Source of the DNA: a virus
Taxonomy: Duplodnaviria; Heunggongvirae; Uroviricota; Caudoviricetes
IMG/VR virus record: IMGVR_UViG_3300034105_002625
Coordinates: 25,437 to 89,436 of that record
Reading direction: 5' to 3' (one strand)
DNA: 64,000 bases
Shown: piece by piece, positions 1 to 64,000 of the stretch
Layout: each line of letters starts with the position of its first letter
Numbering within the stretch: position 1 is the first letter of the stretch
Notes under the pieces: model-generated
The model's input: the letters and a program-made list of their open reading frames with translations, nothing else
The model's database searches: none
What the model was told of the DNA's origin: nothing
Program-made: the position numbers and the translations under genes

Positions 1-41
1 CAAACAACTCCGGTACAAGCAGCACCAGCTCAAAAAGAATC

Positions 42-755
42 ATGGTAAAAAAAATACTATTCATATTATTTCTACTAGCAAGTATAATAGGCTCTGCTCA
101 AAAAGTAGGGTCTGTTAAAACGGAGGTCTACCAAGCTGATTTTGAAAAGAAACAGTCATTAGCTGTAGTGTCTGATTATACAGGAGACATAGTGATACCT
201 ATTCAGATACTTAAGATTGGTATCAATGAGGAACTATATGAAATATACCCTGAACTAAAAGACAAAAGAGTTGGTTTAGGAGTTGCAAATATAGTACTAG
301 AATATTTAGAGTCAACTGATAGATTCAAATTTACAGAAGACAGAGAAGAAATAAAACAAAAAATGATAGCCCAGCACATAGCTTCTTCTAAGGGTATATC
401 AGAAAATAAAATAGTTGTAAAGGGAAATGTTATACTTGCAAAATATTTTGTTTACATAGAAGTATATGATTTCAGTATTGGAGAGGATGAAGAAGTTACA
501 ACCTCAGGAGCTGAAATAAGACAAAAAACAATATTAGGGTTACAAATAAGATTTGTGGATGCACAAACTGGTGAAATTATTACTGGATCAGGATCCGGTG
601 AAGCAGTTACAGTGAAGAAAGCAAGCCTATTAGACGGACTCGATGATATTAAATTTAACCAATCCACAATCGGAGTATCTACCAAAAAGTCATTAGAAAC
701 TGCCTCTTCAAGAGTAGTATCAAAATTGATTAAAAAGGGGATATTTCCGAACTAA
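42..755 (+). CDS. secreted protein of unknown function (Bacteroidetes-type N-terminal signal peptide)
   Basis: ORF 237 aa; N-terminus MVKKILFILFLLASIIGSAQ is a typical signal peptide; no recognisable catalytic motif. Confidence 0.4.
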   Translation: MVKKILFILFLLASIIGSAQKVGSVKTEVYQADFEKKQSLAVVSDYTGDIVIPIQILKIGINEELYEIYPELKDKRVGLGVANIVLEYLESTDRFKFTEDREEIKQKMIAQHIASSKGISENKIVVKGNVILAKYFVYIEVYDFSIGEDEEVTTSGAEIRQKTILGLQIRFVDAQTGEIITGSGSGEAVTVKKASLLDGLDDIKFNQSTIGVSTKKSLETASSRVVSKLIKKGIFPN

Positions 756-2182
756 TGAAAAAATGGATTTCTTTATTTACTTTATTATTAACTCTGACAT
801 CGTTAGCACAGTCAGGGTACAACTACAGTTTTACAGATCCATGTACTCTATCTGTAAGGAGCGTATTCGTTCCTACTGGTAGCGGAGTAGTAGTTAATTA
901 TTTTGACAACTACAGTACATTCTCTTCTACAGACTTCTCATCAGGAGTCTTCGATGCTTGGATAGCTCAAGTATCTCAACAAAACTCATCATCACCTTGT
1001 CAATCTGTAACAACTACAGTAACAAATAATGTAACATCAGCTGTAGTAGCAAATACAGTTGGCATAGTAACAAATGTTGTAGCAATATCATCACTAGCAC
1101 AATCTATGGCTAGTTTAAGTAGCTCAATAGGAAGCTCAATGTCAGCCACAGCAGGAGGTATCTCAAACATGGGAACTGGTAATGCAGTGGATAATAACCA
1201 AAGCAATTCAAATGGAAAATCAGATAACAAAAGCGGAGGAAGTACTGGAGGTACTCAAACAAACAACCAAAATGAAGGAAGCACTACCCCTAGTACAACA
1301 ACTGGAGGAAATACTAATCCAGCAGGAGGAACAAGTACAGGCCAAGGAGGAAACACTCCTAGTACAAATCAACCAACTCAAGGAGGAGAACAAACGTCTC
1401 AACCATCTGTAGAAGGAGGCTCTACATCAGGTGCTTCTGGTAGCACTGCTAACTCAATTTCTAACTCTATAGATGGAGGAGGAAGCGAAGGTGGAAGCTC
1501 ATCAGGAAGCGGATCACCAAGCTCTAAAAAACAAGCAGCAGCTAAAACATCTTCAGGAAGTCTAATTGCTTCAGGAGATATGGTTGCAATATCAAATGCT
1601 GATGGAGTAACAGCAAATCAATATAAGATAGTAGCAAGTATTACTCACGCTAATACTAGAGGTACAAGAATTAAAGGAGTACTATTCAACTTCACAACAG
1701 GAGTTAATAACGTAAATGTAACTTTATACAAATCATATATTAATAAATCAAGAAGTTTAAATACCATTGTAGCAAATTCAACTATGATGGATTTTGAAAA
1801 GAATATCTTCAATACTACAACTGCTTTAGAATCATACAAAGTAAATAAAACCTTAACAGGAATGTTTGGTTTGAATTTTACAGCAGGTAAAATGGGAGAA
1901 AGAGGTTTTTATAATTTATCAGCAGTAGGAGGAGGTCATGTTAGTGTAAAAGTAACTGAGAGAACTTCAACTAGCTTTTTGGTTTTAGCAATTTATTCAC
2001 CATTCACTCAATTTTATGATGGGAAATGGTTTGGAGCAGGAATATTATTCGTACCATTTAGTTCATGGGATTTTAAAATAACAAAGACGTTCAAATACAA
2101 TGTAAGTTTGACAGGAGTTTATGAGATGAATCAAAGTTTTCTTAACTATCAAATATTAACAGGAGGCAAAATATCATTCTAA
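755..2182 (+). CDS. secreted Ser/Thr/Gly/Asn-rich low-complexity protein with beta-rich C-terminal domain (possible adhesin/fibre-like)
   Basis: ORF 475 aa; signal peptide MKKWISLFTLLLTLTSLAQ; ~250 aa S/T/G/N low-complexity tract; start overlaps stop of upstream ORF (ATGA). Confidence 0.4.
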   Translation: MKKWISLFTLLLTLTSLAQSGYNYSFTDPCTLSVRSVFVPTGSGVVVNYFDNYSTFSSTDFSSGVFDAWIAQVSQQNSSSPCQSVTTTVTNNVTSAVVANTVGIVTNVVAISSLAQSMASLSSSIGSSMSATAGGISNMGTGNAVDNNQSNSNGKSDNKSGGSTGGTQTNNQNEGSTTPSTTTGGNTNPAGGTSTGQGGNTPSTNQPTQGGEQTSQPSVEGGSTSGASGSTANSISNSIDGGGSEGGSSSGSGSPSSKKQAAAKTSSGSLIASGDMVAISNADGVTANQYKIVASITHANTRGTRIKGVLFNFTTGVNNVNVTLYKSYINKSRSLNTIVANSTMMDFEKNIFNTTTALESYKVNKTLTGMFGLNFTAGKMGERGFYNLSAVGGGHVSVKVTERTSTSFLVLAIYSPFTQFYDGKWFGAGILFVPFSSWDFKITKTFKYNVSLTGVYEMNQSFLNYQILTGGKISF

Positions 2183-2184
2183 TC

Positions 2185-2637
2185 ATGAAAAAACTACTAT
2201 TACTACTACCGCTTTTATTCTTATTATCATCAGATACTCCTAAGGAGTGTTACAAAGTAACCAAAGTTACAACTCTAGTGGAAGCACCTGAGATGAAAAA
2301 AGAAAGAATCTTATTTGGAATTAAACAAATGACTGAAGAAGTATTATCTGAAAAAGTAGGACTATGTGAAGATGGACTTCCAGTTGAAGTTGAAGTAATG
2401 TCTATTGAAGCTCCAACCACATCTACTTCCTTTGGACCATTTGCAAAAGAGAAAAAAGAAACCATTGTAAAACTTAGAATCATAATTGGAAAGGATGATT
2501 ACTGGGGACAGGGTAAGGCAAACGTTACAGTTCAGTCTACATTCTTAGACCTAAATGACGATAATTTACCATTTAGTAAGACTGCATTCTCAGGAGCAGT
2601 TAAAAAAGCTTTAGTGGAAGCCGTTGGAGAAATGTAA
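2185..2637 (+). CDS. small secreted protein
   Basis: 150 aa ORF, signal peptide MKKLLLLLPLLFLLSS. Confidence 0.35.
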   Translation: MKKLLLLLPLLFLLSSDTPKECYKVTKVTTLVEAPEMKKERILFGIKQMTEEVLSEKVGLCEDGLPVEVEVMSIEAPTTSTSFGPFAKEKKETIVKLRIIIGKDDYWGQGKANVTVQSTFLDLNDDNLPFSKTAFSGAVKKALVEAVGEM

Positions 2638-2658
2638 AAAAGTTCGTATCTTTACGAT

Positions 2659-2862
2659 ATGAATAAGCACTCTTTCAAATTCAAAAATAAAATTTACGAA
2701 CTTACAGATCTCTGGGAAGAGACTTGTATAAATGACTCCAAGGACTTTCAAATGGAGCAGTTCAACTATTTGCTAAAGATAAAAGACTTTACTACGATGG
2801 AAAATAGGGTAAATAATCAAATAATGCTTGGATATTTAAAAGAAAGTTCGTATATTAAATAA
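2659..2862 (+). CDS. hypothetical protein (apparently leaderless; start codon abuts promoter box)
   Basis: 67 aa ORF; TTCGTATCTTTACGAT box ends at the ATG. Confidence 0.3.
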   Translation: MNKHSFKFKNKIYELTDLWEETCINDSKDFQMEQFNYLLKIKDFTTMENRVNNQIMLGYLKESSYIK

Positions 2863-3017
2863 TAATCAAAAATCAAATTTATGTCAAAGAATTCAGCAAA
2901 AAGAATTTATCAGTCGGTAATGGAATGGATCCCAACCTTAAATCGACCAAAAGAAGTAAAAGAGCAATCAGCAACTAAGTTTTCTAAAGCAGATCACTAC
3001 AAATCAAAAGGAGCATA

Positions 3018-3284
3018 ATGTCTAAGAAAGTTATTAAGTTTTTCGCCGATTGGTGTGGACCTTGTAAAGTCTATGCACCAACTTTTGAATCAGTAAAGCA
3101 AGAACTACAAAGCGATGAAATTGAATTTGTAGAAATCAATGTTGAGAATGATCCTGATAACTTAGCAGGAGAATACGGAGTAAGAGGAATTCCTCATACA
3201 GTAATTCTAGAAGAAGGAGCAGAAACAAGAGCTGCATCAGGAAGACTAGGAGAGGAAGAGTTAAAAGAATTTATTTTAAACTAA
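3018..3284 (+). CDS. thioredoxin
   Basis: 88 aa; canonical WCGPC active site (FADWCGPCK); RBS AAAGGAG upstream. Confidence 0.75.
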   Translation: MSKKVIKFFADWCGPCKVYAPTFESVKQELQSDEIEFVEINVENDPDNLAGEYGVRGIPHTVILEEGAETRAASGRLGEEELKEFILN

Positions 3285-3294
3285 AATTAAGAAA

Positions 3295-3606
3295 ATGTTA
3301 CGAAATCCAAACACAATACCAGCAGGTGATACAGTTATAGAAGATCCACAAATGGAACCTTTCTTTATTACTCATTCCTCATCAGGAGGATATACAGTTT
3401 ACGAAAGAGTAAATAGAGGGAAAGACGATAAAGCGTACCTACGAACTGTATGTTATCCATCTACATTTAATCATGCACTTAAAACTGTTTCAAAAGAGTT
3501 ACTAAACATAAATGGTAATAAACACTTTAGGACAATAAAAGAGTATATTGAAACTTGGAACTCTATCGAACAGAGTATGAAGACAATGACTACAATAGAC
3601 GCATAA
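3295..3606 (+). CDS. hypothetical protein
   Basis: 103 aa ORF in operon context. Confidence 0.3.
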   Translation: MLRNPNTIPAGDTVIEDPQMEPFFITHSSSGGYTVYERVNRGKDDKAYLRTVCYPSTFNHALKTVSKELLNINGNKHFRTIKEYIETWNSIEQSMKTMTTIDA

Positions 3607-3736
3607 AGATGGGAGAAGTTATAGGACACCTTTGCGGGACTTGTGGAGAAAATCATCCAAGTCTATTAACTCTACCTGCACTTTTAGTTGTATTCGGAGG
3701 ATATTATTCGTATATTAAGTGTAAAATAAAATCATT

Positions 3737-4078
3737 ATGGAAAAAAAATTAGTATTACATCAAGTAAAATTCTCACCTAGTTCAATCTTCAGTAAAGAAG
3801 ATGTATTGAGAATAGTTGACAGTGTCGACGAAAATCCAATCAAAGTTTATAAAATAGAAACAGTTATGACAGAAGATCCAGCAGAGAAATTAGTCTCTTT
3901 ATTTGAATACCTAGGCCGTGCTGCAGGTACTGAATTAGGAAAACAAGTTGCTACAGCAGCAACAAGGGCCCATGAAACAATGGACATTAGAATAGTGAAT
4001 ACAAAAACCTACAAAGGAAAGGTAATGCTTTACAGAGAGATATTCCTAGATGAATATTTTCAGAAAAAAAGAGCATAA
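3737..4078 (+). CDS. hypothetical protein
   Basis: 113 aa ORF. Confidence 0.3.
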   Translation: MEKKLVLHQVKFSPSSIFSKEDVLRIVDSVDENPIKVYKIETVMTEDPAEKLVSLFEYLGRAAGTELGKQVATAATRAHETMDIRIVNTKTYKGKVMLYREIFLDEYFQKKRA

Positions 4079-4132
4079 TAAAAGGGTTTGCCTATACCCT
4101 ATTAATACCTGGCACAAATTAAATTATAAATT

Positions 4133-4996
4133 ATGTCTAAAAAACATGTTGTAGTATCCTTAAGTGGAGGAATGGACTCAAGTACTTTATTACTTAGATG
4201 CCTAAAAGAGTATGACACAGTTACTGCTATTAGCTTTGACTATGGTCAAAAACACAGAGTAGAGCTAGAGAGAGCTCAATCATTGGTAAACTATATTGGA
4301 GAAGAATCATCATCACAGACTGAATTACGTTATCGTCAAATTAAACTAGACGGATTAGTTGATCTATTAGATTCAGCTTTAGTAACTGGGGGTAAAGATG
4401 TACCAGAAGGTCATTACGAGCAAGACAATATGAAAGAAACAGTTGTTCCTAACAGAAACAAGATGTTCGCTTCTATTGCTCAAGCAGTAGCTTTATCGGT
4501 TGCAAATCGTACAGGAGAGACTTGTGATATTGCAATGGGAATTCATGCAGGTGATCATGCTGTTTATCCAGACTGTAGACAAGAATTTAGAGATGCAGAT
4601 GATAATGCCTTCAGAATGGGTAACTGGGATGCTGAAAGAGTAGGTTATTTTACACCTTATCTTGATACAGACAAATTCGGTATCTTACAGGATGGAGAAG
4701 TTTTATGTAAAGAGTTGTATTTAGATTTTGATGAAGTTTATTCAAGAACTAATACTTCTTATAAACCAATATGGATACCAGGACCTGAAAGTAAATCAAG
4801 AGTAGAAGAAACTCACAGAACAAAATGGGGTGAATGGTACTCAGATTATAAATCAGCATCTTCAGTAGAACGTATCGAAGCATTTATCAAACTAGGAAGA
4901 AAAGATCCAGTTGCTTATGCAGACGAAACAGGACCAGTAACATGGGAAGTAGCAAGAGATGCAGTTCAAAAAGTATTAACAGAACATAATAATTAA
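4133..4996 (+). CDS. queC: QueC-like 7-cyano-7-deazaguanine (preQ0) synthase homolog, atypical (no C-terminal Zn-Cys cluster, ~60 aa C-terminal extension)
   Basis: PP-loop SLSGGMDSS near N-terminus; QueC-like YPDCRQEF and TPYLDTDK motifs; CxxCxxC zinc ribbon of canonical QueC not present. Confidence 0.7.
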   Translation: MSKKHVVVSLSGGMDSSTLLLRCLKEYDTVTAISFDYGQKHRVELERAQSLVNYIGEESSSQTELRYRQIKLDGLVDLLDSALVTGGKDVPEGHYEQDNMKETVVPNRNKMFASIAQAVALSVANRTGETCDIAMGIHAGDHAVYPDCRQEFRDADDNAFRMGNWDAERVGYFTPYLDTDKFGILQDGEVLCKELYLDFDEVYSRTNTSYKPIWIPGPESKSRVEETHRTKWGEWYSDYKSASSVERIEAFIKLGRKDPVAYADETGPVTWEVARDAVQKVLTEHNN

Positions 4997-5000
4997 GATC

Positions 5001-5450
5001 ATGAATGAAACGACAACAACCTTAAATGGTTATTCAGGAACAACAACAAGTAACCACTCGGGAATAACCACAGGCCTCTATACAGGTAACATAGGAATGG
5101 GAACCTGTAATCCCTCTGAAAGACTAACAGTATCGGGTAACCACTCTAATGGAATAGGAGCAATAGGTACAGCGGTAACACCGGGATTACAATTATCAGG
5201 AAATGCAACAATTATTTATTCAACAAATCAATTTCAAAATAACATGACACCAAAACAAGTAAACGTAGCAGTATTCACAATCACAAGAGATGAAGATACA
5301 AATGAAATCAATTCAACTAAATTCTTAAAAGAATTATGGATTGAACAAAAAAACGGAACATCAATTGATTTATTAGTTGCAAAACAATTAGGAAATGATT
5401 TTGATCCTGAACTTACTATTATTAAAACTCTTTCTATAGTAAATTTCTAG
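5001..5450 (+). CDS. hypothetical protein (Thr/Gly/Asn-rich N-terminus)
   Basis: 149 aa ORF. Confidence 0.3.
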   Translation: MNETTTTLNGYSGTTTSNHSGITTGLYTGNIGMGTCNPSERLTVSGNHSNGIGAIGTAVTPGLQLSGNATIIYSTNQFQNNMTPKQVNVAVFTITRDEDTNEINSTKFLKELWIEQKNGTSIDLLVAKQLGNDFDPELTIIKTLSIVNF

Positions 5451-5515
5451 TAAAAAAGTTGGAGAAGTAAATTAAAGTTCGTATATTTAAGTATTATTAA
5501 TAAAAGTAAATAAAA

Positions 5516-5677
5516 ATGAAAAAAGTATTTTTAACATTAGCCTTAGTGGCTTTAGTGGCAGTAAGTTGTAACAAGGTGACTCCGTCATCAAAATTAACAA
5601 CAGTAGATTCAACAGCAGTTCAAACTGATTCAGTATCAGTTGACACAGCTGCAGTAGATACTACAACTGTAAAATAA
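5516..5677 (+). CDS. small lipoprotein candidate (53 aa)
   Basis: ATG 5516, TAA 5675; MKKVFLTLALVALVAVSC lipobox-like signal; preceded by promoter box at 5478. Confidence 0.3.
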   Translation: MKKVFLTLALVALVAVSCNKVTPSSKLTTVDSTAVQTDSVSVDTAAVDTTTVK

Positions 5678-5887
5678 AACACCCCCCAGTAGATAGGTCC
5701 GCCAAGAAAGTCTTTAAACAACGTGGGAACTGCGGCTCTCCCAATGTGGCTGGAATGTTTTATAAAATACCAATGCTCGCTGTTAATTGATGATGGTGTT
5801 AAACGGATGAAAAAGGGTTTATAGTAATCTAGAGTACAAGCAAATCATCAATCAGAAACCCTGAAAGACCAAGGTTGGTAAAAAAAG

Positions 5888-5972
5888 AATAGGTTGGTGT
5901 CAACGGGAAAGTTCCTGCTAGGGTTAACATGGACGATAAGTCTGGATGAAGGTTCGAATCCTTCACCTATTC
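5888..5972 (+). tRNA. isolated class-II (long variable arm) tRNA-like gene, anticodon unresolved (possibly GCT/Ser-like), followed by genomically encoded CCA
   Basis: perfect 7-bp acceptor AATAGGT/ACCTATT; canonical T-arm GAAGG-TTCGAAT-CCTTC; variable-arm hairpin GGAC-GATAA-GTCT; 3' ...C-CA; anticodon stem is weak. Confidence 0.35.
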
Positions 5973-6017
5973 CAAATTTTAAGATTACCGTTCTTTGAAT
6001 TTAAAAAAAACAAAACT

Positions 6018-6299
6018 ATGGAACAAATTTTAGCATTTGTTTTAGGTGTTGGTGCAGTTGCCTTTGTATGGGCAGTTGTGGTAGCGTTTAAGACAACGAA
6101 AAAAGTAAAACAGATTGAATATTCAATCACAGGACATCGAGAATGGATTCAAAACAACGATGCAATGGTTAACAGAAGAATTGATCAAGAAATTGATCGA
6201 GTAGATCTAATCTACACAAATGTATTATCAACTATAGATTCTAGGTTAGATAAATTAGAAGCAAAGATTACAAAAGAAAAACAAGTACTAAAAGGATAA
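6018..6299 (+). CDS. small membrane/coiled-coil protein (start adjusted to internal ATG)
   Basis: ORF track 5946-6299 overlaps the tRNA-like 3' end; internal Met at 6018 (MEQILAFVLG...) begins a TM helix. Confidence 0.35.
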   Translation: MEQILAFVLGVGAVAFVWAVVVAFKTTKKVKQIEYSITGHREWIQNNDAMVNRRIDQEIDRVDLIYTNVLSTIDSRLDKLEAKITKEKQVLKG

Positions 6300-6361
6300 A
6301 TTAACGCAAAGAACGGTATTCTTTTTAAACAATATACCTATTTATAGGAAAATACATATCA

Positions 6362-6883
6362 ATGAAAAAATCACAACTAGTACAATTAATAAAAGAATCT
6401 TTAAATGAATCATCTAAAGATAGTATAGCTCAGAAAGAATTCAAAATGAATTACAGTCAACTGGGTGCAAAAGAAAAGGAATGGGTTGATGATGAAATCG
6501 ATAACATCGAATACAAAAAGAAAAAGAAAGTTCTTAAAGAAGAAAAATCAGTAGATCAATTAATGACTGATTTAGGAGATGCAATTCTTGCAGACAACAA
6601 TGCAGCAATGAAAATTGCTTTCAAGAATTTGAAAACAGGATTGATAGGAAGAATAAAAAATAAATTAGAAAAAAAATATACAAACGAGAACTACGAAGAA
6701 GTAGATGATAAGTATGATACAGGGGGATACGTTGAAGCAATGGGTCCTGAACTTGACAAACATATAAAAGCAATTGCAGGTATATTCCAGGAATGGGAGG
6801 AAGGTCCAGCAACTGAACCGGGAATGGTAGGATATGCTACGTACGATTTAATAGAGTACATCAAAAGAGCAATAAGAAGATAA
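6362..6883 (+). CDS. hypothetical protein
   Basis: 173 aa ORF. Confidence 0.35.
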   Translation: MKKSQLVQLIKESLNESSKDSIAQKEFKMNYSQLGAKEKEWVDDEIDNIEYKKKKKVLKEEKSVDQLMTDLGDAILADNNAAMKIAFKNLKTGLIGRIKNKLEKKYTNENYEEVDDKYDTGGYVEAMGPELDKHIKAIAGIFQEWEEGPATEPGMVGYATYDLIEYIKRAIRR

Positions 6884-7190
6884 AGCAAAAAAATAAATCA
6901 ACCATTAGTTGGTTCGGAAAGGAAAAGTTCATATATTTATATATAGAAAGCAATTAAAATGAAAGCACAACAAAACATACATCAATTAAATCGCACAGCA
7001 GAAAGAGCACTGATATTATCAGCCAGTTCGTTATGGAGTGATATTATATTTGAAGGAAGTGTTATTGGCTTTACGTATAATAATCAACCGAAACAAGGTG
7101 GTACCGAGGTATGATATAGAGATATAACATATAAATTCTAATAAGAAGCTCGGATCAAATAAAAAGATTCGAGTTTTTTTTTACAAAAGA

Positions 7191-7227
7191 GTTGCTAGAA
7201 AGAATAAAAGTTCGTATATTTAGGTAT
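7191..7227 (+). promoter_or_regulatory. promoter for the tRNA array (GTTGCTAG -33-like element + TTCGTATATTTAGGTAT box)
   Basis: TTG, then 20 nt, then TATATTTA fits the Bacteroidetes -33 TTTG / -7 TAnnTTTG architecture; 44 nt upstream of first tRNA. Confidence 0.55.
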
Positions 7228-7270
7228 AAGAAATAAGAATAAGAGTTCATTGACATATTGGATAAAATTT

Positions 7271-7354
7271 GGAAGGCGGCCGAATGGACGAGGAGCTTGT
7301 CTTGAAAACAAGTAGCGGGTAACACCGTTGTGGGTTCGATTCCCATGCCTTCCT
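7271..7354 (+). tRNA. tRNA-Ser (anticodon TGA), class II
   Basis: acceptor GGAAGGC/GCCTTCC; anticodon stem CTTGT/ACAAG with loop CTTGAAA; long variable arm; T-arm TGGGTTCGATTCCCA. Confidence 0.6.
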
Positions 7355-7360
7355 CAATAT

Positions 7361-7431
7361 TGCCCGTTCGTATAAAAGTAGTACACATGTCTTTGACACA
7401 TGCGGAGAAGGAGCGTTACCTTCATGGGCAA
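7361..7431 (+). tRNA. tRNA-Gln (anticodon TTG) with non-canonical T-loop AGCGTTA
   Basis: acceptor TGCCCGT/ATGGGCA (7 bp incl. G-U); anticodon stem CATGT/ACATG with loop CTTTGAC; T-arm GAAGG-AGCGTTA-CCTTC. Confidence 0.45.
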
Positions 7432-7443
7432 CAAATTAAATTT

Positions 7444-7514
7444 CTAGTAGCGAAGCTAGGTTACATGCCTCACTTGGACTGAGGAGTACGCAGGTTCGAA
7501 TCCTGCCTATTAGA
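7444..7514 (+). tRNA. tRNA-Pro (anticodon TGG)
   Basis: acceptor CTAGTAG/CTATTAG (one G-U); anticodon stem CCTCA/TGAGG with loop CTTGGAC; T-arm GCAGG-TTCGAAT-CCTGC. Confidence 0.55.
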
Positions 7515-7519
7515 CAATC

Positions 7520-7590
7520 GCCCTCTAGGCTTTAAAGTGAAGCACCTAGCTTTTAACTAGGGTAAGAAGGAGCATTACCTTCAGGGGGTA
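7520..7590 (+). tRNA. tRNA-Lys (anticodon TTT) with non-canonical T-loop AGCATTA
   Basis: acceptor GCCCTCT/AGGGGGT; anticodon stem CCTAG/CTAGG with loop CTTTTAA; T-arm GAAGG-AGCATTA-CCTTC. Confidence 0.45.
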
Positions 7591-7649
7591 CACGGATGAG
7601 ATTGTTACTAATTCATAGAACTGCATGGTGTGAGCGTAGAATTAGATTT

Positions 7650-7720
7650 GCCTCGTTGGCGTAATGGGAGCGTATTTCTTTTACATGGAAATGGCAGTGG
7701 TTCGATTCCACTACGAGGTA
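7650..7720 (+). tRNA. tRNA-Val (anticodon TAC)
   Basis: acceptor GCCTCGT/ACGAGGT; anticodon stem TTTCT/GGAAA with loop TTTACAT; T-arm AGTGG-TTCGATT-CCACT. Confidence 0.55.
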
Positions 7721-7921
7721 CTAAGTAAGTTAATATGCTGTGAAAGCTTCAATGAGCGCAAGTTGAAGTTAGGTGGGTTCGAGCCCCTCTACTGTAGTAA
7801 TAGCCTAAGTCGGAGGCAGCCAAGTAGCAGATAACATATTATAGCCGATTTGGGTTGTGCACCTCGTCCGAGAAGCCCTAATAGTTCCTAATAGTTCGGT
7901 ATGGAACAACTTACTTAAAAT

Positions 7922-7992
7922 GGGGACAACAGGCAAGGTGCCGAGCAGCTCTGTAAAAGCTCACTGGGTAGGTTCGATTCCTACTGGCCCCA
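7922..7992 (+). tRNA. tRNA-like gene, tentative anticodon GTA (Tyr) in a class-I (short variable arm) scaffold
   Basis: acceptor GGGGACA/TGGCCCC (one A:G mismatch); T-arm GTAGG-TTCGATT-CCTAC; 4-bp anticodon stem AGCT/AGCT with loop CTGTAAA. Confidence 0.3.
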
Positions 7993-8098
7993 CAAAGTCA
8001 TGGCATCAAATCCCGGTAGGGGTGCTGACTTAAAATAAACAACGATGGTGAAAATGGAGTCCTGCAGGCTAACCAGAAGTAACAACGAGGGGATAATT

Positions 8099-8171
8099 GG
8101 GGATTAAGCTAATCTAGTGAAAGCGCTAGCCTGAAGAGTTAGAGAGATCGGAGCGTAACCGATAGTCCCCA
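8099..8171 (+). tRNA. tRNA-Phe (anticodon GAA) with non-canonical T-loop AGCGTAA
   Basis: acceptor GGGGATT/AGTCCCC; anticodon stem CTAGC/GTTAG with loop CTGAAGA; T-arm ATCGG-AGCGTAA-CCGAT. Confidence 0.45.
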
Positions 8172-8178
8172 CAATATT

Positions 8179-8251
8179 GGTCTGAAGCTTAAGAGGTATA
8201 CAGCGGAGGTTTGTTAAACCTAGGATAGCAGGTTCGAGTCCTGTCAGACCA
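8179..8251 (+). tRNA. tRNA-like gene, anticodon unresolved
   Basis: perfect acceptor GGTCTGA/TCAGACC; T-arm CAGG-TTCGAGT-CCTG; anticodon arm does not fold canonically by eye. Confidence 0.3.
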
Positions 8252-8478
8252 GCAAAACTACTGAAATTGAATGACACGAGCTTCATACGTTCGAAAGGAG
8301 TCATGCAGTAGTTTAAAATGTTCGTATAGATGTGCTGTGGATACGCAGGGAACACATCGAGTGGGTTAATGATGGTAGTAGGTACACAACACTCCTTAAT
8401 ACTAGGATTGGAGCGAAGGGTTGATGCATACTGCAGGTAATTAACAAGACTGGTTCGATTCCAGTTACGGGCGCAATT

Positions 8479-8550
8479 TCTCCTATAGTAGAATGGTTAG
8501 CACACATCTCTGATAAGGATGAAATGGAAGTTCAATTCTTCCTAGGAGTA
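8479..8550 (+). tRNA. tRNA-Ile (anticodon GAT)
   Basis: acceptor TCTCCTA/TAGGAGT (1:72 mismatch); anticodon stem CATCT/GGATG with loop CTGATAA; T-arm GGAAG-TTCAATT-CTTCC. Confidence 0.5.
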
Positions 8551-8662
8551 CAAAAGTTACCACGCTTGTTCCGTCAGTGGTTGTAAAGTCGAATCAATAA
8601 ACGGAACCCCAAATGGAGGTCTTGCCTTAGTAGACTAAAGATTCTAAACGACAACTTTAAAT

Positions 8663-8745
8663 GGAAAGTAAATCAACTAGGAGTTGAGACCGCTTGCTAA
8701 GCGTATCGTGCCTTCGGGCATGGGGTTCGATACCTCTACTTTCCT
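8663..8745 (+). tRNA. tRNA-Ser (anticodon GCT), class II
   Basis: perfect acceptor GGAAAGT/ACTTTCC; anticodon loop TTGCTAA on a short G-C stem; variable-arm hairpin GTGCC-TTCG-GGCAT; T-loop TTCGATA; 83 nt. Confidence 0.45.
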
Positions 8746-8955
8746 CTTTAAAAACCTGGTCCCTGTCCTCATAAAGTGTTTAAGGAACACAGGAGTTGAA
8801 TGTGCATTCGGGGCGGATAGTGGTGGGACACTGATAAATAAAATCTTAAGCACAAAGATAAGTTAACGGGTTCTTATCAACTACCGACTTGATCTAGGAT
8901 CGAAAATATCTCATAAGTATTTTCAGACAAGAGCGTAACTTGTAGTCGGTACAAA

Positions 8956-9034
8956 GCTAAAGTGGTGAAATTGGTAAACACTCCCATCGAGAGATGGTGC
9001 GGATTTTGTAGGTTCGAGTCCTACCTTTAGTGTA
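8956..9034 (+). tRNA. tRNA-like gene, anticodon unresolved
   Basis: acceptor GCTAAAG/CTTTAGT; T-arm GTAGG-TTCGAGT-CCTAC; 79 nt. Confidence 0.3.
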
Positions 9035-9038
9035 TATG

Positions 9039-9110
9039 GTGTTTCTAGCTTAATCGGTAAAGTGCTTCACTGTGAATGAAGAGAACAGGGTTCGAAACCC
9101 GGAAACACAC
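9039..9110 (+). tRNA. tRNA-His (anticodon GTG) with extra 5' G(-1)
   Basis: anticodon stem CTTCA/TGAAG with loop CTGTGAA; 8-bp-type acceptor GTGTTTC/GAAACAC; T-loop TTCGAAA. Confidence 0.5.
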
Positions 9111-9204
9111 GACGACGCCCAAAGGACGATCGACCTGGCCAGAGACTAGTTCTTGCAAACTCAATGCCTAAAGTTGAGCGGCCAATCTATGGGATTGGCT
9201 TTAC

Positions 9205-9277
9205 ATCCCTGTGGTGAAACGGTAAACACAACGAGTTTAAGCCTCGTAAGCTGCAGGTTCGACTCCTGTCAGGGATA
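9205..9277 (+). tRNA. class-I tRNA with apparent anticodon TAA (Leu-type anticodon without long variable arm), A73
   Basis: perfect acceptor ATCCCTG/CAGGGAT; anticodon stem ACGAG/CTCGT with loop TTTAAGC; 3-nt variable region; T-arm GCAGG-TTCGACT-CCTGT; 73 nt. Confidence 0.4.
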
Positions 9278-9282
9278 CAAAT

Positions 9283-9355
9283 GGTCTTGTAGCATAAATG
9301 GAAATGCACTTGAATACGAATCAAGAGATTGTAGGCTCGAATCCTACCAGGACTT
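9283..9355 (+). tRNA. tRNA-Arg (anticodon ACG)
   Basis: acceptor GGTCTTG/CAGGACT; anticodon stem CTTGA/TCAAG with loop ATACGAA; T-arm GTAGG-CTCGAAT-CCTAC. Confidence 0.6.
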
Positions 9356-9360
9356 CAATT

Positions 9361-9432
9361 GCCCTATTAGTTAAACGGATATAACGAATCTCTTCTAAAG
9401 ATTAATTCTAGGTTCGATTCCTGGATGGGGTA
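9361..9432 (+). tRNA. tRNA-Arg (anticodon TCT)
   Basis: acceptor GCCCTAT/ATGGGGT; anticodon stem AATCT/AGATT with loop CTTCTAA; T-arm CTAGG-TTCGATT-CCTGG. Confidence 0.6.
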
Positions 9433-9495
9433 CAAAAAAATCGTATTGGAAGAAAGTTTGATCAACTTTCGTAGGTTAAGCGATATCCTACAAAT

Positions 9496-9566
9496 GCAGG
9501 TCACAGACAAGGTGTCGGTACGGTCTCCAAAACTGCTACGGGTAAGTTCGATTCTTACGGTCTGCG
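9496..9566 (+). tRNA. tRNA-Trp (anticodon CCA)
   Basis: acceptor GCAGGTC/GGTCTGC; anticodon stem CGGT/ACTG (+1 mismatch) with loop CTCCAAA; T-arm GTAAG-TTCGATT-CTTAC. Confidence 0.5.
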
Positions 9567-9598
9567 CAAAATAAATTGTTTCATTTAAAATTAAAATC

Positions 9599-10105
9599 AT
9601 GAGTAAGTACCAAAGAACACTGGTAATTGATTCAAGCTTTATGGCAAGATCTATTATCTCTACCGAAAGAGCTTTCGTGATTTCGTATAAGGGTAATGCA
9701 GAAGTTATAGCTGAACATCCAGAAACATTCGGATTAGTAAATCCGGATTTAAAAATTAATAAACCTTCAATCATTAGGGTTTACAAATACGTAAAACAAG
9801 ACATTCAAAAAGTTCCTCTAACAAGAGAGAACATTTATCGAAGAGATAATTACGAATGTGTTTATTGTGGATCAAGTTACTTGAAGTCACTAACACTTGA
9901 CCATGTCATCCCACAATCAAAAGGTGGAGCAAATGCTTGGGATAATTTAGTAACAGCATGTAGAACTTGCAATTCAGAAAAAGCAGATTTAACTCTTGAG
10001 GAATATGGTAAAGACATAGTAGAACCAAAAAGACCTCATTATCTAATGCTTATGAAACAGTTAACATACATTCCAAAAGAATGGGAAACATTTTTATTTT
10101 TCTAG
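9599..10105 (+). CDS. free-standing HNH homing endonuclease inserted in the tRNA array
   Basis: 168 aa; CVYCGSSY...LDHVIPQSKGGANAWDNLVTACRTCNSEK is an HNH/zinc-ribbon motif; located between tRNA-Trp and the second promoter of the array. Confidence 0.8.
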   Translation: MSKYQRTLVIDSSFMARSIISTERAFVISYKGNAEVIAEHPETFGLVNPDLKINKPSIIRVYKYVKQDIQKVPLTRENIYRRDNYECVYCGSSYLKSLTLDHVIPQSKGGANAWDNLVTACRTCNSEKADLTLEEYGKDIVEPKRPHYLMLMKQLTYIPKEWETFLFF

Positions 10106-10113
10106 TAAAAAAA

Positions 10114-10150
10114 GTTGCTAGAAAGAAATAAAGTTCGTATCTTTAAGTAT
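10114..10150 (+). promoter_or_regulatory. promoter (GTTGCTAG + TTCGTATCTTTAAGTAT box) for the second half of the tRNA array
   Basis: same bipartite motif as 7191-7227, immediately after HNH stop. Confidence 0.5.
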
Positions 10151-10227
10151 AAGAAAGAAACATCACCTACTACGTAACGCACGATCGACGACACGTACTG
10201 TCTGGCAGGTCAGGCTAGGTGATAAAT

Positions 10228-10297
10228 GGGCAGGGTGGTCTTGGAGGCCGGTGGCATTGCAACAGCTACAGACAGAGTTCGATTCTCTGCTTGCCCT
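10228..10297 (+). tRNA. tRNA-like gene, tentative anticodon GCA (Cys)
   Basis: acceptor GGGCAGG/CTTGCCC; T-arm CAGAG-TTCGATT-CTCTG; anticodon stem TGGC(A)/(A)GCTA with loop TTGCAAC. Confidence 0.35.
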
Positions 10298-10393
10298 CAT
10301 TGAAGGTTCGACCCTCTACCATCTTGTATTACACCTACAGATGGATATCGAGAGGGAGCTACCGATTGATAAGTGACCGCACATGCGGTAAAT

Positions 10394-10465
10394 GCCCGAG
10401 TGGTGGAACGGTAGACACGCTAGTCTTAGGAACTAGATACTGAGGGTTCGAATCCCTCCTTGGGT
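10394..10465 (+). tRNA. class-I tRNA with apparent anticodon TAG (Leu-type anticodon without long variable arm), A73
   Basis: acceptor GCCCGAG/CTTGGGT; anticodon stem CTAGT/ACTAG with loop CTTAGGA; 5-nt variable region; T-arm GAGGG-TTCGAAT-CCCTC; 72 nt. Confidence 0.4.
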
Positions 10466-10545
10466 ACGATAGTAGGACCGGGTTACCGGATATGGGTTCC
10501 TTAATTGGACAGAAGGACTGGAGTCCTAGTCGCCTACAAAATAAA

Positions 10546-10613
10546 ATTAGAGTTCGCTTATAGTAAAGCAGCAGGGGCTAACCTGCAGAAGGGATTCCAA
10601 CACCCACTCTAAT
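10546..10613 (+). tRNA. degenerate tRNA-like element / possible tRNA pseudogene
   Basis: perfect 7-bp acceptor ATTAGAG/CTCTAAT; D-stem GCTT/AAGC; anticodon-like hairpin GCAGG-GGCTAA-CCTGC with a 6-nt loop; weak T-arm GGG-ATTCCAACA-CCC. Confidence 0.25.
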
Positions 10614-10619
10614 TTACTT

Positions 10620-10693
10620 GCTCTCGACGCACAAATGGTGGTGCACCGGATTTGTAACCCGGAATAGAGCCAGTTCGATCCTGGCCGAGAGCT
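10620..10693 (+). tRNA. tRNA-Thr (anticodon TGT)
   Basis: perfect acceptor GCTCTCG/CGAGAGC; anticodon loop TTTGTAA on CCGG(A)/(C)CCGG stem; T-arm GCCAG-TTCGATC-CTGGC. Confidence 0.55.
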
Positions 10694-10701
10694 CAATAAA
10701 T

Positions 10702-10774
10702 GCGAATGTCGTATAACGGCTCATTACTCTTGACTTCCAATCAAGGAATGAGGGTTCGATTCCCTCCATTCGCT
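10702..10774 (+). tRNA. tRNA-Gly (anticodon TCC)
   Basis: perfect acceptor GCGAATG/CATTCGC; anticodon stem CTTGA/TCAAG with loop CTTCCAA; T-arm GAGGG-TTCGATT-CCCTC. Confidence 0.6.
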
Positions 10775-10780
10775 CAAAAT

Positions 10781-10852
10781 GGCCCTATCGTCTATCGGTT
10801 AGGACACATGGTTTTCATCCATGAAAGTCGGGTTCGACTCCCGGTGGGGCTA
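10781..10852 (+). tRNA. tRNA-Glu (anticodon TTC)
   Basis: acceptor GGCCCTA/TGGGGCT; anticodon stem CATGG/CCATG with loop TTTTCAT; T-arm TCGGG-TTCGACT-CCCGG. Confidence 0.6.
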
Positions 10853-10857
10853 CAATT

Positions 10858-10929
10858 GGGGCTATAGTATAACGGCTATTACAATGGTTTTGCAAATCAT
10901 AAATTGGAGTTCGATTCTCCATAGCTCCA
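10858..10929 (+). tRNA. tRNA-Ala (anticodon TGC) with G3:U70 identity pair
   Basis: acceptor GGGGCTA/TAGCTCC gives G3:U70; anticodon stem ATGGT/ATCAT with loop TTTGCAA; T-arm TGGAG-TTCGATT-CTCCA. Confidence 0.65.
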
Positions 10930-10934
10930 CAAAA

Positions 10935-11007
10935 GGTCTATTCGTTCAACGGCTAGGACACTACCCTGTCACGGTAGGGATGAGAGTTCGATTCTCTCAT
11001 AGACCGC
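10935..11007 (+). tRNA. tRNA-Asp (anticodon GTC)
   Basis: perfect acceptor GGTCTAT/ATAGACC; anticodon stem CTACC/GGTAG with loop CTGTCAC; T-arm GAGAG-TTCGATT-CTCTC. Confidence 0.65.
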
Positions 11008-11012
11008 TATAT

Positions 11013-11086
11013 CGCGAGTTGGTAGAAGATGGTATCTCGCTAGGCTCATAACCTAGAGGTCGGGGGTTCGAATCCCTCACTCGCTA
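11013..11086 (+). tRNA. tRNA-Met (anticodon CAT)
   Basis: anticodon stem CTAGG/CCTAG with loop CTCATAA; T-arm GGGGG-TTCGAAT-CCCTC; acceptor CGCGAGT/ACTCGCT with one terminal mismatch. Confidence 0.5.
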
Positions 11087-11091
11087 CTAAT

Positions 11092-11166
11092 GTCCTTTTA
11101 GCTCAGCCCGGTTAGAGCAGCTCGCTCATAACGAGAAGGTCACAGGTTCGAATCCTGTATAGGACA
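11092..11166 (+). tRNA. second CAT-anticodon tRNA (elongator Met, or Ile2 after lysidine modification)
   Basis: acceptor GTCCTTT/ATAGGAC; D-arm GCTCAGCCCGGTTAGAGC; anticodon loop CTCATAA on CTCG/CGAG stem; T-arm ACAGG-TTCGAAT-CCTGT. Confidence 0.5.
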
Positions 11167-11196
11167 CAAAAATTTTATCCAATAAAAATAAAAGTT

Positions 11197-11637
11197 ATGA
11201 GAAGAGAGCCTGATTTTAAAGACTTAAATTACCAATTGGGAATGTATGTTGGAGAACATATTACGTTTAAATATCTTCCAGTACTATCTACAGATGCACT
11301 AAGAACAAATACAATAGTACCAGTATCTGAAGAAGATGCTGAAAGACATAGAATTGTAGATGATACGCTATACAGTTGCAAAACAGACAGGCAAAAAAAG
11401 TTCGCAGTCTATAAAGCTCTAAACAATGAACTTGCTAGAAAATATCTCTCAGAAAAATTAGATTGCATAGTACCTAAAGTCTATCCAACAGATATGGATA
11501 AATTTAAAGAAGGACTAATGGATCAGTTATGGGATACAGATTTATCTCATTATCTTCCAGAAGATGACTTCTATCAAGTGGGACATGAAATGGGTTGGGC
11601 AGATCATATTATACTTACTTTAAAAATAAATGATTAA
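11197..11637 (+). CDS. hypothetical protein
   Basis: 146 aa ORF directly downstream of the tRNA array. Confidence 0.35.
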   Translation: MRREPDFKDLNYQLGMYVGEHITFKYLPVLSTDALRTNTIVPVSEEDAERHRIVDDTLYSCKTDRQKKFAVYKALNNELARKYLSEKLDCIVPKVYPTDMDKFKEGLMDQLWDTDLSHYLPEDDFYQVGHEMGWADHIILTLKIND

Positions 11638-11660
11638 AAGTTTGGATATTAAAAATATTG

Positions 11661-11677
11661 TTCGTATATTAAATAAA
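11661..11677 (+). promoter_or_regulatory. promoter box variant TTCGTATATTAAATAAA
   Basis: conserved TTCGTATATT core 18 nt upstream of ATG 11695. Confidence 0.4.
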
Positions 11678-11694
11678 AATAAAAGATCATAGTT

Positions 11695-12606
11695 ATGAAA
11701 AATTCATTAGCAGCAAAAGGGTTATCAATGTCACAAGCACAATCAATCTCAAACTTGTGCAATCAACGTTCAAAAGATATTACAGCACAATTGGCTGATA
11801 TCAATAACGTTTCAAAAGAATTAGTAATAGGTTCAGATACCTATACTGAGGTTAAAGGAAATCCAATTCCAGCAAACGTAGTTGAATTATTAACTGCTAA
11901 AGCAAGATTATCTGCCACTCAAGCATTCTTGATGGAGAACATCAAGGCTAAGGACGAATTGATTAACAAAATCAAATACGAAGGATTTCAGTACTCAGTA
12001 GAGGCTCCAGTTCGTCCACAAACAATCTCAGAAAACATTCCAACAGAAGTGGATGAGGATTTTGGTTGGGATACTTTAACAACAGCCGAATACAATGAAT
12101 TTATAGAGGCAGAGGCTTATGCTTCACATATTGGACAATTTATCCACAAAGGAGGTAAATTGGATCGATTGAGAGCAGAACTTCCTACCATTAAAACTTT
12201 AGAGTTTATGGAAATTGAAGTAGGAAAGAAAACTCCACTTAAAATAACTATTCATCATACTGCAGCACAATTGCTTACAATCCATGAGGAGTTAGCAGCA
12301 TTACACAGAGGGTATGAGCAAAAAGTGAATTACTTCAAATCTAAGATTAAAAATGCTACTACTTCTGAGAATGCTAAAATTCAGAAAGAGAGAGGAGAAA
12401 TTCAAGCAAGAGTTAACCAACAAAACTCAGACCTAGCAAATGCTTATAAATTAGCATATGAGCAATGGACTGCAGAGCAACGTAAAGCTCAACACGAGTT
12501 TGAAGAAAAACGTCAAGCAAAAATTCAAGATGCTGTCAATTTAAAAATTGAAGTAGCAGAAAGATTTCAATCTGTAGTAGATGAATTTTTAAATCAATTA
12601 AAATAA
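11695..12606 (+). CDS. hypothetical protein (303 aa)
   Basis: long ORF, K/E-rich C-terminal coiled-coil-like region. Confidence 0.4.
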   Translation: MKNSLAAKGLSMSQAQSISNLCNQRSKDITAQLADINNVSKELVIGSDTYTEVKGNPIPANVVELLTAKARLSATQAFLMENIKAKDELINKIKYEGFQYSVEAPVRPQTISENIPTEVDEDFGWDTLTTAEYNEFIEAEAYASHIGQFIHKGGKLDRLRAELPTIKTLEFMEIEVGKKTPLKITIHHTAAQLLTIHEELAALHRGYEQKVNYFKSKIKNATTSENAKIQKERGEIQARVNQQNSDLANAYKLAYEQWTAEQRKAQHEFEEKRQAKIQDAVNLKIEVAERFQSVVDEFLNQLK

Positions 12607-12945
12607 TTTGGTGCTAAGAAGGTAAGCACAAGCTGATCCTTCAGAGCTTTATGCTGGGATAGTAGGGTTTTAAATATAAACTATATGATATATTCAATAT
12701 TCAACTACAGACATAAACACCTCCGGGTGTTTGTAAACTCGCTTCCCTACAAACTTAAACCAAAACTGAGATAGAACTCAACAGCTAGACAGGTTACATC
12801 CCGTAAAGGGTGATTGGCTAGCGACTCTAGACTTAGTTTTTGTCCTTGCCCTTGTGGTAGTGGAAGGTTTTTGACTTTGATTTTGCATTTGACATCGTCT
12901 ATATGCTTTACATCCCAGCAACATTTTTTAAAAATAATTAACAAA

Positions 12946-12968
12946 AAGCTTGCTTACGCAGGCTTTTA
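12946..12968 (+). terminator. rho-independent terminator hairpin + T-run
   Basis: AGCTTGC-TTAC-GCAGGGCT hairpin followed by TTTT; overlaps the -33 region of the next promoter. Confidence 0.45.
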
Positions 12969-12985
12969 TTCGTATATTTAGGTAT
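12968..12985 (+). promoter_or_regulatory. promoter box ATTCGTATATTTAGGTAT
   Basis: near-identical copy of the conserved box, 14 nt upstream of ATG 12999. Confidence 0.5.
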
Positions 12986-12998
12986 AAGAAAAAGAGAT

Positions 12999-13649
12999 AT
13001 GAAAATTACATTAGAAAAAGATCAAAGAATCTTCTTTACATCAGACACACATTACGCTCACTCAAACATCTGTAGTGCTACTACAAACTGGACTGAGTCT
13101 TCGAACTTGACAAGAGAATTCAATTCACTTGATCATATGAACCAAGTACTTGTTGATAACATCAACAACATGGTTGGTGAAGATGATATCTTAATTCATT
13201 TAGGAGATTTTAGCTTTGGAGGATTTGATAAGATACAAGAATTCAGAAGTAGAATCCTTTGTAAAAACATTCACTTGGTACTTGGAAATCATGATCACCA
13301 CATTGAAAGAAACAAAGAAGGAGTTCAAAAACTATTCTCTTCAGTACAAAACTACTTGAGATTAGAAGTAAGAAAGCCAATTAATAAGGCATTAACAGAC
13401 AAGCATATTTTCGTTTGTATGCACTATCCAATTGCGTCATGGCATGATATGAACCAAGGAGTAATTCACTTGCATGGCCACGTGCATTTACCTTCACACC
13501 TACGAATAGCAGAGGGTAAAGCAATGGATGTTGGAGTAGATGGAAATGGTTTAGAGCCTTTATCACTAGGAGAGATCCTTATGATTATGAAAGACCAACC
13601 AATTAGAAAATTAGAGTTACCAAAGGATCATCACGAAAAAAGAATCTAA
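12999..13649 (+). CDS. calcineurin-like metallophosphoesterase (putative RNA-end-healing 2',3'-cyclic/3'-phosphatase)
   Basis: 216 aa; GDFSFGG and GNHDHH motifs of the metallophosphatase superfamily; adjacent to P-loop kinase and RNA ligase. Confidence 0.65.
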   Translation: MKITLEKDQRIFFTSDTHYAHSNICSATTNWTESSNLTREFNSLDHMNQVLVDNINNMVGEDDILIHLGDFSFGGFDKIQEFRSRILCKNIHLVLGNHDHHIERNKEGVQKLFSSVQNYLRLEVRKPINKALTDKHIFVCMHYPIASWHDMNQGVIHLHGHVHLPSHLRIAEGKAMDVGVDGNGLEPLSLGEILMIMKDQPIRKLELPKDHHEKRI

Positions 13650-13650
13650 T

Positions 13651-14037
13651 ATGAAAGAGTTATTTTTATTAAGAGGATTACCTGGATCAGGTAAATCAAC
13701 ATTTGCAAAGGCATTAACAGGTGTTTATACTATAGAAGCAGATAAGTACTTTATGGATGGAGATGAATATAAATTTGATCCGTCTAAACTAAAAGATGCA
13801 CATGCTTGGTGTCAAAATACTACACGGGTTTGGATGACAACTGGTGTAAAAAGAATCACAATAGCAAACACATTTACTCAGGAATGGGAAATGCAACCAT
13901 ACTACGATTTAGCTAAAGAGTACGGATACAGAGTTTACTCTTTGATTGTAGAAAATAGACATGAAGGGGTAAATGAACATGGAGTACCAGAAGAAAAATT
14001 AGTACAAATGAAAAATAGATTCGAGATCAAGCTATGA
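13651..14037 (+). CDS. P-loop polynucleotide-kinase-like protein
   Basis: 128 aa; Walker A GLPGSGKST at residues 9-17; size and context match AAA_33 / Pnk kinase domains. Confidence 0.55.
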   Translation: MKELFLLRGLPGSGKSTFAKALTGVYTIEADKYFMDGDEYKFDPSKLKDAHAWCQNTTRVWMTTGVKRITIANTFTQEWEMQPYYDLAKEYGYRVYSLIVENRHEGVNEHGVPEEKLVQMKNRFEIKL

Positions 14038-14252
14038 GAGTAGTAGAAGAGTTTGATGTTCAAGGAAGAGTTATTAAACAAAAAATAGCAGGCCCTTACT
14101 ATGATTCTATTTGGACTTACGAGTATCAAGGAGATACAGTCATTGAAAAAAGAAGTGATGCTGTTTGGACTAAAATTATAAATCATAAGGATAAGACATC
14201 TAAATTAGTTTATCCTGATAAAAAAGAATACAATATAACTTATAATACATAA
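14034..14252 (+). CDS. hypothetical protein
   Basis: 72 aa ORF, start overlaps upstream stop (ATGA). Confidence 0.3.
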   Translation: MRVVEEFDVQGRVIKQKIAGPYYDSIWTYEYQGDTVIEKRSDAVWTKIINHKDKTSKLVYPDKKEYNITYNT

Positions 14253-14255
14253 GAA

Positions 14256-15398
14256 ATGGAAAATAATAACAGTGTTTGCTTTATAGCAAAAATAAATGAA
14301 GTAAGAGCAATTGAAGGAGCAGATAACATCGAACTTGTAATCGCAGGTGGGTGGAATGCTATTACTAAAAAAGGTGAATTTAAAGTAGGTGATGAAACAA
14401 TCATTGCAACTACTGATGCAGTTATACCAGAATCTCTTTCTGAGGAAATGGGAGTTGCTTCTTACCTAAGAAAAGGAGGTAGAGTAAGAACTGTTAAACT
14501 AAGAGGAGTTTATTCTGAATGTTTAATCATTCCAATGACTTACCTTAGGGGTAAAGCCACAATGGGGGATTGGGATTTAAAAGAAGGAAGTGACTGCATG
14601 GAACTATTAGGTATCACCAAATACGAACCACCAGTTAAACAAATTCAACTTGCTTCAGGTAGAAAAATCAAATGGAGAGACAATCAAAACTTCCATATCT
14701 ATTACAAATTCCCAAACCTTAAAAACGTTGATGGAATGTTTACAGAAGAAGATACAGTAGAGATTTCTCGTAAAATTCATGGTACAAATGCTAGATACGG
14801 TATTGTAAAAAAGACTAAATTGTCATTCTGGGATAAAGTAAAAAAATTCTTTAGATTAGCTGATAAGTGGATTAACTACGAATACATTTACGGTTCACAT
14901 AACTGTGAGAAAGGATCTGACTCTCAAGGATTTTATTCTGAAGATGTTTGGAAAACAATTGCTGAGAAGTATGATATTAAAGCTAAGCTTTGGAAATATG
15001 TTAAAGATACAGCTAATATTGTAGACATTGGAAGTGGTATAGTACTCTATGGAGAAATTTATGGAGCAGGTATTCAAAAGAACTATGACTATGGATTGGA
15101 TGATATTAAATTTATAGGATTTGATACAACTATGAAAGGTGACTATAATTCACCAGCGGGTACTTACGGTGCATTTCATTCACTAGACTTACCTTATATT
15201 GAAGTACTTTATTTTGGACTTTGGAATCAAGAAGTACAGGATAAGTTTGTATTTAACAACTTCATTGAAGGAACAAAAGTACCACATGAAGGAATTGTAA
15301 TCAAACACAGTTCAGGAGATAGAAAAAAAGTAGCAAAGGTAATCAATCCAGACTATTTGATCTACGGAGAGAAGAATGATGTAGGAGATTCACATTAA
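14256..15398 (+). CDS. ATP-dependent RNA ligase (Rnl2/Rnl5-like) with N-terminal OB-fold tRNA-binding-like domain
   Basis: 380 aa; nucleotidyltransferase motif I KIHGTN (lysine-adenylate site, as in T4 Rnl2); first ~100 aa resemble the Myf/Trbp111 tRNA-binding OB fold (…GADNIELVIAGGWNAI…LRGVYSECLIIP). Confidence 0.65.
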   Translation: MENNNSVCFIAKINEVRAIEGADNIELVIAGGWNAITKKGEFKVGDETIIATTDAVIPESLSEEMGVASYLRKGGRVRTVKLRGVYSECLIIPMTYLRGKATMGDWDLKEGSDCMELLGITKYEPPVKQIQLASGRKIKWRDNQNFHIYYKFPNLKNVDGMFTEEDTVEISRKIHGTNARYGIVKKTKLSFWDKVKKFFRLADKWINYEYIYGSHNCEKGSDSQGFYSEDVWKTIAEKYDIKAKLWKYVKDTANIVDIGSGIVLYGEIYGAGIQKNYDYGLDDIKFIGFDTTMKGDYNSPAGTYGAFHSLDLPYIEVLYFGLWNQEVQDKFVFNNFIEGTKVPHEGIVIKHSSGDRKKVAKVINPDYLIYGEKNDVGDSH

Positions 15399-15410
15399 AA
15401 TAATTGTTAA

Positions 15411-15436
15411 AAGGCTTGTTTATATGAGCCTTTTTT
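15411..15436 (+). terminator. rho-independent terminator
   Basis: GGCTT-GTTTATAT-GAGCC hairpin + TTTTTT right after RNA ligase stop. Confidence 0.5.
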
Positions 15437-15444
15437 CTTATCTT

Positions 15445-15461
15445 TAAGTATTAAAATAAAG
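15445..15461 (+). promoter_or_regulatory. promoter box variant TTCTTATCTTTAAGTAT
   Basis: conserved box variant upstream of a 57-aa ORF (ATG ~15464). Confidence 0.4.
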
Positions 15462-15621
15462 GTTATGAGAGGAAGAAGAGTTTATTGTGAAGATATATCT
15501 CCGGTTCTAAAATCAATTAGAACGTCTAAGAAACACGGAAAGACAGTAGAAATCAACGGTCTACAGTACGAACATATAGGAGATGATATGTTGTATTGTT
15601 TAAAGACTTCAACCATTAAAA

Positions 15622-15659
15622 AGTTGGAGAATTAGAATAAAGTTCGTATATTTAGGTAT
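15622..15659 (+). promoter_or_regulatory. promoter (AAGTTGGAGAA + TTCGTATATTTAGGTAT)
   Basis: perfect core box at 15643-15659. Confidence 0.5.
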
Positions 15660-15912
15660 TAGAAATTTAAAACAAAAAAGGTTATGGAAATAGTTTGGCA
15701 TTGGAATTTTTTAGAAACACTAGGAGCTATAGTTTTGGTAATTATTGCTGCATGGGTAATACTACCCATAGTGGGTGTAATTTTCGTAAATGGAAAATTT
15801 AAAGGTTGGTGGTAAAATTTAAAAAGAAATAAGATGAAACAAGTAAAAACATTTGCAATCACATTTGTAGCAGCATTAGTATTAATGATCGTAGTAGTAA
15901 ATTTAAGATAAC

Positions 15913-16530
15913 ATGGAAGACTTTTTCGAAGATTTAAAAAACAGACCAAGACCAAACTTATTCAGAAGAATATACCTTTGGTGGGCACATGATGGAAAGT
16001 ATTATCACAAATACTTCAAACAAGGAGTAAAGAATCTATGGTACTGGTTTCCAATCATCTGGAAGGATAGAGATTGGGATGGTCATTACATCTTTGAGAT
16101 ACTACAGCACAAATTGGAAGCACAAGCCAATTACATTGGAAGAAGAGATCTTCACACAAGAGCACAGCTTGATGCTAAAAGAATGAGACTTTGCATCTCT
16201 TTAATTAAGAAAGTGCAAGAGGAAGACTACACAATGGAGTATATGGACTACCATAAGGACAGAGTTTGGTTTACAGATGTTGAAGACAGACCAGGAAATT
16301 CTCTATATAATTCAGAAGAAGTATGGGAAAAGTATGATGAATATTTTGCTAAATATCCTTTAGTTTATAAAAGAGTAATGAAAGGAGATGGAGTATTTAC
16401 TTTAGATGGTAGAAATGAATCTGATATAAAAAGAGTCATTGCAATGAATATTGCTCACCTTAATCACGACAGAGCAAGAAAATTGTTATTTAAAATAATG
16501 GAAGAGAACATCGAGGGTTGGTGGGACTAA
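15913..16530 (+). CDS. hypothetical protein (205 aa)
   Basis: ORF with good coding appearance; no recognised motif. Confidence 0.35.
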   Translation: MEDFFEDLKNRPRPNLFRRIYLWWAHDGKYYHKYFKQGVKNLWYWFPIIWKDRDWDGHYIFEILQHKLEAQANYIGRRDLHTRAQLDAKRMRLCISLIKKVQEEDYTMEYMDYHKDRVWFTDVEDRPGNSLYNSEEVWEKYDEYFAKYPLVYKRVMKGDGVFTLDGRNESDIKRVIAMNIAHLNHDRARKLLFKIMEENIEGWWD

Positions 16531-25751: not shown

Positions 25752-26045
25752 ATGACGTTACAGGAACTAATTACTTTAGCAGGAGATAGAGATCTATCAA
25801 AATCATATCCAAAAGCAGATGGCCTTTACATCTGGGATTATAAATTACAATTCAATCAGGACTTTGAATTAGACTTAGTACTAATACCAAGCGATTCAGG
25901 AAAGACAGGATTCAAAGACAAAGTGTCAATTCAGGAGTTGGTAACCTATACATTAGGTGAACACAGTCAGGAACTCTCATCAGAACAAATATTATCGGAA
26001 TTACAAATTGTAGGTGTTGAAGGTATAACAGTAGCAAAAGTATAA
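25752..26045 (+). CDS. hypothetical protein
   Basis: 97 aa ORF. Confidence 0.3.
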   Translation: MTLQELITLAGDRDLSKSYPKADGLYIWDYKLQFNQDFELDLVLIPSDSGKTGFKDKVSIQELVTYTLGEHSQELSSEQILSELQIVGVEGITVAKV

Positions 26046-26046
26046 C

Positions 26047-26625
26047 ATGAAAAAGTTTTTATTATTACTTTTACTTCCGCTAATAGGCTTTGGACAACTA
26101 AGAGATAGCATTTACGTAAAGACAGACATCTACGAAGTAATGTACTCTGAAACATTGGAACAACCATTATGGGTAAAGTATACAGTGGCTTGTACCGGAG
26201 CAGGAGCATCTAGAAAAGGAATGGACTTTTATACAGATAAAACAATCCATACCTCAGATGCAAAAGATTATGCATTCAATGTTTACGATAAAGGACATTG
26301 TGCACCTGCAGCAGATTTTAATTGTACTAGAGAGATGTTATTTAAAACATTCTCATATTTGAACTGCACCCTTCAGAACGAAAGATTAAACAGAGTGCAT
26401 TGGAGATTGTTGGAAGATTATGAAAGATTACTAGCATATACCGAAGGACCAGTCAATGTTGAAATAAAAATAGTATTTGACAAAAGTCCCAAGAGAGTAC
26501 CTGCAGGTGCAGCTATCCCTACCGCTTTCTATAAAATTATTAAAACAAAGAATAAGTCACTTAAGTTTTTCTTTAAGAATGAACAACCAACCAAGCCGAC
26601 GTTTGTCGACTATCAAATCAAATAG
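26047..26625 (+). CDS. secreted DNA/RNA non-specific endonuclease (Serratia NUC / EndoG family)
   Basis: 192 aa; signal peptide MKKFLLLLLLPLIGFG; active-site-like YDKGHCAPAADF (cf. DRGH motif). Confidence 0.55.
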   Translation: MKKFLLLLLLPLIGFGQLRDSIYVKTDIYEVMYSETLEQPLWVKYTVACTGAGASRKGMDFYTDKTIHTSDAKDYAFNVYDKGHCAPAADFNCTREMLFKTFSYLNCTLQNERLNRVHWRLLEDYERLLAYTEGPVNVEIKIVFDKSPKRVPAGAAIPTAFYKIIKTKNKSLKFFFKNEQPTKPTFVDYQIK

Positions 26626-26627
26626 TT

Positions 26628-27023
26628 ATGGCATTAAAAATAGGAAATAAGATATTCATAAGCTGGGATGATATGAACATCCTAGTTGATGAACTCTGCA
26701 GTACGATTTCAAAATCAGGAGCAGAAATTAAATCAATTACAGGAATTGAAAGAGGAGGATTAATACCAGCGGTAATGATCTCACATAAGCTAAACATTCC
26801 TTATGTAACGAAAATCAATAAGTATACTCTTGTTGTAGATGATATTTGTGATACCGGAGAGACGTTAAAAAAGACTGTAGCAGGTTTTACAGCAACACTT
26901 CATTATAAGAAGACAGCAATCTTTACACCGGACTTCTATTCAAAAGAAGTAGGAACAGAGTGGATTGTTTACCCTTGGGAAAGAAATGACTCAGAAACTA
27001 TTCAAGATTATTTGAAAAAATAG
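26628..27023 (+). CDS. small type-I phosphoribosyltransferase (xanthine-guanine PRT / Gpt-like)
   Basis: 131 aa; PRPP-binding motif LVVDDICDTGETL; IERGGLIPA region resembles Gpt. Confidence 0.6.
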   Translation: MALKIGNKIFISWDDMNILVDELCSTISKSGAEIKSITGIERGGLIPAVMISHKLNIPYVTKINKYTLVVDDICDTGETLKKTVAGFTATLHYKKTAIFTPDFYSKEVGTEWIVYPWERNDSETIQDYLKK

Positions 27024-27094
27024 TTGTAGGATAGAATAAAAAATGTTATATTAAATAAAACGGAGTCGTAGAACCTCCATAAAAACAATCTTAT

Positions 27095-27805
27095 ATGTCA
27101 AATAAAAAATTTATCGACGGTACAGAATTAGTACAAGCCGGATTCGCTAATGGTATTTCATCTCAATTAGCTAAAAAACAATTAACAGATGGTCCAGAGG
27201 CAAGACTAACTGAAGTAGAAAAGCAACACATAATCGAAGATGCAGCAGAAGCATTTGGTAACTTCTTAACAGCTTTAGGTACTGATTGGAAGAATGATCC
27301 AAATTCATCTGATACTCCAAAGAGAGTTGCAAAGGCTTATGTAAATGATCTATGGGCAGGAAGGTATGCACCACTTACTCAAATCACAGCATTTCCTTCA
27401 GATGGATATGATGGAATAGTTCAAGAGAGTAACATACCAGTTACTTCAATGTGTTCACATCACCACCAAACAATCTCCGGAGAGGTAAGCATAGCTTATA
27501 TTCCCTCTAAAGATGGAAAGGTAGTTGGGCTTTCAAAACTAAATAGAATTGTAGAGCAGTTTGCTAGACGTGGAGCAATCCAAGAACAGTTAACAGTTGC
27601 AATTCATAATGCAGTAGATAAAATCTGTGAAGGGAATCTAGGAGTAGCAGTAGCAATCTCAGCAACACATAACTGCGTATCATGTAGAGGAATTAAACAT
27701 CAAGGAGCTTCAATGCAAACAGCAAAGCTAACAGGATGTTTCTTAGAAGAAGATTCAGCAAGAGCAGAATTCTATTCAAATATTAAACTCGGAAAAAATA
27801 ACTAA
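27095..27805 (+). CDS. folE: GTP cyclohydrolase I
   Basis: 236 aa; MCSHHHQ (cf. CEHH) and HNCVSCRGIKHQG (cf. HxCMxxRGV) signature motifs. Confidence 0.85.
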   Translation: MSNKKFIDGTELVQAGFANGISSQLAKKQLTDGPEARLTEVEKQHIIEDAAEAFGNFLTALGTDWKNDPNSSDTPKRVAKAYVNDLWAGRYAPLTQITAFPSDGYDGIVQESNIPVTSMCSHHHQTISGEVSIAYIPSKDGKVVGLSKLNRIVEQFARRGAIQEQLTVAIHNAVDKICEGNLGVAVAISATHNCVSCRGIKHQGASMQTAKLTGCFLEEDSARAEFYSNIKLGKNN

Positions 27806-27816
27806 AATCAAACAAA

Positions 27817-28014
27817 ATGGATTATTGGCAAGTAACAGTGCAATTGGAGCACGAAAACGACAGAGGTCGTATTCAGAAAGTAAGAGAACTTTATTTAGTA
27901 GATGCAATTTCAGCAACAGAAGCTGAAGCTAAAATCTATGTAGAGTTCGAAGGAGAGTCTAACTTCACAGTAGTAGGAGTTAATCAATCTAAAATATTAA
28001 AAGTATTGGAATAA
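27817..28014 (+). CDS. hypothetical protein
   Basis: 65 aa ORF. Confidence 0.25.
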   Translation: MDYWQVTVQLEHENDRGRIQKVRELYLVDAISATEAEAKIYVEFEGESNFTVVGVNQSKILKVLE

Positions 28015-28018
28015 AAAG

Positions 28019-28040
28019 TTGGACCTTCGGGTCCAATTTC
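28019..28040 (+). terminator. rho-independent terminator
   Basis: TTGGACC-TTCG-GGTCCAA perfect hairpin + TTT. Confidence 0.5.
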
Positions 28041-28053
28041 TTATATTAATAAA
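28037..28053 (+). promoter_or_regulatory. promoter box variant TTTCTTATATTAATAAA
   Basis: box 14 nt upstream of ATG 28067. Confidence 0.35.
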
Positions 28054-28066
28054 AAAGTAAAAAGTT

Positions 28067-28591
28067 ATGATAACAGATCCAAAAGTACCTTTTATTGATG
28101 AGGTAGAAGAGTTTAATGCCGTAATGGGCAAACCTAACAACTATGAACCAACTATCCCCGAAAGAAAAGAATGGGAGTTTGTATACAATTTCATCCTTGA
28201 GGAATTGGAAGAATATAGAGAAGCTTGCGAAAGAGGAGACATCGTTGAGGTTTTGGATGCTTTGTGCGATATTGCTTATGTTTCCCTTGGGAACGGTACT
28301 ATGTTACATGGCCTTAAGGATAAGATATGGCCAGCATATCAAGAAGTACAGGCATCAAATATGTCTAAAGCTTGCAAAACAGAAGACGAAGCTTTACAGA
28401 CTGTCATTAAGAGAGCGCTCGAACAGAATGAAGCATGTCATCATGAAAAAGTTGGAGACTATTATATCGTCTATAGAACAAGAGATAGAAAAGTAATGAA
28501 GAACGTTAACTATTTCCGTCCGGACTTAAAACAATTCTTTACAGATAAAGAACTTCAGAAGTCATATTTAAAACAACTAACAGGAGAGTAG
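28067..28591 (+). CDS. MazG-like all-alpha nucleoside triphosphate pyrophosphohydrolase
   Basis: 174 aa; acidic helix pattern E-x2-EE-x2-EA…D-x2-E…D typical of phage MazG-like NTP-PPases. Confidence 0.45.
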   Translation: MITDPKVPFIDEVEEFNAVMGKPNNYEPTIPERKEWEFVYNFILEELEEYREACERGDIVEVLDALCDIAYVSLGNGTMLHGLKDKIWPAYQEVQASNMSKACKTEDEALQTVIKRALEQNEACHHEKVGDYYIVYRTRDRKVMKNVNYFRPDLKQFFTDKELQKSYLKQLTGE

Positions 28592-28592
28592 T

Positions 28593-28790
28593 ATGCAAAA
28601 AGCATTAGACCATTTAGAGAAGCATAAAGTCTTTATTGAGACTTTAGGAACAGATATGATACCTTTATCGGAAGCTTACAAGGCAGTGGAGTTATCAATC
28701 GATGAACAATTACAGGACACTTTATCTTTACTACAGGAACAACTCGGAGGATTGACAGAAGAACTAGAAATACCAGAAGAAAATGATTAA
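28593..28790 (+). CDS. hypothetical acidic protein
   Basis: 65 aa ORF. Confidence 0.25.
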   Translation: MQKALDHLEKHKVFIETLGTDMIPLSEAYKAVELSIDEQLQDTLSLLQEQLGGLTEELEIPEEND

Positions 28791-29577
28791 GATAGCTCAC
28801 GAATCACCAAAAAGCATATTCAAACAGGTACAGAGTGTAACTGACTATGACTATGCACTTGTACATTTATTTGAAGAAGATCCTGAATACCTACAGCAAT
28901 TTCAAGAGGCAAAGGAAAAAGGAAGAGAGATTATTCTAGATAATTCTATCTTTGAATTAGAAGAAGCTTTTGATGCAGAGAAGTTTGCAGGATGGGTATT
29001 AGAGTTACAACCAGATTGGTATATAGTTCCTGATGCTTTAGAGGATGCAAAGAAGACTTGCTCACAAATGGCAAATTGGATAAACAAATATAAAAATCTT
29101 CCAGGAAAGAAGATAGGAGTTGTTCAAGGAACAACCTATCAGCAGATTAAATCTTGTTACGAATACATGGATAAGATTGCTGAAGTTGATATGATTGCAA
29201 TTTCATTTGACTATTCTTACTATGTTAAATCAGTTCCGCATCCAAACAAATATGTTTCCTGGATGATGGGTAGAGTAAAACTATTAGGAGATTTATTAAA
29301 GGATGGAATAATAAATGAGAATAAGAAGCATCACTTATTAGGATGCGGATTACCTCAAGAGTTTGCTTTCTATTCAGATTATAAATGGATATACTCTTTA
29401 GATACTTCCAATCCAGTTGTTCACGGAATAAAAGGAATTGAATACAGAGAAGACGGACTATGGTCAAAAGAATCTCAGAAGTTATTTGAATTAATAAATC
29501 ATCAGGTAGAAGATATTAATCCAATACTATATAATATCAATAAGTTCAAATGGTTTACAAATGGAAGCAAAGTATAA
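28783..29577 (+). CDS. dpdA: DpdA-like 7-deazaguanine DNA transglycosylase (tRNA-guanine transglycosylase superfamily, no zinc site)
   Basis: 264 aa; TGT-like blocks GVVQGTTYQQ (cf. GIVQGG), MIAISFD (cf. GYAIGGL), HLLGCGLP (cf. LMGVGTP), YSLDTSNPV (cf. FDCVLP catalytic Asp); no CxCxxC…H zinc motif. Confidence 0.55.
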   Translation: MIKIAHESPKSIFKQVQSVTDYDYALVHLFEEDPEYLQQFQEAKEKGREIILDNSIFELEEAFDAEKFAGWVLELQPDWYIVPDALEDAKKTCSQMANWINKYKNLPGKKIGVVQGTTYQQIKSCYEYMDKIAEVDMIAISFDYSYYVKSVPHPNKYVSWMMGRVKLLGDLLKDGIINENKKHHLLGCGLPQEFAFYSDYKWIYSLDTSNPVVHGIKGIEYREDGLWSKESQKLFELINHQVEDINPILYNINKFKWFTNGSKV

Positions 29578-29729
29578 AGTAGGACAAAAAGTTGATATTA
29601 ATCGTGATAATGAAATACTAGAAGTACAGATATTCGGACATTTTAAAATGAGAGAAAGAGTACTTTACAGTGTTAGATCAGAAGGAAAGTTTCACGTAAT
29701 AGAAGAATCAGAAATATTAGAAAGAGTAA

Positions 29730-30257
29730 ATGATTAGACCTTGGATAGCATTTTTTAGTCAAACAGGATCAGAGATCGTAGAAGTATCAAAGCTTCTAGG
29801 AAGATGGCCTGATATGATAGTAACAAACGAAAGACCAGAACATCTTAGAAAGATTCATCCGGCTTTAGAGAACAAGCATTTAATCTTCGTAGATAATAAA
29901 CCTTCAGAAGAAGAATTAGGACTAATATTAGGTCACTATAAAGAACCTTTAGTAACTCTTCATGGATGGTTAAGAGTTATGCCTCCGGATATCTGTAATA
30001 GGTTTGAAATCTATAATGGACATCCAGGACTTATAACTGAACATCCAGAACTAAAAGGAAAAGATCCACAACAAAAAGCTTTTGACTTAGGATTAGAATC
30101 TTCCGGATGTGTTATTCATAGAGTAACAGAAGGAGTTGATGAAGGAGAGATACTTCGAAGTAGAAAAGTTTCTATAAAAGGGTTGGAAATAGGAGAATTA
30201 TTTCATATCTTACATAGTATATCAGTAAGTCTTTGGGTAGACTTCTTAAAAAATTAG
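29730..30257 (+). CDS. formyltransferase (PurN / Fmt catalytic-domain family)
   Basis: 175 aa; N-x-HPGL (YNGHPGLITEHPELKGKD) and downstream catalytic Asp (EGVDEGEIL) match the formyl_trans_N fold. Confidence 0.6.
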   Translation: MIRPWIAFFSQTGSEIVEVSKLLGRWPDMIVTNERPEHLRKIHPALENKHLIFVDNKPSEEELGLILGHYKEPLVTLHGWLRVMPPDICNRFEIYNGHPGLITEHPELKGKDPQQKAFDLGLESSGCVIHRVTEGVDEGEILRSRKVSIKGLEIGELFHILHSISVSLWVDFLKN

Positions 30258-30259
30258 TT

Positions 30260-30784
30260 ATGAAAAGAATAGCATTAGTAGGAGCATCATCAGTAGGTAA
30301 GACTACGGTATATGAATTACTTAAAAGTAAATTACCTGAGTATGATTTCATAAATGAATCAACAAGAACGGTTGGTAAATTTGGATTTCCTATTAATGAA
30401 GCAGGAACTTCTGAAACACAGCTTGCTATTTCTTCTTTCCATTTAGAAGCTCTATTAGCTCCTAAGGATGTAATCTTAGATAGATGTTATTTGGATTTGG
30501 TAGTATACTCTACTTATATGGATAAGTTATCTACTAGCGCATATGATTACATATTAGATACTTGGGTAAGAGTTAGGCATCAGTATACACATTTTATTTA
30601 CTTCCCTATCGAATTTGCATCAGTAGACGATGGAGTAAGAAGTGTAAACGAAGAATGGAGAGAGGCAATTGATAAGCAGTTTGAAATTAACTTAAAAGCA
30701 ATTAAATTTGCTGGAGGAGATTATTTAACAGTAACAGGAAGTCCTAATCAAAGAGTTGAACAAATATTAAACTACATAAAATAA
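30260..30784 (+). CDS. P-loop NTPase / small-molecule kinase-like protein
   Basis: Walker A ALVGASSVGKTT; start adjusted to Met 30260 (MKRIALVG). Confidence 0.5.
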   Translation: MKRIALVGASSVGKTTVYELLKSKLPEYDFINESTRTVGKFGFPINEAGTSETQLAISSFHLEALLAPKDVILDRCYLDLVVYSTYMDKLSTSAYDYILDTWVRVRHQYTHFIYFPIEFASVDDGVRSVNEEWREAIDKQFEINLKAIKFAGGDYLTVTGSPNQRVEQILNYIK

Positions 30785-30785
30785 T

Positions 30786-31712
30786 ATGACACAAGAATTA
30801 AATCAAGCAGAAGTTGTAAAGATTGCAGGAAAGCATCTAGGACAAGTAGGTGGAGCAGGTTATAGCGATACTTATGATCCAAGCCTATTGGTAGAAATTC
30901 CACGTTACTTGAATAGAGAAGCGTATGGAATTGATGATAACAGTTTACCATTCGTGGGAGGAGATGTATGGAATGCATACGAAGTATCTGCAATTACTAC
31001 AAAAGGACTTCCAGTTGTTGGAATGTTAAAGATTTGGTATCCAGCAGATTCAAAACTTCACGTAGAGTCTAAATCAATTAAATTGTATTTGAATTCATTC
31101 AATATGACTCAATTGGGAGAAACAGATCATGAATGTATCAAGTTACTAAAACAAAGAGTAAAGAAAGACTTATCTGACTTACTACAAACAAAAGTACAGG
31201 TAGAGATGTTTACCTCAGAGCATTCTCCAAGCTATGCCTTCAAAGGATATGCACCACTAGATGCTTTAGTAGATCTAAATGCAATTGAATTTACTTCTTA
31301 CCATTCAGACGCTACACAATTGGAAACAGAAGAAGTAGATGAGGATGTTGAAATAGGAGAAATAAAAGTACAATCAAATCTTTTAAGATCAAATTGTAGA
31401 GTAACAAATCAACCAGACTGGGGTGATGTATTTATTCACATCAAGCCTAAAGCAGGAGTTGTTCCTAATCTACAATCACTAGCAAAATATATTGTAAGTC
31501 ATAGACAAGTAAGTCACTTCCATGAAGAGATTTGTGAAATGATCTACATGCACTTAAAAGAAGCTTACAATCCAGAAGAATTAATGGTAGCTTGTCTTTA
31601 CACTCGTAGAGGAGGATTAGATATTAATCCAATTAGAGCTTCACATAAGAAACTAATACCAGGATTCTTTACAGACATTACTTGTAGAATGGCTAAAACA
31701 TTACGTCAATAA
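30786..31712 (+). CDS. queF: QueF-type NADPH-dependent 7-cyano-7-deazaguanine (preQ0) reductase, bimodular type
   Basis: 308 aa; QueF motif ESKSIKLYL and catalytic-Cys block CRVTNQPDWGDV. Confidence 0.65.
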   Translation: MTQELNQAEVVKIAGKHLGQVGGAGYSDTYDPSLLVEIPRYLNREAYGIDDNSLPFVGGDVWNAYEVSAITTKGLPVVGMLKIWYPADSKLHVESKSIKLYLNSFNMTQLGETDHECIKLLKQRVKKDLSDLLQTKVQVEMFTSEHSPSYAFKGYAPLDALVDLNAIEFTSYHSDATQLETEEVDEDVEIGEIKVQSNLLRSNCRVTNQPDWGDVFIHIKPKAGVVPNLQSLAKYIVSHRQVSHFHEEICEMIYMHLKEAYNPEELMVACLYTRRGGLDINPIRASHKKLIPGFFTDITCRMAKTLRQ

Positions 31713-31993
31713 TGTCAGAAGGTAGGCAGATAACTGAAATGCGATTCAGAGTAATTGCAAAAAGAGAAGCTCCAGGAGATAGATGGAGACTAGTAGATGA
31801 TAATCATAAACCTTCTGGAGAGATCATAGAAGGTTTAGTTGAGACTTTGTCAGCTTACATGAAAAAAACCGGACACAAAGAAGGTTATCGATTGGAGCCT
31901 TTGAGAGGAACTTTGATGGCAATAGAGTGGGCAGAGCCAGAAGCAGTAATACCACCACCTCCAAAAACTTATGATCTTTACGGGGAATTTTAA
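31712..31993 (+). CDS. hypothetical protein
   Basis: 93 aa ORF. Confidence 0.3.
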   Translation: MSEGRQITEMRFRVIAKREAPGDRWRLVDDNHKPSGEIIEGLVETLSAYMKKTGHKEGYRLEPLRGTLMAIEWAEPEAVIPPPPKTYDLYGEF

Positions 31994-32000
31994 TACAAAA

Positions 32001-32024
32001 GAGTTGTTTAATCGCAACTCTTTT
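32001..32024 (+). terminator. rho-independent terminator
   Basis: GAGTTG-TTTAATCG-CAACTC hairpin + TTTT. Confidence 0.45.
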
Positions 32025-32040
32025 CTTATCTTTATAGTAT
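32023..32040 (+). promoter_or_regulatory. promoter box variant TTCTTATCTTTATAGTAT
   Basis: box 13 nt upstream of DNA polymerase ATG 32053. Confidence 0.4.
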
Positions 32041-32052
32041 ATAAAATCAGTT

Positions 32053-34386
32053 ATGCAAATAGAAAAAAAGTACTACCATGTTGACAGTATCGAGACTGTT
32101 AATCTTCTTATCGAACATATTAATCAGTCAGAGGTTATTGCCTATGATACTGAGACAAGTGGCTTAAATGTTAGAAAAGGATCTATCGTAGGATGGTCCA
32201 TATCAGGAGAAGAAGGAATAGGATTTTATCTCCCTACTCAGAAATGGAATACAGAAACAAATCAATTGGAAGAATGTAGTATTGGTGGCAAAGGAGCACA
32301 TGGTATTACTAAAAAGTTACTCCCGCTGCTTAAGGGTAAGAAACTAGTAATGCACAATGCTTCTTTTGACTGCCGTTTTACAAAGAACTATTACGGAGTA
32401 TCTTTATTAGAAGATCTTTGGGTAGATACAGCTCTACTTGTTCATACAGTACAGGAAGAGGGAGCAGGTATGGGAGTATTTGGATTAAAAGCATTAGCAA
32501 TCTCTATTCAGAAAGAGATTGGATTAGATGTACAAGAAGCAGCCAATAAGGAACAAGTAGAGTTAAAAGAATCTATTAAAGCAAACGGAGGATCAACCAC
32601 GAAAGACCTCTATGAAATTTTCAAAGCAGATATGGCAATTCTGTCAAAGTATGCTGCAGCCGATACAGATTTAACCCTCAGGGTTTGTAATCACTTCCTA
32701 AAAGTGTTAAAGGCGGAAGGATTAGAGAAATTCTTCTTTGAAGAAGAAGTAATGCCTCTTTATAGAGAAGTAACTATTCCAATGGAAGAGTTAGGAGTAG
32801 CATTAGATCTTCCACTACTGGAAAAGACTAAAGAGGATATTACAAATGATTTACAGTCAAATAAAAAGATTGTAATCGATAGCATTTTAAGTATTCCAGA
32901 GGCCAAGGAATGGGTAGTCGATACAGCACTATATACTTATCCACCTTCGCATAAAGGAAACTGGGCACAGAATTTAATTATGCTTCATTCACTTCCCCTA
33001 GAAAGAAGCGAGAAGACTAGAAAGTATTCTTTAACTAAGAAAGCTATTGACGAATTAGATGAGAGTAACATAAAACAATTTCTACTAACAGGAGATTTAT
33101 CTCTACTAGACGAAATGGAAGTTGTTAGAATCTCTATGTCAATGTGGAAGGAAGACAATGAAGGAGACTATTTGAATATACAATCAAAGAAACACTTAGG
33201 TGAGATTGCATTTAAGTATATGGGAATTAAACCTCTTACTCAGACTAAAAAAGGACAAGATCAATTCGATATGGATATGTTAGAGGAACTAGCCAAGACA
33301 TATGAATGGGCAAATAATCTTAGAACATATAATAAGTTACTAAAGATTAAATCAACCTACATCGATAGATTCCTAGACGGTCAAGAAGACGGAAGATACT
33401 ATTTCTATTATAAGCAGCATGGTACAGTATCAGGACGATATGGTTCAGATGCACAACAATTACCTAAACCTAAAGAAGAAGGAGAAGATACCCCACTACT
33501 TGTAAAATATACAAATGTAGTAAGAGAGTTCTTAATTGCAGGAGAAGGAAGAAAGTTAATCGATAATGATTATACTTCTCTAGAACCTCACTGCTTTGCT
33601 TCTGTAGCAGGTGATATTAATCTTCAAGAGATCTTTAACAACGGATGGGATTTTTATTCTACTGTTGCCATAAGAACTGAGAAGCTAGATCAAGATAAAG
33701 TAAAGTATCCAAATGGTGTTTCACCTGATACTAAATCTCCTATCTTCTTAAAGAAATTAGATCCAGTAAAAAGAAATCAAGCAAAGGCTTATTCATTAGG
33801 AATTGCATACGGAATGGAAGCATACGCATTGGCTAAAACTCTAGATATATCTCAGAAAGAAGCTGATACTCTTGTAGCAGGTTACCTAGATGGTTTTCCT
33901 CAATTAAAAGAGTGGAGAGTTAATTCTAGAGAGCAAGTAAAACAACATGGGTATATCCAAAATAAAGTAGGACGAATCAGACACTTACCAAAAGTAAAAC
34001 TTATCTTTGAGAAATTTGGAGATCAAGTATTGGATTGGAGATTTAGAAAGAGTCTAGAGAATCAATACGGAAAAGAGCCTGTAATGCAGATGTATAGAGA
34101 TTATCGAAATGGATTGAACAACTGCTTGAATTATCAGCTACAGTCACTAGCAGCGGCGGTTGTGAATAGAGCAGCAGTACAGATCAACAGAAAGGCAAAA
34201 GAGTTAGGAATAGATGCTAGAGTACAGGCACAGATTCATGATCAACTTATCATAAACATTAGAGAAGATCAAGCAGAAATGTTTATGCCTTATGTAAAAG
34301 AGCTAATGGAACTAACAACACAACTTCCAGGAGTAACTCTAAAGGCACCACCACAAATAGCAAATAACTTTGCAGAAGGTCATTAG
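32053..34386 (+). CDS. family-A DNA polymerase (Pol I-like) with 3'-5' exonuclease domain
   Basis: 777 aa; exo motif AYDTETSGL; pol motif A DYTSLEP, motif B RNQAKAYSLGIAYGM, motif C QIHDQLI. Confidence 0.9.
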   Translation: MQIEKKYYHVDSIETVNLLIEHINQSEVIAYDTETSGLNVRKGSIVGWSISGEEGIGFYLPTQKWNTETNQLEECSIGGKGAHGITKKLLPLLKGKKLVMHNASFDCRFTKNYYGVSLLEDLWVDTALLVHTVQEEGAGMGVFGLKALAISIQKEIGLDVQEAANKEQVELKESIKANGGSTTKDLYEIFKADMAILSKYAAADTDLTLRVCNHFLKVLKAEGLEKFFFEEEVMPLYREVTIPMEELGVALDLPLLEKTKEDITNDLQSNKKIVIDSILSIPEAKEWVVDTALYTYPPSHKGNWAQNLIMLHSLPLERSEKTRKYSLTKKAIDELDESNIKQFLLTGDLSLLDEMEVVRISMSMWKEDNEGDYLNIQSKKHLGEIAFKYMGIKPLTQTKKGQDQFDMDMLEELAKTYEWANNLRTYNKLLKIKSTYIDRFLDGQEDGRYYFYYKQHGTVSGRYGSDAQQLPKPKEEGEDTPLLVKYTNVVREFLIAGEGRKLIDNDYTSLEPHCFASVAGDINLQEIFNNGWDFYSTVAIRTEKLDQDKVKYPNGVSPDTKSPIFLKKLDPVKRNQAKAYSLGIAYGMEAYALAKTLDISQKEADTLVAGYLDGFPQLKEWRVNSREQVKQHGYIQNKVGRIRHLPKVKLIFEKFGDQVLDWRFRKSLENQYGKEPVMQMYRDYRNGLNNCLNYQLQSLAAAVVNRAAVQINRKAKELGIDARVQAQIHDQLIINIREDQAEMFMPYVKELMELTTQLPGVTLKAPPQIANNFAEGH

Positions 34387-34408
34387 AAGTTGTTTCCTTA
34401 GATATTTA

Positions 34409-34424
34409 TTCATATATTAATAAA
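34409..34424 (+). promoter_or_regulatory. promoter box variant TTCATATATTAATAAA
   Basis: upstream of groES ATG 34450. Confidence 0.35.
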
Positions 34425-34449
34425 ATAAGTTATAAATTAAAATCAGTTT

Positions 34450-36398
<1,949 letters not shown>

Positions 36399-36421
36399 TA
36401 TTAATTAAACAAATAAAAAAA

Positions 36422-36589
36422 ATGAACAAGCAAGAATTATTCGAACAAATCGATGAATTGTATCAAAGTTTTGTAGCAAGCCATAACGGAACTACTAAAA
36501 AATCACAAGCAGGAGCAAGAAAATCTATTGGAGAGGTTAAGAAATTAATCACGGACTATAGAAAAGCTTCAACAGCAGAGAGTAAATAA
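36422..36589 (+). CDS. small basic protein (55 aa), possible histone-H1-like DNA-binding protein
   Basis: Lys/Ala-rich; ATG 36422 to TAA 36587. Confidence 0.25.
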   Translation: MNKQELFEQIDELYQSFVASHNGTTKKSQAGARKSIGEVKKLITDYRKASTAESK

Positions 36590-36602
36590 GAAGGGACCGA
36601 GA

Positions 36603-36647
36603 GGGGAGGGGGCGTCAAAACCTCCTCACCGAAGGTGTCACGCGCAA
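36603..36647. repeat. GC-rich conserved element copy 1 (GGGGAGGGGGCG … CTCACCGAAGGTGTCACGCGCAA)
   Basis: two blocks identical to copy at 62133-62175; strongly GC-rich in an AT-rich genome. Confidence 0.6.
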
Positions 36648-36668
36648 AATTAACCAATTAACAAACAT

Positions 36669-37040
36669 ATGACAATTTTAACATCATTTATTCTAGTAGT
36701 AGCTATCACAGCAATAGCTCTATTCATTGCATACAATGTGCAAAAAGGTACAAAAACCTTAAAAGAATTTAAAACAGACTTCGATAACAACGAGGAAGCT
36801 CAAGAGTTAGTACAGTTATCTAAAGAATTGTATAACAAAGACCTACGTCCAGTTACAGCAAAGAAAGCACCTAAGAAAGAAAAGGTAGCAGAAATAACAC
36901 CAGAGGTTGTAGAGAAAGTAGTAGAGATTGCCCAAGTAACACCAGACACTACAACAGTAAACGTTGAAGCAGTAGTGGAATCAACCAAGCCTAAGAAAAA
37001 AAGAAAGTATTATCCAAAAGCTCCTAAGGGGAAGGCATAA
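36669..37040 (+). CDS. membrane-anchored protein
   Basis: 123 aa; N-terminal TM helix, Lys-rich C-terminus. Confidence 0.35.
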   Translation: MTILTSFILVVAITAIALFIAYNVQKGTKTLKEFKTDFDNNEEAQELVQLSKELYNKDLRPVTAKKAPKKEKVAEITPEVVEKVVEIAQVTPDTTTVNVEAVVESTKPKKKRKYYPKAPKGKA

Positions 37041-37294
37041 TGTCAGATTCAAGAGCCAAGTACGAGGAATTAAGAGAGAAGCCTACCTTTGTTGAAAATA
37101 CAGAACAGCAAAGAAGCGTGGCCATTATTGTAGAAATTCTACAGGCAAGTGATCATACCTCTCTCACCAAGCACCTTTTATCAAAAGTGTTAGAAGTATC
37201 AAAGGAGGGTCCAAACCTTTCACCGGCCACTGTCTTTCAAATAGCAGCAGATGCTACAAAGGTAGATGAATTATGCAATGCAAAACAAAACTAA
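37040..37294 (+). CDS. hypothetical protein
   Basis: 84 aa ORF. Confidence 0.3.
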   Translation: MSDSRAKYEELREKPTFVENTEQQRSVAIIVEILQASDHTSLTKHLLSKVLEVSKEGPNLSPATVFQIAADATKVDELCNAKQN

Positions 37295-37532
37295 AATGGA
37301 ACAACAACCAAGAATGAATCTATCGATTGATCAAACACTTCCGGTAGAATGCGAAAAATGTGGACACACCTTCTTTGAAGAAGCACTTCATATTAGAAAA
37401 GCATCGGGAATACTTACAGGTACAGGTCAAACAACCTACATGCCTATTCCGGTATTTGCGTGCAAGGCCTGCGGCCATGTCAACACAGAATTTCTTCCAA
37501 AGGAATTAAAAGGGTTGAATTCTGAGGAATAA
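37266..37532 (+). CDS. zinc-ribbon protein
   Basis: 88 aa; CEKCGH … CKACGH. Confidence 0.3.
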   Translation: MNYAMQNKTKMEQQPRMNLSIDQTLPVECEKCGHTFFEEALHIRKASGILTGTGQTTYMPIPVFACKACGHVNTEFLPKELKGLNSEE

Positions 37533-37553
37533 ACCAGACTTTACTTAAACTTC

Positions 37554-37581
37554 AAAGAGGCCTCGTGCCTCTTTTTTTTGT
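37554..37581 (+). terminator. rho-independent terminator
   Basis: AAAGAGGC-CTCGT-GCCTCTTT hairpin + TTTTTTTT. Confidence 0.55.
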
Positions 37582-37604
37582 GCTATTTATATCAAAGAGT
37601 TACT

Positions 37605-37913
37605 ATGAAAATTTTGTTACTACCAATTAGTTACGTCCTAACTAACTTAAAAAAATATTTTATGGGATTTTTCAGTATCTTTAAAAAATCAAATGATTAC
37701 AATGAAAAGGTTGTAATTGGATTCATGTCATTCATGGTGATGGTAATTGCCATTGCAGTAGACCTTGTAACAGGTTACATGGGTAAAGCTTTAGAATTAA
37801 ACGAGTACATCTTTGATGCATTCATGTACATCACATTAGGTTCATTCCTTCCAGATGTATTGGAGAAATTTGCAGCAATGAAAAACGGAGGTAAATCAAA
37901 CAACGAAGAATAA
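37605..37913 (+). CDS. membrane protein
   Basis: start adjusted to MKILLLPISY; two TM helices. Confidence 0.3.
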   Translation: MKILLLPISYVLTNLKKYFMGFFSIFKKSNDYNEKVVIGFMSFMVMVIAIAVDLVTGYMGKALELNEYIFDAFMYITLGSFLPDVLEKFAAMKNGGKSNNEE

Positions 37914-37923
37914 AAATTAGATT

Positions 37924-38535
37924 ATGAGCTTAAAAAGTTTACAAGAAAAAGTAGGAGTAACAGCCGATGGTGCTTTTGGTCCAGGAACAATGAAAAAAGC
38001 AATGGAGTTTTATAAATTAACTCCAGTAAGAGCAGCACATTTCTTTGCACAAACAGCACACGAAACAGGAGGGTTTAAAGCATTTGCAGAAAATCTAAAC
38101 TACTCAGGAGATGGATTAAAAGGTATCTTTGGAAAATACTTTCCAGGTAACTTAAATGAACTATACGCTCGTAATCCTGAAAAGATTGCCAATAGAGTAT
38201 ACGGATCAAGAATGGGTAATGGAGCAGAAGCTTCAGGAGATGGATACAAGTTCAGAGGAAGAGGAGCTCTTCAATTGACAGGAAAAGAAAACTACAAAGC
38301 ATTTTCAGATTATTTGAAAAAGCCAGAAATCATGACCAATCCAGATCTAGTAGCAACTACTTACTCTTTTGAATCAGCAATGTTCTTTTTTGATAAAAAT
38401 AAATTATGGTCAATATGTGACCAAGGAGTGAACGATGCTTCAATCCTAGCTCTTACAAAAAGAATTAACGGCGGTACTCATGGTTTAGCAGATCGTTCTG
38501 AGAAAACTAAAAAATATTACGAATACGTTAAATAG
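37924..38535 (+). CDS. endolysin (lysozyme-like / GH19 chitinase-like peptidoglycan hydrolase)
   Basis: 203 aa; …HFFAQTAHETGGF… and …RGRGALQLTGKENY… are hallmark motifs of the phage lysozyme/chitinase-like family. Confidence 0.7.
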   Translation: MSLKSLQEKVGVTADGAFGPGTMKKAMEFYKLTPVRAAHFFAQTAHETGGFKAFAENLNYSGDGLKGIFGKYFPGNLNELYARNPEKIANRVYGSRMGNGAEASGDGYKFRGRGALQLTGKENYKAFSDYLKKPEIMTNPDLVATTYSFESAMFFFDKNKLWSICDQGVNDASILALTKRINGGTHGLADRSEKTKKYYEYVK

Positions 38536-38546
38536 GTAAATATAAG

Positions 38547-38972
38547 ATGAAAACTTCACTATTAATCACATTATCATTGACAACAGCATTAGCATTTATT
38601 GGTACATATTTTATGCACCTAACAGCAGATAACATCGAACAATACCTTTCAGTAGGGTTGGTTGTCTTTGCTGATGGCTTCTTTGGTATATGGGCAGGAG
38701 TTAAGAGAGAAGGTTTTCAGACTTTTAAAGCATTAAGCGTATTAAAAACATTTGGCTTTTGGGTAGTAATGCTATCAGCTATCTTATCAATAGAAAAAGG
38801 ATTTACTGGAACAGCTTGGTTAAGCGAGACTATTATGGCTCCCTTCTTAGTATTCCAGTTAATTTCTATTTTAAAAAATGCCTCAATGGTAGGTTTAGTA
38901 AAAAATGAATTAGCAGTTCAGATATTGGACAGACTAGATAAACACAAAGGAGAAAGAGATGTTACAGAATAA
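38547..38972 (+). CDS. holin-like membrane protein
   Basis: 141 aa with 3-4 TM helices immediately after endolysin. Confidence 0.4.
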   Translation: MKTSLLITLSLTTALAFIGTYFMHLTADNIEQYLSVGLVVFADGFFGIWAGVKREGFQTFKALSVLKTFGFWVVMLSAILSIEKGFTGTAWLSETIMAPFLVFQLISILKNASMVGLVKNELAVQILDRLDKHKGERDVTE

Positions 38973-39312
38973 ACAAAACTTATTACTGGTTATAGTAGTT
39001 GTATTAATTGGTTATAATATTTTCAATACAAATAGCATCAGAACAGATGTAAAAGGGTACAAAGCTGAAATAGAATTATTACAAACTAAAGTAGATTCAG
39101 CTAAGACAGTAAACAAACAAATCGATACTAAAATCGATTCAGTAAAAGAAAAGGTAGTTTCTATTTCAAAAGAAATACATCACATAGACAATACAATAAC
39201 AATCGTAAAAAATCAAACAAATGAAAAAGCTGCTAATGCTGGTAAGTTTTCTAATGTTGAGCTTGAGCAGTTTTTCGCAAGCAGATACAACAAAAGTCTT
39301 ACTCCCAACTAA
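38959..39312 (+). CDS. spanin-like protein (N-terminal TM + coiled coil)
   Basis: 117 aa; TM then coiled-coil. Confidence 0.3.
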   Translation: MLQNKQNLLLVIVVVLIGYNIFNTNSIRTDVKGYKAEIELLQTKVDSAKTVNKQIDTKIDSVKEKVVSISKEIHHIDNTITIVKNQTNEKAANAGKFSNVELEQFFASRYNKSLTPN

Positions 39313-39616
39313 AATTGCTAGACAAGTTGCAAAAGACCTTATTAGGTATGATGGTTGCAAACAAGAACTAAAACTTACTCAAGAAAAAATTATCAAGTTA
39401 GAAGAAAGAGAAGTACAAAAAGATACTATCATCAAGCTTCTAAACGATAAGGATGAGAACAATAAATACATCATTCATCAGAATGAACTTCAAATTGGAC
39501 AGTACGAACATATGACTGACGATTTACAAAAAGAGTTAAAGGCCTCTAGAACAAAAACCTTCCTCTATAAAGTAGGAACATTTGTCGGATTGGCATTAGC
39601 ACTCTACCTCTACTAA
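39221..39616 (+). CDS. spanin-like / lipoprotein (signal peptide, coiled coil, C-terminal TM), embedded/overlapping previous ORF
   Basis: 131 aa; MKKLLMLVSFLMLSLSSFSQ signal; overlaps 38959-39312 in another frame as in i-/o-spanin pairs. Confidence 0.3.
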   Translation: MKKLLMLVSFLMLSLSSFSQADTTKVLLPTKIARQVAKDLIRYDGCKQELKLTQEKIIKLEEREVQKDTIIKLLNDKDENNKYIIHQNELQIGQYEHMTDDLQKELKASRTKTFLYKVGTFVGLALALYLY

Positions 39617-39629
39617 AATAATTAAATTA

Positions 39630-39656
39630 AGGCTTGCTTTTGCAGGCCTTTTTTCT
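39630..39656 (+). terminator. rho-independent terminator
   Basis: AGGCTTGC-TTTT-GCAGGCCT hairpin + TTTTTT. Confidence 0.55.
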
Positions 39657-39671
39657 TATATTATAGTTATA
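39654..39671 (+). promoter_or_regulatory. promoter box variant TTCTTATATTATAGTTAT
   Basis: 12 nt upstream of ATG 39683. Confidence 0.35.
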
Positions 39672-39682
39672 TAAAATACGTT

Positions 39683-39973
39683 ATGACAAAGAACAGTGAT
39701 GTAAAACCTTTAGTAAAAGAGAAGGTTGTAAACAAAATGGTCGACCATCCTCAACACTACGGAGGTAAGGGAAACAAATACGAAGCCATAAAAGTAATTG
39801 AAGCATGGGACTTAGGTTTCTGTTTAGGAAATACTGTGAAGTATATCTCCAGAGCAGGAAAGAAAGATAACATAGTTCAAGAATTAGAAAAAGCTCTTTG
39901 GTATTTAAAAAGAGAAATCAAAACACTAAAGAAAAATGGCCAAGAAAATACTCAAGCAGGTAAGTCTAATTAA
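39683..39973 (+). CDS. DUF3310-family phage protein
   Basis: 96 aa; HPQHYGG…IEAWDLGFCLGNTVKYISRAGKK matches the DUF3310 signature. Confidence 0.5.
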   Translation: MTKNSDVKPLVKEKVVNKMVDHPQHYGGKGNKYEAIKVIEAWDLGFCLGNTVKYISRAGKKDNIVQELEKALWYLKREIKTLKKNGQENTQAGKSN

Positions 39974-40877
39974 GGACTTCTGCAATCCAGTTATAGATTA
40001 TAACATCAGCAAATCAATATCGTATAGTCAAACTCTAGCATACAATACTTGTCCGCACCAATGGGCATTAAAATATGTTAAAGGACTGCAGGAGTATAAG
40101 CCCTCCATTCATACAGTCTTTGGAACAGCCTTACACGAAGTTGTACAGGAATGGCTAACAGAACTCTATGAAGGGACTGTAAAGAAAGCAACTGAGATGG
40201 ATCTTGGAGCACTTCTACATGAAAAGCTCTTTAGTATTTATGCTCAAGAAAAAGATAAGTACGGAAAACATTTCTCTACCTCTGAGCAGTTATCTGAGTT
40301 TCATAATGATGGAGTTGAAATATTGAATTACGTACGTAAGAAACGCTCTATTTACTTCGGTACCAAGTATTATAAGTTGGTAGGAGTAGAGATTCCTTTG
40401 ATACATCAAATAGCTGAGAATATTTTCTTCAAAGGATTTATTGATATTGTTCTCTATGATGAGCAGGATGACAGGTATATCATTTTAGATATCAAAACAT
40501 CAACCTCAGGATGGAATGATTATGCAAAGAAGGATGATAAAAAGCTAGCACAATTACTTCTCTATAAAGAATTCCTAGCAAGACAATTTGATATAGATGT
40601 TGATAAGGTAGATGTAAAGTACTTCATCGTAAAGAGAAAAGTACCTGCCGATCCAGAATATCCAGCCATGGGTAGAAGAGTTCAAGAGTTTGTACCACCT
40701 TCAGGAAAAATTAAAAGAGGACAAGCAACCACAGCTCTTACAAAATTTATTGACGATGCTTTCGATTCACATGGAAAGTATATTGATAAGGAATATGATA
40801 AGAAGCCATCCAAGTCCAATTGTATGTTCTGTGATTTTAAAGGTACAGAGCATTGCCATGCAGGTGTTTTGATATAA
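39936..40877 (+). CDS. PD-(D/E)XK nuclease, Cas4/RecB-like with C-terminal Cys cluster
   Basis: 313 aa; GFIDIVLYDE…ILDIKTS (D…D/E-x-K core); C-terminal CMFCDFKGTEHCH; N-terminal Cys. Confidence 0.6.
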   Translation: MAKKILKQVSLIKDFCNPVIDYNISKSISYSQTLAYNTCPHQWALKYVKGLQEYKPSIHTVFGTALHEVVQEWLTELYEGTVKKATEMDLGALLHEKLFSIYAQEKDKYGKHFSTSEQLSEFHNDGVEILNYVRKKRSIYFGTKYYKLVGVEIPLIHQIAENIFFKGFIDIVLYDEQDDRYIILDIKTSTSGWNDYAKKDDKKLAQLLLYKEFLARQFDIDVDKVDVKYFIVKRKVPADPEYPAMGRRVQEFVPPSGKIKRGQATTALTKFIDDAFDSHGKYIDKEYDKKPSKSNCMFCDFKGTEHCHAGVLI

Positions 40878-40912
40878 GGGTATATTTATATATACATATA
40901 ATTATATAAACA

Positions 40913-41095
40913 ATGAACACAAAAAAATTAACATCGGTTAAGGTAGAAGAGGATCTTCTACAAGAATTTAAAGAGCAATGCGTAAGAGATAAATTTTCTT
41001 TACAGAAGCTTGTAGACAGAGCAATTTTTCTTTATATTACAGAAGAGAGCTTTAAACAAAAATTACGCACACAAACAGATATTAAATTAAAATAG
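40913..41095 (+). CDS. small ribbon-helix-helix-like protein
   Basis: 60 aa ORF. Confidence 0.25.
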   Translation: MNTKKLTSVKVEEDLLQEFKEQCVRDKFSLQKLVDRAIFLYITEESFKQKLRTQTDIKLK

Positions 41096-41099
41096 TTAC

Positions 41100-42542
41100 A
41101 TGAAAGAAAAATTTCGTTATGTTAAGAAAGAAGATCGTAAAAAGATACTTCTGTTATGCGATGATATTAGGATGCATTCCGGTATCGCAACGATGGCTAG
41201 AGAGATTGTTGTAGGAACATCTCATCACTTTAACTGGATCAATCTAGGAGCTGCAATTAACCACCCCGAAGCAGGAAAAGGATTTGACATCTCAGGAGAG
41301 GTTAATAGGTTAACAGGGCTAGAAGATTCAGATGTAAAGGTATTGCCTAACAATGGTTATGGAGATGCTATGCAAATTAGAGCTTTAATTGCACAAGAAA
41401 AGCCAGATGCTATTTTTATCTTTACAGATCCAAGGTACTGGGTATGGTTATTTGAAATAGAAAGAGAGATTAGAAATGAAATTCCTTTGATGTACTTAAA
41501 CATTTGGGATGACTATCCAGCTCCTCTTTATAACAAACCGTACTACGAGTCATGTGATTTGTTAATGGCAATCTCAAAACAAACTAAAAATATTAATGAA
41601 ATAGTTTTAGGAGAAGCAGTTGAGAATAAGATTTTAAAATATGTTCCTCATGGAATAAATGAAGAGCACTTCTTTCCAATGACCTCAGTAGATCAACTTG
41701 AGACTTTAGGTCAATTTAAAAAAGACTTATTTCAAGGAAAGGATATCGAATTCGTAGCATTCTTCAATTCAAGAAACATCAGAAGAAAATCTCCAGGAGA
41801 TGTAATTCTATCTTATAGAATGTTCTGTGATTTAATCGGAGAAGAGAAAGCTAAGAAATGTGCTTTAGTAATGCACACACAGGCTGTAGATGAAAACGGT
41901 ACAGACCTTTATGCAGTAAGAGAAGCAATTTGTGATGAGAGTTATGTAAATGTATTCTTCTCACAAGAGAGATTAGATACTCCACAAATTAATTTACTTT
42001 ATAACATAGCTGATGTAGGATTGCTTATCACTTCAAATGAAGGATGGGGATTATCTCTAACTGAGACTATGATGGCAGGTAAAATGATCATAGCCAACGT
42101 AACAGGCGGTATGCAAGATCAAATGAGATTTACAGATGAGAATGGTGAGTGGATTAACTTCACTCCTGACTTCCCTTCTAACCATAGAGGTACTTATAAA
42201 GAGCATGGAGAGTGGGCAGTGCCTGTCTATCCTTCAAACATCTCAATGGTAGGTTCAGTTCCAACTCCATACATCTTCGATGATAGGTGTGCACCAGAAG
42301 ACGTAGCTAAAGCTTTAGAAGAGGTTTACAACATGGGGAAAGAAGAGAGAGATAGAAGAGGATTATTAGCTAGAGAATGGGTAACATCAGATGAATCAGG
42401 AATGTCAGCACGTCAAATGTGTACAAACGTTATTGATGCAATGGATGAGACATTTGAAAAGTTTACTCCAAGATCTAGATTTGACCTATATAAAGTAACA
42501 GACAGACCAAAAAAATATATCACACATAAATTAATATACTAG
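41100..42542 (+). CDS. glycosyltransferase, GT4-like (GT-B fold)
   Basis: 480 aa; NEGWGLSLTETMMAGKMIIA resembles the E-x-FG…EAMAxGxPVI GT4 donor-binding motif. Confidence 0.55.
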   Translation: MKEKFRYVKKEDRKKILLLCDDIRMHSGIATMAREIVVGTSHHFNWINLGAAINHPEAGKGFDISGEVNRLTGLEDSDVKVLPNNGYGDAMQIRALIAQEKPDAIFIFTDPRYWVWLFEIEREIRNEIPLMYLNIWDDYPAPLYNKPYYESCDLLMAISKQTKNINEIVLGEAVENKILKYVPHGINEEHFFPMTSVDQLETLGQFKKDLFQGKDIEFVAFFNSRNIRRKSPGDVILSYRMFCDLIGEEKAKKCALVMHTQAVDENGTDLYAVREAICDESYVNVFFSQERLDTPQINLLYNIADVGLLITSNEGWGLSLTETMMAGKMIIANVTGGMQDQMRFTDENGEWINFTPDFPSNHRGTYKEHGEWAVPVYPSNISMVGSVPTPYIFDDRCAPEDVAKALEEVYNMGKEERDRRGLLAREWVTSDESGMSARQMCTNVIDAMDETFEKFTPRSRFDLYKVTDRPKKYITHKLIY

Positions 42543-42544
42543 TT

Positions 42545-43831
42545 ATGAGTAAACCTACATTAGTAGTAAGCTGTCCAGTAGACACTTACTCAGGATATGG
42601 AGCAAGAGCAAGAGACTTTGTACAATCAATTATCGATACAGATAAGTACGAAGTAAAGATCCTATCACAAAGATGGGGAGGTACTAGATTTGGATATCTT
42701 AAAGATCATAAGAATGAATCTTTAGCCTCTAGAATTATACCACAACTAACACAACAGCCAGACATCTGGATTCAAATTACAGTACCGAATGAATTTCAAA
42801 AGGTTGGTAAATACAATATTGGACTAACAGCAGGAATTGAAACTACAATCTGTGATCCTTCCTGGATTGAAGGATGTAACAGAATGGACTTAGTATTAGT
42901 ATCAGCACAACATGCTAAGAAAGTATTTGAAGATAGTAAATTCAATATGCAAGATTCAAATACAGGACAAGTAACAGGACAGTTAGCACTTAGTACAAAG
43001 GTAGAAGTTCTATTTGAAGGAGCTGATATAGAGAAGTATGCACCATTGTCATGGCCAGTCACATTAGATCTTTCAACTATACCGGAAATGTTCTGCTTCC
43101 TAACAGTAGGTCACTGGCTTCAGGGGTCTCTTGGAGAGGATAGAAAGAATATTGGATACACTATTAAAGCATTCTTAGAAACATTTAAGAATAAAAAAGA
43201 TCAACCGGCACTTATTTTAAAAGTACAAGCAGGAGCAGGAACCTCTATCATGGATAGGGAAGCAGTGTTGGATAAAATTGATGCAATCAGAAAGACAGTA
43301 AAGGGAAAGTTACCAAACATTTACGTACTACATGGAGAAATGTCTGATGCTGAAGTAAATGAACTATACAACCACGGTAAGGTAAAGGCGATGATCTCTT
43401 TAACAAAAGGAGAAGGATTTGGAAGACCTCTACTAGAATTTAGTTTAATAAACAAACCAATCATAGCTTCAGGATGGTCAGGGCATATTGACTTCCTTGA
43501 TAATCGATATACAAAACAAATAGGAGGAACTCTTACAAACGTACATCCATCAGCAGCTGTAGACAAAATGATCTTACAAGAAAGCCAGTGGTTTACACCA
43601 GACGATGCTCTTGTAGGAAAAGCTCTTAAGGATGTATTTGAGGATTATAAACCATATAAGGAATTAGCCAAAAGACAGGGGTATAAGAGTAGAACTGAGT
43701 TCTCGTATGATAAGATGAGAGAGACGCTAGATACTCTTCTAACACAGTACATTCCTGAATTCCCTAAGCAAGTACAGTTAAAGTTACCTCAACTTAAGAA
43801 AATAGAACTACCAAAATTAACTAAAATATAA
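42545..43831 (+). CDS. glycosyltransferase, GT4-like (GT-B fold)
   Basis: 428 aa; GEGFGRPLLEFSLINKPIIASGW matches GT4 motif. Confidence 0.6.
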   Translation: MSKPTLVVSCPVDTYSGYGARARDFVQSIIDTDKYEVKILSQRWGGTRFGYLKDHKNESLASRIIPQLTQQPDIWIQITVPNEFQKVGKYNIGLTAGIETTICDPSWIEGCNRMDLVLVSAQHAKKVFEDSKFNMQDSNTGQVTGQLALSTKVEVLFEGADIEKYAPLSWPVTLDLSTIPEMFCFLTVGHWLQGSLGEDRKNIGYTIKAFLETFKNKKDQPALILKVQAGAGTSIMDREAVLDKIDAIRKTVKGKLPNIYVLHGEMSDAEVNELYNHGKVKAMISLTKGEGFGRPLLEFSLINKPIIASGWSGHIDFLDNRYTKQIGGTLTNVHPSAAVDKMILQESQWFTPDDALVGKALKDVFEDYKPYKELAKRQGYKSRTEFSYDKMRETLDTLLTQYIPEFPKQVQLKLPQLKKIELPKLTKI

Positions 43832-44289
43832 TGGAAGAAAAAATGTCAATCTGTCCACATTGTGGAGGAAATGCTTGCTATGAACAAGCAGTAACAGAAG
43901 AAGTAACAACAAGCTTTTGCTTTGGATGCGGGTATTCAACTTCAACTCTAATGGTTGAAGGAGGAGATTTAGTAAACAAAACACTAGAAGCATCACCAGA
44001 ACTTTATAAAGATCTTATGTTTGTAAGTGAAGATAAGAAAGTATGGTTCCCTTCTACAGTTACTCTTCCAAATAAAGGAATGGTATTCTTAGACGGAACA
44101 GCAAAAGAGAATTGGAGATGGGCAGCAGTAACCTCAGTAGAGATTCTAGAAGAAGAGAAAGCTAAATTTCCAAAAGGTCAGACAACTAAAATGGATATGA
44201 AAAATATCAAACATTTTGAGAAAGAAGATTTTATGGAAGCATTAGATGCTATCAAATTCTTTGATGTAGAAGTTGCTGAATCAGAATAA
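43831..44289 (+). CDS. zinc-ribbon protein
   Basis: 152 aa; CPHCGG…CFGCGYS. Confidence 0.3.
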   Translation: MEEKMSICPHCGGNACYEQAVTEEVTTSFCFGCGYSTSTLMVEGGDLVNKTLEASPELYKDLMFVSEDKKVWFPSTVTLPNKGMVFLDGTAKENWRWAAVTSVEILEEEKAKFPKGQTTKMDMKNIKHFEKEDFMEALDAIKFFDVEVAESE

Positions 44290-44291
44290 AT

Positions 44292-44308
44292 TTCTTATCT
44301 TAATAGGA
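44292..44308 (+). promoter_or_regulatory. promoter box TTTCTTATCTTAATAGG abutting ATG (leaderless candidate)
   Basis: box ends at ATG 44308. Confidence 0.35.
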
Positions 44309-44925
44309 TGAAAATAAGTTATGCAATAACAGTTTGTAATGAGTTGGAGGAGATTAAACGCTTAGTGACTTTCCTCCTTCTTACTAAACGTAAAGAAGAC
44401 GAAGTAGTTATTTTATTTGATGAGAAGAACGGAACAGATGAAGTATTTGATTACATAGAGTCTCAAGTTTATCACTGTGAAGTATTCTGTGAAAAGTTTG
44501 AAGGACACTTTGCTGATTGGAAAAATGAACTTACATCACACTGTACAGGAAAGTACATCTTTCAAATAGATGCAGACGAACTTCCAACTGAAGACCTTAT
44601 TGTAAACCTTCCGTACATCTTAGAAGTTAATCAAGATGTAGATGTATTTCTTGTACCAAGAATTAATACAGTAGAAGGACTAACACTTCAACATATTCAG
44701 AAATGGGGATGGAATGTAAATGATAAAGGTTGGGTAAACTTCCCAGACTACCAATGGAGAATTTATAGAAATGATCCTAGTATAAAATGGAAGAACAGAG
44801 TACACGAAGTACTAGAAGGATTTAAAACATCCACACTACTTCCAGCAGAGGAGATGTATTGCCTATATCATCCAAAGACAATCGACAGACAAGAGAAACA
44901 GAATAATTATTACGATACATTATAA
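44308..44925 (+). CDS. glycosyltransferase family 2-like
   Basis: 205 aa; N-terminal ISYAITVCNE… typical GT2 Rossmann start; DxD-like IDADE. Confidence 0.5.
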   Translation: MKISYAITVCNELEEIKRLVTFLLLTKRKEDEVVILFDEKNGTDEVFDYIESQVYHCEVFCEKFEGHFADWKNELTSHCTGKYIFQIDADELPTEDLIVNLPYILEVNQDVDVFLVPRINTVEGLTLQHIQKWGWNVNDKGWVNFPDYQWRIYRNDPSIKWKNRVHEVLEGFKTSTLLPAEEMYCLYHPKTIDRQEKQNNYYDTL

Positions 44926-44932
44926 ATTAGTT

Positions 44933-46243
44933 ATGGATAGTATTTTAAATTTAGTACAAGAGTACATTACAAAGAAGGATAGCGAGAAGAAATGGGTAGC
45001 AGGAGAAGACTTAGTTCAATATGCTGGACCTTACTTCGATGGTCAAGAAGCTCAAGCGGTTGTTAGGACTATGCTTGAAGGATGGTTAGTTCTAGGAAAA
45101 GAAGGAGCAATGTTTGAAAGACGTTTCCCTAAAAAATTAGGGCAGAAGACTGGAGTCATTGTTAATAGCGGTTCAAGTGCTAATTTACTAATGATGTTAG
45201 CCTTAACATCTAAGAGAGGAATGAACTTACCAAAAGGTACAAAAGTAATTACTCCAATAGCAGGATTCCCTGCAACACTTAGTCCTACTATTCAAGTAGG
45301 CTTTACACCAATCTTTGTTGATATTGAATTAGAATCTCTTAATCTAGACTTAGATCAAGTAGAGCAAGCATGCATTGATCATCCGGATGCAAAGATAATT
45401 ACATTTGCTCACGTATTAGGTAATCCACCTAACATGGATCGATTAATGGAAATTGTAAACAAATATAATTTAATTCTATTAGAAGACTGTTGTGATGCTT
45501 TAGGAACGACATACGATGGTAAGATGTTAGGATCATTTGGTAAAATGTCTTCATGCTCATTCTATCCAGCACATCACATTACAATGGGTGAAGGAGGATT
45601 TGTAGCTTGTGGAGATGCTCATACAGAAAAGATACTAAGAAGTTTTAGAGACTGGGGTAGAGGGTGTTTCTGTCAAGGTAAAGCAAATGCTTTAGAATGT
45701 GGTTCATGTGGTATTAGATTTAGTAATTGGTTACCAAGTCTTCCTAATGAGATCTTTGATCACAAATATACTTATGAAGAGATTGGATACAATTTAAAAC
45801 CTACAGAGTTACAAGCAGCAATGGGTAATGTTCAGTTAGGTAAGTTAGAAGAGATTGGAGTACTGAGAAGAAGAAATCATAAAGCAATTGTTGACATCTT
45901 TAAGAAGTATGAAGATAAATTTATCCTTCCTAAAGCTACAGATAAATCAGATCCAGATTGGTTTGCAGTAGCATTAACATTAAGAGACGGAGTAGGATTT
46001 ACAAGATCTGAATTCTGTCAATACTTAGAAGCAAATAAGATTCAAACAAGACCTTACTTTGCAGGTAACATTATGTTACAGCCAGGCTATTCACATTTAA
46101 TTGATTCAAAAGAAGTTATTGAGAAATATCCAGTATCAAGAAAAGTAACAACAGATACTTTCTTCTTAGGATGCTCACCAATCATTACATTGGAACAAAT
46201 AGAATACATTGGAACAATTGTAGATAAATTCTTCAGTAAATAG
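44933..46243 (+). CDS. NDP-4-keto-6-deoxyhexose 3-dehydrase (E1 / DdhC / ColD-type, PMP-dependent DegT family enzyme with active-site His replacing Lys and [2Fe-2S] Cys cluster)
   Basis: 436 aa; DegT/aminotransferase fold; SFYPAHHITMGEGG (His where aminotransferases have the PLP Lys); Cys cluster CFCQGKANALECGSCG. Confidence 0.7.
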   Translation: MDSILNLVQEYITKKDSEKKWVAGEDLVQYAGPYFDGQEAQAVVRTMLEGWLVLGKEGAMFERRFPKKLGQKTGVIVNSGSSANLLMMLALTSKRGMNLPKGTKVITPIAGFPATLSPTIQVGFTPIFVDIELESLNLDLDQVEQACIDHPDAKIITFAHVLGNPPNMDRLMEIVNKYNLILLEDCCDALGTTYDGKMLGSFGKMSSCSFYPAHHITMGEGGFVACGDAHTEKILRSFRDWGRGCFCQGKANALECGSCGIRFSNWLPSLPNEIFDHKYTYEEIGYNLKPTELQAAMGNVQLGKLEEIGVLRRRNHKAIVDIFKKYEDKFILPKATDKSDPDWFAVALTLRDGVGFTRSEFCQYLEANKIQTRPYFAGNIMLQPGYSHLIDSKEVIEKYPVSRKVTTDTFFLGCSPIITLEQIEYIGTIVDKFFSK

Positions 46244-46244
46244 T

Positions 46245-47090
46245 ATGAAAAAATTTGTAATAAGTACACATGGGTTTGATATGGGAATAGGAGGCTTAAA
46301 GGTTTTACATAAACTTTGTCACCTTCTAAATGAAAATGGATACGACGCATATCTAATACCAGTAAATTTTAATGAACCATTCGGCATGTATGAGGGGTAT
46401 AATACCAAAATGATTACACAAGACATACTAGATAATCTGGAAGAGGCCATAGTAGTGTACCCTGAAAGCTGGAACGGTAACTACCTCAATGCACCAAACG
46501 TAGTTAGGTGGATGATAGGACCTCCTACCAAGGATGTTGCTGCTACATGGTCTAGCAAGGACCTATGGTTTTGGTATATTCCTTTTTATAAGTCTTCTGA
46601 GTTTACTAAGCATTTAGAAAATCAACTGTATATAGGAGAGCAGCATAGGGATATCTTTTTTAATAGAAACTTAGAAAGGACTATTACTAGTTGGACTTTA
46701 AGAAAAGCTCAAGGGTTAGTACAAGAAGTAAATTACAAACACCCTAAGGATAGTTTGTTTCTTCCGTATCATGCAGCAGGAGATTTAGCCTCTCTTTCTG
46801 ATATATTTAATAGATCTAAAGCATTCTACTGCTACGATACATATACCTACTTAACAATACAGAGCCTACTATGCGGTACAGAGGCCATAGTGCTTCCAAA
46901 TAGTTGGACCGAGAAAGAACATTTTCTAAAAGGATTTGCACTAAGCAAGTATGTAGCCTATGGAATAGACGATCTACCCAGAGCCAGAAGTATCCGTAAT
47001 GAATTTTTAGAAGAAGTAGAAGAGATTGAAACATTAACAATAAAACAGTTACATGAATTTACAGAAAAATGCTCTACCTACTTTAGCTGA
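46245..47090 (+). CDS. hypothetical protein in glycan cluster
   Basis: 281 aa ORF. Confidence 0.3.
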   Translation: MKKFVISTHGFDMGIGGLKVLHKLCHLLNENGYDAYLIPVNFNEPFGMYEGYNTKMITQDILDNLEEAIVVYPESWNGNYLNAPNVVRWMIGPPTKDVAATWSSKDLWFWYIPFYKSSEFTKHLENQLYIGEQHRDIFFNRNLERTITSWTLRKAQGLVQEVNYKHPKDSLFLPYHAAGDLASLSDIFNRSKAFYCYDTYTYLTIQSLLCGTEAIVLPNSWTEKEHFLKGFALSKYVAYGIDDLPRARSIRNEFLEEVEEIETLTIKQLHEFTEKCSTYFS

Positions 47091-48081
47091 GTTTAGCTTC
47101 TTGATCGTAACTGCAGCAAGAGATGAGAATAGACTAAGAGAAGCCTACAGGTCAATAAGGCTACAATACCCGGAAAATGAAATAGTAGTAGTATATGATA
47201 ACACTGGTGTTTTATTACTAAATAGAGAAGATATAAACCTACTGGAGATTCCAACTTCGGAAAGAGTGTATGTTAGTAGGGGATATAATATAGCATTAAA
47301 AAACTGCTCTAAGCCATATTTTGTATTTCTACATGATGATACTTTTATTGCTCCTAACTTTCTAGAAAACATATTACCCCATATAAGCGAAAGTCAGTTT
47401 TGTAACTTCACTGCAATAGAGCCTCCAGTATTTGGCAACATCGATTCAGCAACAGCACCAATTAGGGATTTTGGTAGAAGCTTAGATACGTTTGTAGTAG
47501 AGAACTTTAATAAATATACAGAAAAGTATGTACAGACCTTAGAACACAGAACAGTAGAATCTCCTTTTGGAGGATTTTTTATGGTGGGAAGTACTAAGAG
47601 TATATTAAGTATAGGAGGATTTGATGAAACCTTTCAACCCTATTTCTTTGAAGACAGTGACTTAATGGTACGGCTACACCTAGCAAACTTTAGGTTTATA
47701 CAGGTACTAGATAGTTTAGTATATCATATGGTAAGCCTAACCTCTAGAGGAACTCCGGAGAGTAGGGTAGCTGAGAGTATCACTCATAAGTTGTTTGTTA
47801 AGAAATGGAAGGTAGAATTCAATTACTTCAGACAGTATACAATGTCAGCAGGTATTCCATATAAGAAGATACCAGTCTTAATTAAACACACAAACTGTAG
47901 TGAATCATTACAAGAGTACCTATCCTTAATAAGTGAACCTAGTACAGTAGAGCTAATAGTAGACGGACTGCAAATATCTCAAGAAGATGTAGGATATATA
48001 CAATCATTACCGTATATTATACAGGATACAATACTATCAGGTAGCTACCAACTGGGAAGTATGCAACTAAATTTTAACTAA
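47053..48081 (+). CDS. putative glycosyltransferase (GT2-like)
   Basis: 342 aa; weak GT-A-like VFLHDDTF; cluster context. Confidence 0.3.
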   Translation: MNLQKNALPTLAEFSFLIVTAARDENRLREAYRSIRLQYPENEIVVVYDNTGVLLLNREDINLLEIPTSERVYVSRGYNIALKNCSKPYFVFLHDDTFIAPNFLENILPHISESQFCNFTAIEPPVFGNIDSATAPIRDFGRSLDTFVVENFNKYTEKYVQTLEHRTVESPFGGFFMVGSTKSILSIGGFDETFQPYFFEDSDLMVRLHLANFRFIQVLDSLVYHMVSLTSRGTPESRVAESITHKLFVKKWKVEFNYFRQYTMSAGIPYKKIPVLIKHTNCSESLQEYLSLISEPSTVELIVDGLQISQEDVGYIQSLPYIIQDTILSGSYQLGSMQLNFN

Positions 48082-48108
48082 ATAACATAAAAAGATAATT
48101 TTATAAAG

Positions 48109-49065
48109 ATGAAAAAAGTAGTTTACGTTACCGGTTGTTTAGGATTTATTGGATCCTACGTAACAAGGAAGTGTTTAGATAGAGGATGGTACGTTAAGGG
48201 AGTTGATAAGAAGACCTATGCAGCTAATAAAGACTTATTAAAAGAGTTTAAAGAGTATGAAAACTTTTCATTTGTAGATTGTGATATAAATGATTTGAAG
48301 TTCCTATATGACTGTGACTATATAATTAATACAGCAGCTGAGACTCATGTAGGAAACTCTATAATGGATTCGGATGTATTTGTACATTCAAATGTAAATG
48401 GAGTTCACAATCTACTAGAGTTAATAAAAAATCATAGAGGAGAGAATGCTACTAAGCCTACACTCCTTCACTTTAGTACAGACGAAGTTTATGGAGATAT
48501 CGAAGAAGGAGAGCATATCGAGACTGACATACTTAAACCATCTAATCCATACTCAGCTACTAAAGCTGCAGCAGATATGCTAATAACAGCTTGGGCAAGA
48601 ACTTACAAACTTCCTTATATTATAATAAGGCCAACAAACAATTACGGAATAGGGCAGTATGTAGAGAAGTTAATACCTAAAGCCTGTAAGTACTTACGAC
48701 TTGGTAAAAAGATTCCTCTACACAATAACGGTACTCCAATTAGAAACTGGCTCCATGCCCAGGATACAGCTGAGGCTGTAATTAGAATTATTGAATCAGG
48801 AGTGCAGAATGAAATCTATAATATTTGTGGAGGATTTGAGCAAACTAATTTGGATACTATTAAAAAAGTTCTTATATTGTACTATAAGGATTTAGGAGTA
48901 GACATAGAAGCTAACTTAGACCTAAAATGTAATAGACAAGGACAAGATGTTAGGTATGCCTTAAATGATGATAAATTAAGAGCATTAGGATGGAAACCTA
49001 CAATTGACTTTGACTTGGAATTAAAAAATGTTGTAGAATATTATAGAGAAAAATTCATATGGTAA
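48109..49065 (+). CDS. NAD-dependent NDP-sugar 4,6-dehydratase/epimerase (extended SDR)
   Basis: 318 aa; VTGCLGFIGSYV Rossmann motif; YSATK (YxxxK). Confidence 0.75.
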   Translation: MKKVVYVTGCLGFIGSYVTRKCLDRGWYVKGVDKKTYAANKDLLKEFKEYENFSFVDCDINDLKFLYDCDYIINTAAETHVGNSIMDSDVFVHSNVNGVHNLLELIKNHRGENATKPTLLHFSTDEVYGDIEEGEHIETDILKPSNPYSATKAAADMLITAWARTYKLPYIIIRPTNNYGIGQYVEKLIPKACKYLRLGKKIPLHNNGTPIRNWLHAQDTAEAVIRIIESGVQNEIYNICGGFEQTNLDTIKKVLILYYKDLGVDIEANLDLKCNRQGQDVRYALNDDKLRALGWKPTIDFDLELKNVVEYYREKFIW

Positions 49066-50813
49066 AAGTAAGTGATGTAATCGTTCAATACCTTAAAGCT
49101 AATAAGATAGAGATTGTATTTGGAATAATTGGCTCAGCTAATTCTCACATATTCAATTCGATATTAGAAGAAGGAAGTATCAAATTGGTATCGGTACATC
49201 ATGAACAAGCCGCTGTAATGGCTATGGGAGCTTATTACCGTTCAACCGGAAAGATGGCTGTTGCATTAGTAACAGCAGGAGGAGGAGCATCAAATGCTTC
49301 AACAGGAATTCTTTCCAACTGGGCTGACTCCATTCCAGGAATAACTATCTCAGGACAAGAACAATCCTACTACTTAGCTGAATATAAAGATATGAGAATG
49401 TTTGGAGTACAAGGTTATGATGCAACTAAAGCATATGAAAACTGTACTAAAATGTCTTATGTACTTACAGAAAATACCTTACATTCAATAATGCCTTTTG
49501 CATTTGCTTTAACACAAGAAGGTAGACCAGGGCCAGTATTCCTGGAAGTACCTTTCGATGTTCAAAGTAAAATGATAGAAGAAGTAGAAATAAAAGTAAC
49601 TCCAATTGTAGAAATATACCCTGAGACTTCTTCTGATACAGACTATATCCTCTCTGCACTTTCACAAGCAGAGCGACCAGTTATACTAGGAGGTCACGGC
49701 GTTAAGCTAGCTAAAGCAGAAGAATTATTTAAACAATTTGTAGGAGACTATAACATACCAACAGTATTAAGCTGGTCAGCAGTAGACTTACTTGATGATA
49801 ATGATCCTAACTATTTCGGAAGACCAGGAGTACAGGGTCAGAGAGCAGCTAACTTTATAGTACAGAACTCTGATTTACTAATTGTATTAGGAAGCAGACT
49901 ATCATTACTTCAGACAGGCTACAAAAGAGAAGACTTTGCTCCATATGCTAATATCATTCATGTTGATGTAGATGATACAGAAATTAATAAGTTCAACGGA
50001 AAGAATATAAAAGCAGATGTAGGAGAATTACTTACAAGTTTAAATTCTAAATGGAAAGCTGAGATTGAAATAGAGGAATGGATACAATACTGTAATCAAA
50101 TTAAAGAAAAGTATCCTTTAGTAATGCCTGAGCATTTAGCAGACCCTACCAATTCATATACATTTATTGATAAATTCTCACAAAAAGTATCGGACAATTA
50201 TACAATCGTTACTGATATGGGAACAGCTTTATTAAGTGGATTCTATGGATGGAGAATTAAACCTAACCAAAAGATGTTTACCTCTCTAGGATTAGGAGAG
50301 ATGGGATATGGATTAGCAGCAGCAGTTGGAGCTGGATTTGGAGAAAGACCAGTGATGTGTTTAAATTGTGATGGAGGTATGATGATGAACATACAAGAGT
50401 TACAAACAATTAAGACACATAACCTTCCAGTAAAGATTATCATATTCAACAATGACGGATACTTAATGATCAAACATACTCAGAATATGTTATTTAAAGG
50501 AGCACGTACTTGTGTTGACAAAGAGACAGGAGTAACACTTCCTGATTATAAAAAAGTAGCACATGCATTTGATTTTGAATACTTCACAGAAGATAACGTA
50601 GATGACTTCTTAGCATTTGAAGGCCAGGCTATCATGGAAGTATTTATGGATCCAAATCAAGAATTTATTCCTAAGGTAAGAGGAATGAAGCTAGAAGATA
50701 GTACAATCCAAGCAGGACTATTAGAGGAGATGTCTCCACTTCTTCCGTTAGAAGAAATAGAACAAGCAATGGTTGCAGGAATTAACCAAAGAAGTAAAAC
50801 AGTTGTAAGATGA
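49059..50813 (+). CDS. thiamine-diphosphate-dependent acetolactate-synthase-like enzyme (YerE-like two-carbon branching enzyme candidate)
   Basis: 584 aa; three-domain ALS/POX architecture; ThDP motif CDGGMMMN-x21-NNDGY. Confidence 0.75.
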   Translation: MVKVSDVIVQYLKANKIEIVFGIIGSANSHIFNSILEEGSIKLVSVHHEQAAVMAMGAYYRSTGKMAVALVTAGGGASNASTGILSNWADSIPGITISGQEQSYYLAEYKDMRMFGVQGYDATKAYENCTKMSYVLTENTLHSIMPFAFALTQEGRPGPVFLEVPFDVQSKMIEEVEIKVTPIVEIYPETSSDTDYILSALSQAERPVILGGHGVKLAKAEELFKQFVGDYNIPTVLSWSAVDLLDDNDPNYFGRPGVQGQRAANFIVQNSDLLIVLGSRLSLLQTGYKREDFAPYANIIHVDVDDTEINKFNGKNIKADVGELLTSLNSKWKAEIEIEEWIQYCNQIKEKYPLVMPEHLADPTNSYTFIDKFSQKVSDNYTIVTDMGTALLSGFYGWRIKPNQKMFTSLGLGEMGYGLAAAVGAGFGERPVMCLNCDGGMMMNIQELQTIKTHNLPVKIIIFNNDGYLMIKHTQNMLFKGARTCVDKETGVTLPDYKKVAHAFDFEYFTEDNVDDFLAFEGQAIMEVFMDPNQEFIPKVRGMKLEDSTIQAGLLEEMSPLLPLEEIEQAMVAGINQRSKTVVR

Positions 50814-51667
50814 AAATAAAAGTAGCAATTATTGGTACAGGTAATATCGGAACAGATTTATTACTCAAAGCCTTAAAGACAGACTTCATGGATGTAGTAG
50901 CATTCGTAGGTCGTAGATTAGATTCAGATGGAATGCTAACAGCTAAGAAATACAATGTACTGATATCAGATCAAGGTATTCAATACTTTATTGACAATCC
51001 AAAGTGTTGTGATGTAGTTTACGATTGTACCTCAGCAGCAGATGCTATTGAACATGCTAAGATATTTAAAGACCAGGAAATAAAAGTAATTGACCTAACA
51101 CCAGCCAAGGTAGGAGATATGTGCGTACCAGATGTTAACTCTGAGATTATATTGACAGATGATAATGTAAATATGATTACTTGCGGAGGACAAGCTTCAA
51201 TGCCTATGCTTCATTTACTATCAAAAGAGTGCATAGGATTAGAATACATCGAAGTAGTATCACAGATTGCATCTAAGAGTGCAGGAATGGCTACAAGAAT
51301 AAACGTAGACAATTACATTCAAACAACTCAGAAAGCTATAACAAAGTTTACTGGTTGTTCAAATAACAAAGTAATACTAAACCTTAACCCTGCTGAACCC
51401 TGTGTTGATATGCAGACAACTATCTTTATCAAAGCAAAGAAAGTTAATTTTGAAAATCTAACAGAGAAGGTCTTAGAAAAAATTGAAGAGTTAAGAACAT
51501 ACATTCCATATTACGAAATGGTGCTTCCTCCAACTATGAACGATAATGGTGTAGTTGTAATGAGTATTAAAGTAAGAGGTACAGGAGACTATCTTCCAGC
51601 CTATGCTGGTAACCTGGATATTATTAACTGTGCAGCAATTAAAGTAACAGAAAGATTGGTAAAATGA
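50810..51667 (+). CDS. acetaldehyde dehydrogenase (acylating), MhpF/DmpF family
   Basis: 285 aa; MKIKVAIIGTGNIGTDLL N-terminus; catalytic Cys in ITCGGQASMP. Confidence 0.75.
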   Translation: MKIKVAIIGTGNIGTDLLLKALKTDFMDVVAFVGRRLDSDGMLTAKKYNVLISDQGIQYFIDNPKCCDVVYDCTSAADAIEHAKIFKDQEIKVIDLTPAKVGDMCVPDVNSEIILTDDNVNMITCGGQASMPMLHLLSKECIGLEYIEVVSQIASKSAGMATRINVDNYIQTTQKAITKFTGCSNNKVILNLNPAEPCVDMQTTIFIKAKKVNFENLTEKVLEKIEELRTYIPYYEMVLPPTMNDNGVVVMSIKVRGTGDYLPAYAGNLDIINCAAIKVTERLVK

Positions 51668-52662
51668 GAAAAGTAATCATAACAGATTCAAGTCTTAGAG
51701 ATGGAAATCATAGTGTTAAGCATACTATAAGTTTAGATAGTATAGCAAGGTATTGTCAATTTGCTGATAGAGCTGGCGTACCAATTGTAGAGGTAGGTCA
51801 CGGAAATGGATTAGCAGCATCCTCTTTACTTGTAGGTAAGTCTGTTAATACAGATGAAGAGATGCTAACAACTGCTAGAAAGAATCTAAAGAATTCTAAA
51901 CTAGGAATTCATATGATACCAGGACTAGCAACACTAGAACATACTAGGAGAGCAATTGATCTAGGAGTAGATGTAGTGAGAGTGGCAACACATTGTACAG
52001 AAGCAACACTATCTAAATCTCATATTGAAGCACTAGCAAAAGCAAATGTAGAAGTGTTCGGAGTATTGATGATGAGTGCTTTAATTACTCCTCTAGAATT
52101 ATTAGAGCAAGCTAAAATAATGGAAGGGTATGGAGCTAAGGCTATTATTATAATGGACTCTACAGGAACATATCTACCATTTGATGTACAGCAGAGAATT
52201 GCCCTACTGACAAGCAATCTAAATATTGCAGTAGGATTTCATGCTCATAACAACTTAGGATGTGCAGTAGCCAATTCCCTAACAGCAGTAGAATTTGGAG
52301 CAGACTATATTGACGGATGTATTAGAGGATTTGGAGCCGGAGCAGGAAATGCACCACTAGAAATACTTATACCAGTATTAGAGCAAACAGGCTTTCAAGT
52401 AGGAATAAACTTCCAGGAGACGATCAAAGAAGCTGATAATGTAATGAACTACTTAGTTCCATCAGCTCCTATCACAACTCCAATTAACATACTAACCGGA
52501 CTTAAGAAACTATTCTCAGGATTTGAAAAGCCTATCGTAAGTGCTTCTAAGTTGTATGGAATAGAATATTCATCTCTTATCTTTGAATTAGGTAATAGAA
52601 AGTTGGTAGCCGGGCAAGAAGATCTTATCTTAGAGGTAGCACAGAAGCTAAAGAAGAGATAG
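51664..52662 (+). CDS. 4-hydroxy-2-oxovalerate aldolase-like (MhpE/DmpG family, HMGL-like TIM barrel)
   Basis: 332 aa; ITDSSLRDGNHSVKH (D-x-x-LRDG…H) metal/ketoacid-binding signature; translationally coupled to the dehydrogenase. Confidence 0.75.
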   Translation: MRKVIITDSSLRDGNHSVKHTISLDSIARYCQFADRAGVPIVEVGHGNGLAASSLLVGKSVNTDEEMLTTARKNLKNSKLGIHMIPGLATLEHTRRAIDLGVDVVRVATHCTEATLSKSHIEALAKANVEVFGVLMMSALITPLELLEQAKIMEGYGAKAIIIMDSTGTYLPFDVQQRIALLTSNLNIAVGFHAHNNLGCAVANSLTAVEFGADYIDGCIRGFGAGAGNAPLEILIPVLEQTGFQVGINFQETIKEADNVMNYLVPSAPITTPINILTGLKKLFSGFEKPIVSASKLYGIEYSSLIFELGNRKLVAGQEDLILEVAQKLKKR

Positions 52663-53574
52663 ATGAACATATTAATTACAGGAGGGAATGGATTCTTAGG
52701 ATCTAATATTGTTAGAAAGCTGTTAAAGGAAGGACATAGTGTCTACTTATTTTCAAACAATACAAATAACATAGAGGACATACTTCCTCAAGTTTTATTT
52801 GACTACAGTAGTACTAATTCACTACCTATGTTTAAGAAGAAAATAGAGACATTTTCACCAGACATAGTAATACATTGTGGATGGAGTGGAGGAAATAGTT
52901 ACGCAGATACTAATAGTATGGATCAGTTTTATGAAAATGTAGATCCAAGTATCTCTCTACTACAACTACTAAGTAAGCTCAAGAAGAAGCCTAAGTTTGT
53001 AGGTTTTGGAAGTTTTGCAGAGTATGGAGAGATGTTCAATCCAGTAAGTGAAACAGTCCAAGAAGTTCCTACAAACCTATATGGACTATCAAAGTATACT
53101 TTTAAGAAGTATAGTGAAATGATATGCAACCAACACAGTATAGAATGGGTATGGATAAGGCCCTGCTACGTTTACGGACCAGGAGATGTAAGCACAAGAC
53201 TTCTTCCTAGTATAATTAAGAAGTTCTTAAGGAATGAAGCAGTAATACTTGATGAGTGTACTTCTACTGTAGATTATATTTATATAGATGATTTTGTTAA
53301 TTCAATTTATTTTCTTATATTAACAAAACATACAGGAGTGTACAACATATGCTCAGGAAAACAATACAAGATAAGAGATATAGTTGAGCAAGTTCATAAA
53401 CAAATTGAGAGTAGTAGTACTATTGAATTTAGTGCTAATCTAAAAAGAACCTCTACATACTCTTATGTATGTGGGGACAGACGAAAGATTGATGCTGTTG
53501 CAAATATTCCAACTCAGATATCTTTAAATGAAGGATTAGTTAAAACAATAACATATTATAAAGTAAGAAAATGA
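52663..53574 (+). CDS. NAD(P)-dependent sugar epimerase/reductase (extended SDR)
   Basis: 303 aa; ITGGNGFLGSNI; YGLSK (YxxxK). Confidence 0.7.
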   Translation: MNILITGGNGFLGSNIVRKLLKEGHSVYLFSNNTNNIEDILPQVLFDYSSTNSLPMFKKKIETFSPDIVIHCGWSGGNSYADTNSMDQFYENVDPSISLLQLLSKLKKKPKFVGFGSFAEYGEMFNPVSETVQEVPTNLYGLSKYTFKKYSEMICNQHSIEWVWIRPCYVYGPGDVSTRLLPSIIKKFLRNEAVILDECTSTVDYIYIDDFVNSIYFLILTKHTGVYNICSGKQYKIRDIVEQVHKQIESSSTIEFSANLKRTSTYSYVCGDRRKIDAVANIPTQISLNEGLVKTITYYKVRK

Positions 53575-54212
53575 AAAACGAAGTTGTAGTAAAAGAAGGA
53601 GGCTGGATTTGGCCTAAGAAGGATGAGAGAAGTTGGCAAGGTCAAATAAAACAAAAGGAACTAGCTCAATACATACTTCCCTATGTAGTGAAGAATGATG
53701 TAATGATACAAGCAGGTGGTAATTGTGGATTCATTCTAAGTACCTTTGTTCCCTACTTTAACAACATCTATACATTTGAACCAGATCCAATAAACTTTTA
53801 TTGCTTGAATCAGAATGTTACAGCACCAAGTGTTATTAAGATGCAATGTTGCTTAGGAAAAGAAAGTACACCAGTAGCTGTACAACATCTACAAAGAGGT
53901 ATAGGAGAGGGAATAGACATAGGGGGAGTACATGTTAGTGGAGTAGGGTTTACTCCTACTATTGTTATCGACAAATTAAACCTACAGGCATGTGACTTAA
54001 TTCAACTAGACATAGAAGGGTATGAACTCAATGCACTACTGGGTGCAGTAGAGACTATTAAGAAATATAAACCTGTACTATGTATAGAGTTCTGTGAAAA
54101 CTGGTTAAATAGGTATGAAGCTACGTCAGATAGTGTTGAAACTCTTTTAGTTGAATTAGGATACAAACATGTAGAATCGTACCAAGCAGATAGAATTTAC
54201 ATAACACAATAG
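53571..54212 (+). CDS. putative FkbM-family methyltransferase
   Basis: 213 aa; QAGGNCGF resembles SAM-binding G-x-G-x-G of FkbM-type MTases; cluster context. Confidence 0.4.
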   Translation: MKNEVVVKEGGWIWPKKDERSWQGQIKQKELAQYILPYVVKNDVMIQAGGNCGFILSTFVPYFNNIYTFEPDPINFYCLNQNVTAPSVIKMQCCLGKESTPVAVQHLQRGIGEGIDIGGVHVSGVGFTPTIVIDKLNLQACDLIQLDIEGYELNALLGAVETIKKYKPVLCIEFCENWLNRYEATSDSVETLLVELGYKHVESYQADRIYITQ

Positions 54213-54230
54213 GTTACATATATACATACA

Positions 54231-55508
54231 ATGGAAAATTCAATTAGTTTTTGCATCAATACAGCAGTAGATGAACTACCTTATTTAAAACTACTAATGA
54301 AGTCGTTAAAAGAAAATCTTAAGTACGACCACCACGAGGTAATTGTGTTTGTTGATTCTGATAATCAAAAAACCTTCGAATGGCTGACTACTCAAAAGTT
54401 AGAGTTTAAGAATCTAAAAATACTTAAAAACATACTCCCAGTATGTTATGGCCCTATTAGGAATATAAATGAAATGTTTAAATTTGCTTCTCATGAAATA
54501 GTTTCTTACCTACAGTCTGATATGGTTGTTTCTAGAAACTATGATGAGTATCTCTTAAAGCATATTAAACCTAATACGATACTATCTAGCACTAGAATTG
54601 AACCACCACTACATGGACCAGGTCCTGAGAAGCATACTGTGAACTTTGGACTAACTCCCTCTGAGTTTGATTATGAGGGGTTTTTAAACTACTGTGACAT
54701 ATGTAGAGAAGATAAAACAACAAGTTACTATTTTGCACCATTTACTTTATATAGAGAGATTTGGAACACTATAGGAGGGCAAGACAACACCTTTAGACGG
54801 TCAAGAGATGACTCTGATATTTTAAATAGGTTTATACTTTCAGGAGTAGAGATTGTTCAAACATGGGAAGCACTGGTATACCATTTTACTTGTACTTCTA
54901 GTAGAGGACCGGGCTGGCATGAGCCAAGTAATACAAAGGCACAGGAAAAGTTACAACTCCAAGCAAGAGCAGATAAGGTAGAACTTACTAGAATATTTAG
55001 AAAGTGGGGAGAATTTAGCCATGGACATCCAACACCGTACTACTATAATATAGTCTCAGAAATTAATATAGATATAGATATAGGTAACTTAGAGTTATTT
55101 AAAAACGTTGAGATGTTTTTTATAAAAAACTACATAACTTCTAAAAAACTATATAACGAGTTTATAAATGAGAATGAACATCTATATGCTAATATACTTT
55201 ACAAGTACTCTCAAGAACAGTGGGAGGAGTACAAGTACATGTGCAACATAGAGAGATTAGAGGATAGAGTTTGTATAGGAGAACCAGAAGGAGATGTGGT
55301 AGTTTCATTTAACCTTAGTAGTATTAACCAAAATACATTTAATAATGTACTAAGTAAGTTACAACACATAATACACGAAGCAGAACCAGGTGATTATGAA
55401 TTCGAAGGATTTACTTTCTCAATAAAGAACAAAGAGAATATTATAGAGACTAAACTTAAAGTAAACAATCCTGATATAAAACCAGAACATCTATATAAGG
55501 TATACTAG
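54231..55508 (+). CDS. putative glycosyltransferase (GT2-like N-terminal domain) with C-terminal extension
   Basis: 425 aa; SFCINTAVDE… N-terminus; HEVIVFVDSD (DxD-like). Confidence 0.4.
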   Translation: MENSISFCINTAVDELPYLKLLMKSLKENLKYDHHEVIVFVDSDNQKTFEWLTTQKLEFKNLKILKNILPVCYGPIRNINEMFKFASHEIVSYLQSDMVVSRNYDEYLLKHIKPNTILSSTRIEPPLHGPGPEKHTVNFGLTPSEFDYEGFLNYCDICREDKTTSYYFAPFTLYREIWNTIGGQDNTFRRSRDDSDILNRFILSGVEIVQTWEALVYHFTCTSSRGPGWHEPSNTKAQEKLQLQARADKVELTRIFRKWGEFSHGHPTPYYYNIVSEINIDIDIGNLELFKNVEMFFIKNYITSKKLYNEFINENEHLYANILYKYSQEQWEEYKYMCNIERLEDRVCIGEPEGDVVVSFNLSSINQNTFNNVLSKLQHIIHEAEPGDYEFEGFTFSIKNKENIIETKLKVNNPDIKPEHLYKVY

Positions 55509-55535
55509 AAAATAAACTATTTATAACAAAAACAT

Positions 55536-55886
55536 ATGAGCTTAATCAACGAAATAAAAGAGATGCTATCAGAAGTTACCAAAGTAAACTTCAAAGGAAA
55601 TAAATTTGTCCTTAAGATAGATGTAAATGAAGATCCAAATAAGAAAGGAATTAAAGTACAATTCCTTCCAACAACATTCTCAGGTATGTCTAAACAACAA
55701 CAAGACGATATCGCTATGGACTTAGGAGCTAAATTAAATCAAGGATTAGCACCTCTAGGGTTAGCAGTAGAGAGAGACAGAGAGTTAAAGGATAAGACAA
55801 TTGTAGGCTTCTTTATCTATATCGAATATCTAGATAAGATTATTATCAATGCTCTAAATCAAGCAGCACAAACAAGTAACGACTAA
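55536..55886 (+). CDS. hypothetical protein
   Basis: 116 aa ORF. Confidence 0.3.
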   Translation: MSLINEIKEMLSEVTKVNFKGNKFVLKIDVNEDPNKKGIKVQFLPTTFSGMSKQQQDDIAMDLGAKLNQGLAPLGLAVERDRELKDKTIVGFFIYIEYLDKIIINALNQAAQTSND

Positions 55887-55897
55887 ATAAAAAAGAT

Positions 55898-56110
55898 ATG
55901 CCACAGTTTTGTTTTTATTCAAAGAATAACCCTACACAAGAACCAGTAGGAGTTCTACACGCAGCAAGTAGAGAAGAAGCAATAAAATTCTTCTCATTGT
56001 CAAAACAATTATCAACAAATGATTTTCTAACAATTTTCGAAGTAAAAAACTATACGTATGGAGCTCAAGAAGGAATTAAGGAAAACGCTAAACAATTACT
56101 TAAAGGGTAA
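55898..56110 (+). CDS. hypothetical protein
   Basis: 70 aa ORF. Confidence 0.25.
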   Translation: MPQFCFYSKNNPTQEPVGVLHAASREEAIKFFSLSKQLSTNDFLTIFEVKNYTYGAQEGIKENAKQLLKG

Positions 56111-56456
56111 TATTAGGATAAAAGAAAGAGATATGGCTAGAGATACAATGGAAAAGAAACTTTTTATCGAAAGCATAATCCTTTTAAGAGAGATAGAAGA
56201 TAGAAGAGACTTTATGGAGGAAGAGATTGGAATGGATATGTCTATGTATGAAGAGAAGTTCTTACAGATTATAGAGAATCTATTTAAAGTTCATTTTACA
56301 AAAGAACAATTTGCTTTAATACAATACTACCTATATAAAGTTCCGGAGATTGAAGATTGGGATGGAAAGATTGATATTACAGACGGAAAGGAAATGATTA
56401 CTGTTGACTTTGAAACTCCTGATCAAGTATGGAATGTTATATCCAGCTTAAAATAA
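56058..56456 (+). CDS. hypothetical protein
   Basis: 132 aa ORF. Confidence 0.3.
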   Translation: MELKKELRKTLNNYLKGNIRIKERDMARDTMEKKLFIESIILLREIEDRRDFMEEEIGMDMSMYEEKFLQIIENLFKVHFTKEQFALIQYYLYKVPEIEDWDGKIDITDGKEMITVDFETPDQVWNVISSLK

Positions 56457-56467
56457 ATAAGAAAATA

Positions 56468-56504
56468 GTTGCTAGATAAGACTATTGTTCGTATATTTAG
56501 GTAT
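56468..56504 (+). promoter_or_regulatory. promoter (GTTGCTAG + TTCGTATATTTAGGTAT)
   Basis: bipartite motif with 20-nt spacing; 22 nt upstream of ATG 56526. Confidence 0.55.
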
Positions 56505-56525
56505 AAATAATAAATTAAAACGGTT

Positions 56526-56933
56526 ATGAGCTTAGAACAAATTAAATGTACAAGGTGTAGGAATGATATGCCTAAACTTAGATTGGACAATTACGGATAC
56601 GATTTCTGTATAGAATGTTCAGATGTAAAGCCTAAGGTAGGACGTATTAGAGTAGTTGGGGAAGGAGACTATACAGTCACTGAACTTGATATCTTAGACC
56701 AGGATACAGCTAGAAGACTTCAAGAGCTGGAGAATACCTCTAGAGGAGTTAGAAATGTTCCATTAGAGATCTTAAACTTTGATGAGGATGAAATGTCTGA
56801 CGACAGTAGAGCAATCTCAGAAGCTACAGACAAAGCATTAGAAGGTGAATTAGAAGTCTTAGATGATGAAGAAGACTTAGAAGACCTAGAAGATGTTGAA
56901 GATGTAGAGCTTGAAGACGAAGACGACGAATAG
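56526..56933 (+). CDS. zinc-finger protein with acidic C-terminal tail
   Basis: 135 aa; CTRC…CIEC; D/E-rich tail. Confidence 0.3.
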   Translation: MSLEQIKCTRCRNDMPKLRLDNYGYDFCIECSDVKPKVGRIRVVGEGDYTVTELDILDQDTARRLQELENTSRGVRNVPLEILNFDEDEMSDDSRAISEATDKALEGELEVLDDEEDLEDLEDVEDVELEDEDDE

Positions 56934-57587
56934 ATGCCACCACCAAAATTCATATCGAAAGATGATTGCTTAAGAGCAATGCAAAATACTAGAAGTAACC
57001 GAGGAGCAGCTCGGTTTCTTCGATGTAGCTTTGTACACTATAAGAAGTATGCTAGAACGTATGTTAATGATCAAGGAGTAACTCTATGGGAGGCTCATAA
57101 GAATCAATCAGGCATAGGTATTCCTAAATATCTTCCTAACAAAGGTAAGCAAGCACCTCTTAAAGAATTGATTGAAGGGAAGATATCAGTAGCTTCTTTT
57201 GAGCCGGCTAAGATCAAACAGAGATTAATCTTTGAAGGCTATTTAAAAGAGGAATGTAATCGATGTGGCTTTCATGAAGAGAGAGTAACAGATCATAAGA
57301 TACCTTTGATACTTCAATTTAGAGATAAGAACAAAGTCAACTACGAGCTTTCTAATATAGAGCTTATGTGTTACAATTGCTCTTTCCTATACTCTGTATC
57401 ACCTATCACCGATAGACAAGTAGCAGCAGCAGAGGATTCTGTAGACAGACAAGTAAGAGATTTTGATTGGGAGGTAGATGATGCAATGAAAGAGCATTTA
57501 GAATCATTAGGACTTTGGAATGAAGTACCAACAGATGGTTCACAATACATCTCAGAAAACTATAAAGGGAATGAAAAAGAAGACTAA
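56934..57587 (+). CDS. HNH-like endonuclease candidate
   Basis: 217 aa; CNRCGFHEERVTDHKIPL…CYNCS resembles an HNH/Zn-finger core. Confidence 0.35.
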   Translation: MPPPKFISKDDCLRAMQNTRSNRGAARFLRCSFVHYKKYARTYVNDQGVTLWEAHKNQSGIGIPKYLPNKGKQAPLKELIEGKISVASFEPAKIKQRLIFEGYLKEECNRCGFHEERVTDHKIPLILQFRDKNKVNYELSNIELMCYNCSFLYSVSPITDRQVAAAEDSVDRQVRDFDWEVDDAMKEHLESLGLWNEVPTDGSQYISENYKGNEKED

Positions 57588-57698
57588 GCCCTCTAGGGAG
57601 AGAATTGTAGCTAACAAGCTTGTCAAACAATCTGAACAGAATGAAAAGCTGAGAGAGAAAACAATTAGTAATTCTTTTTGGAAATTATTTAGGAAATA

Positions 57699-57735
57699 GT
57701 TGCTAGAACAAACCTTTGTTCGTATATTTAGGTAT
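57699..57735 (+). promoter_or_regulatory. promoter (GTTGCTAG + TTCGTATATTTAGGTAT) fused to start codon (leaderless candidate)
   Basis: box ends 57735; ATG at 57734 lies inside GGTATGG. Confidence 0.5.
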
Positions 57736-58060
57736 GGAAAAAACAGGTGCAACAGTAAAGAAGCTTCATGACTTTAATACCTCAGGAGTATTAGAAGTAT
57801 GTATAAAAGGTAACTGGTATAGGACTACTTGTAATGATTTTAGATCATTCGATGGTAAGAGAAGAATAACTGAGCCAATCAAACAGCCAGGTATAGGGGA
57901 TAGTTTTAATGATATAGAATTTAAGACCTATGACTATAACGGTCCAGTATATGTTCTTCAAACAAACTTAGAAGTAATCAGAATGGATACAGAGACAATT
58001 GTAACTAATCCATATATTGAATCAACACAAAAATCTTTACCTAACAGCAATCGTATATGA
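57734..58060 (+). CDS. hypothetical protein (start adjusted from TTG 57716 to ATG 57734)
   Basis: MEKTGATVKKLHDF…; ORF-track start lies inside the promoter box. Confidence 0.35.
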   Translation: MEKTGATVKKLHDFNTSGVLEVCIKGNWYRTTCNDFRSFDGKRRITEPIKQPGIGDSFNDIEFKTYDYNGPVYVLQTNLEVIRMDTETIVTNPYIESTQKSLPNSNRI

Positions 58061-58353
58061 AAAAATTAGTATTCAGATCCACAGATGAATTCTCAGAATT
58101 CTTTAAAGGAAAGAGCCCAGAGCTTACAAATGCAATAGTACATTCTATAAGAGAGGCTTTCATGTTTCATAAGAAGACAGCCAATCTATTTGAGATTACT
58201 TTTGATGAGAGTGATTCCGTATTTGAAATATCGCTATCGCATAAGGAATGGATAATAGCATTAGAGAATTGTCTTTCTCACTATGAGGAGTGGGAGATGG
58301 GAGACGACGCAATAGATACATTTTTATTAATTAAAGAAATAAAAACATGGTAA
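58057..58353 (+). CDS. hypothetical protein
   Basis: 98 aa ORF. Confidence 0.3.
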   Translation: MKKLVFRSTDEFSEFFKGKSPELTNAIVHSIREAFMFHKKTANLFEITFDESDSVFEISLSHKEWIIALENCLSHYEEWEMGDDAIDTFLLIKEIKTW

Positions 58354-58601
58354 AGCCTTATACTAAAACATTTACATGTGATATCACAGGAATTATAACG
58401 ACCTACACTTACAACGGTGCTAGCATTGTAAATGGTATCATAAAAGCAGAGTTCGAATATCCTAAAGAATACTTAGATGAATTCAATAAAAAGGAAAAAA
58501 GACAGAGTAATCTTCCGAAAACAAAACAAATGTTCTTAAATCCTGCAACAGGAAAAGAAGTGGGATATTACAGAGCTAAGAATTTAGGCCTTGTAAAATA
58601 A
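58347..58601 (+). CDS. hypothetical protein
   Basis: 84 aa ORF. Confidence 0.3.
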   Translation: MVKPYTKTFTCDITGIITTYTYNGASIVNGIIKAEFEYPKEYLDEFNKKEKRQSNLPKTKQMFLNPATGKEVGYYRAKNLGLVK

Positions 58602-58623
58602 ATTAAAAAAAGTTTGTATATTA

Positions 58624-58660
58624 GTTGCTAGAACGAATCTTTGTTCGTATATTTAGGTAT
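58624..58660 (+). promoter_or_regulatory. promoter (GTTGCTAG + TTCGTATATTTAGGTAT)
   Basis: identical box and downstream AGAAATCAATTAAAAA leader as at 61793. Confidence 0.55.
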
Positions 58661-58685
58661 AGAAATCAATTAAAAACAATAAGTT

Positions 58686-59510
58686 ATGTTAGCAAAATTC
58701 AACACAGGTTTAGATTCTTACCTTTCAAAAGATCAAGTAAAAGCTTTAGCACCAGTAGCATTCGCTACAGCACCAACAAGTGATAAAGTTAGTAAGGATT
58801 ACTTACTAGTAAATACTGAGACTATCATCGATGACTTAGAAAAGTTAGGATGGCTTCCAGTTACAGCCTCTCAAAGAAAGGCTAGAAAGTCTGAAAAGGC
58901 TACAATCTTCTCCAAGCACATGGTATCCTTTCAGAATCCAGATCTTATGATCAAGGGTAAGAATGGTGATGATGCTTTTCCAAGAATCATTTTAACGAAC
59001 TCCCATGATGGATTTAATTCTTTTCAGTTTAGAATTGGAATCTACAGATTGGTATGTTCAAATGGATTGGTAGTAGCTGACGAGGAATTCTCAGCATTCA
59101 GAATACGTCACACAGGATATACCTTCGAAGAATTAAGAGGAGTAGTAGCACAAGCAGTAGCTGATCTTCCTAATAAGGTAATGATTTTAAATCAAATGCA
59201 GTTGAGAGAATTGTCTCCGGTAGAGCAAAGACAATTGGCTATCGATGCAATGCAATTGAGAACAAATAGAATCGATGCTGAATGGGATGAAGAGACTATC
59301 CAGGACGTTTTAACTCCTACAAGAGATGCTGATAAAGGAAATGACCTTTGGAAAGTATTTAATGTAATCCAAGAGAAGATTACTCAAGGAGGATATTCAG
59401 CAGCATTGAATGGTGCTAAAGTAAGAAAGGTTAGAAAGATTAAATCATTCGAGAAAGATCTAGAGGTTAATCAAAAGCTATTCAAATTAGCTACAGCATT
59501 GATCAACTAA
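58686..59510 (+). CDS. DUF932-family phage/plasmid protein
   Basis: 274 aa; size and N-terminal pattern consistent with the DUF932 family. Confidence 0.4.
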   Translation: MLAKFNTGLDSYLSKDQVKALAPVAFATAPTSDKVSKDYLLVNTETIIDDLEKLGWLPVTASQRKARKSEKATIFSKHMVSFQNPDLMIKGKNGDDAFPRIILTNSHDGFNSFQFRIGIYRLVCSNGLVVADEEFSAFRIRHTGYTFEELRGVVAQAVADLPNKVMILNQMQLRELSPVEQRQLAIDAMQLRTNRIDAEWDEETIQDVLTPTRDADKGNDLWKVFNVIQEKITQGGYSAALNGAKVRKVRKIKSFEKDLEVNQKLFKLATALIN

Positions 59511-59749
59511 TGGATAGAGAGAAATATCTACAGATGAGAAGAACTGGCCAATATGACCTTGGCTGGTTCTATCAATACTACCTAGAGCATAAGGATAAGG
59601 ATAGAATGACTCCTCCCTTTGAAGCTTTTCATCAGGCCTTTAATATGTACTTCCAAATGCATGGAGGTTTTATTCTAGACTATATGGATAAGAAAATGGA
59701 AGTAACTAAAATAGAAAACGAACAAGGAAATTTAATTTATATAAACTAA
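59510..59749 (+). CDS. hypothetical protein
   Basis: 79 aa ORF. Confidence 0.3.
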   Translation: MDREKYLQMRRTGQYDLGWFYQYYLEHKDKDRMTPPFEAFHQAFNMYFQMHGGFILDYMDKKMEVTKIENEQGNLIYIN

Positions 59750-59750
59750 A

Positions 59751-59993
59751 ATGGCAGAAGGCAAAGTAAAAACACCAAAGGAATTGATGGCAGACTTAAA
59801 AGGAAATTACATTCAAGTAATTAAAAAGAACGGAAAGACTCATGATAAGCTCTATAAAGATCCTCAGAGAGCGATTAGAGGAGTAGGAGGAGTTGATAAT
59901 GTAAAATACCTTAGAGAGGTTCTTAAAGAGCAAGTCAATTCAAGATACGTAGAAGTAGATTCATTAACCGGAACACCAGAAAACGAATTATAG
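59751..59993 (+). CDS. hypothetical protein
   Basis: 80 aa ORF. Confidence 0.3.
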   Translation: MAEGKVKTPKELMADLKGNYIQVIKKNGKTHDKLYKDPQRAIRGVGGVDNVKYLREVLKEQVNSRYVEVDSLTGTPENEL

Positions 59994-59995
59994 TT

Positions 59996-60199
59996 ATGGA
60001 AAAATTAGGAATAGTATTAGCAGCATTTGGAATGCTAGTTGTAGTAGCGATTTTATTAGCATGGCCAACACAATGGCTTTGGAATAACGCTTTAGTAGGA
60101 GCAGCAGATGGATTTAATCCAATTGGCTTTTGGCAAGCATTAGGAATTAATATCCTATGTGGAATTTTATTTAGAAATAATAACTCAAGTTCAAAGTAA
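59996..60199 (+). CDS. small membrane protein
   Basis: 67 aa, TM helix. Confidence 0.3.
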   Translation: MEKLGIVLAAFGMLVVVAILLAWPTQWLWNNALVGAADGFNPIGFWQALGINILCGILFRNNNSSSK

Positions 60200-60432
60200 T
60201 GAAGACAGTTATTAAAGTTTTAGTAGGATTTTTCCTAGGATTAGGATTAGTTCAGTTAGTAGATCTAGGAATGTATCTGCTGAATAGGCCAGATAGTTAT
60301 CTATTCAACTTAGGAGTATTGATACTTGGAATAGTATTTGTAGCATTTGGATTCTTAGGATTGTATATAATGAAAATAATCAAGCCTGAGGAAGAAGTAA
60401 AAGAAGAGGTTAAACAGGAAAAAGAAGAATAG
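60199..60432 (+). CDS. small membrane protein
   Basis: 77 aa, two TM helices. Confidence 0.3.
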   Translation: MKTVIKVLVGFFLGLGLVQLVDLGMYLLNRPDSYLFNLGVLILGIVFVAFGFLGLYIMKIIKPEEEVKEEVKQEKEE

Positions 60433-60434
60433 TT

Positions 60435-60824
60435 ATGGTAGTATTATTAGTAATATTAATTGTAGGCTTATTAGTTTTAGGAATTATAGAAACTGTTACA
60501 GCATTTGATTTAGGATCTCCAATCTCAGACAAAGACATCTCAGATTATTTAGATAGAATTGAAAATGAAAATCTTATAAATGGAATAACTTTAAGATGGA
60601 ATGACAAATATGTTCTTAATGTAAAAGGGTATACAATTAGACATCATAGTAATCCTTCCATTTATCAAACACAGTACTCTATTATATTTCCATATTATAT
60701 CACTGATGTAGGAGTAATTCCAATATGGAGTAAATCTTATAGTAGAGTTAAGAAGTTATTTAAAGATAACATTGAAAATTCTAGTTATAGAACAGATAAA
60801 AGAAAAAAATTAGGGCTAGAATAG
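60435..60824 (+). CDS. membrane-anchored protein
   Basis: 129 aa; N-terminal TM. Confidence 0.3.
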   Translation: MVVLLVILIVGLLVLGIIETVTAFDLGSPISDKDISDYLDRIENENLINGITLRWNDKYVLNVKGYTIRHHSNPSIYQTQYSIIFPYYITDVGVIPIWSKSYSRVKKLFKDNIENSSYRTDKRKKLGLE

Positions 60825-60860
60825 TTGCCTCCTAAGAATATATTTCATATATTTAGGTAT
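60824..60860 (+). promoter_or_regulatory. promoter (GTTGCCTC + TTCATATATTTAGGTAT)
   Basis: bipartite motif variant upstream of SPFH gene. Confidence 0.45.
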
Positions 60861-60904
60861 AATAATAAACAATTAATTATAAATCAAATTTAAACAAAGA
60901 AGTT

Positions 60905-61741
60905 ATGAACAGAATTTTAGTAGCAGTAGGATTAATCCTAGTAGTTTTTGCAGTAACCATGTCATGTGAGAACATTGACTCAGGTAACATTGGTATCAAA
61001 GTAAACAAGTTTGGTACAGGAAGAGGGGTAAGTGGAGTAACAGAGTGTACAGGTACAGTCTTTTATAATCCAATCACAACAAACATCTTTGAATTTCCAA
61101 TCAATATTCGTCATAAAGAGTATACTGACGAAGGATCATTTGTAGTGAATAGTAAAGATGGATCAGAGTTTCATGTTAGTCCAATTGTCAACTATAGAAT
61201 TAATCCAGATAAAGCCACACAGATCTTTGCAAAATATAGAAAAGACTTAGATGGTATTGAGAATGGATTCCTTAAGACAGCAGTAACAGAAGCATTTAGA
61301 ATCGTTACCAATGGCTATACAGCTGATCAATTAATCTCAAGTAGAGAAGCATTTGATAATAAAGTAAAAGCTACATTAAGAAAACAATTAGAGCCAGAAG
61401 GATTTGTATTGGATCAATTTACAACTAATCTAGAATATCCTACATCATTCAAGAATGCTATTAATGCTAAGAATAATGCAGTACAGAAGGCTTTAATGGC
61501 TGAGAATAGAGTTAAACAAGCAGAGGCTGAAGCAAAGATTAAAGTAGCAGAAGCAGAAGGAGATGCTCAATCAACACTTACAAGAGCAAGAGCTGAATCA
61601 GAAGCAAATACTTTAAAGCAGAGAACATTAACTCCAATGCTATTGCAACAACAATGGATTGAAGCATGGAGAAAAGGTGGATCTAAAGTACCTCAGTATA
61701 TTACAAGCGGTGGAGGAAACTTCATGATGACTATAAAATAG
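60905..61741 (+). CDS. SPFH / band-7 (prohibitin/stomatin-like) membrane protein
   Basis: 278 aa; N-terminal TM; SPFH-domain-like core then Ala/Glu-rich coiled coil. Confidence 0.65.
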   Translation: MNRILVAVGLILVVFAVTMSCENIDSGNIGIKVNKFGTGRGVSGVTECTGTVFYNPITTNIFEFPINIRHKEYTDEGSFVVNSKDGSEFHVSPIVNYRINPDKATQIFAKYRKDLDGIENGFLKTAVTEAFRIVTNGYTADQLISSREAFDNKVKATLRKQLEPEGFVLDQFTTNLEYPTSFKNAINAKNNAVQKALMAENRVKQAEAEAKIKVAEAEGDAQSTLTRARAESEANTLKQRTLTPMLLQQQWIEAWRKGGSKVPQYITSGGGNFMMTIK

Positions 61742-61768
61742 TAAAATATATTAAAAATAATTGATAAA

Positions 61769-61793
61769 AGAGTTGCTAGCGCAGCTCTTTTTT
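61769..61793 (+). terminator. rho-independent terminator overlapping the next promoter's -33 element
   Basis: AGAGTTGC-TAGC-GCAGCTCT hairpin + TTTTTT. Confidence 0.55.
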
Positions 61794-61809
61794 CGTATAT
61801 TTAGGTATA
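61793..61809 (+). promoter_or_regulatory. promoter box TTCGTATATTTAGGTAT
   Basis: perfect box; ATG at 61833. Confidence 0.5.
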
Positions 61810-61832
61810 GAAATCAATTAAAAATAAAGGTT

Positions 61833-62009
61833 ATGAAAGTACAAGATTTAAAAGCAGGTGATAAGTTTAAGATGAATGGACTATCAGTAAGCGGTAAGCA
61901 GACTAAGGTTAAATGTGAAATGATCCGATACAATGGAATGGATAAGTACGTTGTAGTATGCCAGGGTATTAGTATACTGGTAGATGGTACTGATGAAGTA
62001 TTTGTATAA
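61833..62009 (+). CDS. hypothetical protein (start adjusted to ATG 61833)
   Basis: MKVQDLKAGDKF…; ORF-track start lies inside the promoter. Confidence 0.3.
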   Translation: MKVQDLKAGDKFKMNGLSVSGKQTKVKCEMIRYNGMDKYVVVCQGISILVDGTDEVFV

Positions 62010-62132
62010 CTAGAGGATAAGAGCTATGACAGAAGAAGAATTACAAGTACTGCTTGATGAGGAAGAGACTTACATCAACGAATGGAGAGATAGTTTAACG
62101 CAAGAGCAGATTGATTCGATTTAAGAACGAAG

Positions 62133-62175
62133 GGGAGGGGGCGCAAGACTACTCACCGAAGGTGTCACGCGCAAT
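62133..62175. repeat. GC-rich conserved element copy 2 (GGGGAGGGGGCG … CTCACCGAAGGTGTCACGCGCAA)
   Basis: matches copy at 36603-36647; followed by hairpin CCTCCA-GGTTGT-TGGAGG. Confidence 0.6.
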
Positions 62176-62224
62176 TTCTCCCAACCCTCCAGGTTGTTGG
62201 AGGTAAAATCTAAATAAAAACTAT

Positions 62225-62479
62225 ATGAAAACAATTTACAAGTACGAATTAAGATCACAAGATGCTAGTATGAAGCTTCCAAAAGGGGCAGAGATACTTA
62301 CAGTACAGATTCAAGATGGGAGACCAATGCTATGGGCTTTAGTAGATCCAGAGAATGTATTAGAGGATAGATTTATATCCACTGTTGGTACAGGATGGGA
62401 AGTGGAAGACAATATGAAATACATTTGTACATACATGGAAGGATATTTTGTGTGGCATGTATTTGAAATGATACAATAG
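62225..62479 (+). CDS. hypothetical protein
   Basis: 84 aa ORF. Confidence 0.3.
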   Translation: MKTIYKYELRSQDASMKLPKGAEILTVQIQDGRPMLWALVDPENVLEDRFISTVGTGWEVEDNMKYICTYMEGYFVWHVFEMIQ

Positions 62480-62616
62480 TATGAAAGTAATATACATGGA
62501 ACAGACCATTGCTCTTATGTCTCATGGAAGAGCCAGAGAGGTAGAGGAATTAATAGCCTCAGGAGAGGTTAAGAAATCAGAACAAGGAGTTAATTACTTA
62601 CTAACAATTATAGAGG

Positions 62617-62811
62617 ATGAAGATACAGGAAGTTGAATTGTATAAGAAAAAGTATAAGGGAGTTAAAATAGCTTTCAACTCTAGAAAAGGTGTAGGAAGG
62701 ATTATAGAAGGAATAGCCGTACAGGTGGTAGAATCTCAGGGCCTTGTTATACTCAGAGACTATGATAACTTCCCTCATTGTATATCAATAATGACATTGG
62801 AAGAGATATGA
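62617..62811 (+). CDS. hypothetical protein
   Basis: 64 aa ORF. Confidence 0.25.
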   Translation: MKIQEVELYKKKYKGVKIAFNSRKGVGRIIEGIAVQVVESQGLVILRDYDNFPHCISIMTLEEI

Positions 62812-62996
62812 AAAAGTTTTTAGAAATTTATTTAGGGTTCTTTATAGCCTTGCCATTAGCACTTTGTATAGTATTATATGCAATAGGATGTTTTATGACA
62901 TGGAGTATTCTTGAACCAAATATTGAATGGGCCTATGTTAGGTTGTATATGGTAATGGCTCTTATAGTATCAATATTTTTAGCAGCGGATGAATAA
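62778..62996 (+). CDS. small membrane protein
   Basis: 72 aa, two TM helices. Confidence 0.3.
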   Translation: MYINNDIGRDMKKFLEIYLGFFIALPLALCIVLYAIGCFMTWSILEPNIEWAYVRLYMVMALIVSIFLAADE

Positions 62997-63204
62997 TATG
63001 AAAAAGCTAATAGGAAATCTTTATTGGAGAATATGTAGAAGGATAGGTTATATTATTACCCTTAGAGACTATTATGATCCAAAGACATTCACTCTAGTAA
63101 AAAAGAATAGTCATATGGCCTTATTAAAACATATAGGTAAGGTAGATGAACATGGACATATAAAGGTAAAAGAAGTTTGGCAAATACAAATTAAAAAGAT
63201 ATGA
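62989..63204 (+). CDS. hypothetical basic protein
   Basis: 71 aa ORF. Confidence 0.25.
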   Translation: MNNMKKLIGNLYWRICRRIGYIITLRDYYDPKTFTLVKKNSHMALLKHIGKVDEHGHIKVKEVWQIQIKKI

Positions 63205-63452
63205 CCGTAAAAGAACTAATTGAAAGTCTAAGTAAGATAGAAGACCAAGACATAAAGGTAATGACAAAAGGATATGAAGGAGGAGTAAATGATATGGTAA
63301 TAGGAAATGGTATAGATAATAATACTCCAGCAATCATACATGTAGCCTTAGATGTAAATACAGAATGGTATTACGGTACACATGAAAGAGTAGATGATAT
63401 GTACGGCAGTACTAATAGTGATTATCATATAGTAAAGGCAATTATTCTATAG
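63201..63452 (+). CDS. hypothetical protein
   Basis: 83 aa ORF. Confidence 0.3.
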   Translation: MTVKELIESLSKIEDQDIKVMTKGYEGGVNDMVIGNGIDNNTPAIIHVALDVNTEWYYGTHERVDDMYGSTNSDYHIVKAIIL

Positions 63453-63453
63453 T

Positions 63454-63645
63454 ATGGAAGTATGGGGAATAAATAAGTTAAAGGATCCTAATTCAAATCA
63501 TATAATACGAAAGGTAGTAAAGAGGAGAGAACAATTAAAGGAAAGAGAACAGACACCTAAGGTAATAAAGGAATTAAAGGGCCTAGAAGACAGGATGAAG
63601 ATAGGAGAAATGCTATTGGAAAGATGGCGAGAGACCCATTCATAG
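63454..63645 (+). CDS. hypothetical basic protein
   Basis: 63 aa ORF. Confidence 0.25.
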   Translation: MEVWGINKLKDPNSNHIIRKVVKRREQLKEREQTPKVIKELKGLEDRMKIGEMLLERWRETHS

Positions 63646-64000
63646 ACCCATTCCATACCCGTTTCTCTACCCGTTCGATACCCGTTTATACATACGTATC
63701 ACGTACGGGAGATATAAGGAGAGACATAGAGAGAACTACTGAGATACATAGTAAAAGGTGAAGGACTTTGATTAAACATAAAGGGTAGAAAAACCATACA
63801 AAGAGTATAAAGACATAGAGTACTAGGTAAGAAAAGGTACTGTACAGTATATACGATGTGTAAGAAAGAGGATAAGGCTAGGTAAAATAAGGATAGGAAA
63901 AATGTGGCGGGTGTGTCTCCTTAATAGTTTTTTTCTATAATAAGGAAAATCTATAGTAGAGACCCGTTCCATAGACCCGTTTCACTCTCTAGTAACCCGT
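63645..64000. repeat. iteron-like short direct repeats ((T/G)ACCCGTT(T/C) x7, ACATAG-type repeats) in a non-coding stretch
   Basis: ACCCGTT recurs at ~63657, 63668, 63677, 63962, 63975, 63992; no ORF; composition shift. Confidence 0.5.

Follow-up and report, generated by a model that had tools for sequence, protein, structure and literature searches.

A complete 26-gene tRNA set next to RNA-repair genes in a phage related to Immutovirus

Why would a phage carry a tRNA gene for every amino acid, and why should such an array lie beside genes for RNA repair? The source phage is a roughly 160-kb Flavobacterium-type myophage and a relative of Immutovirus, and positions 7271-11167 (+ strand) of the 64-kb window, by which we mean the whole stretch of DNA analysed, hold 26 tightly packed tRNA genes, which between them serve each of the 20 amino acids and every codon box. 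The reading that we favour, and consider reasonably probable, is that of a two-operon tRNA island which would let translation proceed largely without the host tRNA pool and keep it robust to tRNA loss or cleavage. Arrays of this kind are already known: the record of phage T5 has the same layout, its tRNA region comprising about 25 tRNAs with promoters interspersed between them, six HNH genes and stable RNAs that resemble tRNAs. What is new here is a co-varying change of the tRNA elbow, Leu and Tyr tRNAs without a long variable arm, and structured or tRNA-like spacers.

The tRNA inventory and its match to codon usage

Default ARAGORN called 18 tRNAs, all on the + strand within 7271-11167, and no further ones in the rest of the window. 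Rfam at the gathering threshold gave 19, to which laxer filters added Gln (42.1 bits) and Lys (37.1 bits), both above the 29-bit threshold of the tRNA model, for a covariance-model total of 21. Tyr, Trp, Ser(GCT) and one CAT-anticodon species were called via relaxed searches and conservation in sister arrays, the first three by relaxed or mitochondrial-mode ARAGORN and with 96-99% conservation. The original prediction had arrived at no fewer than 26 tRNA-like genes by hand folding and proposed ARAGORN and covariance models as a check; the two programs on their own recover 18 and 21, and the combined searches agree with its total. All amino-acid identities that it named are correct, the species it had left without a name are Leu(GAG), Leu(TAA), Leu(TAG), Cys, Tyr, Asn and the third CAT tRNA, and the set it described as near-complete is, by its anticodons, complete. 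The genes, listed below with the searches that called them, fill 1,932 of the 3,897 nt, and 15 of the 25 gaps between neighbours measure 3-8 nt.

7271-7355, +, tRNA-Ser(TGA), long variable arm (ARAGORN; Rfam 35.5 bits)
7361-7432, +, tRNA-Gln(TTG), rewired elbow with T-loop AGCGTTA and D-loop AAAAGTA (Rfam 42.1 bits at 7361-7431; ARAGORN -ps)
7441-7515, +, tRNA-Pro(TGG) (ARAGORN; Rfam 37 bits)
7520-7591, +, tRNA-Lys(TTT), rewired elbow with T-loop AGCATTA and D-loop TAAAGTG (Rfam 37.1 bits at 7520-7590; ARAGORN -ps); 100% identical copy in L036
7650-7721, +, tRNA-Val(TAC), canonical elbow (ARAGORN; Rfam)
7922-7993, +, tRNA-Tyr(GTA), 72 nt, no long variable arm (Rfam 27.1 bits, below threshold; ARAGORN -mt); 96-99% identity in L004, L012, L013 and L034, family length 71-85 nt
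8099-8172, +, tRNA-Phe(GAA), rewired elbow with T-loop AGCGTAA and D-loop ..CTAGTGAA (Rfam 44.2 bits)
8178-8253, +, tRNA-Asn(GTT) (Rfam 49.2 bits; ARAGORN -mt)
8479-8551, +, tRNA-Ile(GAT) (ARAGORN; Rfam)
8663-8746, +, tRNA-Ser(GCT), long variable arm (ARAGORN -ps; best Rfam match tRNA-Sec, 27.4 bits); 98.9% identity in L012
8883-8952, +, compact CAT-anticodon tRNA, 70 nt, with 3-nt D-loop, anticodon stem of about 6 bp and rewired T-loop AGCGTAA (ARAGORN -mt only)
8956-9032, +, tRNA-Leu(GAG), 77 nt, no long variable arm (ARAGORN; Rfam 42.2 bits)
9038-9110, +, tRNA-His(GTG), extra 5' G encoded (ARAGORN; Rfam)
9205-9278, +, tRNA-Leu(TAA), 74 nt, no long variable arm (ARAGORN; Rfam 63.3 bits); family length 74-89 nt
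9283-9356, +, tRNA-Arg(ACG), T-loop C54 (ARAGORN; Rfam)
9361-9433, +, tRNA-Arg(TCT) (ARAGORN; Rfam)
9495-9566, +, tRNA-Trp(CCA) (Rfam clan match as tRNA-Sec, 30.4 bits; ARAGORN -mt); 97.5% identity in L003 and L034, ortholog called Trp(CCA) in most sister arrays
10228-10298, +, tRNA-Cys(GCA) (default ARAGORN; no Rfam match); one in every large sister array
10394-10467, +, tRNA-Leu(TAG), 74 nt, no long variable arm (ARAGORN; Rfam 63.3 bits)
10620-10694, +, tRNA-Thr(TGT) (ARAGORN; Rfam)
10702-10775, +, tRNA-Gly(TCC) (ARAGORN; Rfam)
10781-10853, +, tRNA-Glu(TTC) (ARAGORN; Rfam)
10858-10930, +, tRNA-Ala(TGC), G3:U70 (ARAGORN; Rfam)
10935-11007, +, tRNA-Asp(GTC) (ARAGORN; Rfam)
11013-11087, +, initiator-like CAT tRNA, CGCG start, 1:72 unpaired (ARAGORN; Rfam)
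11092-11167, +, CAT tRNA, elongator Met or Ile2 (ARAGORN; Rfam 64.3 bits)

The compact CAT tRNA gave no match in the Rfam search and is kept in more than 20 loci as a 69-71 nt cloverleaf with co-varying stems, T-stems included; it is either Ile2 or elongator Met. The CGCG start and unpaired 1:72 of the tRNA at 11013-11087 point to the initiator, and the three CAT species are presumably initiator, Met and Ile2. The 26 tRNAs together constitute a minimal, complete decoding set, in which each four-codon box has one U34 tRNA (except Arg CGN, read by ACG, and with Leu GAG as an extra), two-codon boxes have G34 or U34 tRNAs, and the three CAT species and Trp make up the remainder. Five of the 26 fall under the Rfam tRNA threshold, which counts against the island reading.

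The phage has a GC3 of 0.24 and strongly favours A-ending codons: in each of the eight four-codon boxes, as in the two-codon boxes that end in a purine, the A-ending codon is the one most used, and it has a Watson-Crick match among the phage tRNAs; AUA makes up 35% of Ile codons. Rarely used codons are served too, namely CTC (2%, Leu GAG), CGT (7%, Arg ACG) and AGC (7%, Ser GCT). Such figures invite a plain explanation by codon supply, according to which the array merely tops up tRNAs for A-ending codons, of which the AT-rich phage makes heavy use, especially in late genes, and has no link to defence or to host tRNA loss. The agreement between the preferred codon and the array's U34 tRNA in these boxes speaks for it, as do large computational studies that tie phage tRNAs to codon usage (PMC13015707). 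Yet the set is complete rather than selective, including as it does the rare-codon tRNAs Leu GAG, Arg ACG and Ser GCT. Moreover, Flavobacterium genomes have an AT content similar to that of the phage, whose GC is 34%, so a large mismatch would not be expected, and RNA-repair genes adjoin the array. Supply alone is thus a possible but rather unlikely account. The codon match in itself fits it just as well as it fits the island.

Promoter-like motifs and the RNA-repair neighbourhood

The island reading draws on what surrounds the tRNAs:

7149-7182, +, terminator-like hairpin, 8-bp stem, 9-nt loop, then T9 (read from the sequence)
7190-7233, +, promoter-like motif copy 1, AGTTGCTAGAAAGAATAAAAGTTCGTATATTTAGGTATAAGAAA, kept in relatives ahead of Ser(TGA)
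7234-7270, +, conserved leader from copy 1 to the first tRNA, with homologs in 29 related loci
10113-10156, +, promoter-like motif copy 2, likewise kept in relatives, between the HNH gene and Cys
10157-10227, +, conserved leader hairpin of the second operon (26 loci; fold z-score -1.7)
12999-13649, +, metallophosphoesterase (Pfam)
13651-14037, +, P-loop kinase (Pfam)
14256-15398, +, Rnl5-type RNA ligase (Pfam; NgrRnl structures 1.8e-13; TIGR02306 5.6e-27, under that family's curated cut-off)
16518-16949, +, protein with a cREC_REC (cyclic-phosphate processing receiver) domain (Pfam PF20274 3.6e-21)

Two conserved promoters had been predicted, and both were recovered in place: the 44-nt copies have zero mismatches to a shared pattern, where none would be expected by chance, and occupy the same two sites in relatives. 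Their layout, GTTG..N20..TAtaTTTA, resembles the -33/-7 arrangement of Bacteroidota promoters, and promoter-like is how we would describe them. The motif family numbers 11 copies in the window, all on the + strand and between listed ORFs; at up to three mismatches there are 22 matches against 5.6 expected. The hairpin at 7149-7182, missed by a terminator scan that admits loops of at most 8 nt, delimits the first tRNA operon on its upstream side.

Each operon would then start at a copy of the promoter-like motif, which is repeated throughout the phage genome and which the host RNA polymerase probably reads. Polycistronic transcripts would result, many tRNAs being only 3-8 nt apart, and would be cut by RNase P and 3' nucleases of the host; since CCA is not encoded in the array tRNAs, a CCA-adding enzyme would have to finish them. 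The phage could in this way translate its own genes largely independently of the host tRNA pool. The RNA-repair genes that had been noted as adjacent do lie just downstream, at 12999-15398 and 16518-16949, and the healing-and-sealing genes at 12999-15398 are syntenic in close relatives. Kinase, phosphoesterase and ligase, combined with the tRNAs, may allow infection to tolerate host tRNA loss or cleavage, be it through host shut-off or a tRNA-targeting defence, and we infer that host-tRNA-independent translation and robustness to such defence are the function of the island. Precedents for this function are phage tRNAs that rescue infection under attack by PARIS, retron effectors or anticodon nucleases (PMC11464382, PMC11555353, PMC10264068), and because AriB also reads the D-loop (PMC12409363), changes in the tRNA body can matter as well.

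Some close relatives (L006, L007, L023) have the ligase with merely 1-3 tRNAs, which makes the array an accessory feature with no strict link to the repair genes and counts against the island reading. So does the closest cultured relative, immuto, which manages with 4 tRNAs at this locus; no kinase or ligase homolog was found in the 20 kb of immuto examined.

The HNH gene and the inheritance of the island

One protein-coding gene lies within the array:

9599-10105, +, HNH endonuclease, 168 aa (Pfam HNH_5 6.5e-16; PHROG 16726 9e-32; motif CVYC..DH..N..CRTCN)

It points the same way as the tRNAs, lacks its own promoter motif and is probably co-transcribed with operon 1. The original prediction saw a homing endonuclease splitting the array, of which the HNH gene at these positions stands and homing is no more than a possible role: the fixed slot and intact copies fit vertical inheritance of a resident gene. 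Of 44 large related arrays, 35 have the gene in this very slot, behind tRNA-Trp; stop codons were found in 0 of 37 copies, its identity tracks that of the flanking gene (r=0.73), and its conservation exceeds that of the flanking ORF. The gene seems to have resided here for long, since more than 25 related contigs share the gene order with HNH fixed after tRNA-Trp. The endonuclease may act by gene conversion of the homing type and so promote the island's inheritance, by analogy with T4 SegB, itself an HNH gene of a phage tRNA region.

Taken further, the island would be mainly a selfish cassette, driven by HNH into preferential inheritance in co-infections, with tRNAs of little benefit. Close relatives do range from 0 to more than 26 tRNAs at the locus, and tRNA regions of phages typically contain HNH genes (T5 record). 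However, gene order, anticodons and stems are kept, with compensatory changes, over wide divergence, which argues for selection on the tRNAs themselves; HNH evolves in step with its neighbours and is conserved beyond the flanking ORF; and large arrays without HNH exist (L058, L060, L061). We regard the cassette as improbable. More than 25 related contigs in IMG/VR have exactly this gene order, with a flanking protein that is only 60-96% identical, and the shared order and the compensatory stem changes indicate purifying selection on the island as a whole.

Rewired elbows and structured spacers

Gln, Lys, Phe and one CAT tRNA have the T-loop AGCRTWA (A54, G55, U58) and A18 in place of G18. Across 689 unique tRNAs, positions 55 and 18 co-vary in seven families (U55 with G18, G55 with A18); tRNA-Val, canonical in the window, is rewired in L011, L013, L017 and L036. 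Judging by these pairings, the four tRNAs form an alternative elbow in which A54/U58 goes together with A18/G55, and the compensation shows selection on them to fold as tRNAs. A pattern specific to the rewired Lys tRNA was defined as D-arm TAAAGTGAAGCA, anticodon loop CTTTTAA and T-loop AGCATTA at fixed spacing. That the non-canonical members (Gln, Lys, Phe, compact CAT, short Leu and Tyr) are decaying pseudogenes and the working set smaller than 26 is suggested by low or absent Rfam scores for some and by the loss of otherwise nearly universal elbow nucleotides, but is very improbable given that hairpins with AGCRTWA loops lie on the + strand in 52 of 52 cases (0 on the - strand) and within a cloverleaf in 51, that T-, anticodon and acceptor stems co-vary while 18 and 55 change jointly in the seven families, that 39 separate IMG/VR contigs carry an exact match to the Lys pattern, and that each rewired tRNA is the array's sole decoder of its codons.

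Several spacers between the tRNAs are themselves structured:

7722-7921, +, 200-nt element closed by a 10-bp stem (TAAGTAAGTT/AACTTACTTA), with a T-arm-like stretch inside (fold z-score -1.95)
8320-8472, +, 153-nt tRNA-like RNA with acceptor stem GTTCGTA/TACGGGC, canonical T-arm and long extended central arm (5-locus consensus fold)
8753-8872, +, conserved multi-branch structured RNA (18 loci; 14-sequence consensus fold, 5 compensatory pairs)
10299-10393, +, conserved three-helix RNA (22 loci; 16-sequence fold, 5 compensatory pairs; z-score -2.85)
10468-10542, +, conserved structured spacer closed by GTAGG/CCTAC (15 loci; z-score -1.7)
10546-10613, +, tRNA-like cloverleaf RNA (38 loci; z-score -3.67)

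Three T-arm-bearing stretches had been left unassigned: 8390-8473 is the 3' part of the RNA at 8320-8472 and 7722-7800 lies within the 200-nt element, but 8560-8660 has no canonical T-arm. The 200-nt element is common to L002 only and sits in the variable Val-Tyr slot, where other arrays have an extra tRNA. Changes across the five loci of the 8320-8472 RNA preserve acceptor and arm pairing (fold z-score -2.2 for 8254-8478). The RNAs at 8753-8872 and 10299-10393 matched no Rfam family; the former lies immediately 5' of the compact CAT tRNA in every locus checked, and the latter occurs in immuto too, 5' of tRNA-Ser. Most widely conserved of the spacer modules is 10546-10613, whose 'anticodon' loop has 6 nt (GGCTAA) and in which a 3-bp stem with a 9-nt loop replaces the T-arm; 99.2% of its cells are paired, with 5 compensatory pairs, and 0 of 500 shuffles did as well. 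These conserved structured or tRNA-like spacers resemble the stable RNAs of the T5 tRNA region.

A compact tRNA array with a complete decoding set

We count 26 tRNA genes, all on the + strand, between positions 7271 and 11167 of the window, which confirms the array of the original prediction. There the genes had been folded by hand, and covariance models might have found far fewer; as their counts lie near the hand-folded total, with 21 of the 26 tRNAs reaching the RF00005 gathering threshold (29 bits), this proved not to be the case. The layout is as follows:

7190-7233: first copy of a 44-nt promoter-like motif
From 7271, + strand: tRNAs in the order Ser(TGA), Gln, Pro, Lys, Val, Tyr, Phe, Asn, Ile(GAT), Ser(GCT), CAT, Leu(GAG), His, Leu(TAA), Arg(ACG), Arg(TCT), Trp
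9599-10105, + strand: HNH gene
10113-10156: second copy of the 44-nt motif
Up to 11167, + strand: Cys, Leu(TAG), Thr, Gly, Glu, Ala, Asp, CAT, CAT

Default ARAGORN, run on the whole window, called 18 tRNA genes, all on the + strand and all within 7271-11167, and none elsewhere. Rfam at its gathering threshold listed 19; compared with default ARAGORN it gained Phe (8099) and Asn (8178) and lacked Cys (10228), which has no Rfam match and was picked up solely by default ARAGORN. When the region was rescanned in Rfam under laxer filters, Gln (7361-7431) scored 42.1 bits and Tyr (7922-7992) a sub-threshold 27.1 bits, while Lys (7520-7590) reached 37.1 bits when scanned alone. Trp (9495-9566) scored 30.4 bits as the clan member tRNA-Sec in the lax scan, and Ser(GCT) (8663-8744) had tRNA-Sec as its sole match at 27.4 bits, both against a tRNA-Sec threshold of 47; the compact CAT species (8883-8952) had no Rfam match. 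All six of these missed or sub-threshold members were called by ARAGORN in relaxed and mitochondrial modes. The total is thus made up of the 21 tRNAs at the covariance threshold, Cys from default ARAGORN, and four (Tyr, Trp, Ser(GCT) and the compact CAT species) that rest on relaxed calls plus comparative evidence. All 26 fold in ARAGORN into a cloverleaf whose acceptor stem has 7 bp, with D-, anticodon and T-arms; the anticodon loop is 7 nt long and includes U33 and a purine at 37. They are tightly packed, occupying 1,932 of 3,897 nt, with 3-8 nt spacing in 15 of the 25 gaps between neighbouring tRNAs, and none encodes its CCA.

The anticodons form a minimal complete set. Seven four-codon boxes are served by U34 and Arg CGN by ACG, with an extra GAG for Leu; two-codon boxes have G34 for pyrimidine-ending and U34 for purine-ending codons, and the set is completed by CCA for Trp and three CAT species. 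GC3 is 0.24 over the 16,066 codons of the window ORFs. In each of the eight four-codon boxes, and likewise in the two-codon boxes that end in purines, the phage uses the A-ending codon most, and this is the codon with a Watson-Crick partner in the array. ATA accounts for 35% of Ile codons, so that one of the CAT tRNAs is probably Ile2. Initiator features are seen in the CAT tRNA at 11013, which starts with CGCG and has 1:72 unpaired, and the one at 8883 is only 70 nt long, with a D-loop of 3 nt and an anticodon stem of about 6 bp. In three related loci (L025, L028 and L030) ARAGORN reports 'SeC(TCA)' tRNAs, which we considered as opal suppressors and rejected as mis-registered calls of this compact CAT tRNA (loop CTCATAA). 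A well-formed tRNA called with anticodon TTA in a more distant relative (L049, 9246-9320) would be an ochre suppressor; its T-rich loop leaves the register ambiguous, and Lys(TTT) is possible instead.

Several class II tRNAs have taken a class I shape. With a stem-loop variable arm longer than 10 nt as the mark of class II, the long arm is missing from Leu(TAA) and Leu(TAG) (74 nt each), Leu(GAG) (77 nt) and Tyr (72 nt), and is retained in both Ser tRNAs (84-85 nt). Among relatives, the Leu and Tyr orthologs measure 71-89 nt; the long arm was therefore lost within the clade. The D-arms of the window Leu tRNAs are still like those of bacterial tRNA-Leu. A separate oddity concerns tRNA-His (9038-9110), where G-1 is encoded opposite A73; C73 is usual in bacterial tRNA-His.

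Rewired and compensated tRNA elbows

The T54-A58 and G18-Psi55 interactions are regarded as nearly universal in non-mitochondrial tRNAs. Four members of the array depart from the canonical elbow (G18-G19; T54-Psi55-C56...A58): in Gln, Lys, Phe and the compact CAT tRNA, the T-loop TTCGAnT is replaced by AGCGTTA, AGCATTA or AGCGTAA, giving A54, G55 and U58, and the D-loop of Gln, Lys and Phe reads AG instead of the expected GG, giving A18, which is not clear in the compact CAT species. All four retain C56 and G19. Arg(ACG) has C54, and the remaining 21 tRNAs have canonical elbow nucleotides. That these are real tRNA elbows, rewired and compensated, is well supported, and we consider it very probable. 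The window and related loci contain 52 hairpins with the loop AGCRTWA, every one on the + strand and none on the - strand; 51 of them lie in a cloverleaf, and their T-stems co-vary. The table below tallies positions 54/58, 55 and 18-19 together.

Table. Elbow states among 689 unique tRNA sequences from 51 arrays
Positions 54/58; position 55; D-loop positions 18-19; count
T/A; T; GG; 611
A/T; T; GG; 25
A/T; G; AG; 17
A/T; G; other or ambiguous; 12
T/A; G; any; 0

Of the 12 sequences in the fourth row, six have GG and six have neither GG nor AG; the CAT tRNA with the tiny D-loop accounts for ten. In alignments, one and the same tRNA body is found in two or three elbow states, cleanly so in Lys, Gln, Val, Asp, Glu and Phe. 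Val, for instance, occurs with AATGGAA and TTCGATT, with AATGGAA and ATCGTAA, and with AATAGAA and AGCRTAA, in D-loop and T-loop respectively. For Thr, the rewired form sits on the canonical body and the intermediates on a different one. The rule that links position 18 to position 55 is also obeyed by tRNAs with G54/G58, namely His and one Leu(TAG) with G55 and AG, and the Lys tRNA of Leptolyngbya phage Lbo-JY46, with T55 and GG. With compensated replacement in seven tRNA families, nature has in effect run a covariation experiment on the elbow.

Rewiring at 54/58 is most frequent in tRNA-Lys(UUU), counting the window clade, Lbo-JY46 and Cellulophaga phage phi4:1. A pattern built on the D-arm, anticodon loop and T-loop of the rewired Lys at fixed spacing was found on 39 IMG/VR contigs, and non-canonical 54/58 pairs recur in tRNA-Lys of these unrelated phages. 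The tRNA-Lys(TTT) of Lbo-JY46 (PP438436, our locus L082, 2015-2086) has the T-loop GTCGGTA and is 79% identical to the window Lys; it heads that phage's tRNA array, which also holds a homing endonuclease gene and has a sequence resembling the window promoter motif (AAAAAAGTTTATATCTTTG) just upstream of its first genes. The phi4:1 array (L153) includes tRNA-Lys(TTT) with T-loop ATCGGTA (4326-4398) and tRNA-Phe with GTCGAAG (6725-6799); 21 of its 23 ARAGORN-called tRNAs are canonical. Default ARAGORN missed 8 of the 26 array tRNAs in the window, and the Lbo-JY46 tRNA-Lys is unannotated in its GenBank record; default finders overlook such rewired genes, and phage tRNA repertoires are therefore probably under-counted.

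Naturally occurring A54 T-loops are known from eukaryotic initiator tRNA and tRNA-Ala(AGC), where they come with a purine at position 60 (PMC7566577). The rewired phage T-loops likewise combine A54 with A60, but differ in having U at 58 and, in the derived form, G at 55 together with A18. In a limited check of the literature, the sole such pair that reviews described was A54/A58, from eukaryotic initiator tRNA and tRNA-Ala, and one review stated that it is unobserved in bacterial and archaeal tRNAs. The design with A54/U58 and A18/G55 therefore appears to be undescribed so far.

As to their origin, these elbows could be the outcome of compensated drift, the needs on a phage tRNA being relaxed, or they could reflect escape from factors that read the T-loop or the elbow. 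For the latter, the PARIS nuclease AriB is reported to recognise the D-loop besides the anticodon stem, which makes elbow escape plausible and no more. In its full form the adaptive reading would hold that aquatic phages have evolved a second, compensated elbow, with 54/58 reversed to A54/U58 (or G54/G58 in some) and A18:G55 then replacing G18:Psi55, commonest in tRNA-Lys(UUU), that is usable by the ribosome and the synthetases and hidden from host readers of the T-loop or elbow; we consider this rather unlikely. The host factors so evaded could, speculatively, be defence tRNases or the modification enzymes TrmA, TruB and TrmI.

The HNH gene, promoter-like motifs and structured RNAs

The gene between tRNA-Trp and the second motif copy encodes a product of 168 aa that matches HNH_5 (6.5e-16) and HNH (2.8e-15) in Pfam (PF14279 / PF01844) and carries the beta-beta-alpha-metal motif with catalytic His and Asn and two CxxC zinc ligand pairs (CVYC...DH...N...CRTCN); in the PDB it matches the HNH domains of proteins such as IscB and Cas9. 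The gene has homologs in 37 loci, all free of internal stops. The gene is present in 35 of the 44 arrays with at least 10 tRNAs, always after tRNA-Trp: it is co-oriented and 3' of Trp in every collinear array, and follows Trp also in the rearranged loci L042-L045. Across homologs, identity to the window copy rises with flanking-ORF identity (r=0.73) and usually exceeds it. The large arrays devoid of it (L058, L060 and L061) are distant, with 53-54% flank identity, and no near-identical HNH-less allele was found among the related arrays compared. This distribution points to a long-resident, selected gene rather than a recent insertion. The homing function of the original prediction is possible, by analogy with precedents in T5 and T4.

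Both copies of the 44-nt motif show zero mismatches to the common pattern, where none would be expected by chance, and its core AAAGTTCGTATNTTTA, allowing up to 3 mismatches, is matched 22 times in the window where 5.6 would be expected. The 11 good copies all lie on the + strand between listed ORFs, each with GTTG(c/g)nAGA about 20 nt upstream, and when aligned they read by eye as GTTG-N20-TAtaTTTA. The Bacteroidota housekeeping promoter has -33 TTTG and -7 TAnnTTTG at a spacing of 19-21 nt, a layout to which we take the window motif to be similar. A sigma-70 scan scores 7192-7220 at 9 of 12, and sigma-70-type sites are not enriched (12 found, 12.6 expected), the scan being of the sigma-70 type and not covering Bacteroidota promoters. 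In relatives the motif is found at the same two sites, once before a leader and Ser(TGA), and once after the HNH gene, before a leader and Cys. Upstream of the first copy lies a hairpin followed by T9 (7149-7182). We infer that the motif acts as a promoter, as originally predicted.

The spacers of the array include several new structured RNAs, none of which matched an Rfam family:

8320-8472: 153-nt tRNA-like RNA with acceptor stem, T-arm and a long central arm
8753-8872: multi-branch RNA, directly 5' of the compact CAT tRNA wherever checked
10299-10393: three-helix RNA, found in 22 loci and in Flavobacterium phage vB_FspM_immuto (hereafter immuto)
10546-10613: cloverleaf with a 6-nt 'anticodon' loop, GGCTAA, conserved in 38 loci

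For the last of these, 99.2% of cells are paired and five pairs show compensatory change (z = -3.67). The elements at 10546-10613 and 8320-8472 lack an anticodon loop of the kind required of a tRNA and were thus excluded from the tRNA count. Candidate identities were tried and rejected for the three-helix RNA, for which Rfam gave nothing: the CUGAUGA core of a hammerhead ribozyme is not kept (the window has ATTGATAAG), and a circularly permuted tRNA would need an anticodon-type loop, of which no fitting one is present. We also rejected a YrlA (Y RNA-like) candidate at 9232-9342, whose score of 22 bits falls short of the threshold (69) and which lies across parts of two ordinary tRNAs; a Ro/TROVE domain is absent from the roughly 50 ORFs scanned against Pfam.

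A further non-coding element lies upstream of the array, at 5678-5976. It consists of about 210 conserved nt, the first 110 or so near-invariant in 9 loci, followed by an 86-nt tRNA-like element (5888-5973) whose T-arm is canonical and whose 3' CCA is encoded, as it is in none of the 26 array tRNAs. The tRNA-like part varies between loci and is annotated as tRNA-Cys in the immuto record. An ORF at 5946-6299 overlaps its T-arm, so the true ORF start is probably further downstream. We rejected two identities for 5678-5887 together with the tRNA-like 3' end: ARAGORN calls no tmRNA, and for a minimal RNase P RNA a lax Rfam scan of the 331 nt alone gave only a weak tRNA-Sec match, to the tRNA-like part.

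Relatives, RNA repair and known phage tRNA regions

The window is phage DNA of 31-41% GC and encodes, among others, a family A DNA polymerase, GroEL, thymidylate synthase, an endolysin and a holin. Its PolA is 94% identical to that of immuto (Immutovirus, 160-kb genome), the closest cultured relative. A megablast search of the array against 50,697 phage records returned only a 54-nt match to tRNA-Met, so there is no close cultured relative at the DNA level; among the blastn matches listed for the same records, only stretches of about 150 nt or less were found, in immuto and Cellulophaga phages. With the downstream ORF (11695-12606) as query, we retrieved 80 related IMG/VR loci at 49-96% identity, 44 of which have at least 10 tRNAs next to that ORF, and more than 25 loci have near-exactly the gene order of the window. 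Even among close relatives the number of tRNAs at the locus runs from none (L029) through 1-6 (L006, L007 and L019-L023) to more than 26, and the island is an accessory, modular region.

Directly downstream of the array lies a block of putative RNA-repair genes, which the original prediction had also pointed out:

Metallophosphoesterase (Metallophos, 1.2e-05)
P-loop kinase (AAA_33, 4.9e-13)
Rnl5-type RNA ligase (RNA_ligase, 2.2e-11, plus an N-terminal OB domain)
cREC_REC protein
Second metallophosphoesterase

The E-values are those of Pfam. The ligase is of the Rnl5 (DraRnl/NgrRnl) type, matching NgrRnl structures at 1.8e-13 and scoring 94.5 bits against TIGR02306, below its cut-off of 151 bits. 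A predicted 5'-kinase, 2',3'-phosphoesterase and ATP-dependent RNA ligase would thus be encoded together, as in healing-and-sealing systems of the Pnkp/Rnl type. The block is syntenic in most relatives with flank identity of at least 69% and also accompanies small arrays at some loci; homologs of the kinase, the ligase and the cREC_REC protein are absent from the 20-kb immuto region examined.

Feature by feature, the island follows the layout of phage T5 (NC_005859, about 28-41 kb), where some 25 co-oriented tRNA genes for nearly all amino acids are likewise accompanied by several internal promoters (predicted in the window), free-standing HNH genes and, between the tRNAs, 'tRNA-like stable RNAs with unknown functions' comparable to the window spacers. 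On these grounds we regard it as a new, compact member of the T5-like phage tRNA regions. The two are not close in sequence: no T5-like record (Demerecviridae) is among the blastn matches listed for the 50,697 phage records, PolA is only about 26% identical to that of T5-like phages, and the host phylum differs. The T5 region is also larger: it spans about 13 kb and holds six HNH genes and many small ORFs, where the window island has 3.9 kb and a single HNH gene. In its content the island departs from known cases through the rewired compensated elbows, the class II tRNAs in class I shape and the several new structured RNAs; in T5 the T-loops of all 24 ARAGORN-called tRNAs are canonical (T54/A58), and Leu(TAG) and Tyr, at a total length of 85-88 nt, still have the long variable arm.

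Other phages share elements of this layout. The T4 tRNA cluster carries the homing-type endonuclease gene SegB. Like the window, T4 combines a tRNA cluster, an endonuclease gene and stable RNAs with phage-encoded RNA repair, but it has only 8 tRNAs, and its endonuclease is GIY-YIG rather than HNH. Its polynucleotide kinase/phosphatase and RNA ligase (Pnkp/Rnl1) mend tRNA-Lys cleaved by PrrC (PMC10264068). The window differs here in its Rnl5-type ligase and in having kinase and phosphoesterase as separate proteins. We know of no anticodon nuclease for the host of the window phage, unlike the T4/PrrC setting. In immuto (NC_055915) the tRNA island is downstream of QueC, as in the window, and has in common with it the promoter motif, the 95-nt structured RNA at 10299-10393, tRNA-Ser(TGA), tRNA-Glu and the upstream tRNA-like element, the tRNA-Cys of the immuto record; it has only 4 annotated tRNAs at the locus, and no HNH homolog was found in the 20 kb examined. 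Phi4:1 (NC_021788), also a Bacteroidota phage, has 23 annotated co-oriented tRNA features and shares the non-canonical 54/58 pair in tRNA-Lys(TTT), but its genome is unrelated, its gene order is another, its array is without an HNH gene and its Tyr keeps the long arm.

The original prediction explained the array by a mismatch with host codon usage or by replacement of host tRNAs during infection, which would be a reasonable interpretation in line with current literature (PMC10264068, PMC11464382, PMC11555353). The array adds another, very compact case of a full phage decoding set beside RNA-repair genes, and its more than 25 sister arrays offer a comparative system for the idea that phage tRNAs are counter-defence tools.

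Some other genes of the window deserve mention. A complete 7-deazaguanine (preQ0/preQ1) pathway, FolE, QueD (PTPS), QueE (radical SAM), QueC and QueF, is encoded at 4133-4996, 24322-25558, 27095-27805 and 30786-31712, and could serve DNA hypermodification or supply queuosine for the phage tRNAs with GUN anticodons (Tyr, His, Asn and Asp); no member of the Tgt/DpdA family was matched among the roughly 50 ORFs scanned against Pfam. The GroEL-type chaperonin (34758-36398), which returned no Flavobacterium loci when used as a query for host DNA, has an 80%-identical copy on an 'uncultured bacterium' MAG contig (L083), probably a related phage contig that was mis-binned. Finally, 41100-55508 holds a sugar-metabolism run of about 14 kb, unusually large for a phage, with several GT1 and GT2 glycosyltransferases, a DegT-type aminotransferase, an NAD-dependent dehydratase/epimerase and a TPP-dependent enzyme.

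Follow-up and report, generated by a model that had tools for sequence, protein, structure and literature searches.

A recurrent site ahead of genes and tRNA arrays

The window (the whole 64-kb stretch of DNA that was analysed) carries its genes on the + strand without exception, together with two tRNA arrays. A preliminary description had reported a conserved box recurring upstream of most operons, and this was confirmed. Searching for TTCGTATATTTAGGTAT with at most three mismatches returned 14 matches, 13 of them on the + strand, where shuffles predict 0.37; seven copies are exact (7211, 12969, 15643, 56488, 57719, 58644 and 61792). A 41-nt site profile spanning -24 to +17 about the box, applied at a threshold of at least 15 bits, revealed 27 sites on the + strand and none on the - strand, compared with about 0.03 in Markov shuffles. 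The site at 53312, which is weak, lacks the TTG and lies within an ORF, was dropped. We therefore retain about 26 putative promoters. All 22 positions listed previously proved to be genuine sites, with small shifts for 12968 (now 12969), 23145 (23146), 28037 (28038), 39654 (39653), 61793 (61792) and 15445 (15435); four sites were missing from that list (2847, 3707, 27043 and 30202).

The sites share the core TTG-N16-TTC-n-TAT-n-TT, and in 24/24 seed sites the TTG stands 16 nt 5' of the box, that is, 20 nt 5' of TAT, as had been proposed. The sequences fall into two classes, TATATTTAGGTAT and TATATTAAnnnn, which are probably distinguished by strength or timing. Start positions of 20 sites fall in gaps between genes measuring 25 nt or more, which make up 5.6 kb of the 64 kb. 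The sites lie 12–28 nt 5' of a start codon, directly on a start codon or ahead of the tRNA arrays.

Sites are named here by the first box position, and predicted promoters, all on the + strand, are given from the TTG to the box end with their profile scores. At the left of the window, 2828..2863 (TTA class, 32.0 bits) overlaps the 3' end of gene 2659-2862 and would give an 18-nt leader, 3688..3723 (TTA class, 23.6 bits) precedes gene 3737-4078 with a 14-nt leader, and 5459..5494 (TTT class, 41.9 bits) lies 5' of gene 5516-5677. The putative promoter 6909..6944 (TTCATATATTTATATAT, 31.4 bits), 5' of gene 6959-7114, has a late-type TATTTATA motif inside. The form GTTGCTAG was found at sites 7211, 10134, 56488, 57719, 58644 and 61792. 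Two of these are the predicted promoters of the tRNA arrays: 7192..7227 (with exact box, 41.2 bits) for the first, with tRNA-Ser from 7271, and 10115..10150 (41.7 bits) for the second, with tRNA-Cys from 10228. Genes with a GTTATG start follow 11642..11677 (TTA class, 32.1 bits; gene 11695-12606) and 15624..15659 (exact box, 44.3 bits; small gene at 15684, 25-nt leader).

Further along, a weaker candidate, 27024..27059 (ATGTTATATTAAATAAA, 15.5 bits), lies 5' of the FolE gene at 27095, and a putative internal promoter, 30183..30218 (19.3 bits), lies close to where the formyltransferase gene ends and 5' of the thymidylate kinase gene. GroES/GroEL (34450) would be served by 34390..34425 (TTA class, 28.5 bits). 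In the right part of the window, 56469..56504 (GTTGCTAG and exact box, 45.3 bits) precedes gene 56526-56933, whose ortholog in the relative immuto is annotated as DnaK suppressor protein; a Pfam search of the window protein gave no match. The predicted promoter 58625..58660 (GTTGCTAG and exact box, 41.7 bits) precedes a DUF932 gene at 58686, and 60825..60860 (40.1 bits) an SPFH/Band-7 gene (Band_7 match) at 60905.

Spacer hairpins and start-codon fusions

Eight of the predicted promoters hold a strong hairpin (-10 to -14 kcal/mol) with a T-tract in their spacer. These are 12950..12985 (exact box, 42.8 bits; hairpin 12944-12967, -12.7 kcal/mol), 5' of the phosphoesterase gene at 12999; 15416..15451 (34.5 bits; 15409-15434, -11.3 kcal/mol), 5' of gene 15465, which has a 14-nt leader and a GTTATG start; 19224..19259 (38.2 bits; core 19226-19239, -10.1 kcal/mol), 5' of gene 19273; 23127..23162 (TTA class, 34.2 bits; 23118-23147, -13.4 kcal/mol), 5' of gene 23175; and 28019..28054 (TTA class, 31.7 bits; 28016-28039, -13.6 kcal/mol), 5' of the NTP pyrophosphohydrolase gene at 28067. 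The remaining three are 32004..32039 (28.7 bits; 32001-32020), 5' of the DNA polymerase A gene at 32053, and 39634..39669 (TTA class, 32.8 bits; 39629-39650), 5' of gene 39683, both with hairpins among the top matches of the terminator scan, and 61773..61808 (GTTGCTAG and exact box, 43.3 bits; 61766-61791, -13.7 kcal/mol), 5' of gene 61833.

Three stems are kept by compensatory changes relative to immuto: a double change at site 28038 (GGACC/GGTCC versus GGCTC/GAGCC at immuto 33341), a T-A to C-G change at 32023 (immuto 37314) and changes in the stem of 39653 (immuto 46520). At the immuto ortholog of 19243 (25508) the hairpin is a different one, again with the TTG inside. Clade-wide, 71/357 sites hold a spacer hairpin, compared with 1.1% in shuffles; these comprise 54 distinct stems, and in 59/71 the TTG pairs as part of the 5' arm. 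The earlier proposal of at least seven compact terminator-promoter units is thus borne out, with eight such units, but its placing of the -33 region in the descending arm was wrong: the TTG belongs to the ascending 5' arm, and the hairpin as a whole occupies the space from the -33 to the -7 element.

Four predicted promoters run into a start codon. The ATG falls at box position 17 in 2624..2659 (TTT class, 24.9 bits; ATG 2659 of a 67-aa gene), 24112..24147 (TTA class, 30.1 bits; ATG 24147) and 44273..44308 (TTA class, 32.1 bits; ATG 44308 of a family-2 glycosyltransferase), the last overlapping the 3' end of gene 43831-44289. It falls at position 16 in 57700..57735 (GTTGCTAG and exact box, 45.0 bits; gene 57734-58060). 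Three of the fusions proposed previously (2659, 44308 and 57734) therefore stand as leaderless candidates, and the fourth is corrected from 24145 to 24147. The ATG following 44308 is out of frame. An in-frame GTTATG lies 33 nt 3' of ATG 24147, which makes the leaderless reading of site 24131 uncertain.

Over 411 sites, the distance from box to ATG ranges from 0 to 28 nt and more and is bimodal, either zero or at least 12 nt. An ATG stands at box position 16–18 in 25 sites, leaders of 2–11 nt occur in only six, and the bulk measure 12–28 nt. This bimodality indirectly supports the proposed leaderless mRNAs at ATG-fused boxes and suggests that transcription starts at box position 16–17. Leaderless mRNAs are known in Bacteroidota, where they make up 5.5% of mapped F. 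psychrophilum mRNAs and start with AUG, as predicted for the phage; in the phage, the leaderless state is read from geometry and would concern about 6% of the 411 sites. Bacteroidota hosts do not use Shine-Dalgarno sequences.

Comparison with host promoters and with immuto

Promoters of the Bacteroidota primary sigma factor (sigma-ABfr type) resemble the phage sites in being bipartite, with TTG near -33, TA at -12/-11, TT at -8/-7, an AT-rich upstream region and a start (predicted in the phage) 4–5 nt past the element. The host -7 element, TAnnTTTG at -12 to -5, has its transcription start 4–5 nt 3' (PMC6847099; PMC9723704), and in F. johnsoniae the G at -5 is described as nearly invariant (PMC6847099). 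The proposed match to Bacteroidetes -33/-7 rules holds for the bipartite plan and the fixed spacing, but not for this consensus G, which occurs in 0/73 phage sites; about 90% have A. The full host consensus TTG...TAhhTTTG has two matches in the window, both within genes. TAnnTTTA is a minority form in mapped F. psychrophilum promoter windows (A 82 versus G 190 over three cores). Sigma-70-type promoter matches are not enriched in the window (58 versus 73.5 expected).

The phage sites differ further from host -33 TTTG/-7 TAnnTTTG promoters in their spacing fixed at 20 nt, in an invariant -33 box, which is weak or dispensable in hosts, and in GGTAT past the element, conserved in one phage class. 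TTC at -16 to -14 is present in 69/73 and 347/357 phage sites, whereas mapped host TATATTT promoter windows have C at -14 in only 23/156, with no enrichment. Since TTC is invariant in the phages and is no host feature, selection acts on something beyond the known sigma-A code, and an added specificity determinant may lie behind it. Chen et al. are said to have found in 2007 that a 19-nt spacer is optimal, and the 20 nt of the phage sites counts against recognition by the host sigma factor. In immuto virion DNA, each G is swapped for a 7-deazaguanine derivative, which might alter how sigma recognises the TTG and is weighed against the host-sigma reading.

Immuto shares 70–87% DNA identity with the window. 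Across 17 orthologous site pairs, conservation is 100% for the TTG, 94% for box positions 1–10, 75% for the spacer and 68% for the leader. Sites 2847, 3707, 5478 and 30202 are conserved at immuto 16619, 17482, 19848 and 35511; site 27043 is identical at 32346, 34409 nearly identical at 40254, and the module of 61792 identical at 64518. The ATG fusion of site 2643 is found identically at immuto 16415, that of 24131 at 29839, where the annotated start lies, and the ortholog of 44292 (52391) has its annotated start within the box. In immuto, the ortholog of gene 57734-58060 retains the N-terminus, yet its leader measures 22 nt and carries GGTTATG.

Immuto carries about 50 sites, crowded in the early and middle regions, with about 30 in a small-ORF array at 60.9–76.2 kb. 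The structural module holds few, and the structural genes mostly have another motif, TATTTATAA, instead of the box. This distribution supports the suggestion that the box marks a timing class. Taken together, the bipartite layout, fixed spacing, restriction to the coding strand, position 5' of genes and tRNA arrays and conservation in a diverged relative support the view that the sites are Bacteroidota-type promoters.

Alternative explanations and proposed mechanism

Alternatively, a phage factor (a phage sigma, a sigma appropriator or a factor delivered with the virion) might have to modify or re-target host RNA polymerase before it can read the box, and the recognition code of this factor could comprise the TTC, the A at -5 and the constant spacing of 20 nt. 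The near-universal TTC, the avoidance of the G that dominates in hosts and a site conservation well above that of host promoters all favour this, and such a factor could be concealed among the early proteins, most of which could be assigned to no family. However, the strongest boxes stand ahead of small early ORFs where these are packed most densely, and such genes would have to be transcribed before any phage product exists, unless the factor is injected with the DNA. The search for a phage sigma factor found no sigma, anti-sigma or RNA polymerase domain in 60 proteins (40 from the window and 20 from immuto), and the immuto annotation lists no such gene. Bacterial genomes also contain the full box with equal TTG spacing, with 64 occurrences. 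Bacteroidota account for about 47 of these, and there the box precedes transposase, TnpB and other chromosomal or insertion-sequence genes in several classes, several with ATG at box position 16–20; as these matches were chosen by the phage pattern and many of them are copies of a few insertion sequences, they indicate that the box can exist in hosts and do not imply that it is common there. With A at -5 also a host minority variant, the phage-specific factor suggested in the preliminary description is not required, and we consider it unlikely. T4 early promoters, which depend on host sigma-70, are conserved above the host consensus without a phage sigma factor. As proposed for the sites here, they are many near-identical strong promoters 5' of small early genes, conserve positions past the host hexamers and carry an A-rich element upstream; host phylum and recognition code differ.

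The closest analogue appears to be the PeSL (promoter-early stem-loop) promoter-terminator cassette of T4-like phages (Arbiol 2010; Comeau 2014). Each combines an AT-rich region with a stem-loop terminator and a strong host-type early promoter (the last two predicted here), followed by a short leader and a start codon. Each is also concentrated where a large myovirus, whose head genes are T4-like, has variable small-ORF regions, and in both cases indels between close relatives are associated with the cassettes. In PeSLs, however, the stem-loop lies just 5' of the -35 box rather than between -33 and -7 with the TTG in the stem, and the promoter is sigma-70-type rather than Bacteroidota-type; here GUUAUG or a leaderless AUG replaces the Shine-Dalgarno sequence, and only about 20–30% of modules have a hairpin. 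PeSLs act as recombination cassettes (PMC4122927), and the modules here might likewise be kept mainly as short identical promoter-terminator units that let gene cassettes swap, insert or delete between phages, the extra conserved positions reflecting homogenisation by recombination and not polymerase contacts. In line with this, 7 of 44 synteny break ends relative to immuto lie inside 65-nt modules (1.2 expected, P about 0.0002), an enrichment that is overstated because break ends come in pairs that are not independent and the null model also drew positions outside intergenic DNA. They include a 548-bp immuto insertion directly past the box of site 32023, a 1.2-kb insertion directly past the box of the 39653 module and a breakpoint at 12979 (site 12969), where homology restarts. 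The variable small-ORF region has the highest module density, and distant uncultivated phages with few proteins in common with the window carry the same module, which also speaks for the promoter reading. Spacers and leaders nevertheless vary widely among copies while TTG, TTC, TA and TT stay fixed, which points to position-specific selection and not to copying of whole cassettes, and a recombination role would add to promoter function without replacing it. We regard recombination as the main reason for the modules as doubtful, if somewhat less so than a phage factor. The stereotyped short distance to start codons would also fit a box that serves as an operator, bound by a DNA-binding regulator, or as a signal for translation initiation. 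This is very improbable: the two sites ahead of tRNA arrays exclude a signal that acts on translation only, the element is no palindrome, its distance to the ATG varies, and one of its two parts is a host-like TTG at -33, always at the same spacing.

We therefore favour, with a probability of roughly 0.78, the reading in which the boxes form the -7 elements of about 26 promoters. In a Flavobacterium-type myovirus these would drive the tRNA arrays as well as the early and middle genes, and about one third of them hold the predicted terminator hairpin of the preceding operon. Host RNA polymerase with the primary Bacteroidota-type sigma would bind the TTG near -33 together with TAnnTT(T/A)A at positions -12 to -5, helped by an upstream A-tract and the invariant TTC. 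Transcription would begin at box position 16–17, so that the mRNA starts directly with AUG or with an A-rich leader of 12–28 nt that usually closes in GUUAUG. True late genes would be served by the separate TATTTATAA motif. Where the spacer doubles as an intrinsic terminator (A-tract, TTG-bearing stem, loop, return stem and T-tract running into TTC), the upstream transcript is proposed to end about 15–20 nt before the next start. The outcome would be insulated and very compact transcription units.

Putative promoter sites and their likeness to host promoters

The window has credible genes on the + strand only, a G+C content of ~34% and 70-87% DNA identity, across ~57% of the window, to immuto, a cultured relative that infects Flavobacterium sp. 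LMO8 and has a 160-kb genome with T4-like portal and capsid genes. We searched the window for the repeated 17-nt core (hereafter the box, whose first base gives the site coordinate) and found 14 matches at ≤3 mismatches, 13 of them on the + strand, where 0.37 were expected. Alignment extended the motif to an A-tract, (G/C)TTG, 16 variable bases and TTC-k-TAT-m-TT-(T/A)-A, in this order; TTG, TTC, TAT and TT were invariant and identically spaced in 24/24 seed sites. A 41-nt profile at ≥15 bits returned 27 sites on the + strand versus 0 on the - strand (0.03 expected). All 22 coordinates listed in the preliminary description proved by profile and alignment to be true sites, with small offsets only, and sites 2847, 3707, 27043 and 30202 were missing from its list. 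Two candidates were discarded: a weak site at 53312, within an ORF and without TTG, and the lone - strand match near 39626, a terminator hairpin read in reverse. Twenty sites begin inside intergenic gaps totalling 5.6 kb, and most gaps of at least 45 nt before a gene or tRNA array hold a site. Sites 7211 and 10134 stand before tRNA arrays, not protein genes, so the signal is not translational. These results strongly support a real promoter family of unusually compact architecture, whose promoter activity, like every other function assigned to the box here, we infer from sequence.

The boxes had been assigned to the Bacteroidota sigma-A -33/-7 architecture. TA at -12/-11 and TT at -8/-7 were present in 73/73 window and immuto sites and in 357/357 IMG/VR sites, counts on which it bears that the profile used to collect sites itself favours these bases. 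TTG stands exactly 20 nt before TA in 24/24 seed sites, within the range of 17-23 nt around ~19 nt; the spacing optimum between -33 and -7 reportedly found by Chen et al. in 2007 is 19 nt. The assignment thus held for TTG, TA, TT and the geometry, but not for the host consensus G at -5, which occurred in 0/73 window and immuto sites, while A was found in 65/73. The host-type pattern TTG-N18-21-TAhhTTTG had only 2 matches in the window, both within genes and at chance level.

As host reference we used the published transcription-start table of F. psychrophilum; 41 Bacteroidota loci from a genome scan were dropped for this purpose as a small sample with crude ORF calls. The mapped promoters carried G or A at -5 in 103 and 22 cases for the core TATATTT, 44 and 27 for TATCTTT, and 43 and 33 for TAAATTT, making A the minority when the three cores are pooled (82 vs 190 G). 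C at -14 was not enriched in the host (23/156 TATATTT cores) and occurs in ~95% of phage sites, which makes the TTC at -16 to -14 a genuine extra phage element under selection.

Predicted transcription start, leaders and nested hairpins

For Flavobacterium, published work puts the -7 element at -12 to -5 and the first transcribed base 4-5 nt further on (PMC6847099; PMC9723704), from which we predict a start at box position 16-18. Counted from position 17, leaders are 13-26 nt long for most window genes, while at 2659, 24147, 44308 and 57734 the ATG itself lies at box position 16 or 17. Leaders were measured at 411 distinct sites in the window, immuto and IMG/VR: the ATG falls at box position 16-18 in 25 of them, leaders of 2-11 nt are confined to 6, and the remainder cluster at 12-28 nt. 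Such a gap would follow from a start at box position 16-17 combined with a failure to translate very short leaders, and we infer that the start lies there. For the gene at 57734, the immuto orthologue keeps the N-terminus behind a leader of 22 nt, an argument for genuine initiation at the fused ATG. The ATG that comes next after 44308 is in another reading frame. The leaderless reading is doubtful at 24147, since a GTTATG in the same frame follows 33 nt downstream.

GTTATG starts were found in 13/24 promoter-proximal genes versus 8/92 other window starts (Fisher P = 4e-6), for example at 11695, 15465, 19273, 23175, 28067, 32053, 39683, 56526, 58686, 60905 and 61833, and in 219/386 starts clade-wide. 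The host, in contrast, prefers A at -3 (PMC6847099). GUUAUG is the exact complement of tRNA-Met anticodon-loop nucleotides 34-39 (CAUAAC); on short leaders, a longer codon-anticodon pairing might stand in for Shine-Dalgarno pairing.

In 8/26 window promoters the 31 nt ending at TTC fold into a predicted hairpin of -10 to -14 kcal/mol, and 2 of these 8 nested hairpins were among the best matches of an independent terminator scan. The preliminary description had counted at least seven compact terminator-promoter units, in agreement with these eight promoters and their predicted dual activity. It had placed the -33 element in the descending arm of the hairpin, which was incorrect, since TTG is part of the 5' arm and is directly followed by the loop, and the 3' arm and T-tract run through the rest of the 16-nt promoter spacer into TTC. 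Compensatory changes relative to immuto keep the stem in three orthologous pairs (28038, 32023 and 39653). Across IMG/VR, 71/357 distinct sites have a spacer hairpin, compared with 1.1% of shuffles; these 71 sites contain 54 different stems, with TTG paired in the 5' arm in 59/71. The compensatory changes and the excess over shuffles indicate that the nested arrangement is under selection and not accidental. After intrinsic termination, RNA polymerase can remain on the DNA and re-initiate nearby (PMC6978380), and such retention offers a possible rationale for a terminator inside a promoter.

Similar units are known from T4-like phages. Their PeSL cassettes join an AT-rich region and a strong sigma-70 promoter, whose -35 box is directly preceded by a stem-loop terminator, to a Shine-Dalgarno sequence and a start codon; they are concentrated in variable regions and bring about the shuffling of modules (PMC4122927). 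PeSL cassettes are also typical of indel junctions between close relatives, and recombination between them yields deletions or mini-circles. The modules described here (the promoter with or without its hairpin) share with them a short conserved unit that joins a putative strong early promoter to a putative stem-loop terminator, but they place the hairpin within the promoter spacer and lack a Shine-Dalgarno sequence. We regard the modules as the probable Bacteroidota counterpart of PeSL cassettes, a variant of two known kinds, PeSL-like cassettes and phage early promoters of host type. Of 44 synteny break ends relative to immuto, 7 fell within modules, where 1.2 were expected under a crude and generous null model; immuto insertions directly after the boxes at 32023 and 39653 are among them. 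This excess of break ends at modules is suggestive.

Putative promoter classes and other elements

Across 17 orthologous window/immuto pairs, identity was 100% for TTG, 94% for box positions 1-10, 75% for the spacer and 68% for the leader. Immuto has ~50 sites, ~30 of which form a dense module array in its small-ORF region (60.9-76.2 kb). Its 84-kb structural module has only a handful of box sites and carries another, single element, (C/A)TATTTATAA, 15-25 nt before ATG. The TTT class of the box (TATATTTAGGTAT) predominates in the early array, and the TTA class (TATATTAA...) stands before nucleotide-metabolism, DNA-modification, chaperonin and glycosyltransferase genes. These classes and their distribution support a division by timing or strength. 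A timing class had already been proposed for the box, and both the TTT/TTA split and the separate TATTTATAA motif of the immuto structural module speak for it. TATTTATA, the motif before structural genes in immuto, has copies in the window at ~6334-6350, 37570-37585 and 40880-40895, and a further one inside the 6928 box. Near 37575 the copy stands between a terminator upstream and the endolysin and holin region downstream. We take all these copies to be probable late promoters that form a class of their own.

The window contains 20 tRNA genes by ARAGORN and Rfam together, two of which (8099-8171 and 8178-8252) were found by Rfam only and missed by ARAGORN. Two encode tRNA-Met(CAT) (11013-11087 and 11092-11167), both with the anticodon loop CUCAUAA followed by C; in the first, position 1:72 is unpaired, as in bacterial initiator tRNAs. 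The Rfam search of the window and of immuto 50-100 kb revealed nothing beyond tRNAs. A 268-nt intergenic non-coding stretch of higher G+C at 5678-5945 has neither a box nor an Rfam match, and the corresponding area of immuto has a tRNA-Cys. In the immuto locus L002, the - strand of 17330-17536 (immuto 67.3-67.5 kb, just past the window end) holds a full box that would drive a predicted non-coding transcript of ~190 nt with a terminator at its end. Rfam gave no convincing match for this transcript; its 5' part is kept in distant relatives, and similar sequences occur in two further loci (L165 and L049).

A GC-rich element of ~50 nt (GGGGAGGGGGCG...CACCGAAGGTGTCACGCGCAA) occupies two intergenic regions of the window (36595-36650 and 62125-62185); its core recurs in four related IMG/VR loci, and its predicted folds are not better than those of shuffles. 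Finally, iteron-like ACCCGTT repeats at 63657, 63669, 63680, 63962 and 63975 flank a purine-rich stretch of ~270 nt in the region 63650-64000, which is cut by the window end. The homologous region of immuto (L002:16300-16940) has many more ACGGGT repeats at a spacing of ~10-11 bp. The repeat region possibly serves as an origin of replication or as an array of protein-binding sites.

Recognition of the box and its occurrence beyond this phage

The preliminary description had raised a phage-specific recognition factor. Searches of 40 proteins from the window (20 with Pfam, 20 with PHROGs) and 20 from immuto (PHROGs) detected no domain of a sigma factor, anti-sigma factor or polymerase, and no such gene is annotated in the immuto record. 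The window orthologues of the immuto proteins labelled 'DnaK suppressor' and 'RpoN/RPB10' had no Pfam support. The densest and best boxes stand before the apparent earliest genes. Together with the lack of a detected factor, this favours reading by the unaided host holoenzyme. Promoters of phage polymerases or phage sigma factors (T7-like, N4-like or T4 late type) are single elements without a host-type -35/-33 box and come with a phage polymerase or sigma gene; the box is bipartite with TTG. A separate motif, TATTTATAA, which stands before immuto structural genes, has a single element. A factor-dependent reading is kept alive by the TTC element, but we consider it unlikely, as the box with its TTG spacing also occurs in Bacteroidota chromosomes and no phage sigma factor was detected in the 60 proteins searched. 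At similarly long odds, three features that mapped host promoters lack (TTC at -16 to -14, an obligatory A at -5 and a spacing fixed at 20 nt) could form a separate code by which this large phage clade captures host polymerase. It could act by way of a phage factor, injected or made very early, or of an undescribed 'extended -7' contact made by the Bacteroidota sigma factor. Such a code might have evolved for DNA whose every G is a bulky 7-deazaguanine derivative, and a terminator inside the next promoter would then pass the released polymerase straight to the next unit.

Host holoenzyme would probably meet these promoters on modified DNA. The 7-deazaguanine pathway is complete in the window, with QueD, QueE, FolE, DpdA, DpdN formyltransferase and QueF at 24322-31712 and QueC at 4133-4996; DpdA is 87% identical to that of immuto and the cluster is syntenic with its counterpart there. 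Immuto virion DNA has 7-(formylamino)methyl-7-deazaguanine in place of every G (PMC10516641), and this synteny suggests that the window promoters are probably transcribed from fully modified DNA. The idea that A at -5 avoids a modified G is weakened by promoter candidates of two other phages. Cellulophaga phage phiST, in which G is fully replaced, has 7 TTG-N20-TATCTTTA candidates at gene starts and also 3 TATCTTTG-type matches in its left-end region. Both the TATCTTTA and TATCTTTG types are present in Flavobacterium phage 11b, whose DNA we take to be unmodified. The GTTATG start context is present in 11b too.

The exact 17-mer occurs in >100 IMG/VR contigs. Most of these share proteins with the window or immuto, and several with very few shared proteins still carry the module in full, down to its A-rich leader and GGTTATG. 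Among GenBank phages, BLAST with a 58-nt module matched only the four immuto records, and annotation of the module is absent from the immuto GenBank record and from the papers searched. In a search of one genome per bacterial species, TTG-N16-TTCKTATMTTTARGTAT gave 64 matches, ~47 of them in Bacteroidota of several classes, before insertion-sequence transposases, TnpB and other genes. Several of these chromosomal boxes have an ATG at box position 16-20, which hints at leaderless expression from box-type promoters in hosts and insertion sequences too. TnpB, transposase and lipoprotein genes with an ATG at these positions were seen in scanned loci of Bacteroidales (L132, L145, L147, L148 and L160), Saprospiraceae (L139) and Flavobacterium (L181).

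To our knowledge, standard E. coli parts do not work in Bacteroidota, and the modules are candidate strong, compact and insulated expression parts for this phylum. They make testable an extended -7 contact of the Bacteroidota sigma factor, the reading of promoters by host polymerase on fully 7-deazaguanine-substituted DNA, polymerase recycling by terminators inside promoters, and the translation of short-leader and leaderless mRNAs without Shine-Dalgarno pairing. The predicted grammar of promoter, terminator and start site could be used to annotate a large clade of Flavobacteriia phages, most of them uncultivated.

Follow-up and report, generated by a model that had tools for sequence, protein, structure and literature searches.

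The G18-G19 dinucleotide of the D loop and the T54-Psi55-C56...A58 signature of the T loop are regarded as invariant in all cytoplasmic tRNAs. In the cytoplasmic initiator tRNA-Met of eukaryotes, A54 occurs together with A60, and Psi55, (m1)A58 and G18 are kept. T-loops of the YGNRA type are also reported from RNase P and rRNA. In the work of Zagryadskaya, Doyon and Steinberg (Nucleic Acids Res 2003), suppressor tRNAs were reportedly selected in vivo from libraries with randomised D and T loops; G54-A58 or G54-G58 are said to have been able to replace U54-A58, and neither A54-U58 nor A18/G55 was reportedly among the solutions. The stack of the elbow is made of A58-G18-G57-G19-C56, and its G19-C56 face is used by the ribosome, RNase P and the T-box (PMC4810234). 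Mitochondrial tRNAs and tRNA-Pyl have lost or replaced the G19-C56 contact and work in dedicated translation systems (PMC7609411). The T-loops of the FMN and cobalamin riboswitches have the consensus YGNRA and an intercalating adenosine, and an rRNA-type GGAAG loop is mentioned in the same study (10.1101/2022.12.26.521914). Finally, phage tRNAs can escape PARIS, retron and anticodon nucleases by changes in their sequence, e.g., tRNA-Lys(UUU), tRNA-Thr and tRNA-Asn of T5 facing AriB of PARIS, a phage tRNA-Tyr facing retron Ec78, and mycobacteriophage tRNAs (PMC11464382, PMC12409363, PMC11555353, PMC10264068).

The window, i.e., the whole 64-kb stretch of phage DNA that was analysed, encodes a tRNA cluster with four genes whose products are, to judge from sequence comparisons, most likely functional tRNAs with a rewired elbow (Table). 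All four have A18, A54, G55, U58 and A60, whereas the canonical bacterial and phage elongator tRNAs (RF00005) have G18, U54, U55, A58 and Y60. In the Lys gene, positions 8 and 14 also depart from this canon. The window genes share with the canonical tRNAs the cloverleaf, U33 and R37, the G19-C56 contact, R57 and G53-C61, of which G19, C56 and R57 are kept in all four. A sequence-only reading of the window had described the loops AGCGUUA, AGCAUUA and AGCGUAA in the Gln, Lys and Phe genes, with sequences and coordinates that proved correct, and had interpreted them as a swap between positions 54 and 58. The swap stands, but it explains only half of the loop, because G55 is matched by A18 of the D loop, which had been overlooked.

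Table. Coordinates of the alternative-elbow tRNA genes and of neighbouring features in the window.
Feature	Position	Strand	Description
tRNA cluster	7271..11167	+	at least 24 tRNA genes on a single strand; holds all four alternative-elbow genes
tRNA-Gln(UUG)	7361..7431	+	RF00005 42.1 bits; alternative elbow
tRNA-Gln D loop	A18 = 7377, G19 = 7378	+	AAAAGUA
tRNA-Gln T arm	loop 7412..7418	+	GAAGG-AGCGUUA-CCUUC; A54 G55 C56 G57 U58 U59 A60
tRNA-Lys(UUU)	7520..7590	+	RF00005 37.1 bits; alternative elbow
tRNA-Lys positions 8 and 14	A8 = 7527, U14 = 7533	+	instead of U8:A14
tRNA-Lys D loop	A18 = 7536, G19 = 7537	+	UAAAGUG
tRNA-Lys T arm	loop 7571..7577	+	GAAGG-AGCAUUA-CCUUC; A54 G55 C56 A57 U58 U59 A60
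tRNA-Phe(GAA)	8099..8171	+	RF00005 44.2 bits; alternative elbow; A8
tRNA-Phe D loop	A18 = 8116, G19 = 8117	+	AUCUAGUGA
tRNA-Phe T arm	loop 8152..8158	+	AUCGG-AGCGUAA-CCGAU; A54 G55 C56 G57 U58 A59 A60
tRNA(CAU)	8883..8951	+	fourth member; from fold and covariation
tRNA(CAU) D arm	A18 = 8896, G19 = 8897	+	GAUC-UAG-GAUC
tRNA(CAU) T arm	loop 8932..8938	+	ACAAG-AGCGUAA-CUUGU
Putative RNA healing-and-sealing cassette	12999..15398	+	just 3' of the cluster; Pfam matches
Metallophosphoesterase	12999-13649	+	Pfam
P-loop kinase	13651-14037	+	Pfam
RNA ligase	14256-15398	+	Pfam

Each of the described systems resembles the window genes in part. Riboswitch T-loops, like the window genes, have a G at position 2 and an A inserted between positions 4 and 5, but they are not found in tRNAs and have a pyrimidine at position 1 and an A at position 5, where the window genes have A and U. 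A class of phage tRNAs with the loop UGCRA fits the YGNRA consensus completely, and phage variants with G54, G55 and G58 resemble the rRNA-type GGAAG loop. The eukaryotic initiator has A54 together with A60, as do the window genes, which differ from it by U58, G55 and A18; their T loops are thus not of the initiator type, and Gln, Lys and Phe are elongator types. The pattern of the initiator is copied by another phage class, AUCGAUA (A54, U55, A58, A60). The suppressor tRNAs of 2003 show that the 54-58 pair is replaceable in a functional tRNA; they are laboratory selections, and the phage genes are natural. Natural G54...G58 also occurs, in tRNA-His of Streptomyces phage Warpy (GGCGGUA) and in tRNA-Lys of Leptolyngbya phage Lbo-JY46 (GUCGGUA). 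The G18-G19 and TPsiC signatures are lost in the phage class as they are in mitochondrial tRNAs and tRNA-Pyl, whereas the phage class keeps G19-C56, has a strictly conserved loop and must suit an ordinary bacterial ribosome. The immunity-escaping tRNAs are also variants of host isoacceptors encoded in phage clusters, with tRNA-Lys(UUU) prominent in both groups; they are changed in the anticodon stem-loop, whereas the window genes have an ordinary anticodon arm and a changed elbow, and no nuclease is implicated. Literature searches on T-loops, phage tRNAs, the elbow, A54/U58, A18/G55 and the loop sequences returned no account of the design, which looks like an undescribed way of making a working tRNA.

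The Gln, Lys and Phe genes have stems of 7, 4, 5 and 5 bp, anticodon and T loops of 7 nt, U33 and a purine at position 37 (anticodon loops CUUUGAC, CUUUUAA and CUGAAGA, with A37 in each). The RF00005 covariance model, proposed as a check in the sequence-only reading, accepts all three above its gathering score of 29 bits. The acceptor and anticodon stems, described in that reading as perfect, do pair at every position, but some pairs are G:U wobbles: one in the acceptor stem of Gln, two in that of Lys (including G1:U72), one in that of Phe and one in the anticodon stem of Phe. The minimum-free-energy fold is a cloverleaf for Gln and Lys. For Phe, it contains only the acceptor and T arms, which counts against a functional tRNA, as does the presence of A59 and A60 where E. 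coli tRNA-Phe has the U59 and U60 on which recognition by PheRS partly draws. Of the 42 occurrences of the motif AGCRTWA on either strand of the window, just four are enclosed by a perfect 5-bp stem, and these all lie on the + strand, within the tRNA cluster and in a cloverleaf or tRNA-like fold. This confinement makes a chance origin implausible. A shifted register of the T loop was rejected, since the alternative stem extensions do not pair. ARAGORN did not call the Gln, Lys and Phe genes in the window, and the speed filters of Rfam dropped Gln and Lys when the whole window was submitted in one search. The expectation that motif-based scans would miss such tRNAs was borne out more generally: ARAGORN called 584 of 590 canonical tRNAs and 31 of 100 tRNAs of the alternative class.

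We searched for the class with a single T arm, GAAGG-AGCRTTA-CCTTC. The T arm GAAGGAGCRTTACCTTC is present in at least 119 IMG/VR contigs, and a complete cloverleaf surrounds 113 of 121 T-arm matches among the IMG/VR matches listed. Members with A54, G55 and U58 come from 85 loci and fall into 42 acceptor-stem families, with 12 different anticodons. The loci were picked by one T-arm sequence, so that the anticodon frequencies are skewed to Lys and Gln. The alternative elbow is present in about 1% of the phage tRNAs of an independent control set. Cellular genome assemblies nearly lack the searched T arm: in 596 Gb of bacterial and archaeal genomes it occurs at 44 places, 42 of which are coding or chance matches, a contrast between viruses and cells that concerns this one T-arm sequence. 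The other two are tRNAs on phage-like contigs (an 8.9-kb contig of a 'Woesearchaeota' MAG with 20 tRNAs, and a Pelagibacteraceae single-cell contig), and a cellular origin was rejected on these grounds. Among cultured phages, the exact T arm was found only in phages of Pseudomonas syringae. It is intact in Pseudomonas phage 16Q, within an annotated tRNA-Ile(GAU) at 20706-20776 of OR001909.1, and the copies in KIL1-5 and ventosus are unannotated and partly degenerate (A19 and a broken D stem in KIL1; five of seven acceptor pairs in ventosus).

Like canonical phage tRNAs, the alternative-elbow genes lie in tRNA clusters and pass the covariance model. One to four tRNAs are converted per cluster. 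A canonical tRNA with the same anticodon is absent from the locus in 99 of 100 cases, and the possibility that the converted genes are extra copies alongside canonical ones was rejected, as this arrangement was seen only once in 100. In the window, the remaining tRNAs of the cluster have canonical UUCRANY T loops, and the cluster was not found to contain a canonical gene for Gln, Lys or Phe. Of 70 tRNAs of the class from unrelated phages, 32 have an encoded 3'-CCA placed directly behind the predicted discriminator. The stems covary: in an alignment of the Lys family, 100% of cells are paired, all 16 variable pairs outside the T stem are compensatory, and none of 500 shuffles attains the observed score. 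Together, the covariance-model scores and the stem covariation uphold the earlier claim that these are real tRNAs under structural selection. It is very improbable that the genes are decaying pseudogenes or tRNA-like decoys working outside translation. The silence of ARAGORN and the degenerate-looking copies of the cultured phages would fit such decay, but the full covariation of the stems, the CCA encoded in many relatives, the intact anticodon loops with U33 and R37, the status of each gene as sole copy of its anticodon found in the locus, and an acceptor stem and discriminator matching those of canonical orthologues argue against it. We regard it as probable that these are genuine, translation-competent phage tRNAs, whose elbow is built from different but internally matched bases.

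The fourth member, which the sequence-only reading had overlooked, is a tRNA(CAU) of compact build, with a 7-bp acceptor stem, a spacing of 1 nt, a 3-nt D loop, an 8-bp anticodon stem with the loop CUCAUAA and a 2-nt variable region. None of 200 shuffles folds equally well, and in an alignment of its family, 12 of 24 pairs are compensatory and 98.7% of cells are paired. The orthologue in locus L040 is called tRNA-Met(cat) by ARAGORN. Two observations count against the gene as a tRNA: a search of positions 8552-8960 with Rfam gave no tRNA match at E up to 10, and the 8-bp anticodon stem and 3-nt D loop depart from the standard cloverleaf. Its build resembles that of tRNA-Pyl, in which the acceptor and D stems are likewise 1 nt apart, the D loop is tiny, the anticodon stem is long and the variable region is short (PMC7609411).

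The swap between positions 54 and 58 had been proposed to be covariation, and other phage tRNAs agree with this. In a sample of 560 unique phage tRNAs that were not selected by the search pattern, positions 54/58 are U/A in 487, A/U in 38, G/G in 9 and A/A in 9, with few mixed cases. There is a second covariation, separable from the first, between positions 18 and 55. Positions 18-19/55 are GG/U in 485 tRNAs, AG/G in 38, GG/G in one and AG/U in three (four mixed). Hence, of 40 unselected tRNAs with G55, 38 have A18 (one has GG and one is unassignable), and of 506 with U55, 485 have G18 (AG in three). The coupling between 18 and 55 was reproduced in the independent control set, which was seeded on a canonical T arm. 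The two switches occur in all four combinations, i.e., UUCRA, AUCGU (22), UGCRA (15) and AGCRU (56). Position 60 follows position 54: A60 is present in 31 of the 38 A54/U58 tRNAs of the sample, A54 goes with A60 in 13/13, 15/20 and 6/7 cases, and U54 goes with a pyrimidine.

The geometry of these contacts can be approached by analogy. At the reverse-Hoogsteen pair 8-14, substitutions in these phages follow the same spectrum as at 54/58 (U/A 728, A/U 36, G/G 19, A/A 21), which provides indirect support for the idea that A54:U58 would still be a reverse-Hoogsteen pair. Exchanging the two bases of a trans Watson-Crick/Hoogsteen pair does not guarantee isostery, and an A...U at positions 1 and 5 of the T-loop motif lies outside the Y...A consensus. 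A54:U58 is not strictly isosteric with U54:A58, and the geometry of the loop may deviate beyond what we assume. The G55-A18 contact itself we infer from riboswitch T-loops.

Orthologues of the window genes switch between elbows. The Gln gene has identical copies in two other loci (L028, L029), and its orthologues have a canonical elbow in L016 and L023 and an intermediate one in L054, giving a series of D and T loops from canonical through AAAGGUA/AUCGUUA to AAAAGUA/AGCGUUA. The Phe gene is found again in L029, and a variant in L118 has compensatory changes in the T and anticodon stems. A further pair is tRNA-Val(UAC) of L031 (canonical) and L009 (alternative), near-isogenic genes that are identical outside the D loop and the T arm. 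From L031 to L009, the D loop changes from AAUGGAA to AAUAGGA and the T loop from UUCGAUU to AGCGUAA, so that five of seven T-loop bases, two T-stem positions and two D-loop bases (including G18 to A18) are altered. The acceptor stem, the discriminator and the anticodon remain as in the canonical orthologues.

These switches could result from neutral compensatory drift, by which weakly constrained phage tRNAs reach an equally good elbow by chance and gain no advantage from it, a possibility to which we give clearly less than even chances. All intermediates exist (AUCGU with G18; UGCRA with A18), which suggests that every single step is viable. Further variants are seen (G54...G58, A54...A58), the 8-14 pair is equally loose, the members not selected by the pattern show no preference for an isoacceptor (Val, Glu, Phe, Gln, His, Asp, Ile), and the alternative elbow remains rare among phage tRNAs. 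Yet the acquired state is strictly kept (AGCRUWA, G52-G53, A18-G19) while all other stems turn over. Nor are the changes clock-like, as the confinement of the tRNA-Val differences to the D loop and T arm indicates. The recurrence of the switch in the Val, Gln, CAU, Asp, Glu and Phe orthologue families of one phage lineage, as well as the near absence of the searched T arm from cellular genomes, also count against drift.

The genomic context provides other elements. Just 3' of the tRNA cluster is a set of three genes (Table) with a putative function in RNA healing and sealing, suggested by their likeness to T4 Pnkp/Rnl1. The window also encodes QueC. Searches of the tRNA region against cultured phages with megablast and blastn revealed no homologous cluster. 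In protein comparisons, the closest relatives in culture are the Flavobacterium phages vB_FspM_immuto, whose DNA polymerase is about 94% identical and which have three or four tRNAs at the equivalent place (Ser, Glu, Gln and an annotated tRNA-Cys). These are all canonical, so no comparison can be obtained from them.

The presence of a putative ligase, kinase and phosphoesterase, and of QueC, would suit a model in which the T arm is a tag for a phage-encoded partner, marking the tRNAs for an enzyme (for modification, repair or CCA addition) or sparing them from a phage nuclease that destroys host tRNAs. The entire 17-nt T arm is indeed common to unrelated isoacceptors. This model is improbable, because the T stems are free to vary, except at G52-G53, in the members not selected by the pattern, and because most phage tRNAs of the same clusters are canonical and would be left unprotected by a tag of self and non-self.

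A putative repair cassette by the cluster also suggests pressure from tRNA nucleases, and thus a role in counter-defence, where the elbow would hide selected tRNAs from a host or competitor factor that reads TPsiC or the tRNA core and the ribosome would still accept them. Candidates would be a T-loop tRNase, a defence nuclease docking on the elbow, or a modification-dependent quality control. We give this explanation slightly lower chances than drift. It would account for the almost exclusively viral distribution of the searched T arm (two phage-like contigs excepted), for the conversion of a few tRNAs per cluster, each the sole gene detected for its anticodon in the locus, for abrupt and repeated switching among close relatives, and for the sparing of the surface that faces translation (G19-C56, R57). 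A toxin that acts at this site, CdiA-CT E479, cleaves between T54 and Psi55, and the immunity-escaping phage tRNAs described above are precedents for evasion by sequence change. However, no known defence system reads T-loop bases, the escape changes described so far lie in the anticodon arm, Cas12a3 touches only the backbone of the T arm, and most tRNAs of the same clusters retain a canonical loop. The more specific proposal of an adaptive stealth module, with repeated conversion of single tRNAs (G18 to A plus a new T loop) that erases TPsiC and keeps G19-C56, is doubtful and we put it forward only tentatively.

Under the preferred reading of a matched alternative elbow, whatever its evolutionary cause, the tRNA would keep the flat outer face of G19-C56, purine 57 and G53-C61. 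A18:G55 would replace G18:Psi55, as in YGNRA riboswitch T-loops with their G at position 2 and intercalating adenosine, and A54:U58 would replace U54:A58, accompanied by A60, by a variable loop of 4 nt and by the pair G52-C62. Transcription would take place within the cluster and be followed by processing. Because the discriminator is followed by CAA in the window lineage, a CCA end has to be supplied by addition or repair. Charging would presumably be done by host synthetases, since acceptor stem, discriminator and anticodon match those of canonical orthologues, and no other gene for the same anticodon was detected in the phage cluster. The three-dimensional geometry, the aminoacylation, a role in translation and whatever the phage may gain are what we infer from these comparisons. 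The claim that the usual T-loop modifications would not take place holds from sequence and established enzymology: as U54, U55 and A58 are absent, TrmA/TrmFO, TruB and TrmI have no target base, m5U54, Psi55 and m1A58 are impossible, and the TPsiC signature is missing.

If this reading is correct, there is a second, strictly conserved natural elbow, A18-G19 with A54-G55-C56-R-U58-W-A60, which together with its intermediates makes a natural double-mutant cycle and links the tRNA T-loop to the riboswitch T-loop of the G/A type. It raises the question of the extent to which the elbow is truly read by the ribosome, EF-Tu, RNase P, the CCA-adding enzyme and the synthetases. The tRNA complements of phages, and the arguments on codon usage that depend on them, are undercounted, because ARAGORN misses about two-thirds of the class and the speed filters of Rfam can drop its members. 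Transfer RNAs that function in bacteria although positions 54, 55 and 58 cannot be modified would be of use as orthogonal scaffolds. If the switch is adaptive, a factor reading the T loop that is still unknown is implied. And if the elbow does hide these tRNAs, the conflict between phages and hosts over tRNA would have a second front there, in addition to the one at the anticodon loop.

Rereading of the three tRNA genes picked out by the sequence-only reading (tRNA-Gln, tRNA-Lys and tRNA-Phe; see table) recovered their sequences and T arms exactly as described. The stems, which it had called perfect, are paired at all positions, although some pairs are G:U wobbles. The Rfam tRNA covariance model accepts the Gln, Lys and Phe genes with 42.1, 37.1 and 44.2 bits, all above its gathering score of 29 (its speed filters lose Gln and Lys when the whole window is run at once); the rejection by covariance models that had been named as fatal to the idea therefore does not occur. 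The genes had also been expected to escape motif-based scans, and ARAGORN indeed finds none of the three. Of the 42 copies of the loop motif AGCRTWA in the window, just four sit on a perfect 5-bp stem, and all four lie on the plus strand within the tRNA cluster. A point beyond the earlier reading is that A-G replaces G18-G19 in all three D loops (AAAAGUA in Gln, UAAAGUG in Lys, AUCUAGUGA in Phe). We call A18-G19 combined with the T loop A54-G55-C56-R57-U58-W59-A60 the alternative elbow, the canonical one being G18-G19 with U54-U55-C56...A58. The tRNA-Lys also carries A8 (7527) and U14 (7533) in place of U8 and A14. The window's tRNA cluster yielded no canonical gene for Gln, Lys or Phe.

Features of the window (window positions)
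Feature	Position	Strand	Description
QueC-like 7-deazaguanine synthesis gene	4133-4996		
tRNA cluster	7271-11167	+	at least 24 tRNA genes; besides the four alternative-elbow genes, T loops canonical
tRNA-Gln	7361-7431	+	71-nt cloverleaf, anticodon UUG, T arm GAAGG-AGCGTTA-CCTTC
tRNA-Lys	7520-7590	+	71-nt cloverleaf, anticodon UUU, T arm GAAGG-AGCATTA-CCTTC
tRNA-Tyr(GUA)-like gene	7922-7992		no long variable arm, one acceptor mismatch; missed by ARAGORN; 27.1 bits, slightly below Rfam threshold of 29
tRNA-Phe	8099-8171	+	73-nt cloverleaf, anticodon GAA, T arm ATCGG-AGCGTAA-CCGAT
tRNA-Asn(GUU)	8178-8252		canonical T loop, 49 bits, still missed by ARAGORN
Element of ~160 nt	8316-8478		tRNA-like ends
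tRNA-Ser(GCU)-like gene	8659-8746		acceptor GGAAAGU/ACUUUCC, long variable arm, T loop UUCGAUA
CAU gene	8883-8951	+	69 nt, anticodon CAU, fourth stem-closed AGCGTAA loop
tRNA-Trp(CCA)-like gene	9495-9566		deviant D arm; missed by ARAGORN; sole Rfam match the tRNA-Sec model, sub-threshold (30.4 vs 47 bits)
HNH endonuclease gene	9599-10105		mid tRNA cluster
Two more CAU tRNAs	11013-11087 and 11092-11167		in the tRNA cluster
Metallophosphoesterase (calcineurin-like), P-loop kinase (small, AAA_33) and RNA ligase (OB-fold N-terminal domain)	12999-15398		directly downstream of tRNA cluster
Thymidylate synthase	20687-21967		
GroEL-type chaperonin	34758-36398		
Long glycosyltransferase block with DegT-type aminotransferase and thiamine-pyrophosphate enzyme	41100-55508		apparently a sugar-modification locus

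The fourth stem-closed loop belongs to a gene that the sequence-only reading overlooked (CAU gene). A single nucleotide links its 7-bp acceptor stem to the D stem, its anticodon stem is 8 bp long and its variable region 2 nt, a compact build that resembles tRNA-Pyl and mitochondrial tRNA-Ser(UCN). Its D arm (GAUC-UAG-GAUC) has a 3-nt loop, again with A-G, and its T arm reads ACAAG-AGCGUAA-CUUGU. Rfam reports no tRNA match at this position. The gene folds better than all of 200 shuffles, is kept in 13 further loci (12 related clusters and the unrelated contig L026), and shows compensatory changes in 12 of its 24 pairs; ARAGORN calls the orthologue in the related locus L040 tRNA-Met(cat). As two more CAU tRNAs are present in the cluster, Met, initiator and Ile2 are all candidate identities.

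The long reading frames of the window all lie on one strand (G+C ~34%), and its DNA polymerase shares ~94% protein identity with that of the Flavobacterium phages vB_FspM_immuto. These phages carry, at the equivalent site, three or four tRNAs, all canonical (Ser, Glu, Gln and an annotated tRNA-Cys; L001 20246-21326), against at least 24 here despite the similar polymerases; the tRNA content of this genus-level group is thus very changeable. A search of 50,697 phage records found no DNA matching the tRNA region of the window. The tRNA-Ser(GCU)-like gene, with an odd 5-6-bp D stem and 3-5-nt loop, is missed by both ARAGORN and Rfam (E up to 10). The gene folds well (z = -3.35) and has been kept in L029, L118, L031, L009, L054, L086, L100 and L012. 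The ~160-nt element (96% identical in L118, 93% in L054, 85% in L023 and L028) has acceptor halves GUUCGUA...UACGGGC and a canonical T arm (ACUGG-UUCGAUU-CCAGU) with ~85 extra nt between; it could be a tRNA that is interrupted or holds an intron, or else a structured RNA of a different kind. In the window lineage (L009-L118) a conserved near-CCA trailer follows the discriminator: CAA occupies the next three positions in 131 of 168 canonical tRNAs and in 17 of 30 alternative ones, against CCA in 320 of 422 from unrelated phages of the sample. An HNH endonuclease gene lies inside the window's tRNA cluster, and homing or HNH endonucleases also break up the clusters of Pseudomonas phages 16Q and KIL1 and of Leptolyngbya phage Lbo-JY46. 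The genes directly downstream of the cluster may, by analogy with T4 Pnkp/Rnl1, form an RNA/tRNA healing-and-sealing cassette, which, if right, would hint at tRNA nuclease pressure.

The alternative elbow is widespread among phages. An exact scan of IMG/VR for GAAGGAGCRTTACCTTC hit at least 119 contigs, and a complete cloverleaf surrounds 113 of the 121 T-arm matches listed, with anticodons that include those for Lys, Gln, Ile, Met, Val, Phe, Glu, Asp, His, Asn and Tyr. A cloverleaf scanner blind to T-loop sequence, run on the listed IMG/VR loci and the window, gave 603 unique tRNAs. The A54-G55-U58 class among them comprises at least 56 unique sequences with 12 anticodons and 42 acceptor-stem families in 85 loci (27-47% G+C). 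Its listed members always lie within phage tRNA clusters, one to four in each, and 99 of the 100 listed are the sole gene for their anticodon in the locus. An encoded CCA directly follows the predicted discriminator in 32 of 70 alternative members from unrelated phages (loci listed). When 21 alternative Lys tRNAs are aligned, all cells are paired, and all 16 pairs outside the T stem (itself fixed by the search pattern, GAAGG-AGCRTTA-CCTTC) have changed on both sides. Judging from these sequences, the genes are under selection for tRNA structure and are not relics; that they serve as decoys or are pseudogenes is very improbable.

How common the class is was estimated from a control scan seeded on a canonical T arm. 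Its 284 unique phage tRNAs, all without the search pattern, divide at positions 54-55-58 into 261 canonical, 3 A54-G55-U58, 4 A54-U55-U58, 3 U54-G55-A58, 4 of G...G types and 9 others (several apparently false), which places the full alternative elbow in roughly 1% of phage tRNAs and some variant in several per cent. Within the loci of the T-arm search, ARAGORN detects 584 of 590 canonical tRNAs vs 31 of 100 alternative ones, and the latter are therefore systematically undercounted. Cellular genomes were scanned with the search pattern plus one extra base (one genome per species, 185,579 bacterial and archaeal species, 596 Gb). The 44 places found approximate the chance expectation, and tRNAs account for just two of them: an 8.9-kb 'Woesearchaeota' MAG contig with 20 tRNA genes carries the first, and a contig from a Pelagibacteraceae single-cell assembly the second. 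Both contigs look like phage DNA. The other 42 were ruled out as coding or random matches. The only cultured phages with the exact T arm are those of Pseudomonas syringae; it is intact in 16Q, and unannotated and partly degenerate in KIL1-5 and ventosus. Where records annotate such genes, the label is plain tRNA-Ile (16Q) or, for a related G...G variant in Streptomyces phage Warpy, tRNA-His. We found no description of the class in the full-text literature, nor in a review of non-canonical tRNAs (PMC7609411).

The covariation of positions 54 and 58 (T to A with A to T) proposed from the sequence holds among 560 unique phage tRNAs free of the search pattern: 487 have U/A, 38 A/U, 9 G/G, 9 A/A, and any other combination at most 6. 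Positions 18-19 and 55 behave alike, with GG/U in 485, AG/G in 38, GG/G in 1 and AG/U in 3 (the remainder are mostly D loops in which position 18 is unassignable). The two switches occur independently of each other: AUCGUUA T loops (A54, U55, U58) go with a D loop that retains GG, and UGCRAAU T loops (U54, G55, A58) with AG. The canonical-seeded control set behaves in the same way. A60 accompanies A54 in 13 of 13, 15 of 20 and 6 of 7 cases in the three A54 classes, and U54 is accompanied by a pyrimidine; tRNAs with both A54 and U58 also have a variable loop of 4 nt and, usually, G52-C62. Positions 8 and 14, which form the other reverse-Hoogsteen pair of a tRNA, show the same spectrum in the phage sample (U/A 728, A/U 36, G/G 19, A/A 21), indirect support for the idea that an exchanged A:U can replace U:A at such a pair; 22 of the 36 A8/U14 cases fall within the alternative Lys family, and some others have canonical T loops. 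That every intermediate exists, and further elbow variants besides, fits neutral drift between equivalent solutions, as do the low frequency of the alternative elbow and the absence of isoacceptor preference among unselected members; we regard drift as possible, though short of an even chance.

Among the G...G variants, the Warpy tRNA-His (MF358541.1; L167 2493-2566) has T loop GGCGGUA and D loop AAAAGUA, and 13 related Streptomyces phage records match it, mostly without annotation. An unannotated tRNA-Lys(UUU) of Lbo-JY46 (PP438436.1; L165 2015-2085) pairs GUCGGUA with UAAGGUG. The Lys gene of the uncultured IMG/VR contig L028 has GCCAGUA with UAAGGUG, and its relatives the AGCAUUA version.

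In clusters syntenic with the window (L009, L016, L023, L028, L029, L031, L036, L040, L054, L082, L105, L111, L115, L118 and others), the same gene occurs in differing elbow states. The tRNA-Val(UAC) genes of L009 and L031 differ only in the D loop (AAUGGAA to AAUAGGA) and in the T arm, whose loop goes from UUCGAUU to AGCGUAA and whose stem has one pair altered on both sides and another on one. For tRNA-Gln(UUG) there are three states (D loop/T loop): ACCGGUUA/UUCAAUU (L016 and L023), AAAGGUA/AUCGUUA (L054) and AAAAGUA/AGCGUUA (window, L028 and L029). The loop changes between the last two are exactly G18 to A and U55 to G; the T-stem sequences differ too. The CAU gene reads AGGU/AUCGUUA in L040, L111 and L115; in the window, as in eight further related loci, it reads UAG(U)/AGCGUAA. 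For Phe, Glu and Asp, the acceptor stems of the alternative genes are unlike those of the canonical genes of relatives; these genes appear to have been replaced rather than converted.

In the canonical elbow, A58, G18, R57, G19 and C56 form a single stack in which G18 bonds Psi55, and the outer face of G19-C56 is the stacking surface for ribosomal protein L5, the L1 stalk, RNase P and T-boxes (PMC4810234). Riboswitch T-loops follow the consensus YGNRA, with an adenosine almost always inserted between positions 4 and 5, facing the G of position 2; the G55 and A18 of the phage class are the same combination set in a tRNA, and the phage G...G loops resemble an rRNA T-loop (bioRxiv 10.1101/2022.12.26.521914). 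The alternative class retains G19, C56, R57 and G53-C61 and alters only the buried partners. A54 with A60, moreover, is the pattern of eukaryotic initiator tRNA, and in-vivo selection in Steinberg's laboratory reportedly gave G54-G58 solutions similar to the phage G...G loops. Given the retained positions, the riboswitch-type G55/A18 and the other parallels, we take the four genes to be working tRNAs whose elbow is rewired yet intact, and infer its geometry, their charging and their use by the ribosome. As U54, U55 and A58 are replaced, m5U54, Psi55 and m1A58 are impossible in the four.

Why phages should use this elbow is a separate matter. An adaptive origin is suggested by the near restriction of the searched T arm to viral sequence, the strict conservation of the new state though all stems turn over, the abrupt tRNA-Val switch limited to the two loops, repeated conversions within one lineage, and the sparing of the surface that faces the translation machinery. 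Evasion of host defences would be one such benefit; however, where phage tRNAs are known to escape PARIS, retron and anticodon nucleases, the changes lie in the anticodon arm (PMC12409363, PMC10264068). Cas12a3 contacts only the T-arm backbone. We know of no defence that reads T-loop bases, and evasion seems to us unlikely, somewhat more so than drift. A tag recognised by a phage partner is more doubtful still.

Evident from sequence and comparison, the alternative elbow should be of high interest both for tRNA structural biology and for work on phages and their hosts, and phage tRNA gene counts made with ARAGORN would be too low for this class.

Follow-up and report, generated by a model that had tools for sequence, protein, structure and literature searches.

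A tRNA array encoded by a phage raises the question of whether short, class-I cloverleaves with leucine and tyrosine anticodons can be working tRNAs. The array lies in a stretch of viral DNA of 64,000 nucleotides, the whole of which was analyzed and is referred to below as the window. Outside animal mitochondria, textbooks describe tRNA-Leu as long-armed. A review holds the same position, that tRNA-Leu is long-armed everywhere except in animal mitochondria (PMC9976931). The initial annotation of the window stated, moreover, that bacterial tRNA-Leu always carries a long arm, which is contradicted by the type-I tRNA-Leu(CAA) of Streptomyces coelicolor, the one bacterial exception that has been studied (PMC6614811). 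Three options had been put forward for the short elements found here, namely minimalist tRNA-Leu and tRNA-Tyr, tRNAs with recoded identity, or nuclease decoys; homology and covariation favor the first for leucine, and it is a reasonable one for tyrosine, while the other two are disfavored.

Short tRNA-Leu genes in a phage tRNA array

Two elements, 9205-9277 and 10394-10466, had been described as class-I cloverleaves with Leu anticodons and A73, on which ARAGORN and the Rfam covariance model (CM) agree (Table 1). ARAGORN assigned both of them (taa and tag, respectively) to tRNA-Leu, and the Rfam tRNA model (RF00005, gathering score of 29 bits) scored each at 63.3 bits, with an E value of 2e-11 in the 64-kb window, so that they rank second and third among its tRNA matches. 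In the CM alignment neither gene has any non-standard pair. Both anticodon loops have 7 nt (UUUAAGC in 9205-9277 and CUUAGGA in 10394-10466), with U33, A35 and a purine at position 37, and the anticodon register was the same from both programs and as initially annotated. The second gene starts where it had been placed, but its end had been set at 10465, one base short of A73. The variable regions, reported earlier as 3-5 nt, are indeed short, their length being 5 nt in all three elements according to the CM alignment.

Table 1. Features of the window discussed in the text.
Feature	Position	Strand	Description	Evidence
Promoter-like repeat, copy 1	7191..7217	+	27 nt, TTGCTA-17-TATATT	Consensus match only
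tRNA array	7271..11167	+	18 default ARAGORN calls and ~8 further tRNA-like genes, all on + strand	
tRNA-Ser(UGA)	7271..7355	+	85 nt, class II	ARAGORN, Rfam
Reduced tRNA-Tyr(GUA) candidate	7922..7992	+	71 nt	Rfam 27.1 bits, conservation, array slot
Probable tRNA-Ser(GCU)	8663..8746	+	84 nt, class II	Relaxed ARAGORN only
tRNA-Leu(GAG)	8956..9032	+	77 nt	ARAGORN, Rfam 42.2 bits, identical copy in L022, fold
tRNA-Leu(UAA)	9205..9277	+	73 nt, type I	ARAGORN, Rfam, alignments, covariation
HNH endonuclease gene	9599..10105	+	Splits array in two	Pfam HNH_5 / HNH
Promoter-like repeat, copy 2	10114..10140	+	After HNH gene, ahead of Cys-Leu(UAG)-... sub-array	
tRNA-Leu(UAG)	10394..10466	+	73 nt, type I	ARAGORN, Rfam, relatives outside arm
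RNA 'heal and seal' repair cassette	12999..15398	+	Adjoins array	Pfam, PHROGs

In the first gene the Leu-type D stem has 3 bp, the variable region is AAGCU, U48 and A73 are present, and the encoded sequence lacks CCA, while the second shares U48 and A73, has the variable region AUACU and, like E. coli leuZ, pairs G1 with U72. In class-II tRNAs the variable region exceeds 10 nt and folds into a stem-loop, and the 5 nt of these two genes and of the third short element, 7922-7992, fall below that length; 9205-9277 and 10394-10466 correspond instead to type-I tRNA-Leu, with a Leu anticodon and a variable loop of 4-5 nt that keeps nucleotide 48. They are not nonsense suppressors either, as the anticodons 5'-UAA-3' and 5'-UAG-3' read UUA and CUA, and stop codons would call for UUA, CUA or UCA anticodons. 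A third Leu gene, tRNA-Leu(GAG), had been missed. Its D arm is of the Leu type, and its variable region, of ~10 nt, forms no stem, which places this gene outside class II as well. The anticodon loop is irregular, being read either as 7 nt with A33 or as 6 nt, which suggests that the gene may be unable to decode normally.

Counting the GUA element, the array covers 20 of the 20 amino acids. Among the class-II tRNAs with which the short genes had been compared, tRNA-Ser(UGA) is upheld by ARAGORN, tRNA-Ser(GCU) appeared only in the relaxed search, and the element at 5888 does not stand: 5887-5972 reached only 18.5 bits, under the model for tRNA-Sec, and has no stable anticodon call, so that it was rejected as a bona fide class-II tRNA. 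The first promoter-like repeat, a putative promoter, precedes the first tRNA by 54 nt. The genes of the repair cassette encode a phosphoesterase, a P-loop kinase similar to polynucleotide kinase, and an RNA ligase. The largest ORF in the window encodes a PolA of 777 aa, and a phage-encoded synthetase may be located outside the window.

Descent from long-armed genes and leucine identity

When aligned with E. coli leuZ, leuW and leuT and with phage tRNA-Leu of 79-84 nt, the short genes match over their whole length, with a single gap that corresponds to the variable arm. Acceptor stem and D, anticodon and T arms are common to the window genes and to class-II tRNA-Leu of phages (78-87 nt) and E. 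coli, which differ in having a variable arm of 10-19 nt as opposed to 5 nt. In a comparison with 12 E. coli tRNAs, drawn from 8 isotypes, the closest were Leu genes and, among the cultured-phage matches listed (full-length or 5'-half, some of them unannotated), the annotated underlying gene was always a tRNA-Leu. Outside the arm, identity to long-armed genes of the same anticodon is 0.71-0.75 for the short UAA gene and 0.81-0.87 for the short UAG gene (phage tRNA-Leu(UAG) of 80-81 nt), and only 0.56 between the two short genes themselves. Since the nearest genes to each are thus long-armed ones of its own anticodon, the arm was lost at least twice.

A search with a strict pattern found 52 viral contigs, as against 6 matches in the genomes of 185,579 species, of which only two or three are clear short-armed tRNA-Leu genes. 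Short-armed tRNA-Leu is therefore common in uncultivated phages, and widespread rather than peculiar to the array in the window. Across the 52 viral loci each Leu anticodon is present once per locus, with short and long versions interchangeable between loci, so that each short tRNA-Leu replaces, and does not duplicate, the long-armed gene of the same anticodon. Phage tRNA-Leu lengths are bimodal, with 73 nt on one side and at least 78 nt on the other. In the same loci the Ser genes stay at 81-89 nt and the Tyr genes at 80-84 nt, and many sister phages retain one long-armed Leu gene.

Together with the window, these contigs yielded 26 distinct homologous sequences. Pairing holds in 99.2% of the cells and double changes occur at 14 of the 20 pairs, values that were reached in none of 500 shuffles; taken singly, the two isoacceptor families have double changes at 10 and 12 of the 20 pairs, and all four stems show compensatory change. 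The variable region is of 5 nt in all 26 sequences and U48 is invariant, as are T54, C56 and A58 in the T-loop, with U55 nearly so; little or no variation occurs in the anticodons, at U33 and purine-37 or in the tertiary nucleotides. In E. coli, the leucine identity set comprises U8, A14, A15, G18G19, A20a, U48 and A73, and the tertiary core of this type of set is built from U8-A14, the A15-U48 Levitt pair, G18G19, A20a and the T-loop nucleotides U54/U55/C56/A58 (PMC9976931). Both window genes keep every one of these identity nucleotides, the set is jointly present in 25 of the 26 homologues, and A73 occurs in both window genes and in 26/26. This pattern of substitution clearly points to purifying selection on the anticodon, the tertiary nucleotides and the four stems of the short tRNA-Leu.

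Overall, homology to class-II genes, retained identity nucleotides, covariation, one gene per anticodon and the use of the cognate codons make it a well-supported reading of the sequences that 9205-9277 and 10394-10466 are true tRNA-Leu genes without a variable arm. As to codon use, TTA and CTA are the two commonest Leu codons of the phage (45% and 23% of the Leu codons in the window ORFs, 68% together). The best explanation, to which we assign a probability of roughly 80%, is that the UAA and UAG genes are functional tRNA-Leu that derive from class-II ancestors and are charged by LeuRS, and that the GUA gene derives in like manner from tRNA-Tyr. In this descent, which the sequences show, the arm of a class-II tRNA-Leu was lost down to a minimal 5 nt while the acceptor stem, the D arm of Leu type, the anticodon and T arms and the tertiary core stayed intact. 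The short tRNAs would then be transcribed as part of the array, have CCA added, presumably by the CCA-adding enzyme of the host, and be leucylated by the host LeuRS, as their identity nucleotides and published work suggest (PMC6614811, PMC9976931). Once charged, they would read UUA and CUA as leucine.

This explanation is consistent with the biochemistry of LeuRS. The bacterial enzyme depends on A73 and the tertiary core of the D- and T-loops and not on the variable arm. A natural type-I tRNA-Leu is charged by one bacterial LeuRS, and the shortest variable loop that gives good charging has 5 nt including nucleotide 48 (PMC6614811), exactly the length found in the phage family. The arm could thus be lost in tRNA-Leu because LeuRS does not need it, and would be kept in tRNA-Ser because SerRS does. 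Nevertheless, as the Streptomyces type-I tRNA-Leu(CAA) is not charged by E. coli LeuRS and a short loop put into a type-II tRNA-Leu lowers its efficiency to 14% (PMC6614811), tolerance by a Flavobacteriia-type host LeuRS is not guaranteed.

The tyrosine candidate

The class-I element with a GUA anticodon is supported in its fold and anticodon by the CM alignment and by conservation, but it lies under the Rfam RF00005 threshold (27.1 versus 29 bits) and ARAGORN did not call it in either default or relaxed mode. The alignment gives a loop of CUGUAAA, a variable region of ACUGG, A73 and G1-C72, together with several oddities: position 8 is A, the D loop has 5 nt, a C bulges from the anticodon stem, and A5.G68 is a conserved mismatch. 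Thermodynamic folding alone gives no cloverleaf for 7922-7992 (z = -0.37). Five related contigs have conserved versions of the element, with double changes at four pairs, and in the window it sits between the Val and Phe genes, in a slot that is occupied in the L022 array by a tRNA-Tyr of 82 nt (80-81 nt by ARAGORN) with the same acceptor stem, A5.G68 mismatch included. It is probably a tRNA-Tyr that has lost its arm, as judged from this array position, the shared acceptor stem and the compensatory changes. The long variable arm that marks tRNA-Tyr is absent from it, and its relatives have ~10 nt. A point against it is that bacterial TyrRS touches the long arm, as in the complex of TyrRS and tRNA-Tyr from T. 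thermophilus. The other Tyr features (G34-U35-A36, A73 and G1-C72; PMC9976931) are present and invariant across the homologues. The same process of arm loss as in tRNA-Leu would most likely account for this 71-nt gene, with charging by the host TyrRS.

Rival readings and known relatives

One further reading is an addition to arm loss in functional tRNAs and not an alternative to it: the short tRNA-Leu would work in translation, their arms having been lost under selection to escape host toxins or nucleases that recognize the class-II arm. Host tRNA-Leu would be inactivated while the phage copies escape, so that decoding of UUA and CUA goes on, and the candidate effectors would be nucleotidyltransferases of the MenT/AbiE type or a bacterial counterpart of the Schlafen nucleases that cut type-II tRNAs. 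The repeated, independent loss of the arm speaks for it, as does the repair cassette directly beside the array, which would then belong to the counter-defence too. Just one clear chromosomal copy was found, in F. ajazii, and it is flanked by RNA-repair genes (RNase T-like, RLIG1-like and RlaP) and, on its other side, by an ABC-3C conflict system. To our knowledge, no arm-directed toxin is known in Flavobacteriia, which counts against this reading. Precedents for arm-dependent toxins exist elsewhere. MenT3 anchors on the long variable loop and no longer modifies tRNAs efficiently once the loop is deleted (PMC11541572), class-II tRNAs seem to be the preferred targets of AbiEii, an abortive-infection toxin (bioRxiv 10.64898/2026.01.19.700257), and in eukaryotes SLFN11/12 restrict viruses through cleavage of type-II tRNAs, tRNA-Leu(UAA) included (PMC13191261). 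However, the Ser and most Tyr genes of the same arrays keep their arms, as does the one long-armed Leu gene of many sister phages, and relaxed constraint with deletion bias would account for the pattern without selection. We therefore regard selection for escape as unlikely, and hold the same doubt about its broader form, an adaptive disguise in which several phage lineages would have repeatedly stripped the class-II arm from tRNA-Leu and, perhaps, from tRNA-Tyr here.

It is very improbable that the short genes are tRNA-shaped decoys that absorb a nuclease, or decaying remnants defunct in translation. The aberrant anticodon loop of the adjacent Leu(GAG) gene and several irregular tRNA-like elements in the array would fit such a reading, but the near-invariance and the compensatory changes described above, as well as the signs of purifying selection, argue against it, and the short genes are the sole phage genes for their anticodons.

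Recoded identity, in which class-I scaffolds with Leu anticodons would be charged with another amino acid and UUA and CUA read differently, finds some backing in a scaffold shape that is that of non-Leu tRNAs. In a small comparison of phage GroEL and ThyA with the E. coli proteins, moreover, CTA sites faced Ile, Val or Met in 8 of 14 cases and Leu in 6 of 14. Nevertheless, TTA sites faced Leu in 20 of 33 cases, UUA positions in ThyA homologues are Leu in 85%, and the non-Leu sites of both codons were mostly Ile, Val or Met in E. coli, with no single alternative residue prevailing. As the tRNA body is of the Leu type and of no other isotype, the leucine identity nucleotides are all retained, and reassignment of codons with such a share of the Leu codons would rewrite the whole proteome, we consider this reading extremely improbable. 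Finally, mis-registration, in which the true fold would have another anticodon or include a long arm, finds no supporting point and can practically be dismissed, since the two independent programs agree on the register, sliding it by 1-3 columns cuts pairing from 99% to 37-53%, and 73 nt leave no space for an arm.

Arm-less tRNA-Leu is, as a kind, rare but already known from S. coelicolor, from animal mitochondria and from annotated genes of 73-75 nt in cultured phages. The S. coelicolor tRNA-Leu(CAA) resembles the phage genes in its 5-nt variable loop and in serving a bacterial translation system, where it coexists with type-II tRNA-Leu (PMC6614811). It differs in being chromosomal and actinobacterial, in its CAA anticodon (UAA/UAG in the phage genes) and in its identity rules, as it does not use A73 and needs a special LSD domain of LeuRS, whereas the phage genes keep the E. 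coli-type set. The phage genes look like products of an independent origin, their nearest relatives found being long-armed phage tRNA-Leu. Animal mitochondrial tRNA-Leu(UUR/CUN) likewise lacks a long arm and is recognized mainly through A73 and A14 (PMC9976931); it is organellar, has a dedicated LeuRS and often has degenerate D/T loops, unlike the fully canonical elbow of the phage tRNAs. Engineered minimal E. coli tRNA-Leu tolerates loss of the arm if A73 and the D/T-loop tertiary interactions stay (PMC9976931), and the phage genes, which are natural and conserved where those are laboratory constructs, keep these very elements.

As the window shows, arm-less tRNA-Leu forms a large natural collection in phages, which arose more than once from long-armed ancestors and always stopped at the minimum predicted biochemically. 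Arm loss always concerns Leu, whose synthetase has no need for the arm, with Ser always keeping it and Tyr almost always, which makes the collection a natural experiment on the parts of a tRNA that a synthetase constrains, and a source of compact Leu scaffolds for engineering. It also calls for caution, as filters based on length or isotype models may mis-score phage tRNAs. Should arm loss prove to be defense evasion, it would be a new move in the arms race that phages and bacteria wage over tRNA.

A literature search found no paper that treats the short tRNA-Leu of Maribacter phage Panino, Gordonia phage Phendrix or Streptomyces phage Dennebes as unusual. Panino has an annotated 73-nt tRNA-Leu (UAG) with the same Leu-type D arm as the window genes, Phendrix has two tRNA-Leu and Dennebes one, each of 75 nt as annotated, and both Panino and Phendrix also carry a long-armed Leu gene. 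In the arrays of Phendrix and Dennebes, tRNA-Leu of class-I length stands beside long-armed Ser and Tyr genes. These actinophage genes differ from those of the window in having a 4-bp D arm, which suggests separate origins.

Short-armed tRNA-Leu genes of the phage array

The initial annotation proposed that leucine anticodons are carried here on class-I scaffolds, that is, with a short variable arm. For two genes this was borne out, as ARAGORN folds both into such cloverleaves, with the anticodons UAA and UAG; the 3' end first given for the UAG gene was one base short, and the true end is listed in the table. Each gene has 73 nt, with an acceptor stem of 7 bp, a D stem of 3 bp, anticodon and T stems of 5 bp each, and a 5-nt variable region (AAGCU in the UAA gene, AUACU in the UAG gene). 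Both have A73, and CCA is not encoded. With the Rfam tRNA model each scores 63.3 bits, being the second- and third-best tRNAs of the window, and no non-standard pairs are flagged in the alignment. A third Leu gene, absent from the initial annotation, has the anticodon GAG, 77 nt and a stemless variable region of approximately 10 nt. Its Leu-type body is good, its anticodon loop has either 7 nt with A33 for U33 or 6 nt, and an identical copy occurs in the related contig L022; this tRNA may be non-decoding or otherwise special.

The E. coli leucine identity set consists of A73, A14, the A15-U48 pair, G18G19 and A20a, the long arm being explicitly excluded (PMC9976931), and it is complete in both short genes. 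Moreover, leuZ, leuW and leuT of E. coli K-12 were retrieved and directly aligned with the window genes, together with longer phage tRNA-Leu: the sequences match end to end, apart from one gap that takes out the variable arm and nothing else. Over its first 25 nt (GCCCGAGUGGUGGAAC-GGUAGACAC), the UAG gene is nearly the same as leuZ, and the two share the unusual G1.U72 pair. When the three window genes were compared with 12 E. coli tRNAs of eight isotypes, each matched Leu genes best, and wherever the listed cultured-phage matches (full-length or 5'-half) are annotated, the feature is a tRNA-Leu, some records being unannotated there. Neither of the 74-nt queries matched any of 5,426 E. coli genomes by blastn, and the UAA gene gave no match in cultured phages either, the queries being too short for databases of that size. 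On these sequence grounds we regard the short genes as true tRNA-Leu that lost the variable arm. As they agree with every sequence-level test of the bacterial leucine identity set and depart in the class-II hallmark alone, they fall into an established class, type-I tRNA-Leu, which is also represented in animal mitochondria and S. coelicolor, and appear to have an independent origin within phage tRNA-Leu lineages.

The window is AT-rich (34.5% G+C) and comes from a large uncultivated phage; at nucleotide level, the only cultured phages related to it are Flavobacterium phage immuto and Cellulophaga phages, with short matches. At gathering score Rfam finds 19 tRNA matches in the window, and a more permissive regional scan gives 20, while relaxed scans and homology add approximately eight tRNA-like genes to the array. 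Relaxed ARAGORN calls were kept only if corroborated by Rfam or homologues; overlapping or opposite-strand calls, e.g., a minus-strand Thr(ggt) and a Ser(tga) at 7706-7798, were discarded. An HNH endonuclease gene divides the array in two, and a 27-nt promoter-like repeat, with no other copy in the window, stands ahead of each half.

Features of the window (all genes on the + strand)
Feature	Coordinates	Remark
QueC	4133-4996	
Isolated tRNA-like element	5887-5972	86 nt
Promoter-like repeat, first copy	7191-7217	
tRNA array	7271-11167	18 genes by default ARAGORN
tRNA-Gln (UUG)	7361-7431	Odd T loop
tRNA-Lys (UUU)	7520-7591	Odd T loop
GUA element	7922-7992	71 nt
tRNA-Phe (GAA)	8099-8171	Odd T loop
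tRNA (CAU)	8883-8952	Odd T loop
tRNA-Leu (GAG)	8956-9032	
tRNA-Leu (UAA)	9205-9277	Short arm
Trp-like tRNA gene (CCA)	9495-9566	
HNH endonuclease	9599-10105	
Promoter-like repeat, second copy	10114-10140	
tRNA-Leu (UAG)	10394-10466	Short arm
Phosphoesterase	12999-13649	Immediately 3' of array
P-loop kinase	13651-14037	Polynucleotide-kinase-like
RNA ligase	14256-15398	RNA_ligase + PHA02142 OB fold
Second metallophosphoesterase	18495-19217	
Radical-SAM protein	24773-25558	Possibly QueE
GTP cyclohydrolase I	27095-27805	
QueF	30786-31712	
GroEL-type chaperonin	34758-36398	Cpn60_TCP1, 546 aa
Sugar-modification and metabolic genes	41100-55508	

A 73-nt family and its occurrence

A strict pattern, in which the D arm had to be of Leu type, the anticodon UAR and the T loop only a short distance away, matched 52 IMG/VR contigs; with the window included, their loci yield 26 different sequences of 73 nt. 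When these are placed on the class-I cloverleaf, 99.2% of cells are paired and 14 of 20 pairs show double-sided changes; none of 500 shuffles does as well, and pairing falls to 37-53% once the partners are shifted by 1-3 columns. As double-sided changes also occur within each isoacceptor set (10/20 pairs for UAA, 12/20 for UAG), the covariation signal is not merely the difference between two paralogues. The variable region has exactly 5 nt in all 26 sequences and U48 is invariant; there is next to no variation at U33, at the tertiary nucleotides or in the UAR anticodon, where the isoacceptor is set by the third base. Altogether, these sequence comparisons argue that the family is under selection for the class-I fold.

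The 52 loci also carry long tRNA-Leu that share the acceptor stems and D arms of the short genes but have arms of 11-17 nt and total lengths of 79-85 nt. With the arm left aside, identity to long-armed genes of the same anticodon is 71-75% for the window UAA gene and 81-87% for the window UAG gene, whereas the two short genes share only 56%. Each is thus nearer to long-armed genes of its own anticodon than to the other short gene, which indicates that the arm was lost separately in both isoacceptor lineages. In a second scan, which constrained the 5' half only, the matches listed comprise at least 109 new loci, with Leu genes all of 78-87 nt, and at least 11 loci shared with the short-arm scan. 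Lengths among these matches are therefore bimodal (73 nt versus at least 78 nt), and within this tRNA lineage the short form is the less common one among the matches listed. Each Leu anticodon occurs once per locus (86 locus-anticodon combinations in the 52 loci, with one dubious duplicate), as short UAA with long UAG, the reverse, or both short, so that short genes replace long ones. In the same loci, Ser genes always have 81-89 nt and Tyr genes 80-84 nt.

In one genome for each of 185,579 bacterial and archaeal species, the strict pattern occurs in only six places, few of which are real tRNAs. One is a four-tRNA islet on the chromosome of Flavobacterium ajazii (NZ_JAAEHL010000003.1, tRNAs at 2158-2595), in which a short-armed Leu(UAG) is accompanied by Ile(UAU), Asp and Arg(UCU), and which is flanked by genes for an RNase T-like exonuclease, an RLIG1-like RNA ligase, RlaP and an ABC-3C system (AAA_23/DUF3732 and MC3); the whole resembles a defence or counter-defence island that combines tRNAs with repair genes. 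Another is a 4-kb contig with 15 tRNAs, binned as Saccharibacteria, which looks like a phage array. Short tRNA-Leu genes are already present, unremarked, in GenBank phage records: by annotated length, Maribacter phage Panino has a 73-nt gene adjacent to a Leu gene of 84 nt, and genes of 75 nt occur twice in Gordonia phage Phendrix and once in Streptomyces phage Dennebes, two actinophages in which Ser and Tyr tRNAs remain at 83-87 nt. A literature search of incomplete coverage, by which absence is unproven, found no paper on short-armed tRNA-Leu in phages.

Decoding and loss of the arm

The most likely mechanism, as far as the genes themselves indicate, is the ordinary route: the array would be transcribed and its transcripts processed, the tRNAs would receive CCA, LeuRS would charge them through A73 and the D/T-loop core, and the charged tRNAs would decode UUA and CUA. 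In the only biochemical study of a natural bacterial type-I tRNA-Leu, Streptomyces LeuRS charged that tRNA but E. coli LeuRS did not, a type-II tRNA-Leu given a short loop kept 14% efficiency, and the shortest workable variable loop had 5 nt including position 48 (PMC6614811). The phage family has exactly this minimum length; the predicted charging is nevertheless qualified by the rejection by E. coli LeuRS and by the low residual efficiency. No synthetase gene was found in the 64-kb window, and a phage-encoded LeuRS was rejected there, as no ORF other than PolA is long enough.

The simplest reading of the arm loss is relaxed constraint. LeuRS can do without the arm and SerRS cannot, and small deletions would become fixed in phage genomes until the loop reaches its structural minimum. 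The case is a widespread, recurrent natural instance of synthetase-permitted tRNA minimisation, and would be of greater interest only if the arm was lost to evade arm-directed host effectors. We consider such evasion unlikely, although several observations would fit it. The phosphoesterase, kinase and ligase genes next to the array are a split heal-and-seal RNA repair set, which indicates that host tRNA-cleaving defences matter for this phage, and the F. ajazii islet is bordered by RNA-repair genes on one side and the ABC-3C conflict system on the other. In addition, efficient modification of tRNA by the toxin MenT3 depends on a long variable loop (PMC11541572), class-II tRNAs appear to be favoured by the abortive-infection toxin AbiEii (bioRxiv 10.64898/2026.01.19.700257), and Schlafen proteins restrict viruses through cleavage of type-II tRNAs (PMC13191261).

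A recoded identity, also raised initially, is disfavoured. Phage ThyA and GroEL (53% identity each) were aligned with the E. coli proteins: TTA positions correspond to Leu in 20 of 33 cases and to Val in seven, and CTA positions, a small sample, to Leu in six of 14 and to Ile, Val or Met in seven. Across 115 ThyA homologues, TTA positions are 85% Leu. As no alternative amino acid stands out, the standard codon meaning holds, the CUA sample being small. TTA and CTA make up 45% and 23% of Leu codons in ORFs of at least 100 codons, so the two short genes serve the phage's two main Leu codons. Stop-codon suppression is out, since the anticodons read UUA and CUA and not stops.

The tyrosine candidate and other genes

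The parallel claim for a tyrosine tRNA stood only in part: covariance-model alignment gives a short-armed GUA tRNA, but the element lies below the Rfam threshold (27.1 versus 29 bits) and is not called by ARAGORN, even relaxed. Its minimum-energy fold has no cloverleaf and is no better than shuffled sequence (z-score -0.37); folding energy, uninformative alone, was left out as evidence. In the alignment the anticodon loop reads CUGUAAA, the variable region has 5 nt, and G1-C72 and A73 are present; position 8 is A, the D loop has 5 nt, a C bulges from the anticodon stem, and A5.G68 is a mismatch. The element recurs in the related contigs L052 and L010 (identical), L019, L053 and L006. Its four distinct sequences show double-sided changes at four pairs (7-66, 30-40 and two T-stem pairs), and slid-partner controls show none. 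In L022, where the tRNA order is that of the window (Ser-Gln-Pro-Lys-Val-[7922]-Phe-Asn-Ile-...-Leu(GAG)-His-Leu(UAA)-Arg-Arg), the same slot holds a tRNA-Tyr(GUA) of 82 nt counting the first G (80-81 nt by ARAGORN), which has A8 and the same acceptor stem, GGGGAC./.GGCCCC, A5.G68 included. The long Tyr gene is absent from the fetched stretch of the five short-form loci, and the short form from long-Tyr loci. The bacterial tyrosine determinants A73, U35 and G1-C72 (PMC9976931) are all present, and the element is probably a reduced tRNA-Tyr. This reading is less confident than that for Leu, because its D arm cannot be aligned with those of the longer genes (the MAFFT alignment with class-II tRNA-Tyr is not structure-aware and is poor there). 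It is also less confident because bacterial TyrRS contacts the long arm of tRNA-Tyr. At 1552-1622 of L006, the short Tyr-like gene terminates instead in the 3' sequence typical of the neighbouring Trp-like tRNA (..CGGTCTGCG), five of seven acceptor pairs remaining, which suggests recombination between tRNA genes within arrays.

Four array tRNAs (Gln, Lys, Phe and CAU), none found by default ARAGORN, have T loops AGCGUUA, AGCAUUA or AGCGUAA in place of UUCRANN, and D loops AGU(G/A) without GG. The odd T loop is kept by homologues in 11 related contigs, with compensatory stem changes, and such T arms number 74, spread over 36 of 162 viral loci. The pattern seems to be that of an alternative tRNA elbow that has co-varied, and it may be more unusual than the short-armed Leu finding itself. 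Default ARAGORN also misses the Trp-like gene (loop CUCCAAA), which matches Rfam under the tRNA-Sec model only (30.4 bits) and is conserved in at least eight related contigs. The isolated element upstream of the array has a perfect acceptor stem and T arm and ill-defined D and anticodon arms. Its orthologue in phage immuto is annotated as tRNA-Cys; relaxed ARAGORN gives Pro(agg) in the window and Thr(ggt) in immuto, and the best Rfam match is tRNA-Sec (18.5 bits).

Further downstream of the repair genes lies a second metallophosphoesterase. QueC, the radical-SAM protein, GTP cyclohydrolase I and QueF constitute a 7-deazaguanine (preQ0/preQ1) pathway, of the kind that serves phage DNA modification or queuosine supply. 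The chaperonin is 53% identical to E. coli GroEL. For a phage, the long stretch of sugar-modification and metabolic genes is unusual cargo; encoded there are several glycosyltransferases, a DegT/DnrJ aminotransferase, a TPP-dependent enzyme and an HMGL-like aldolase.
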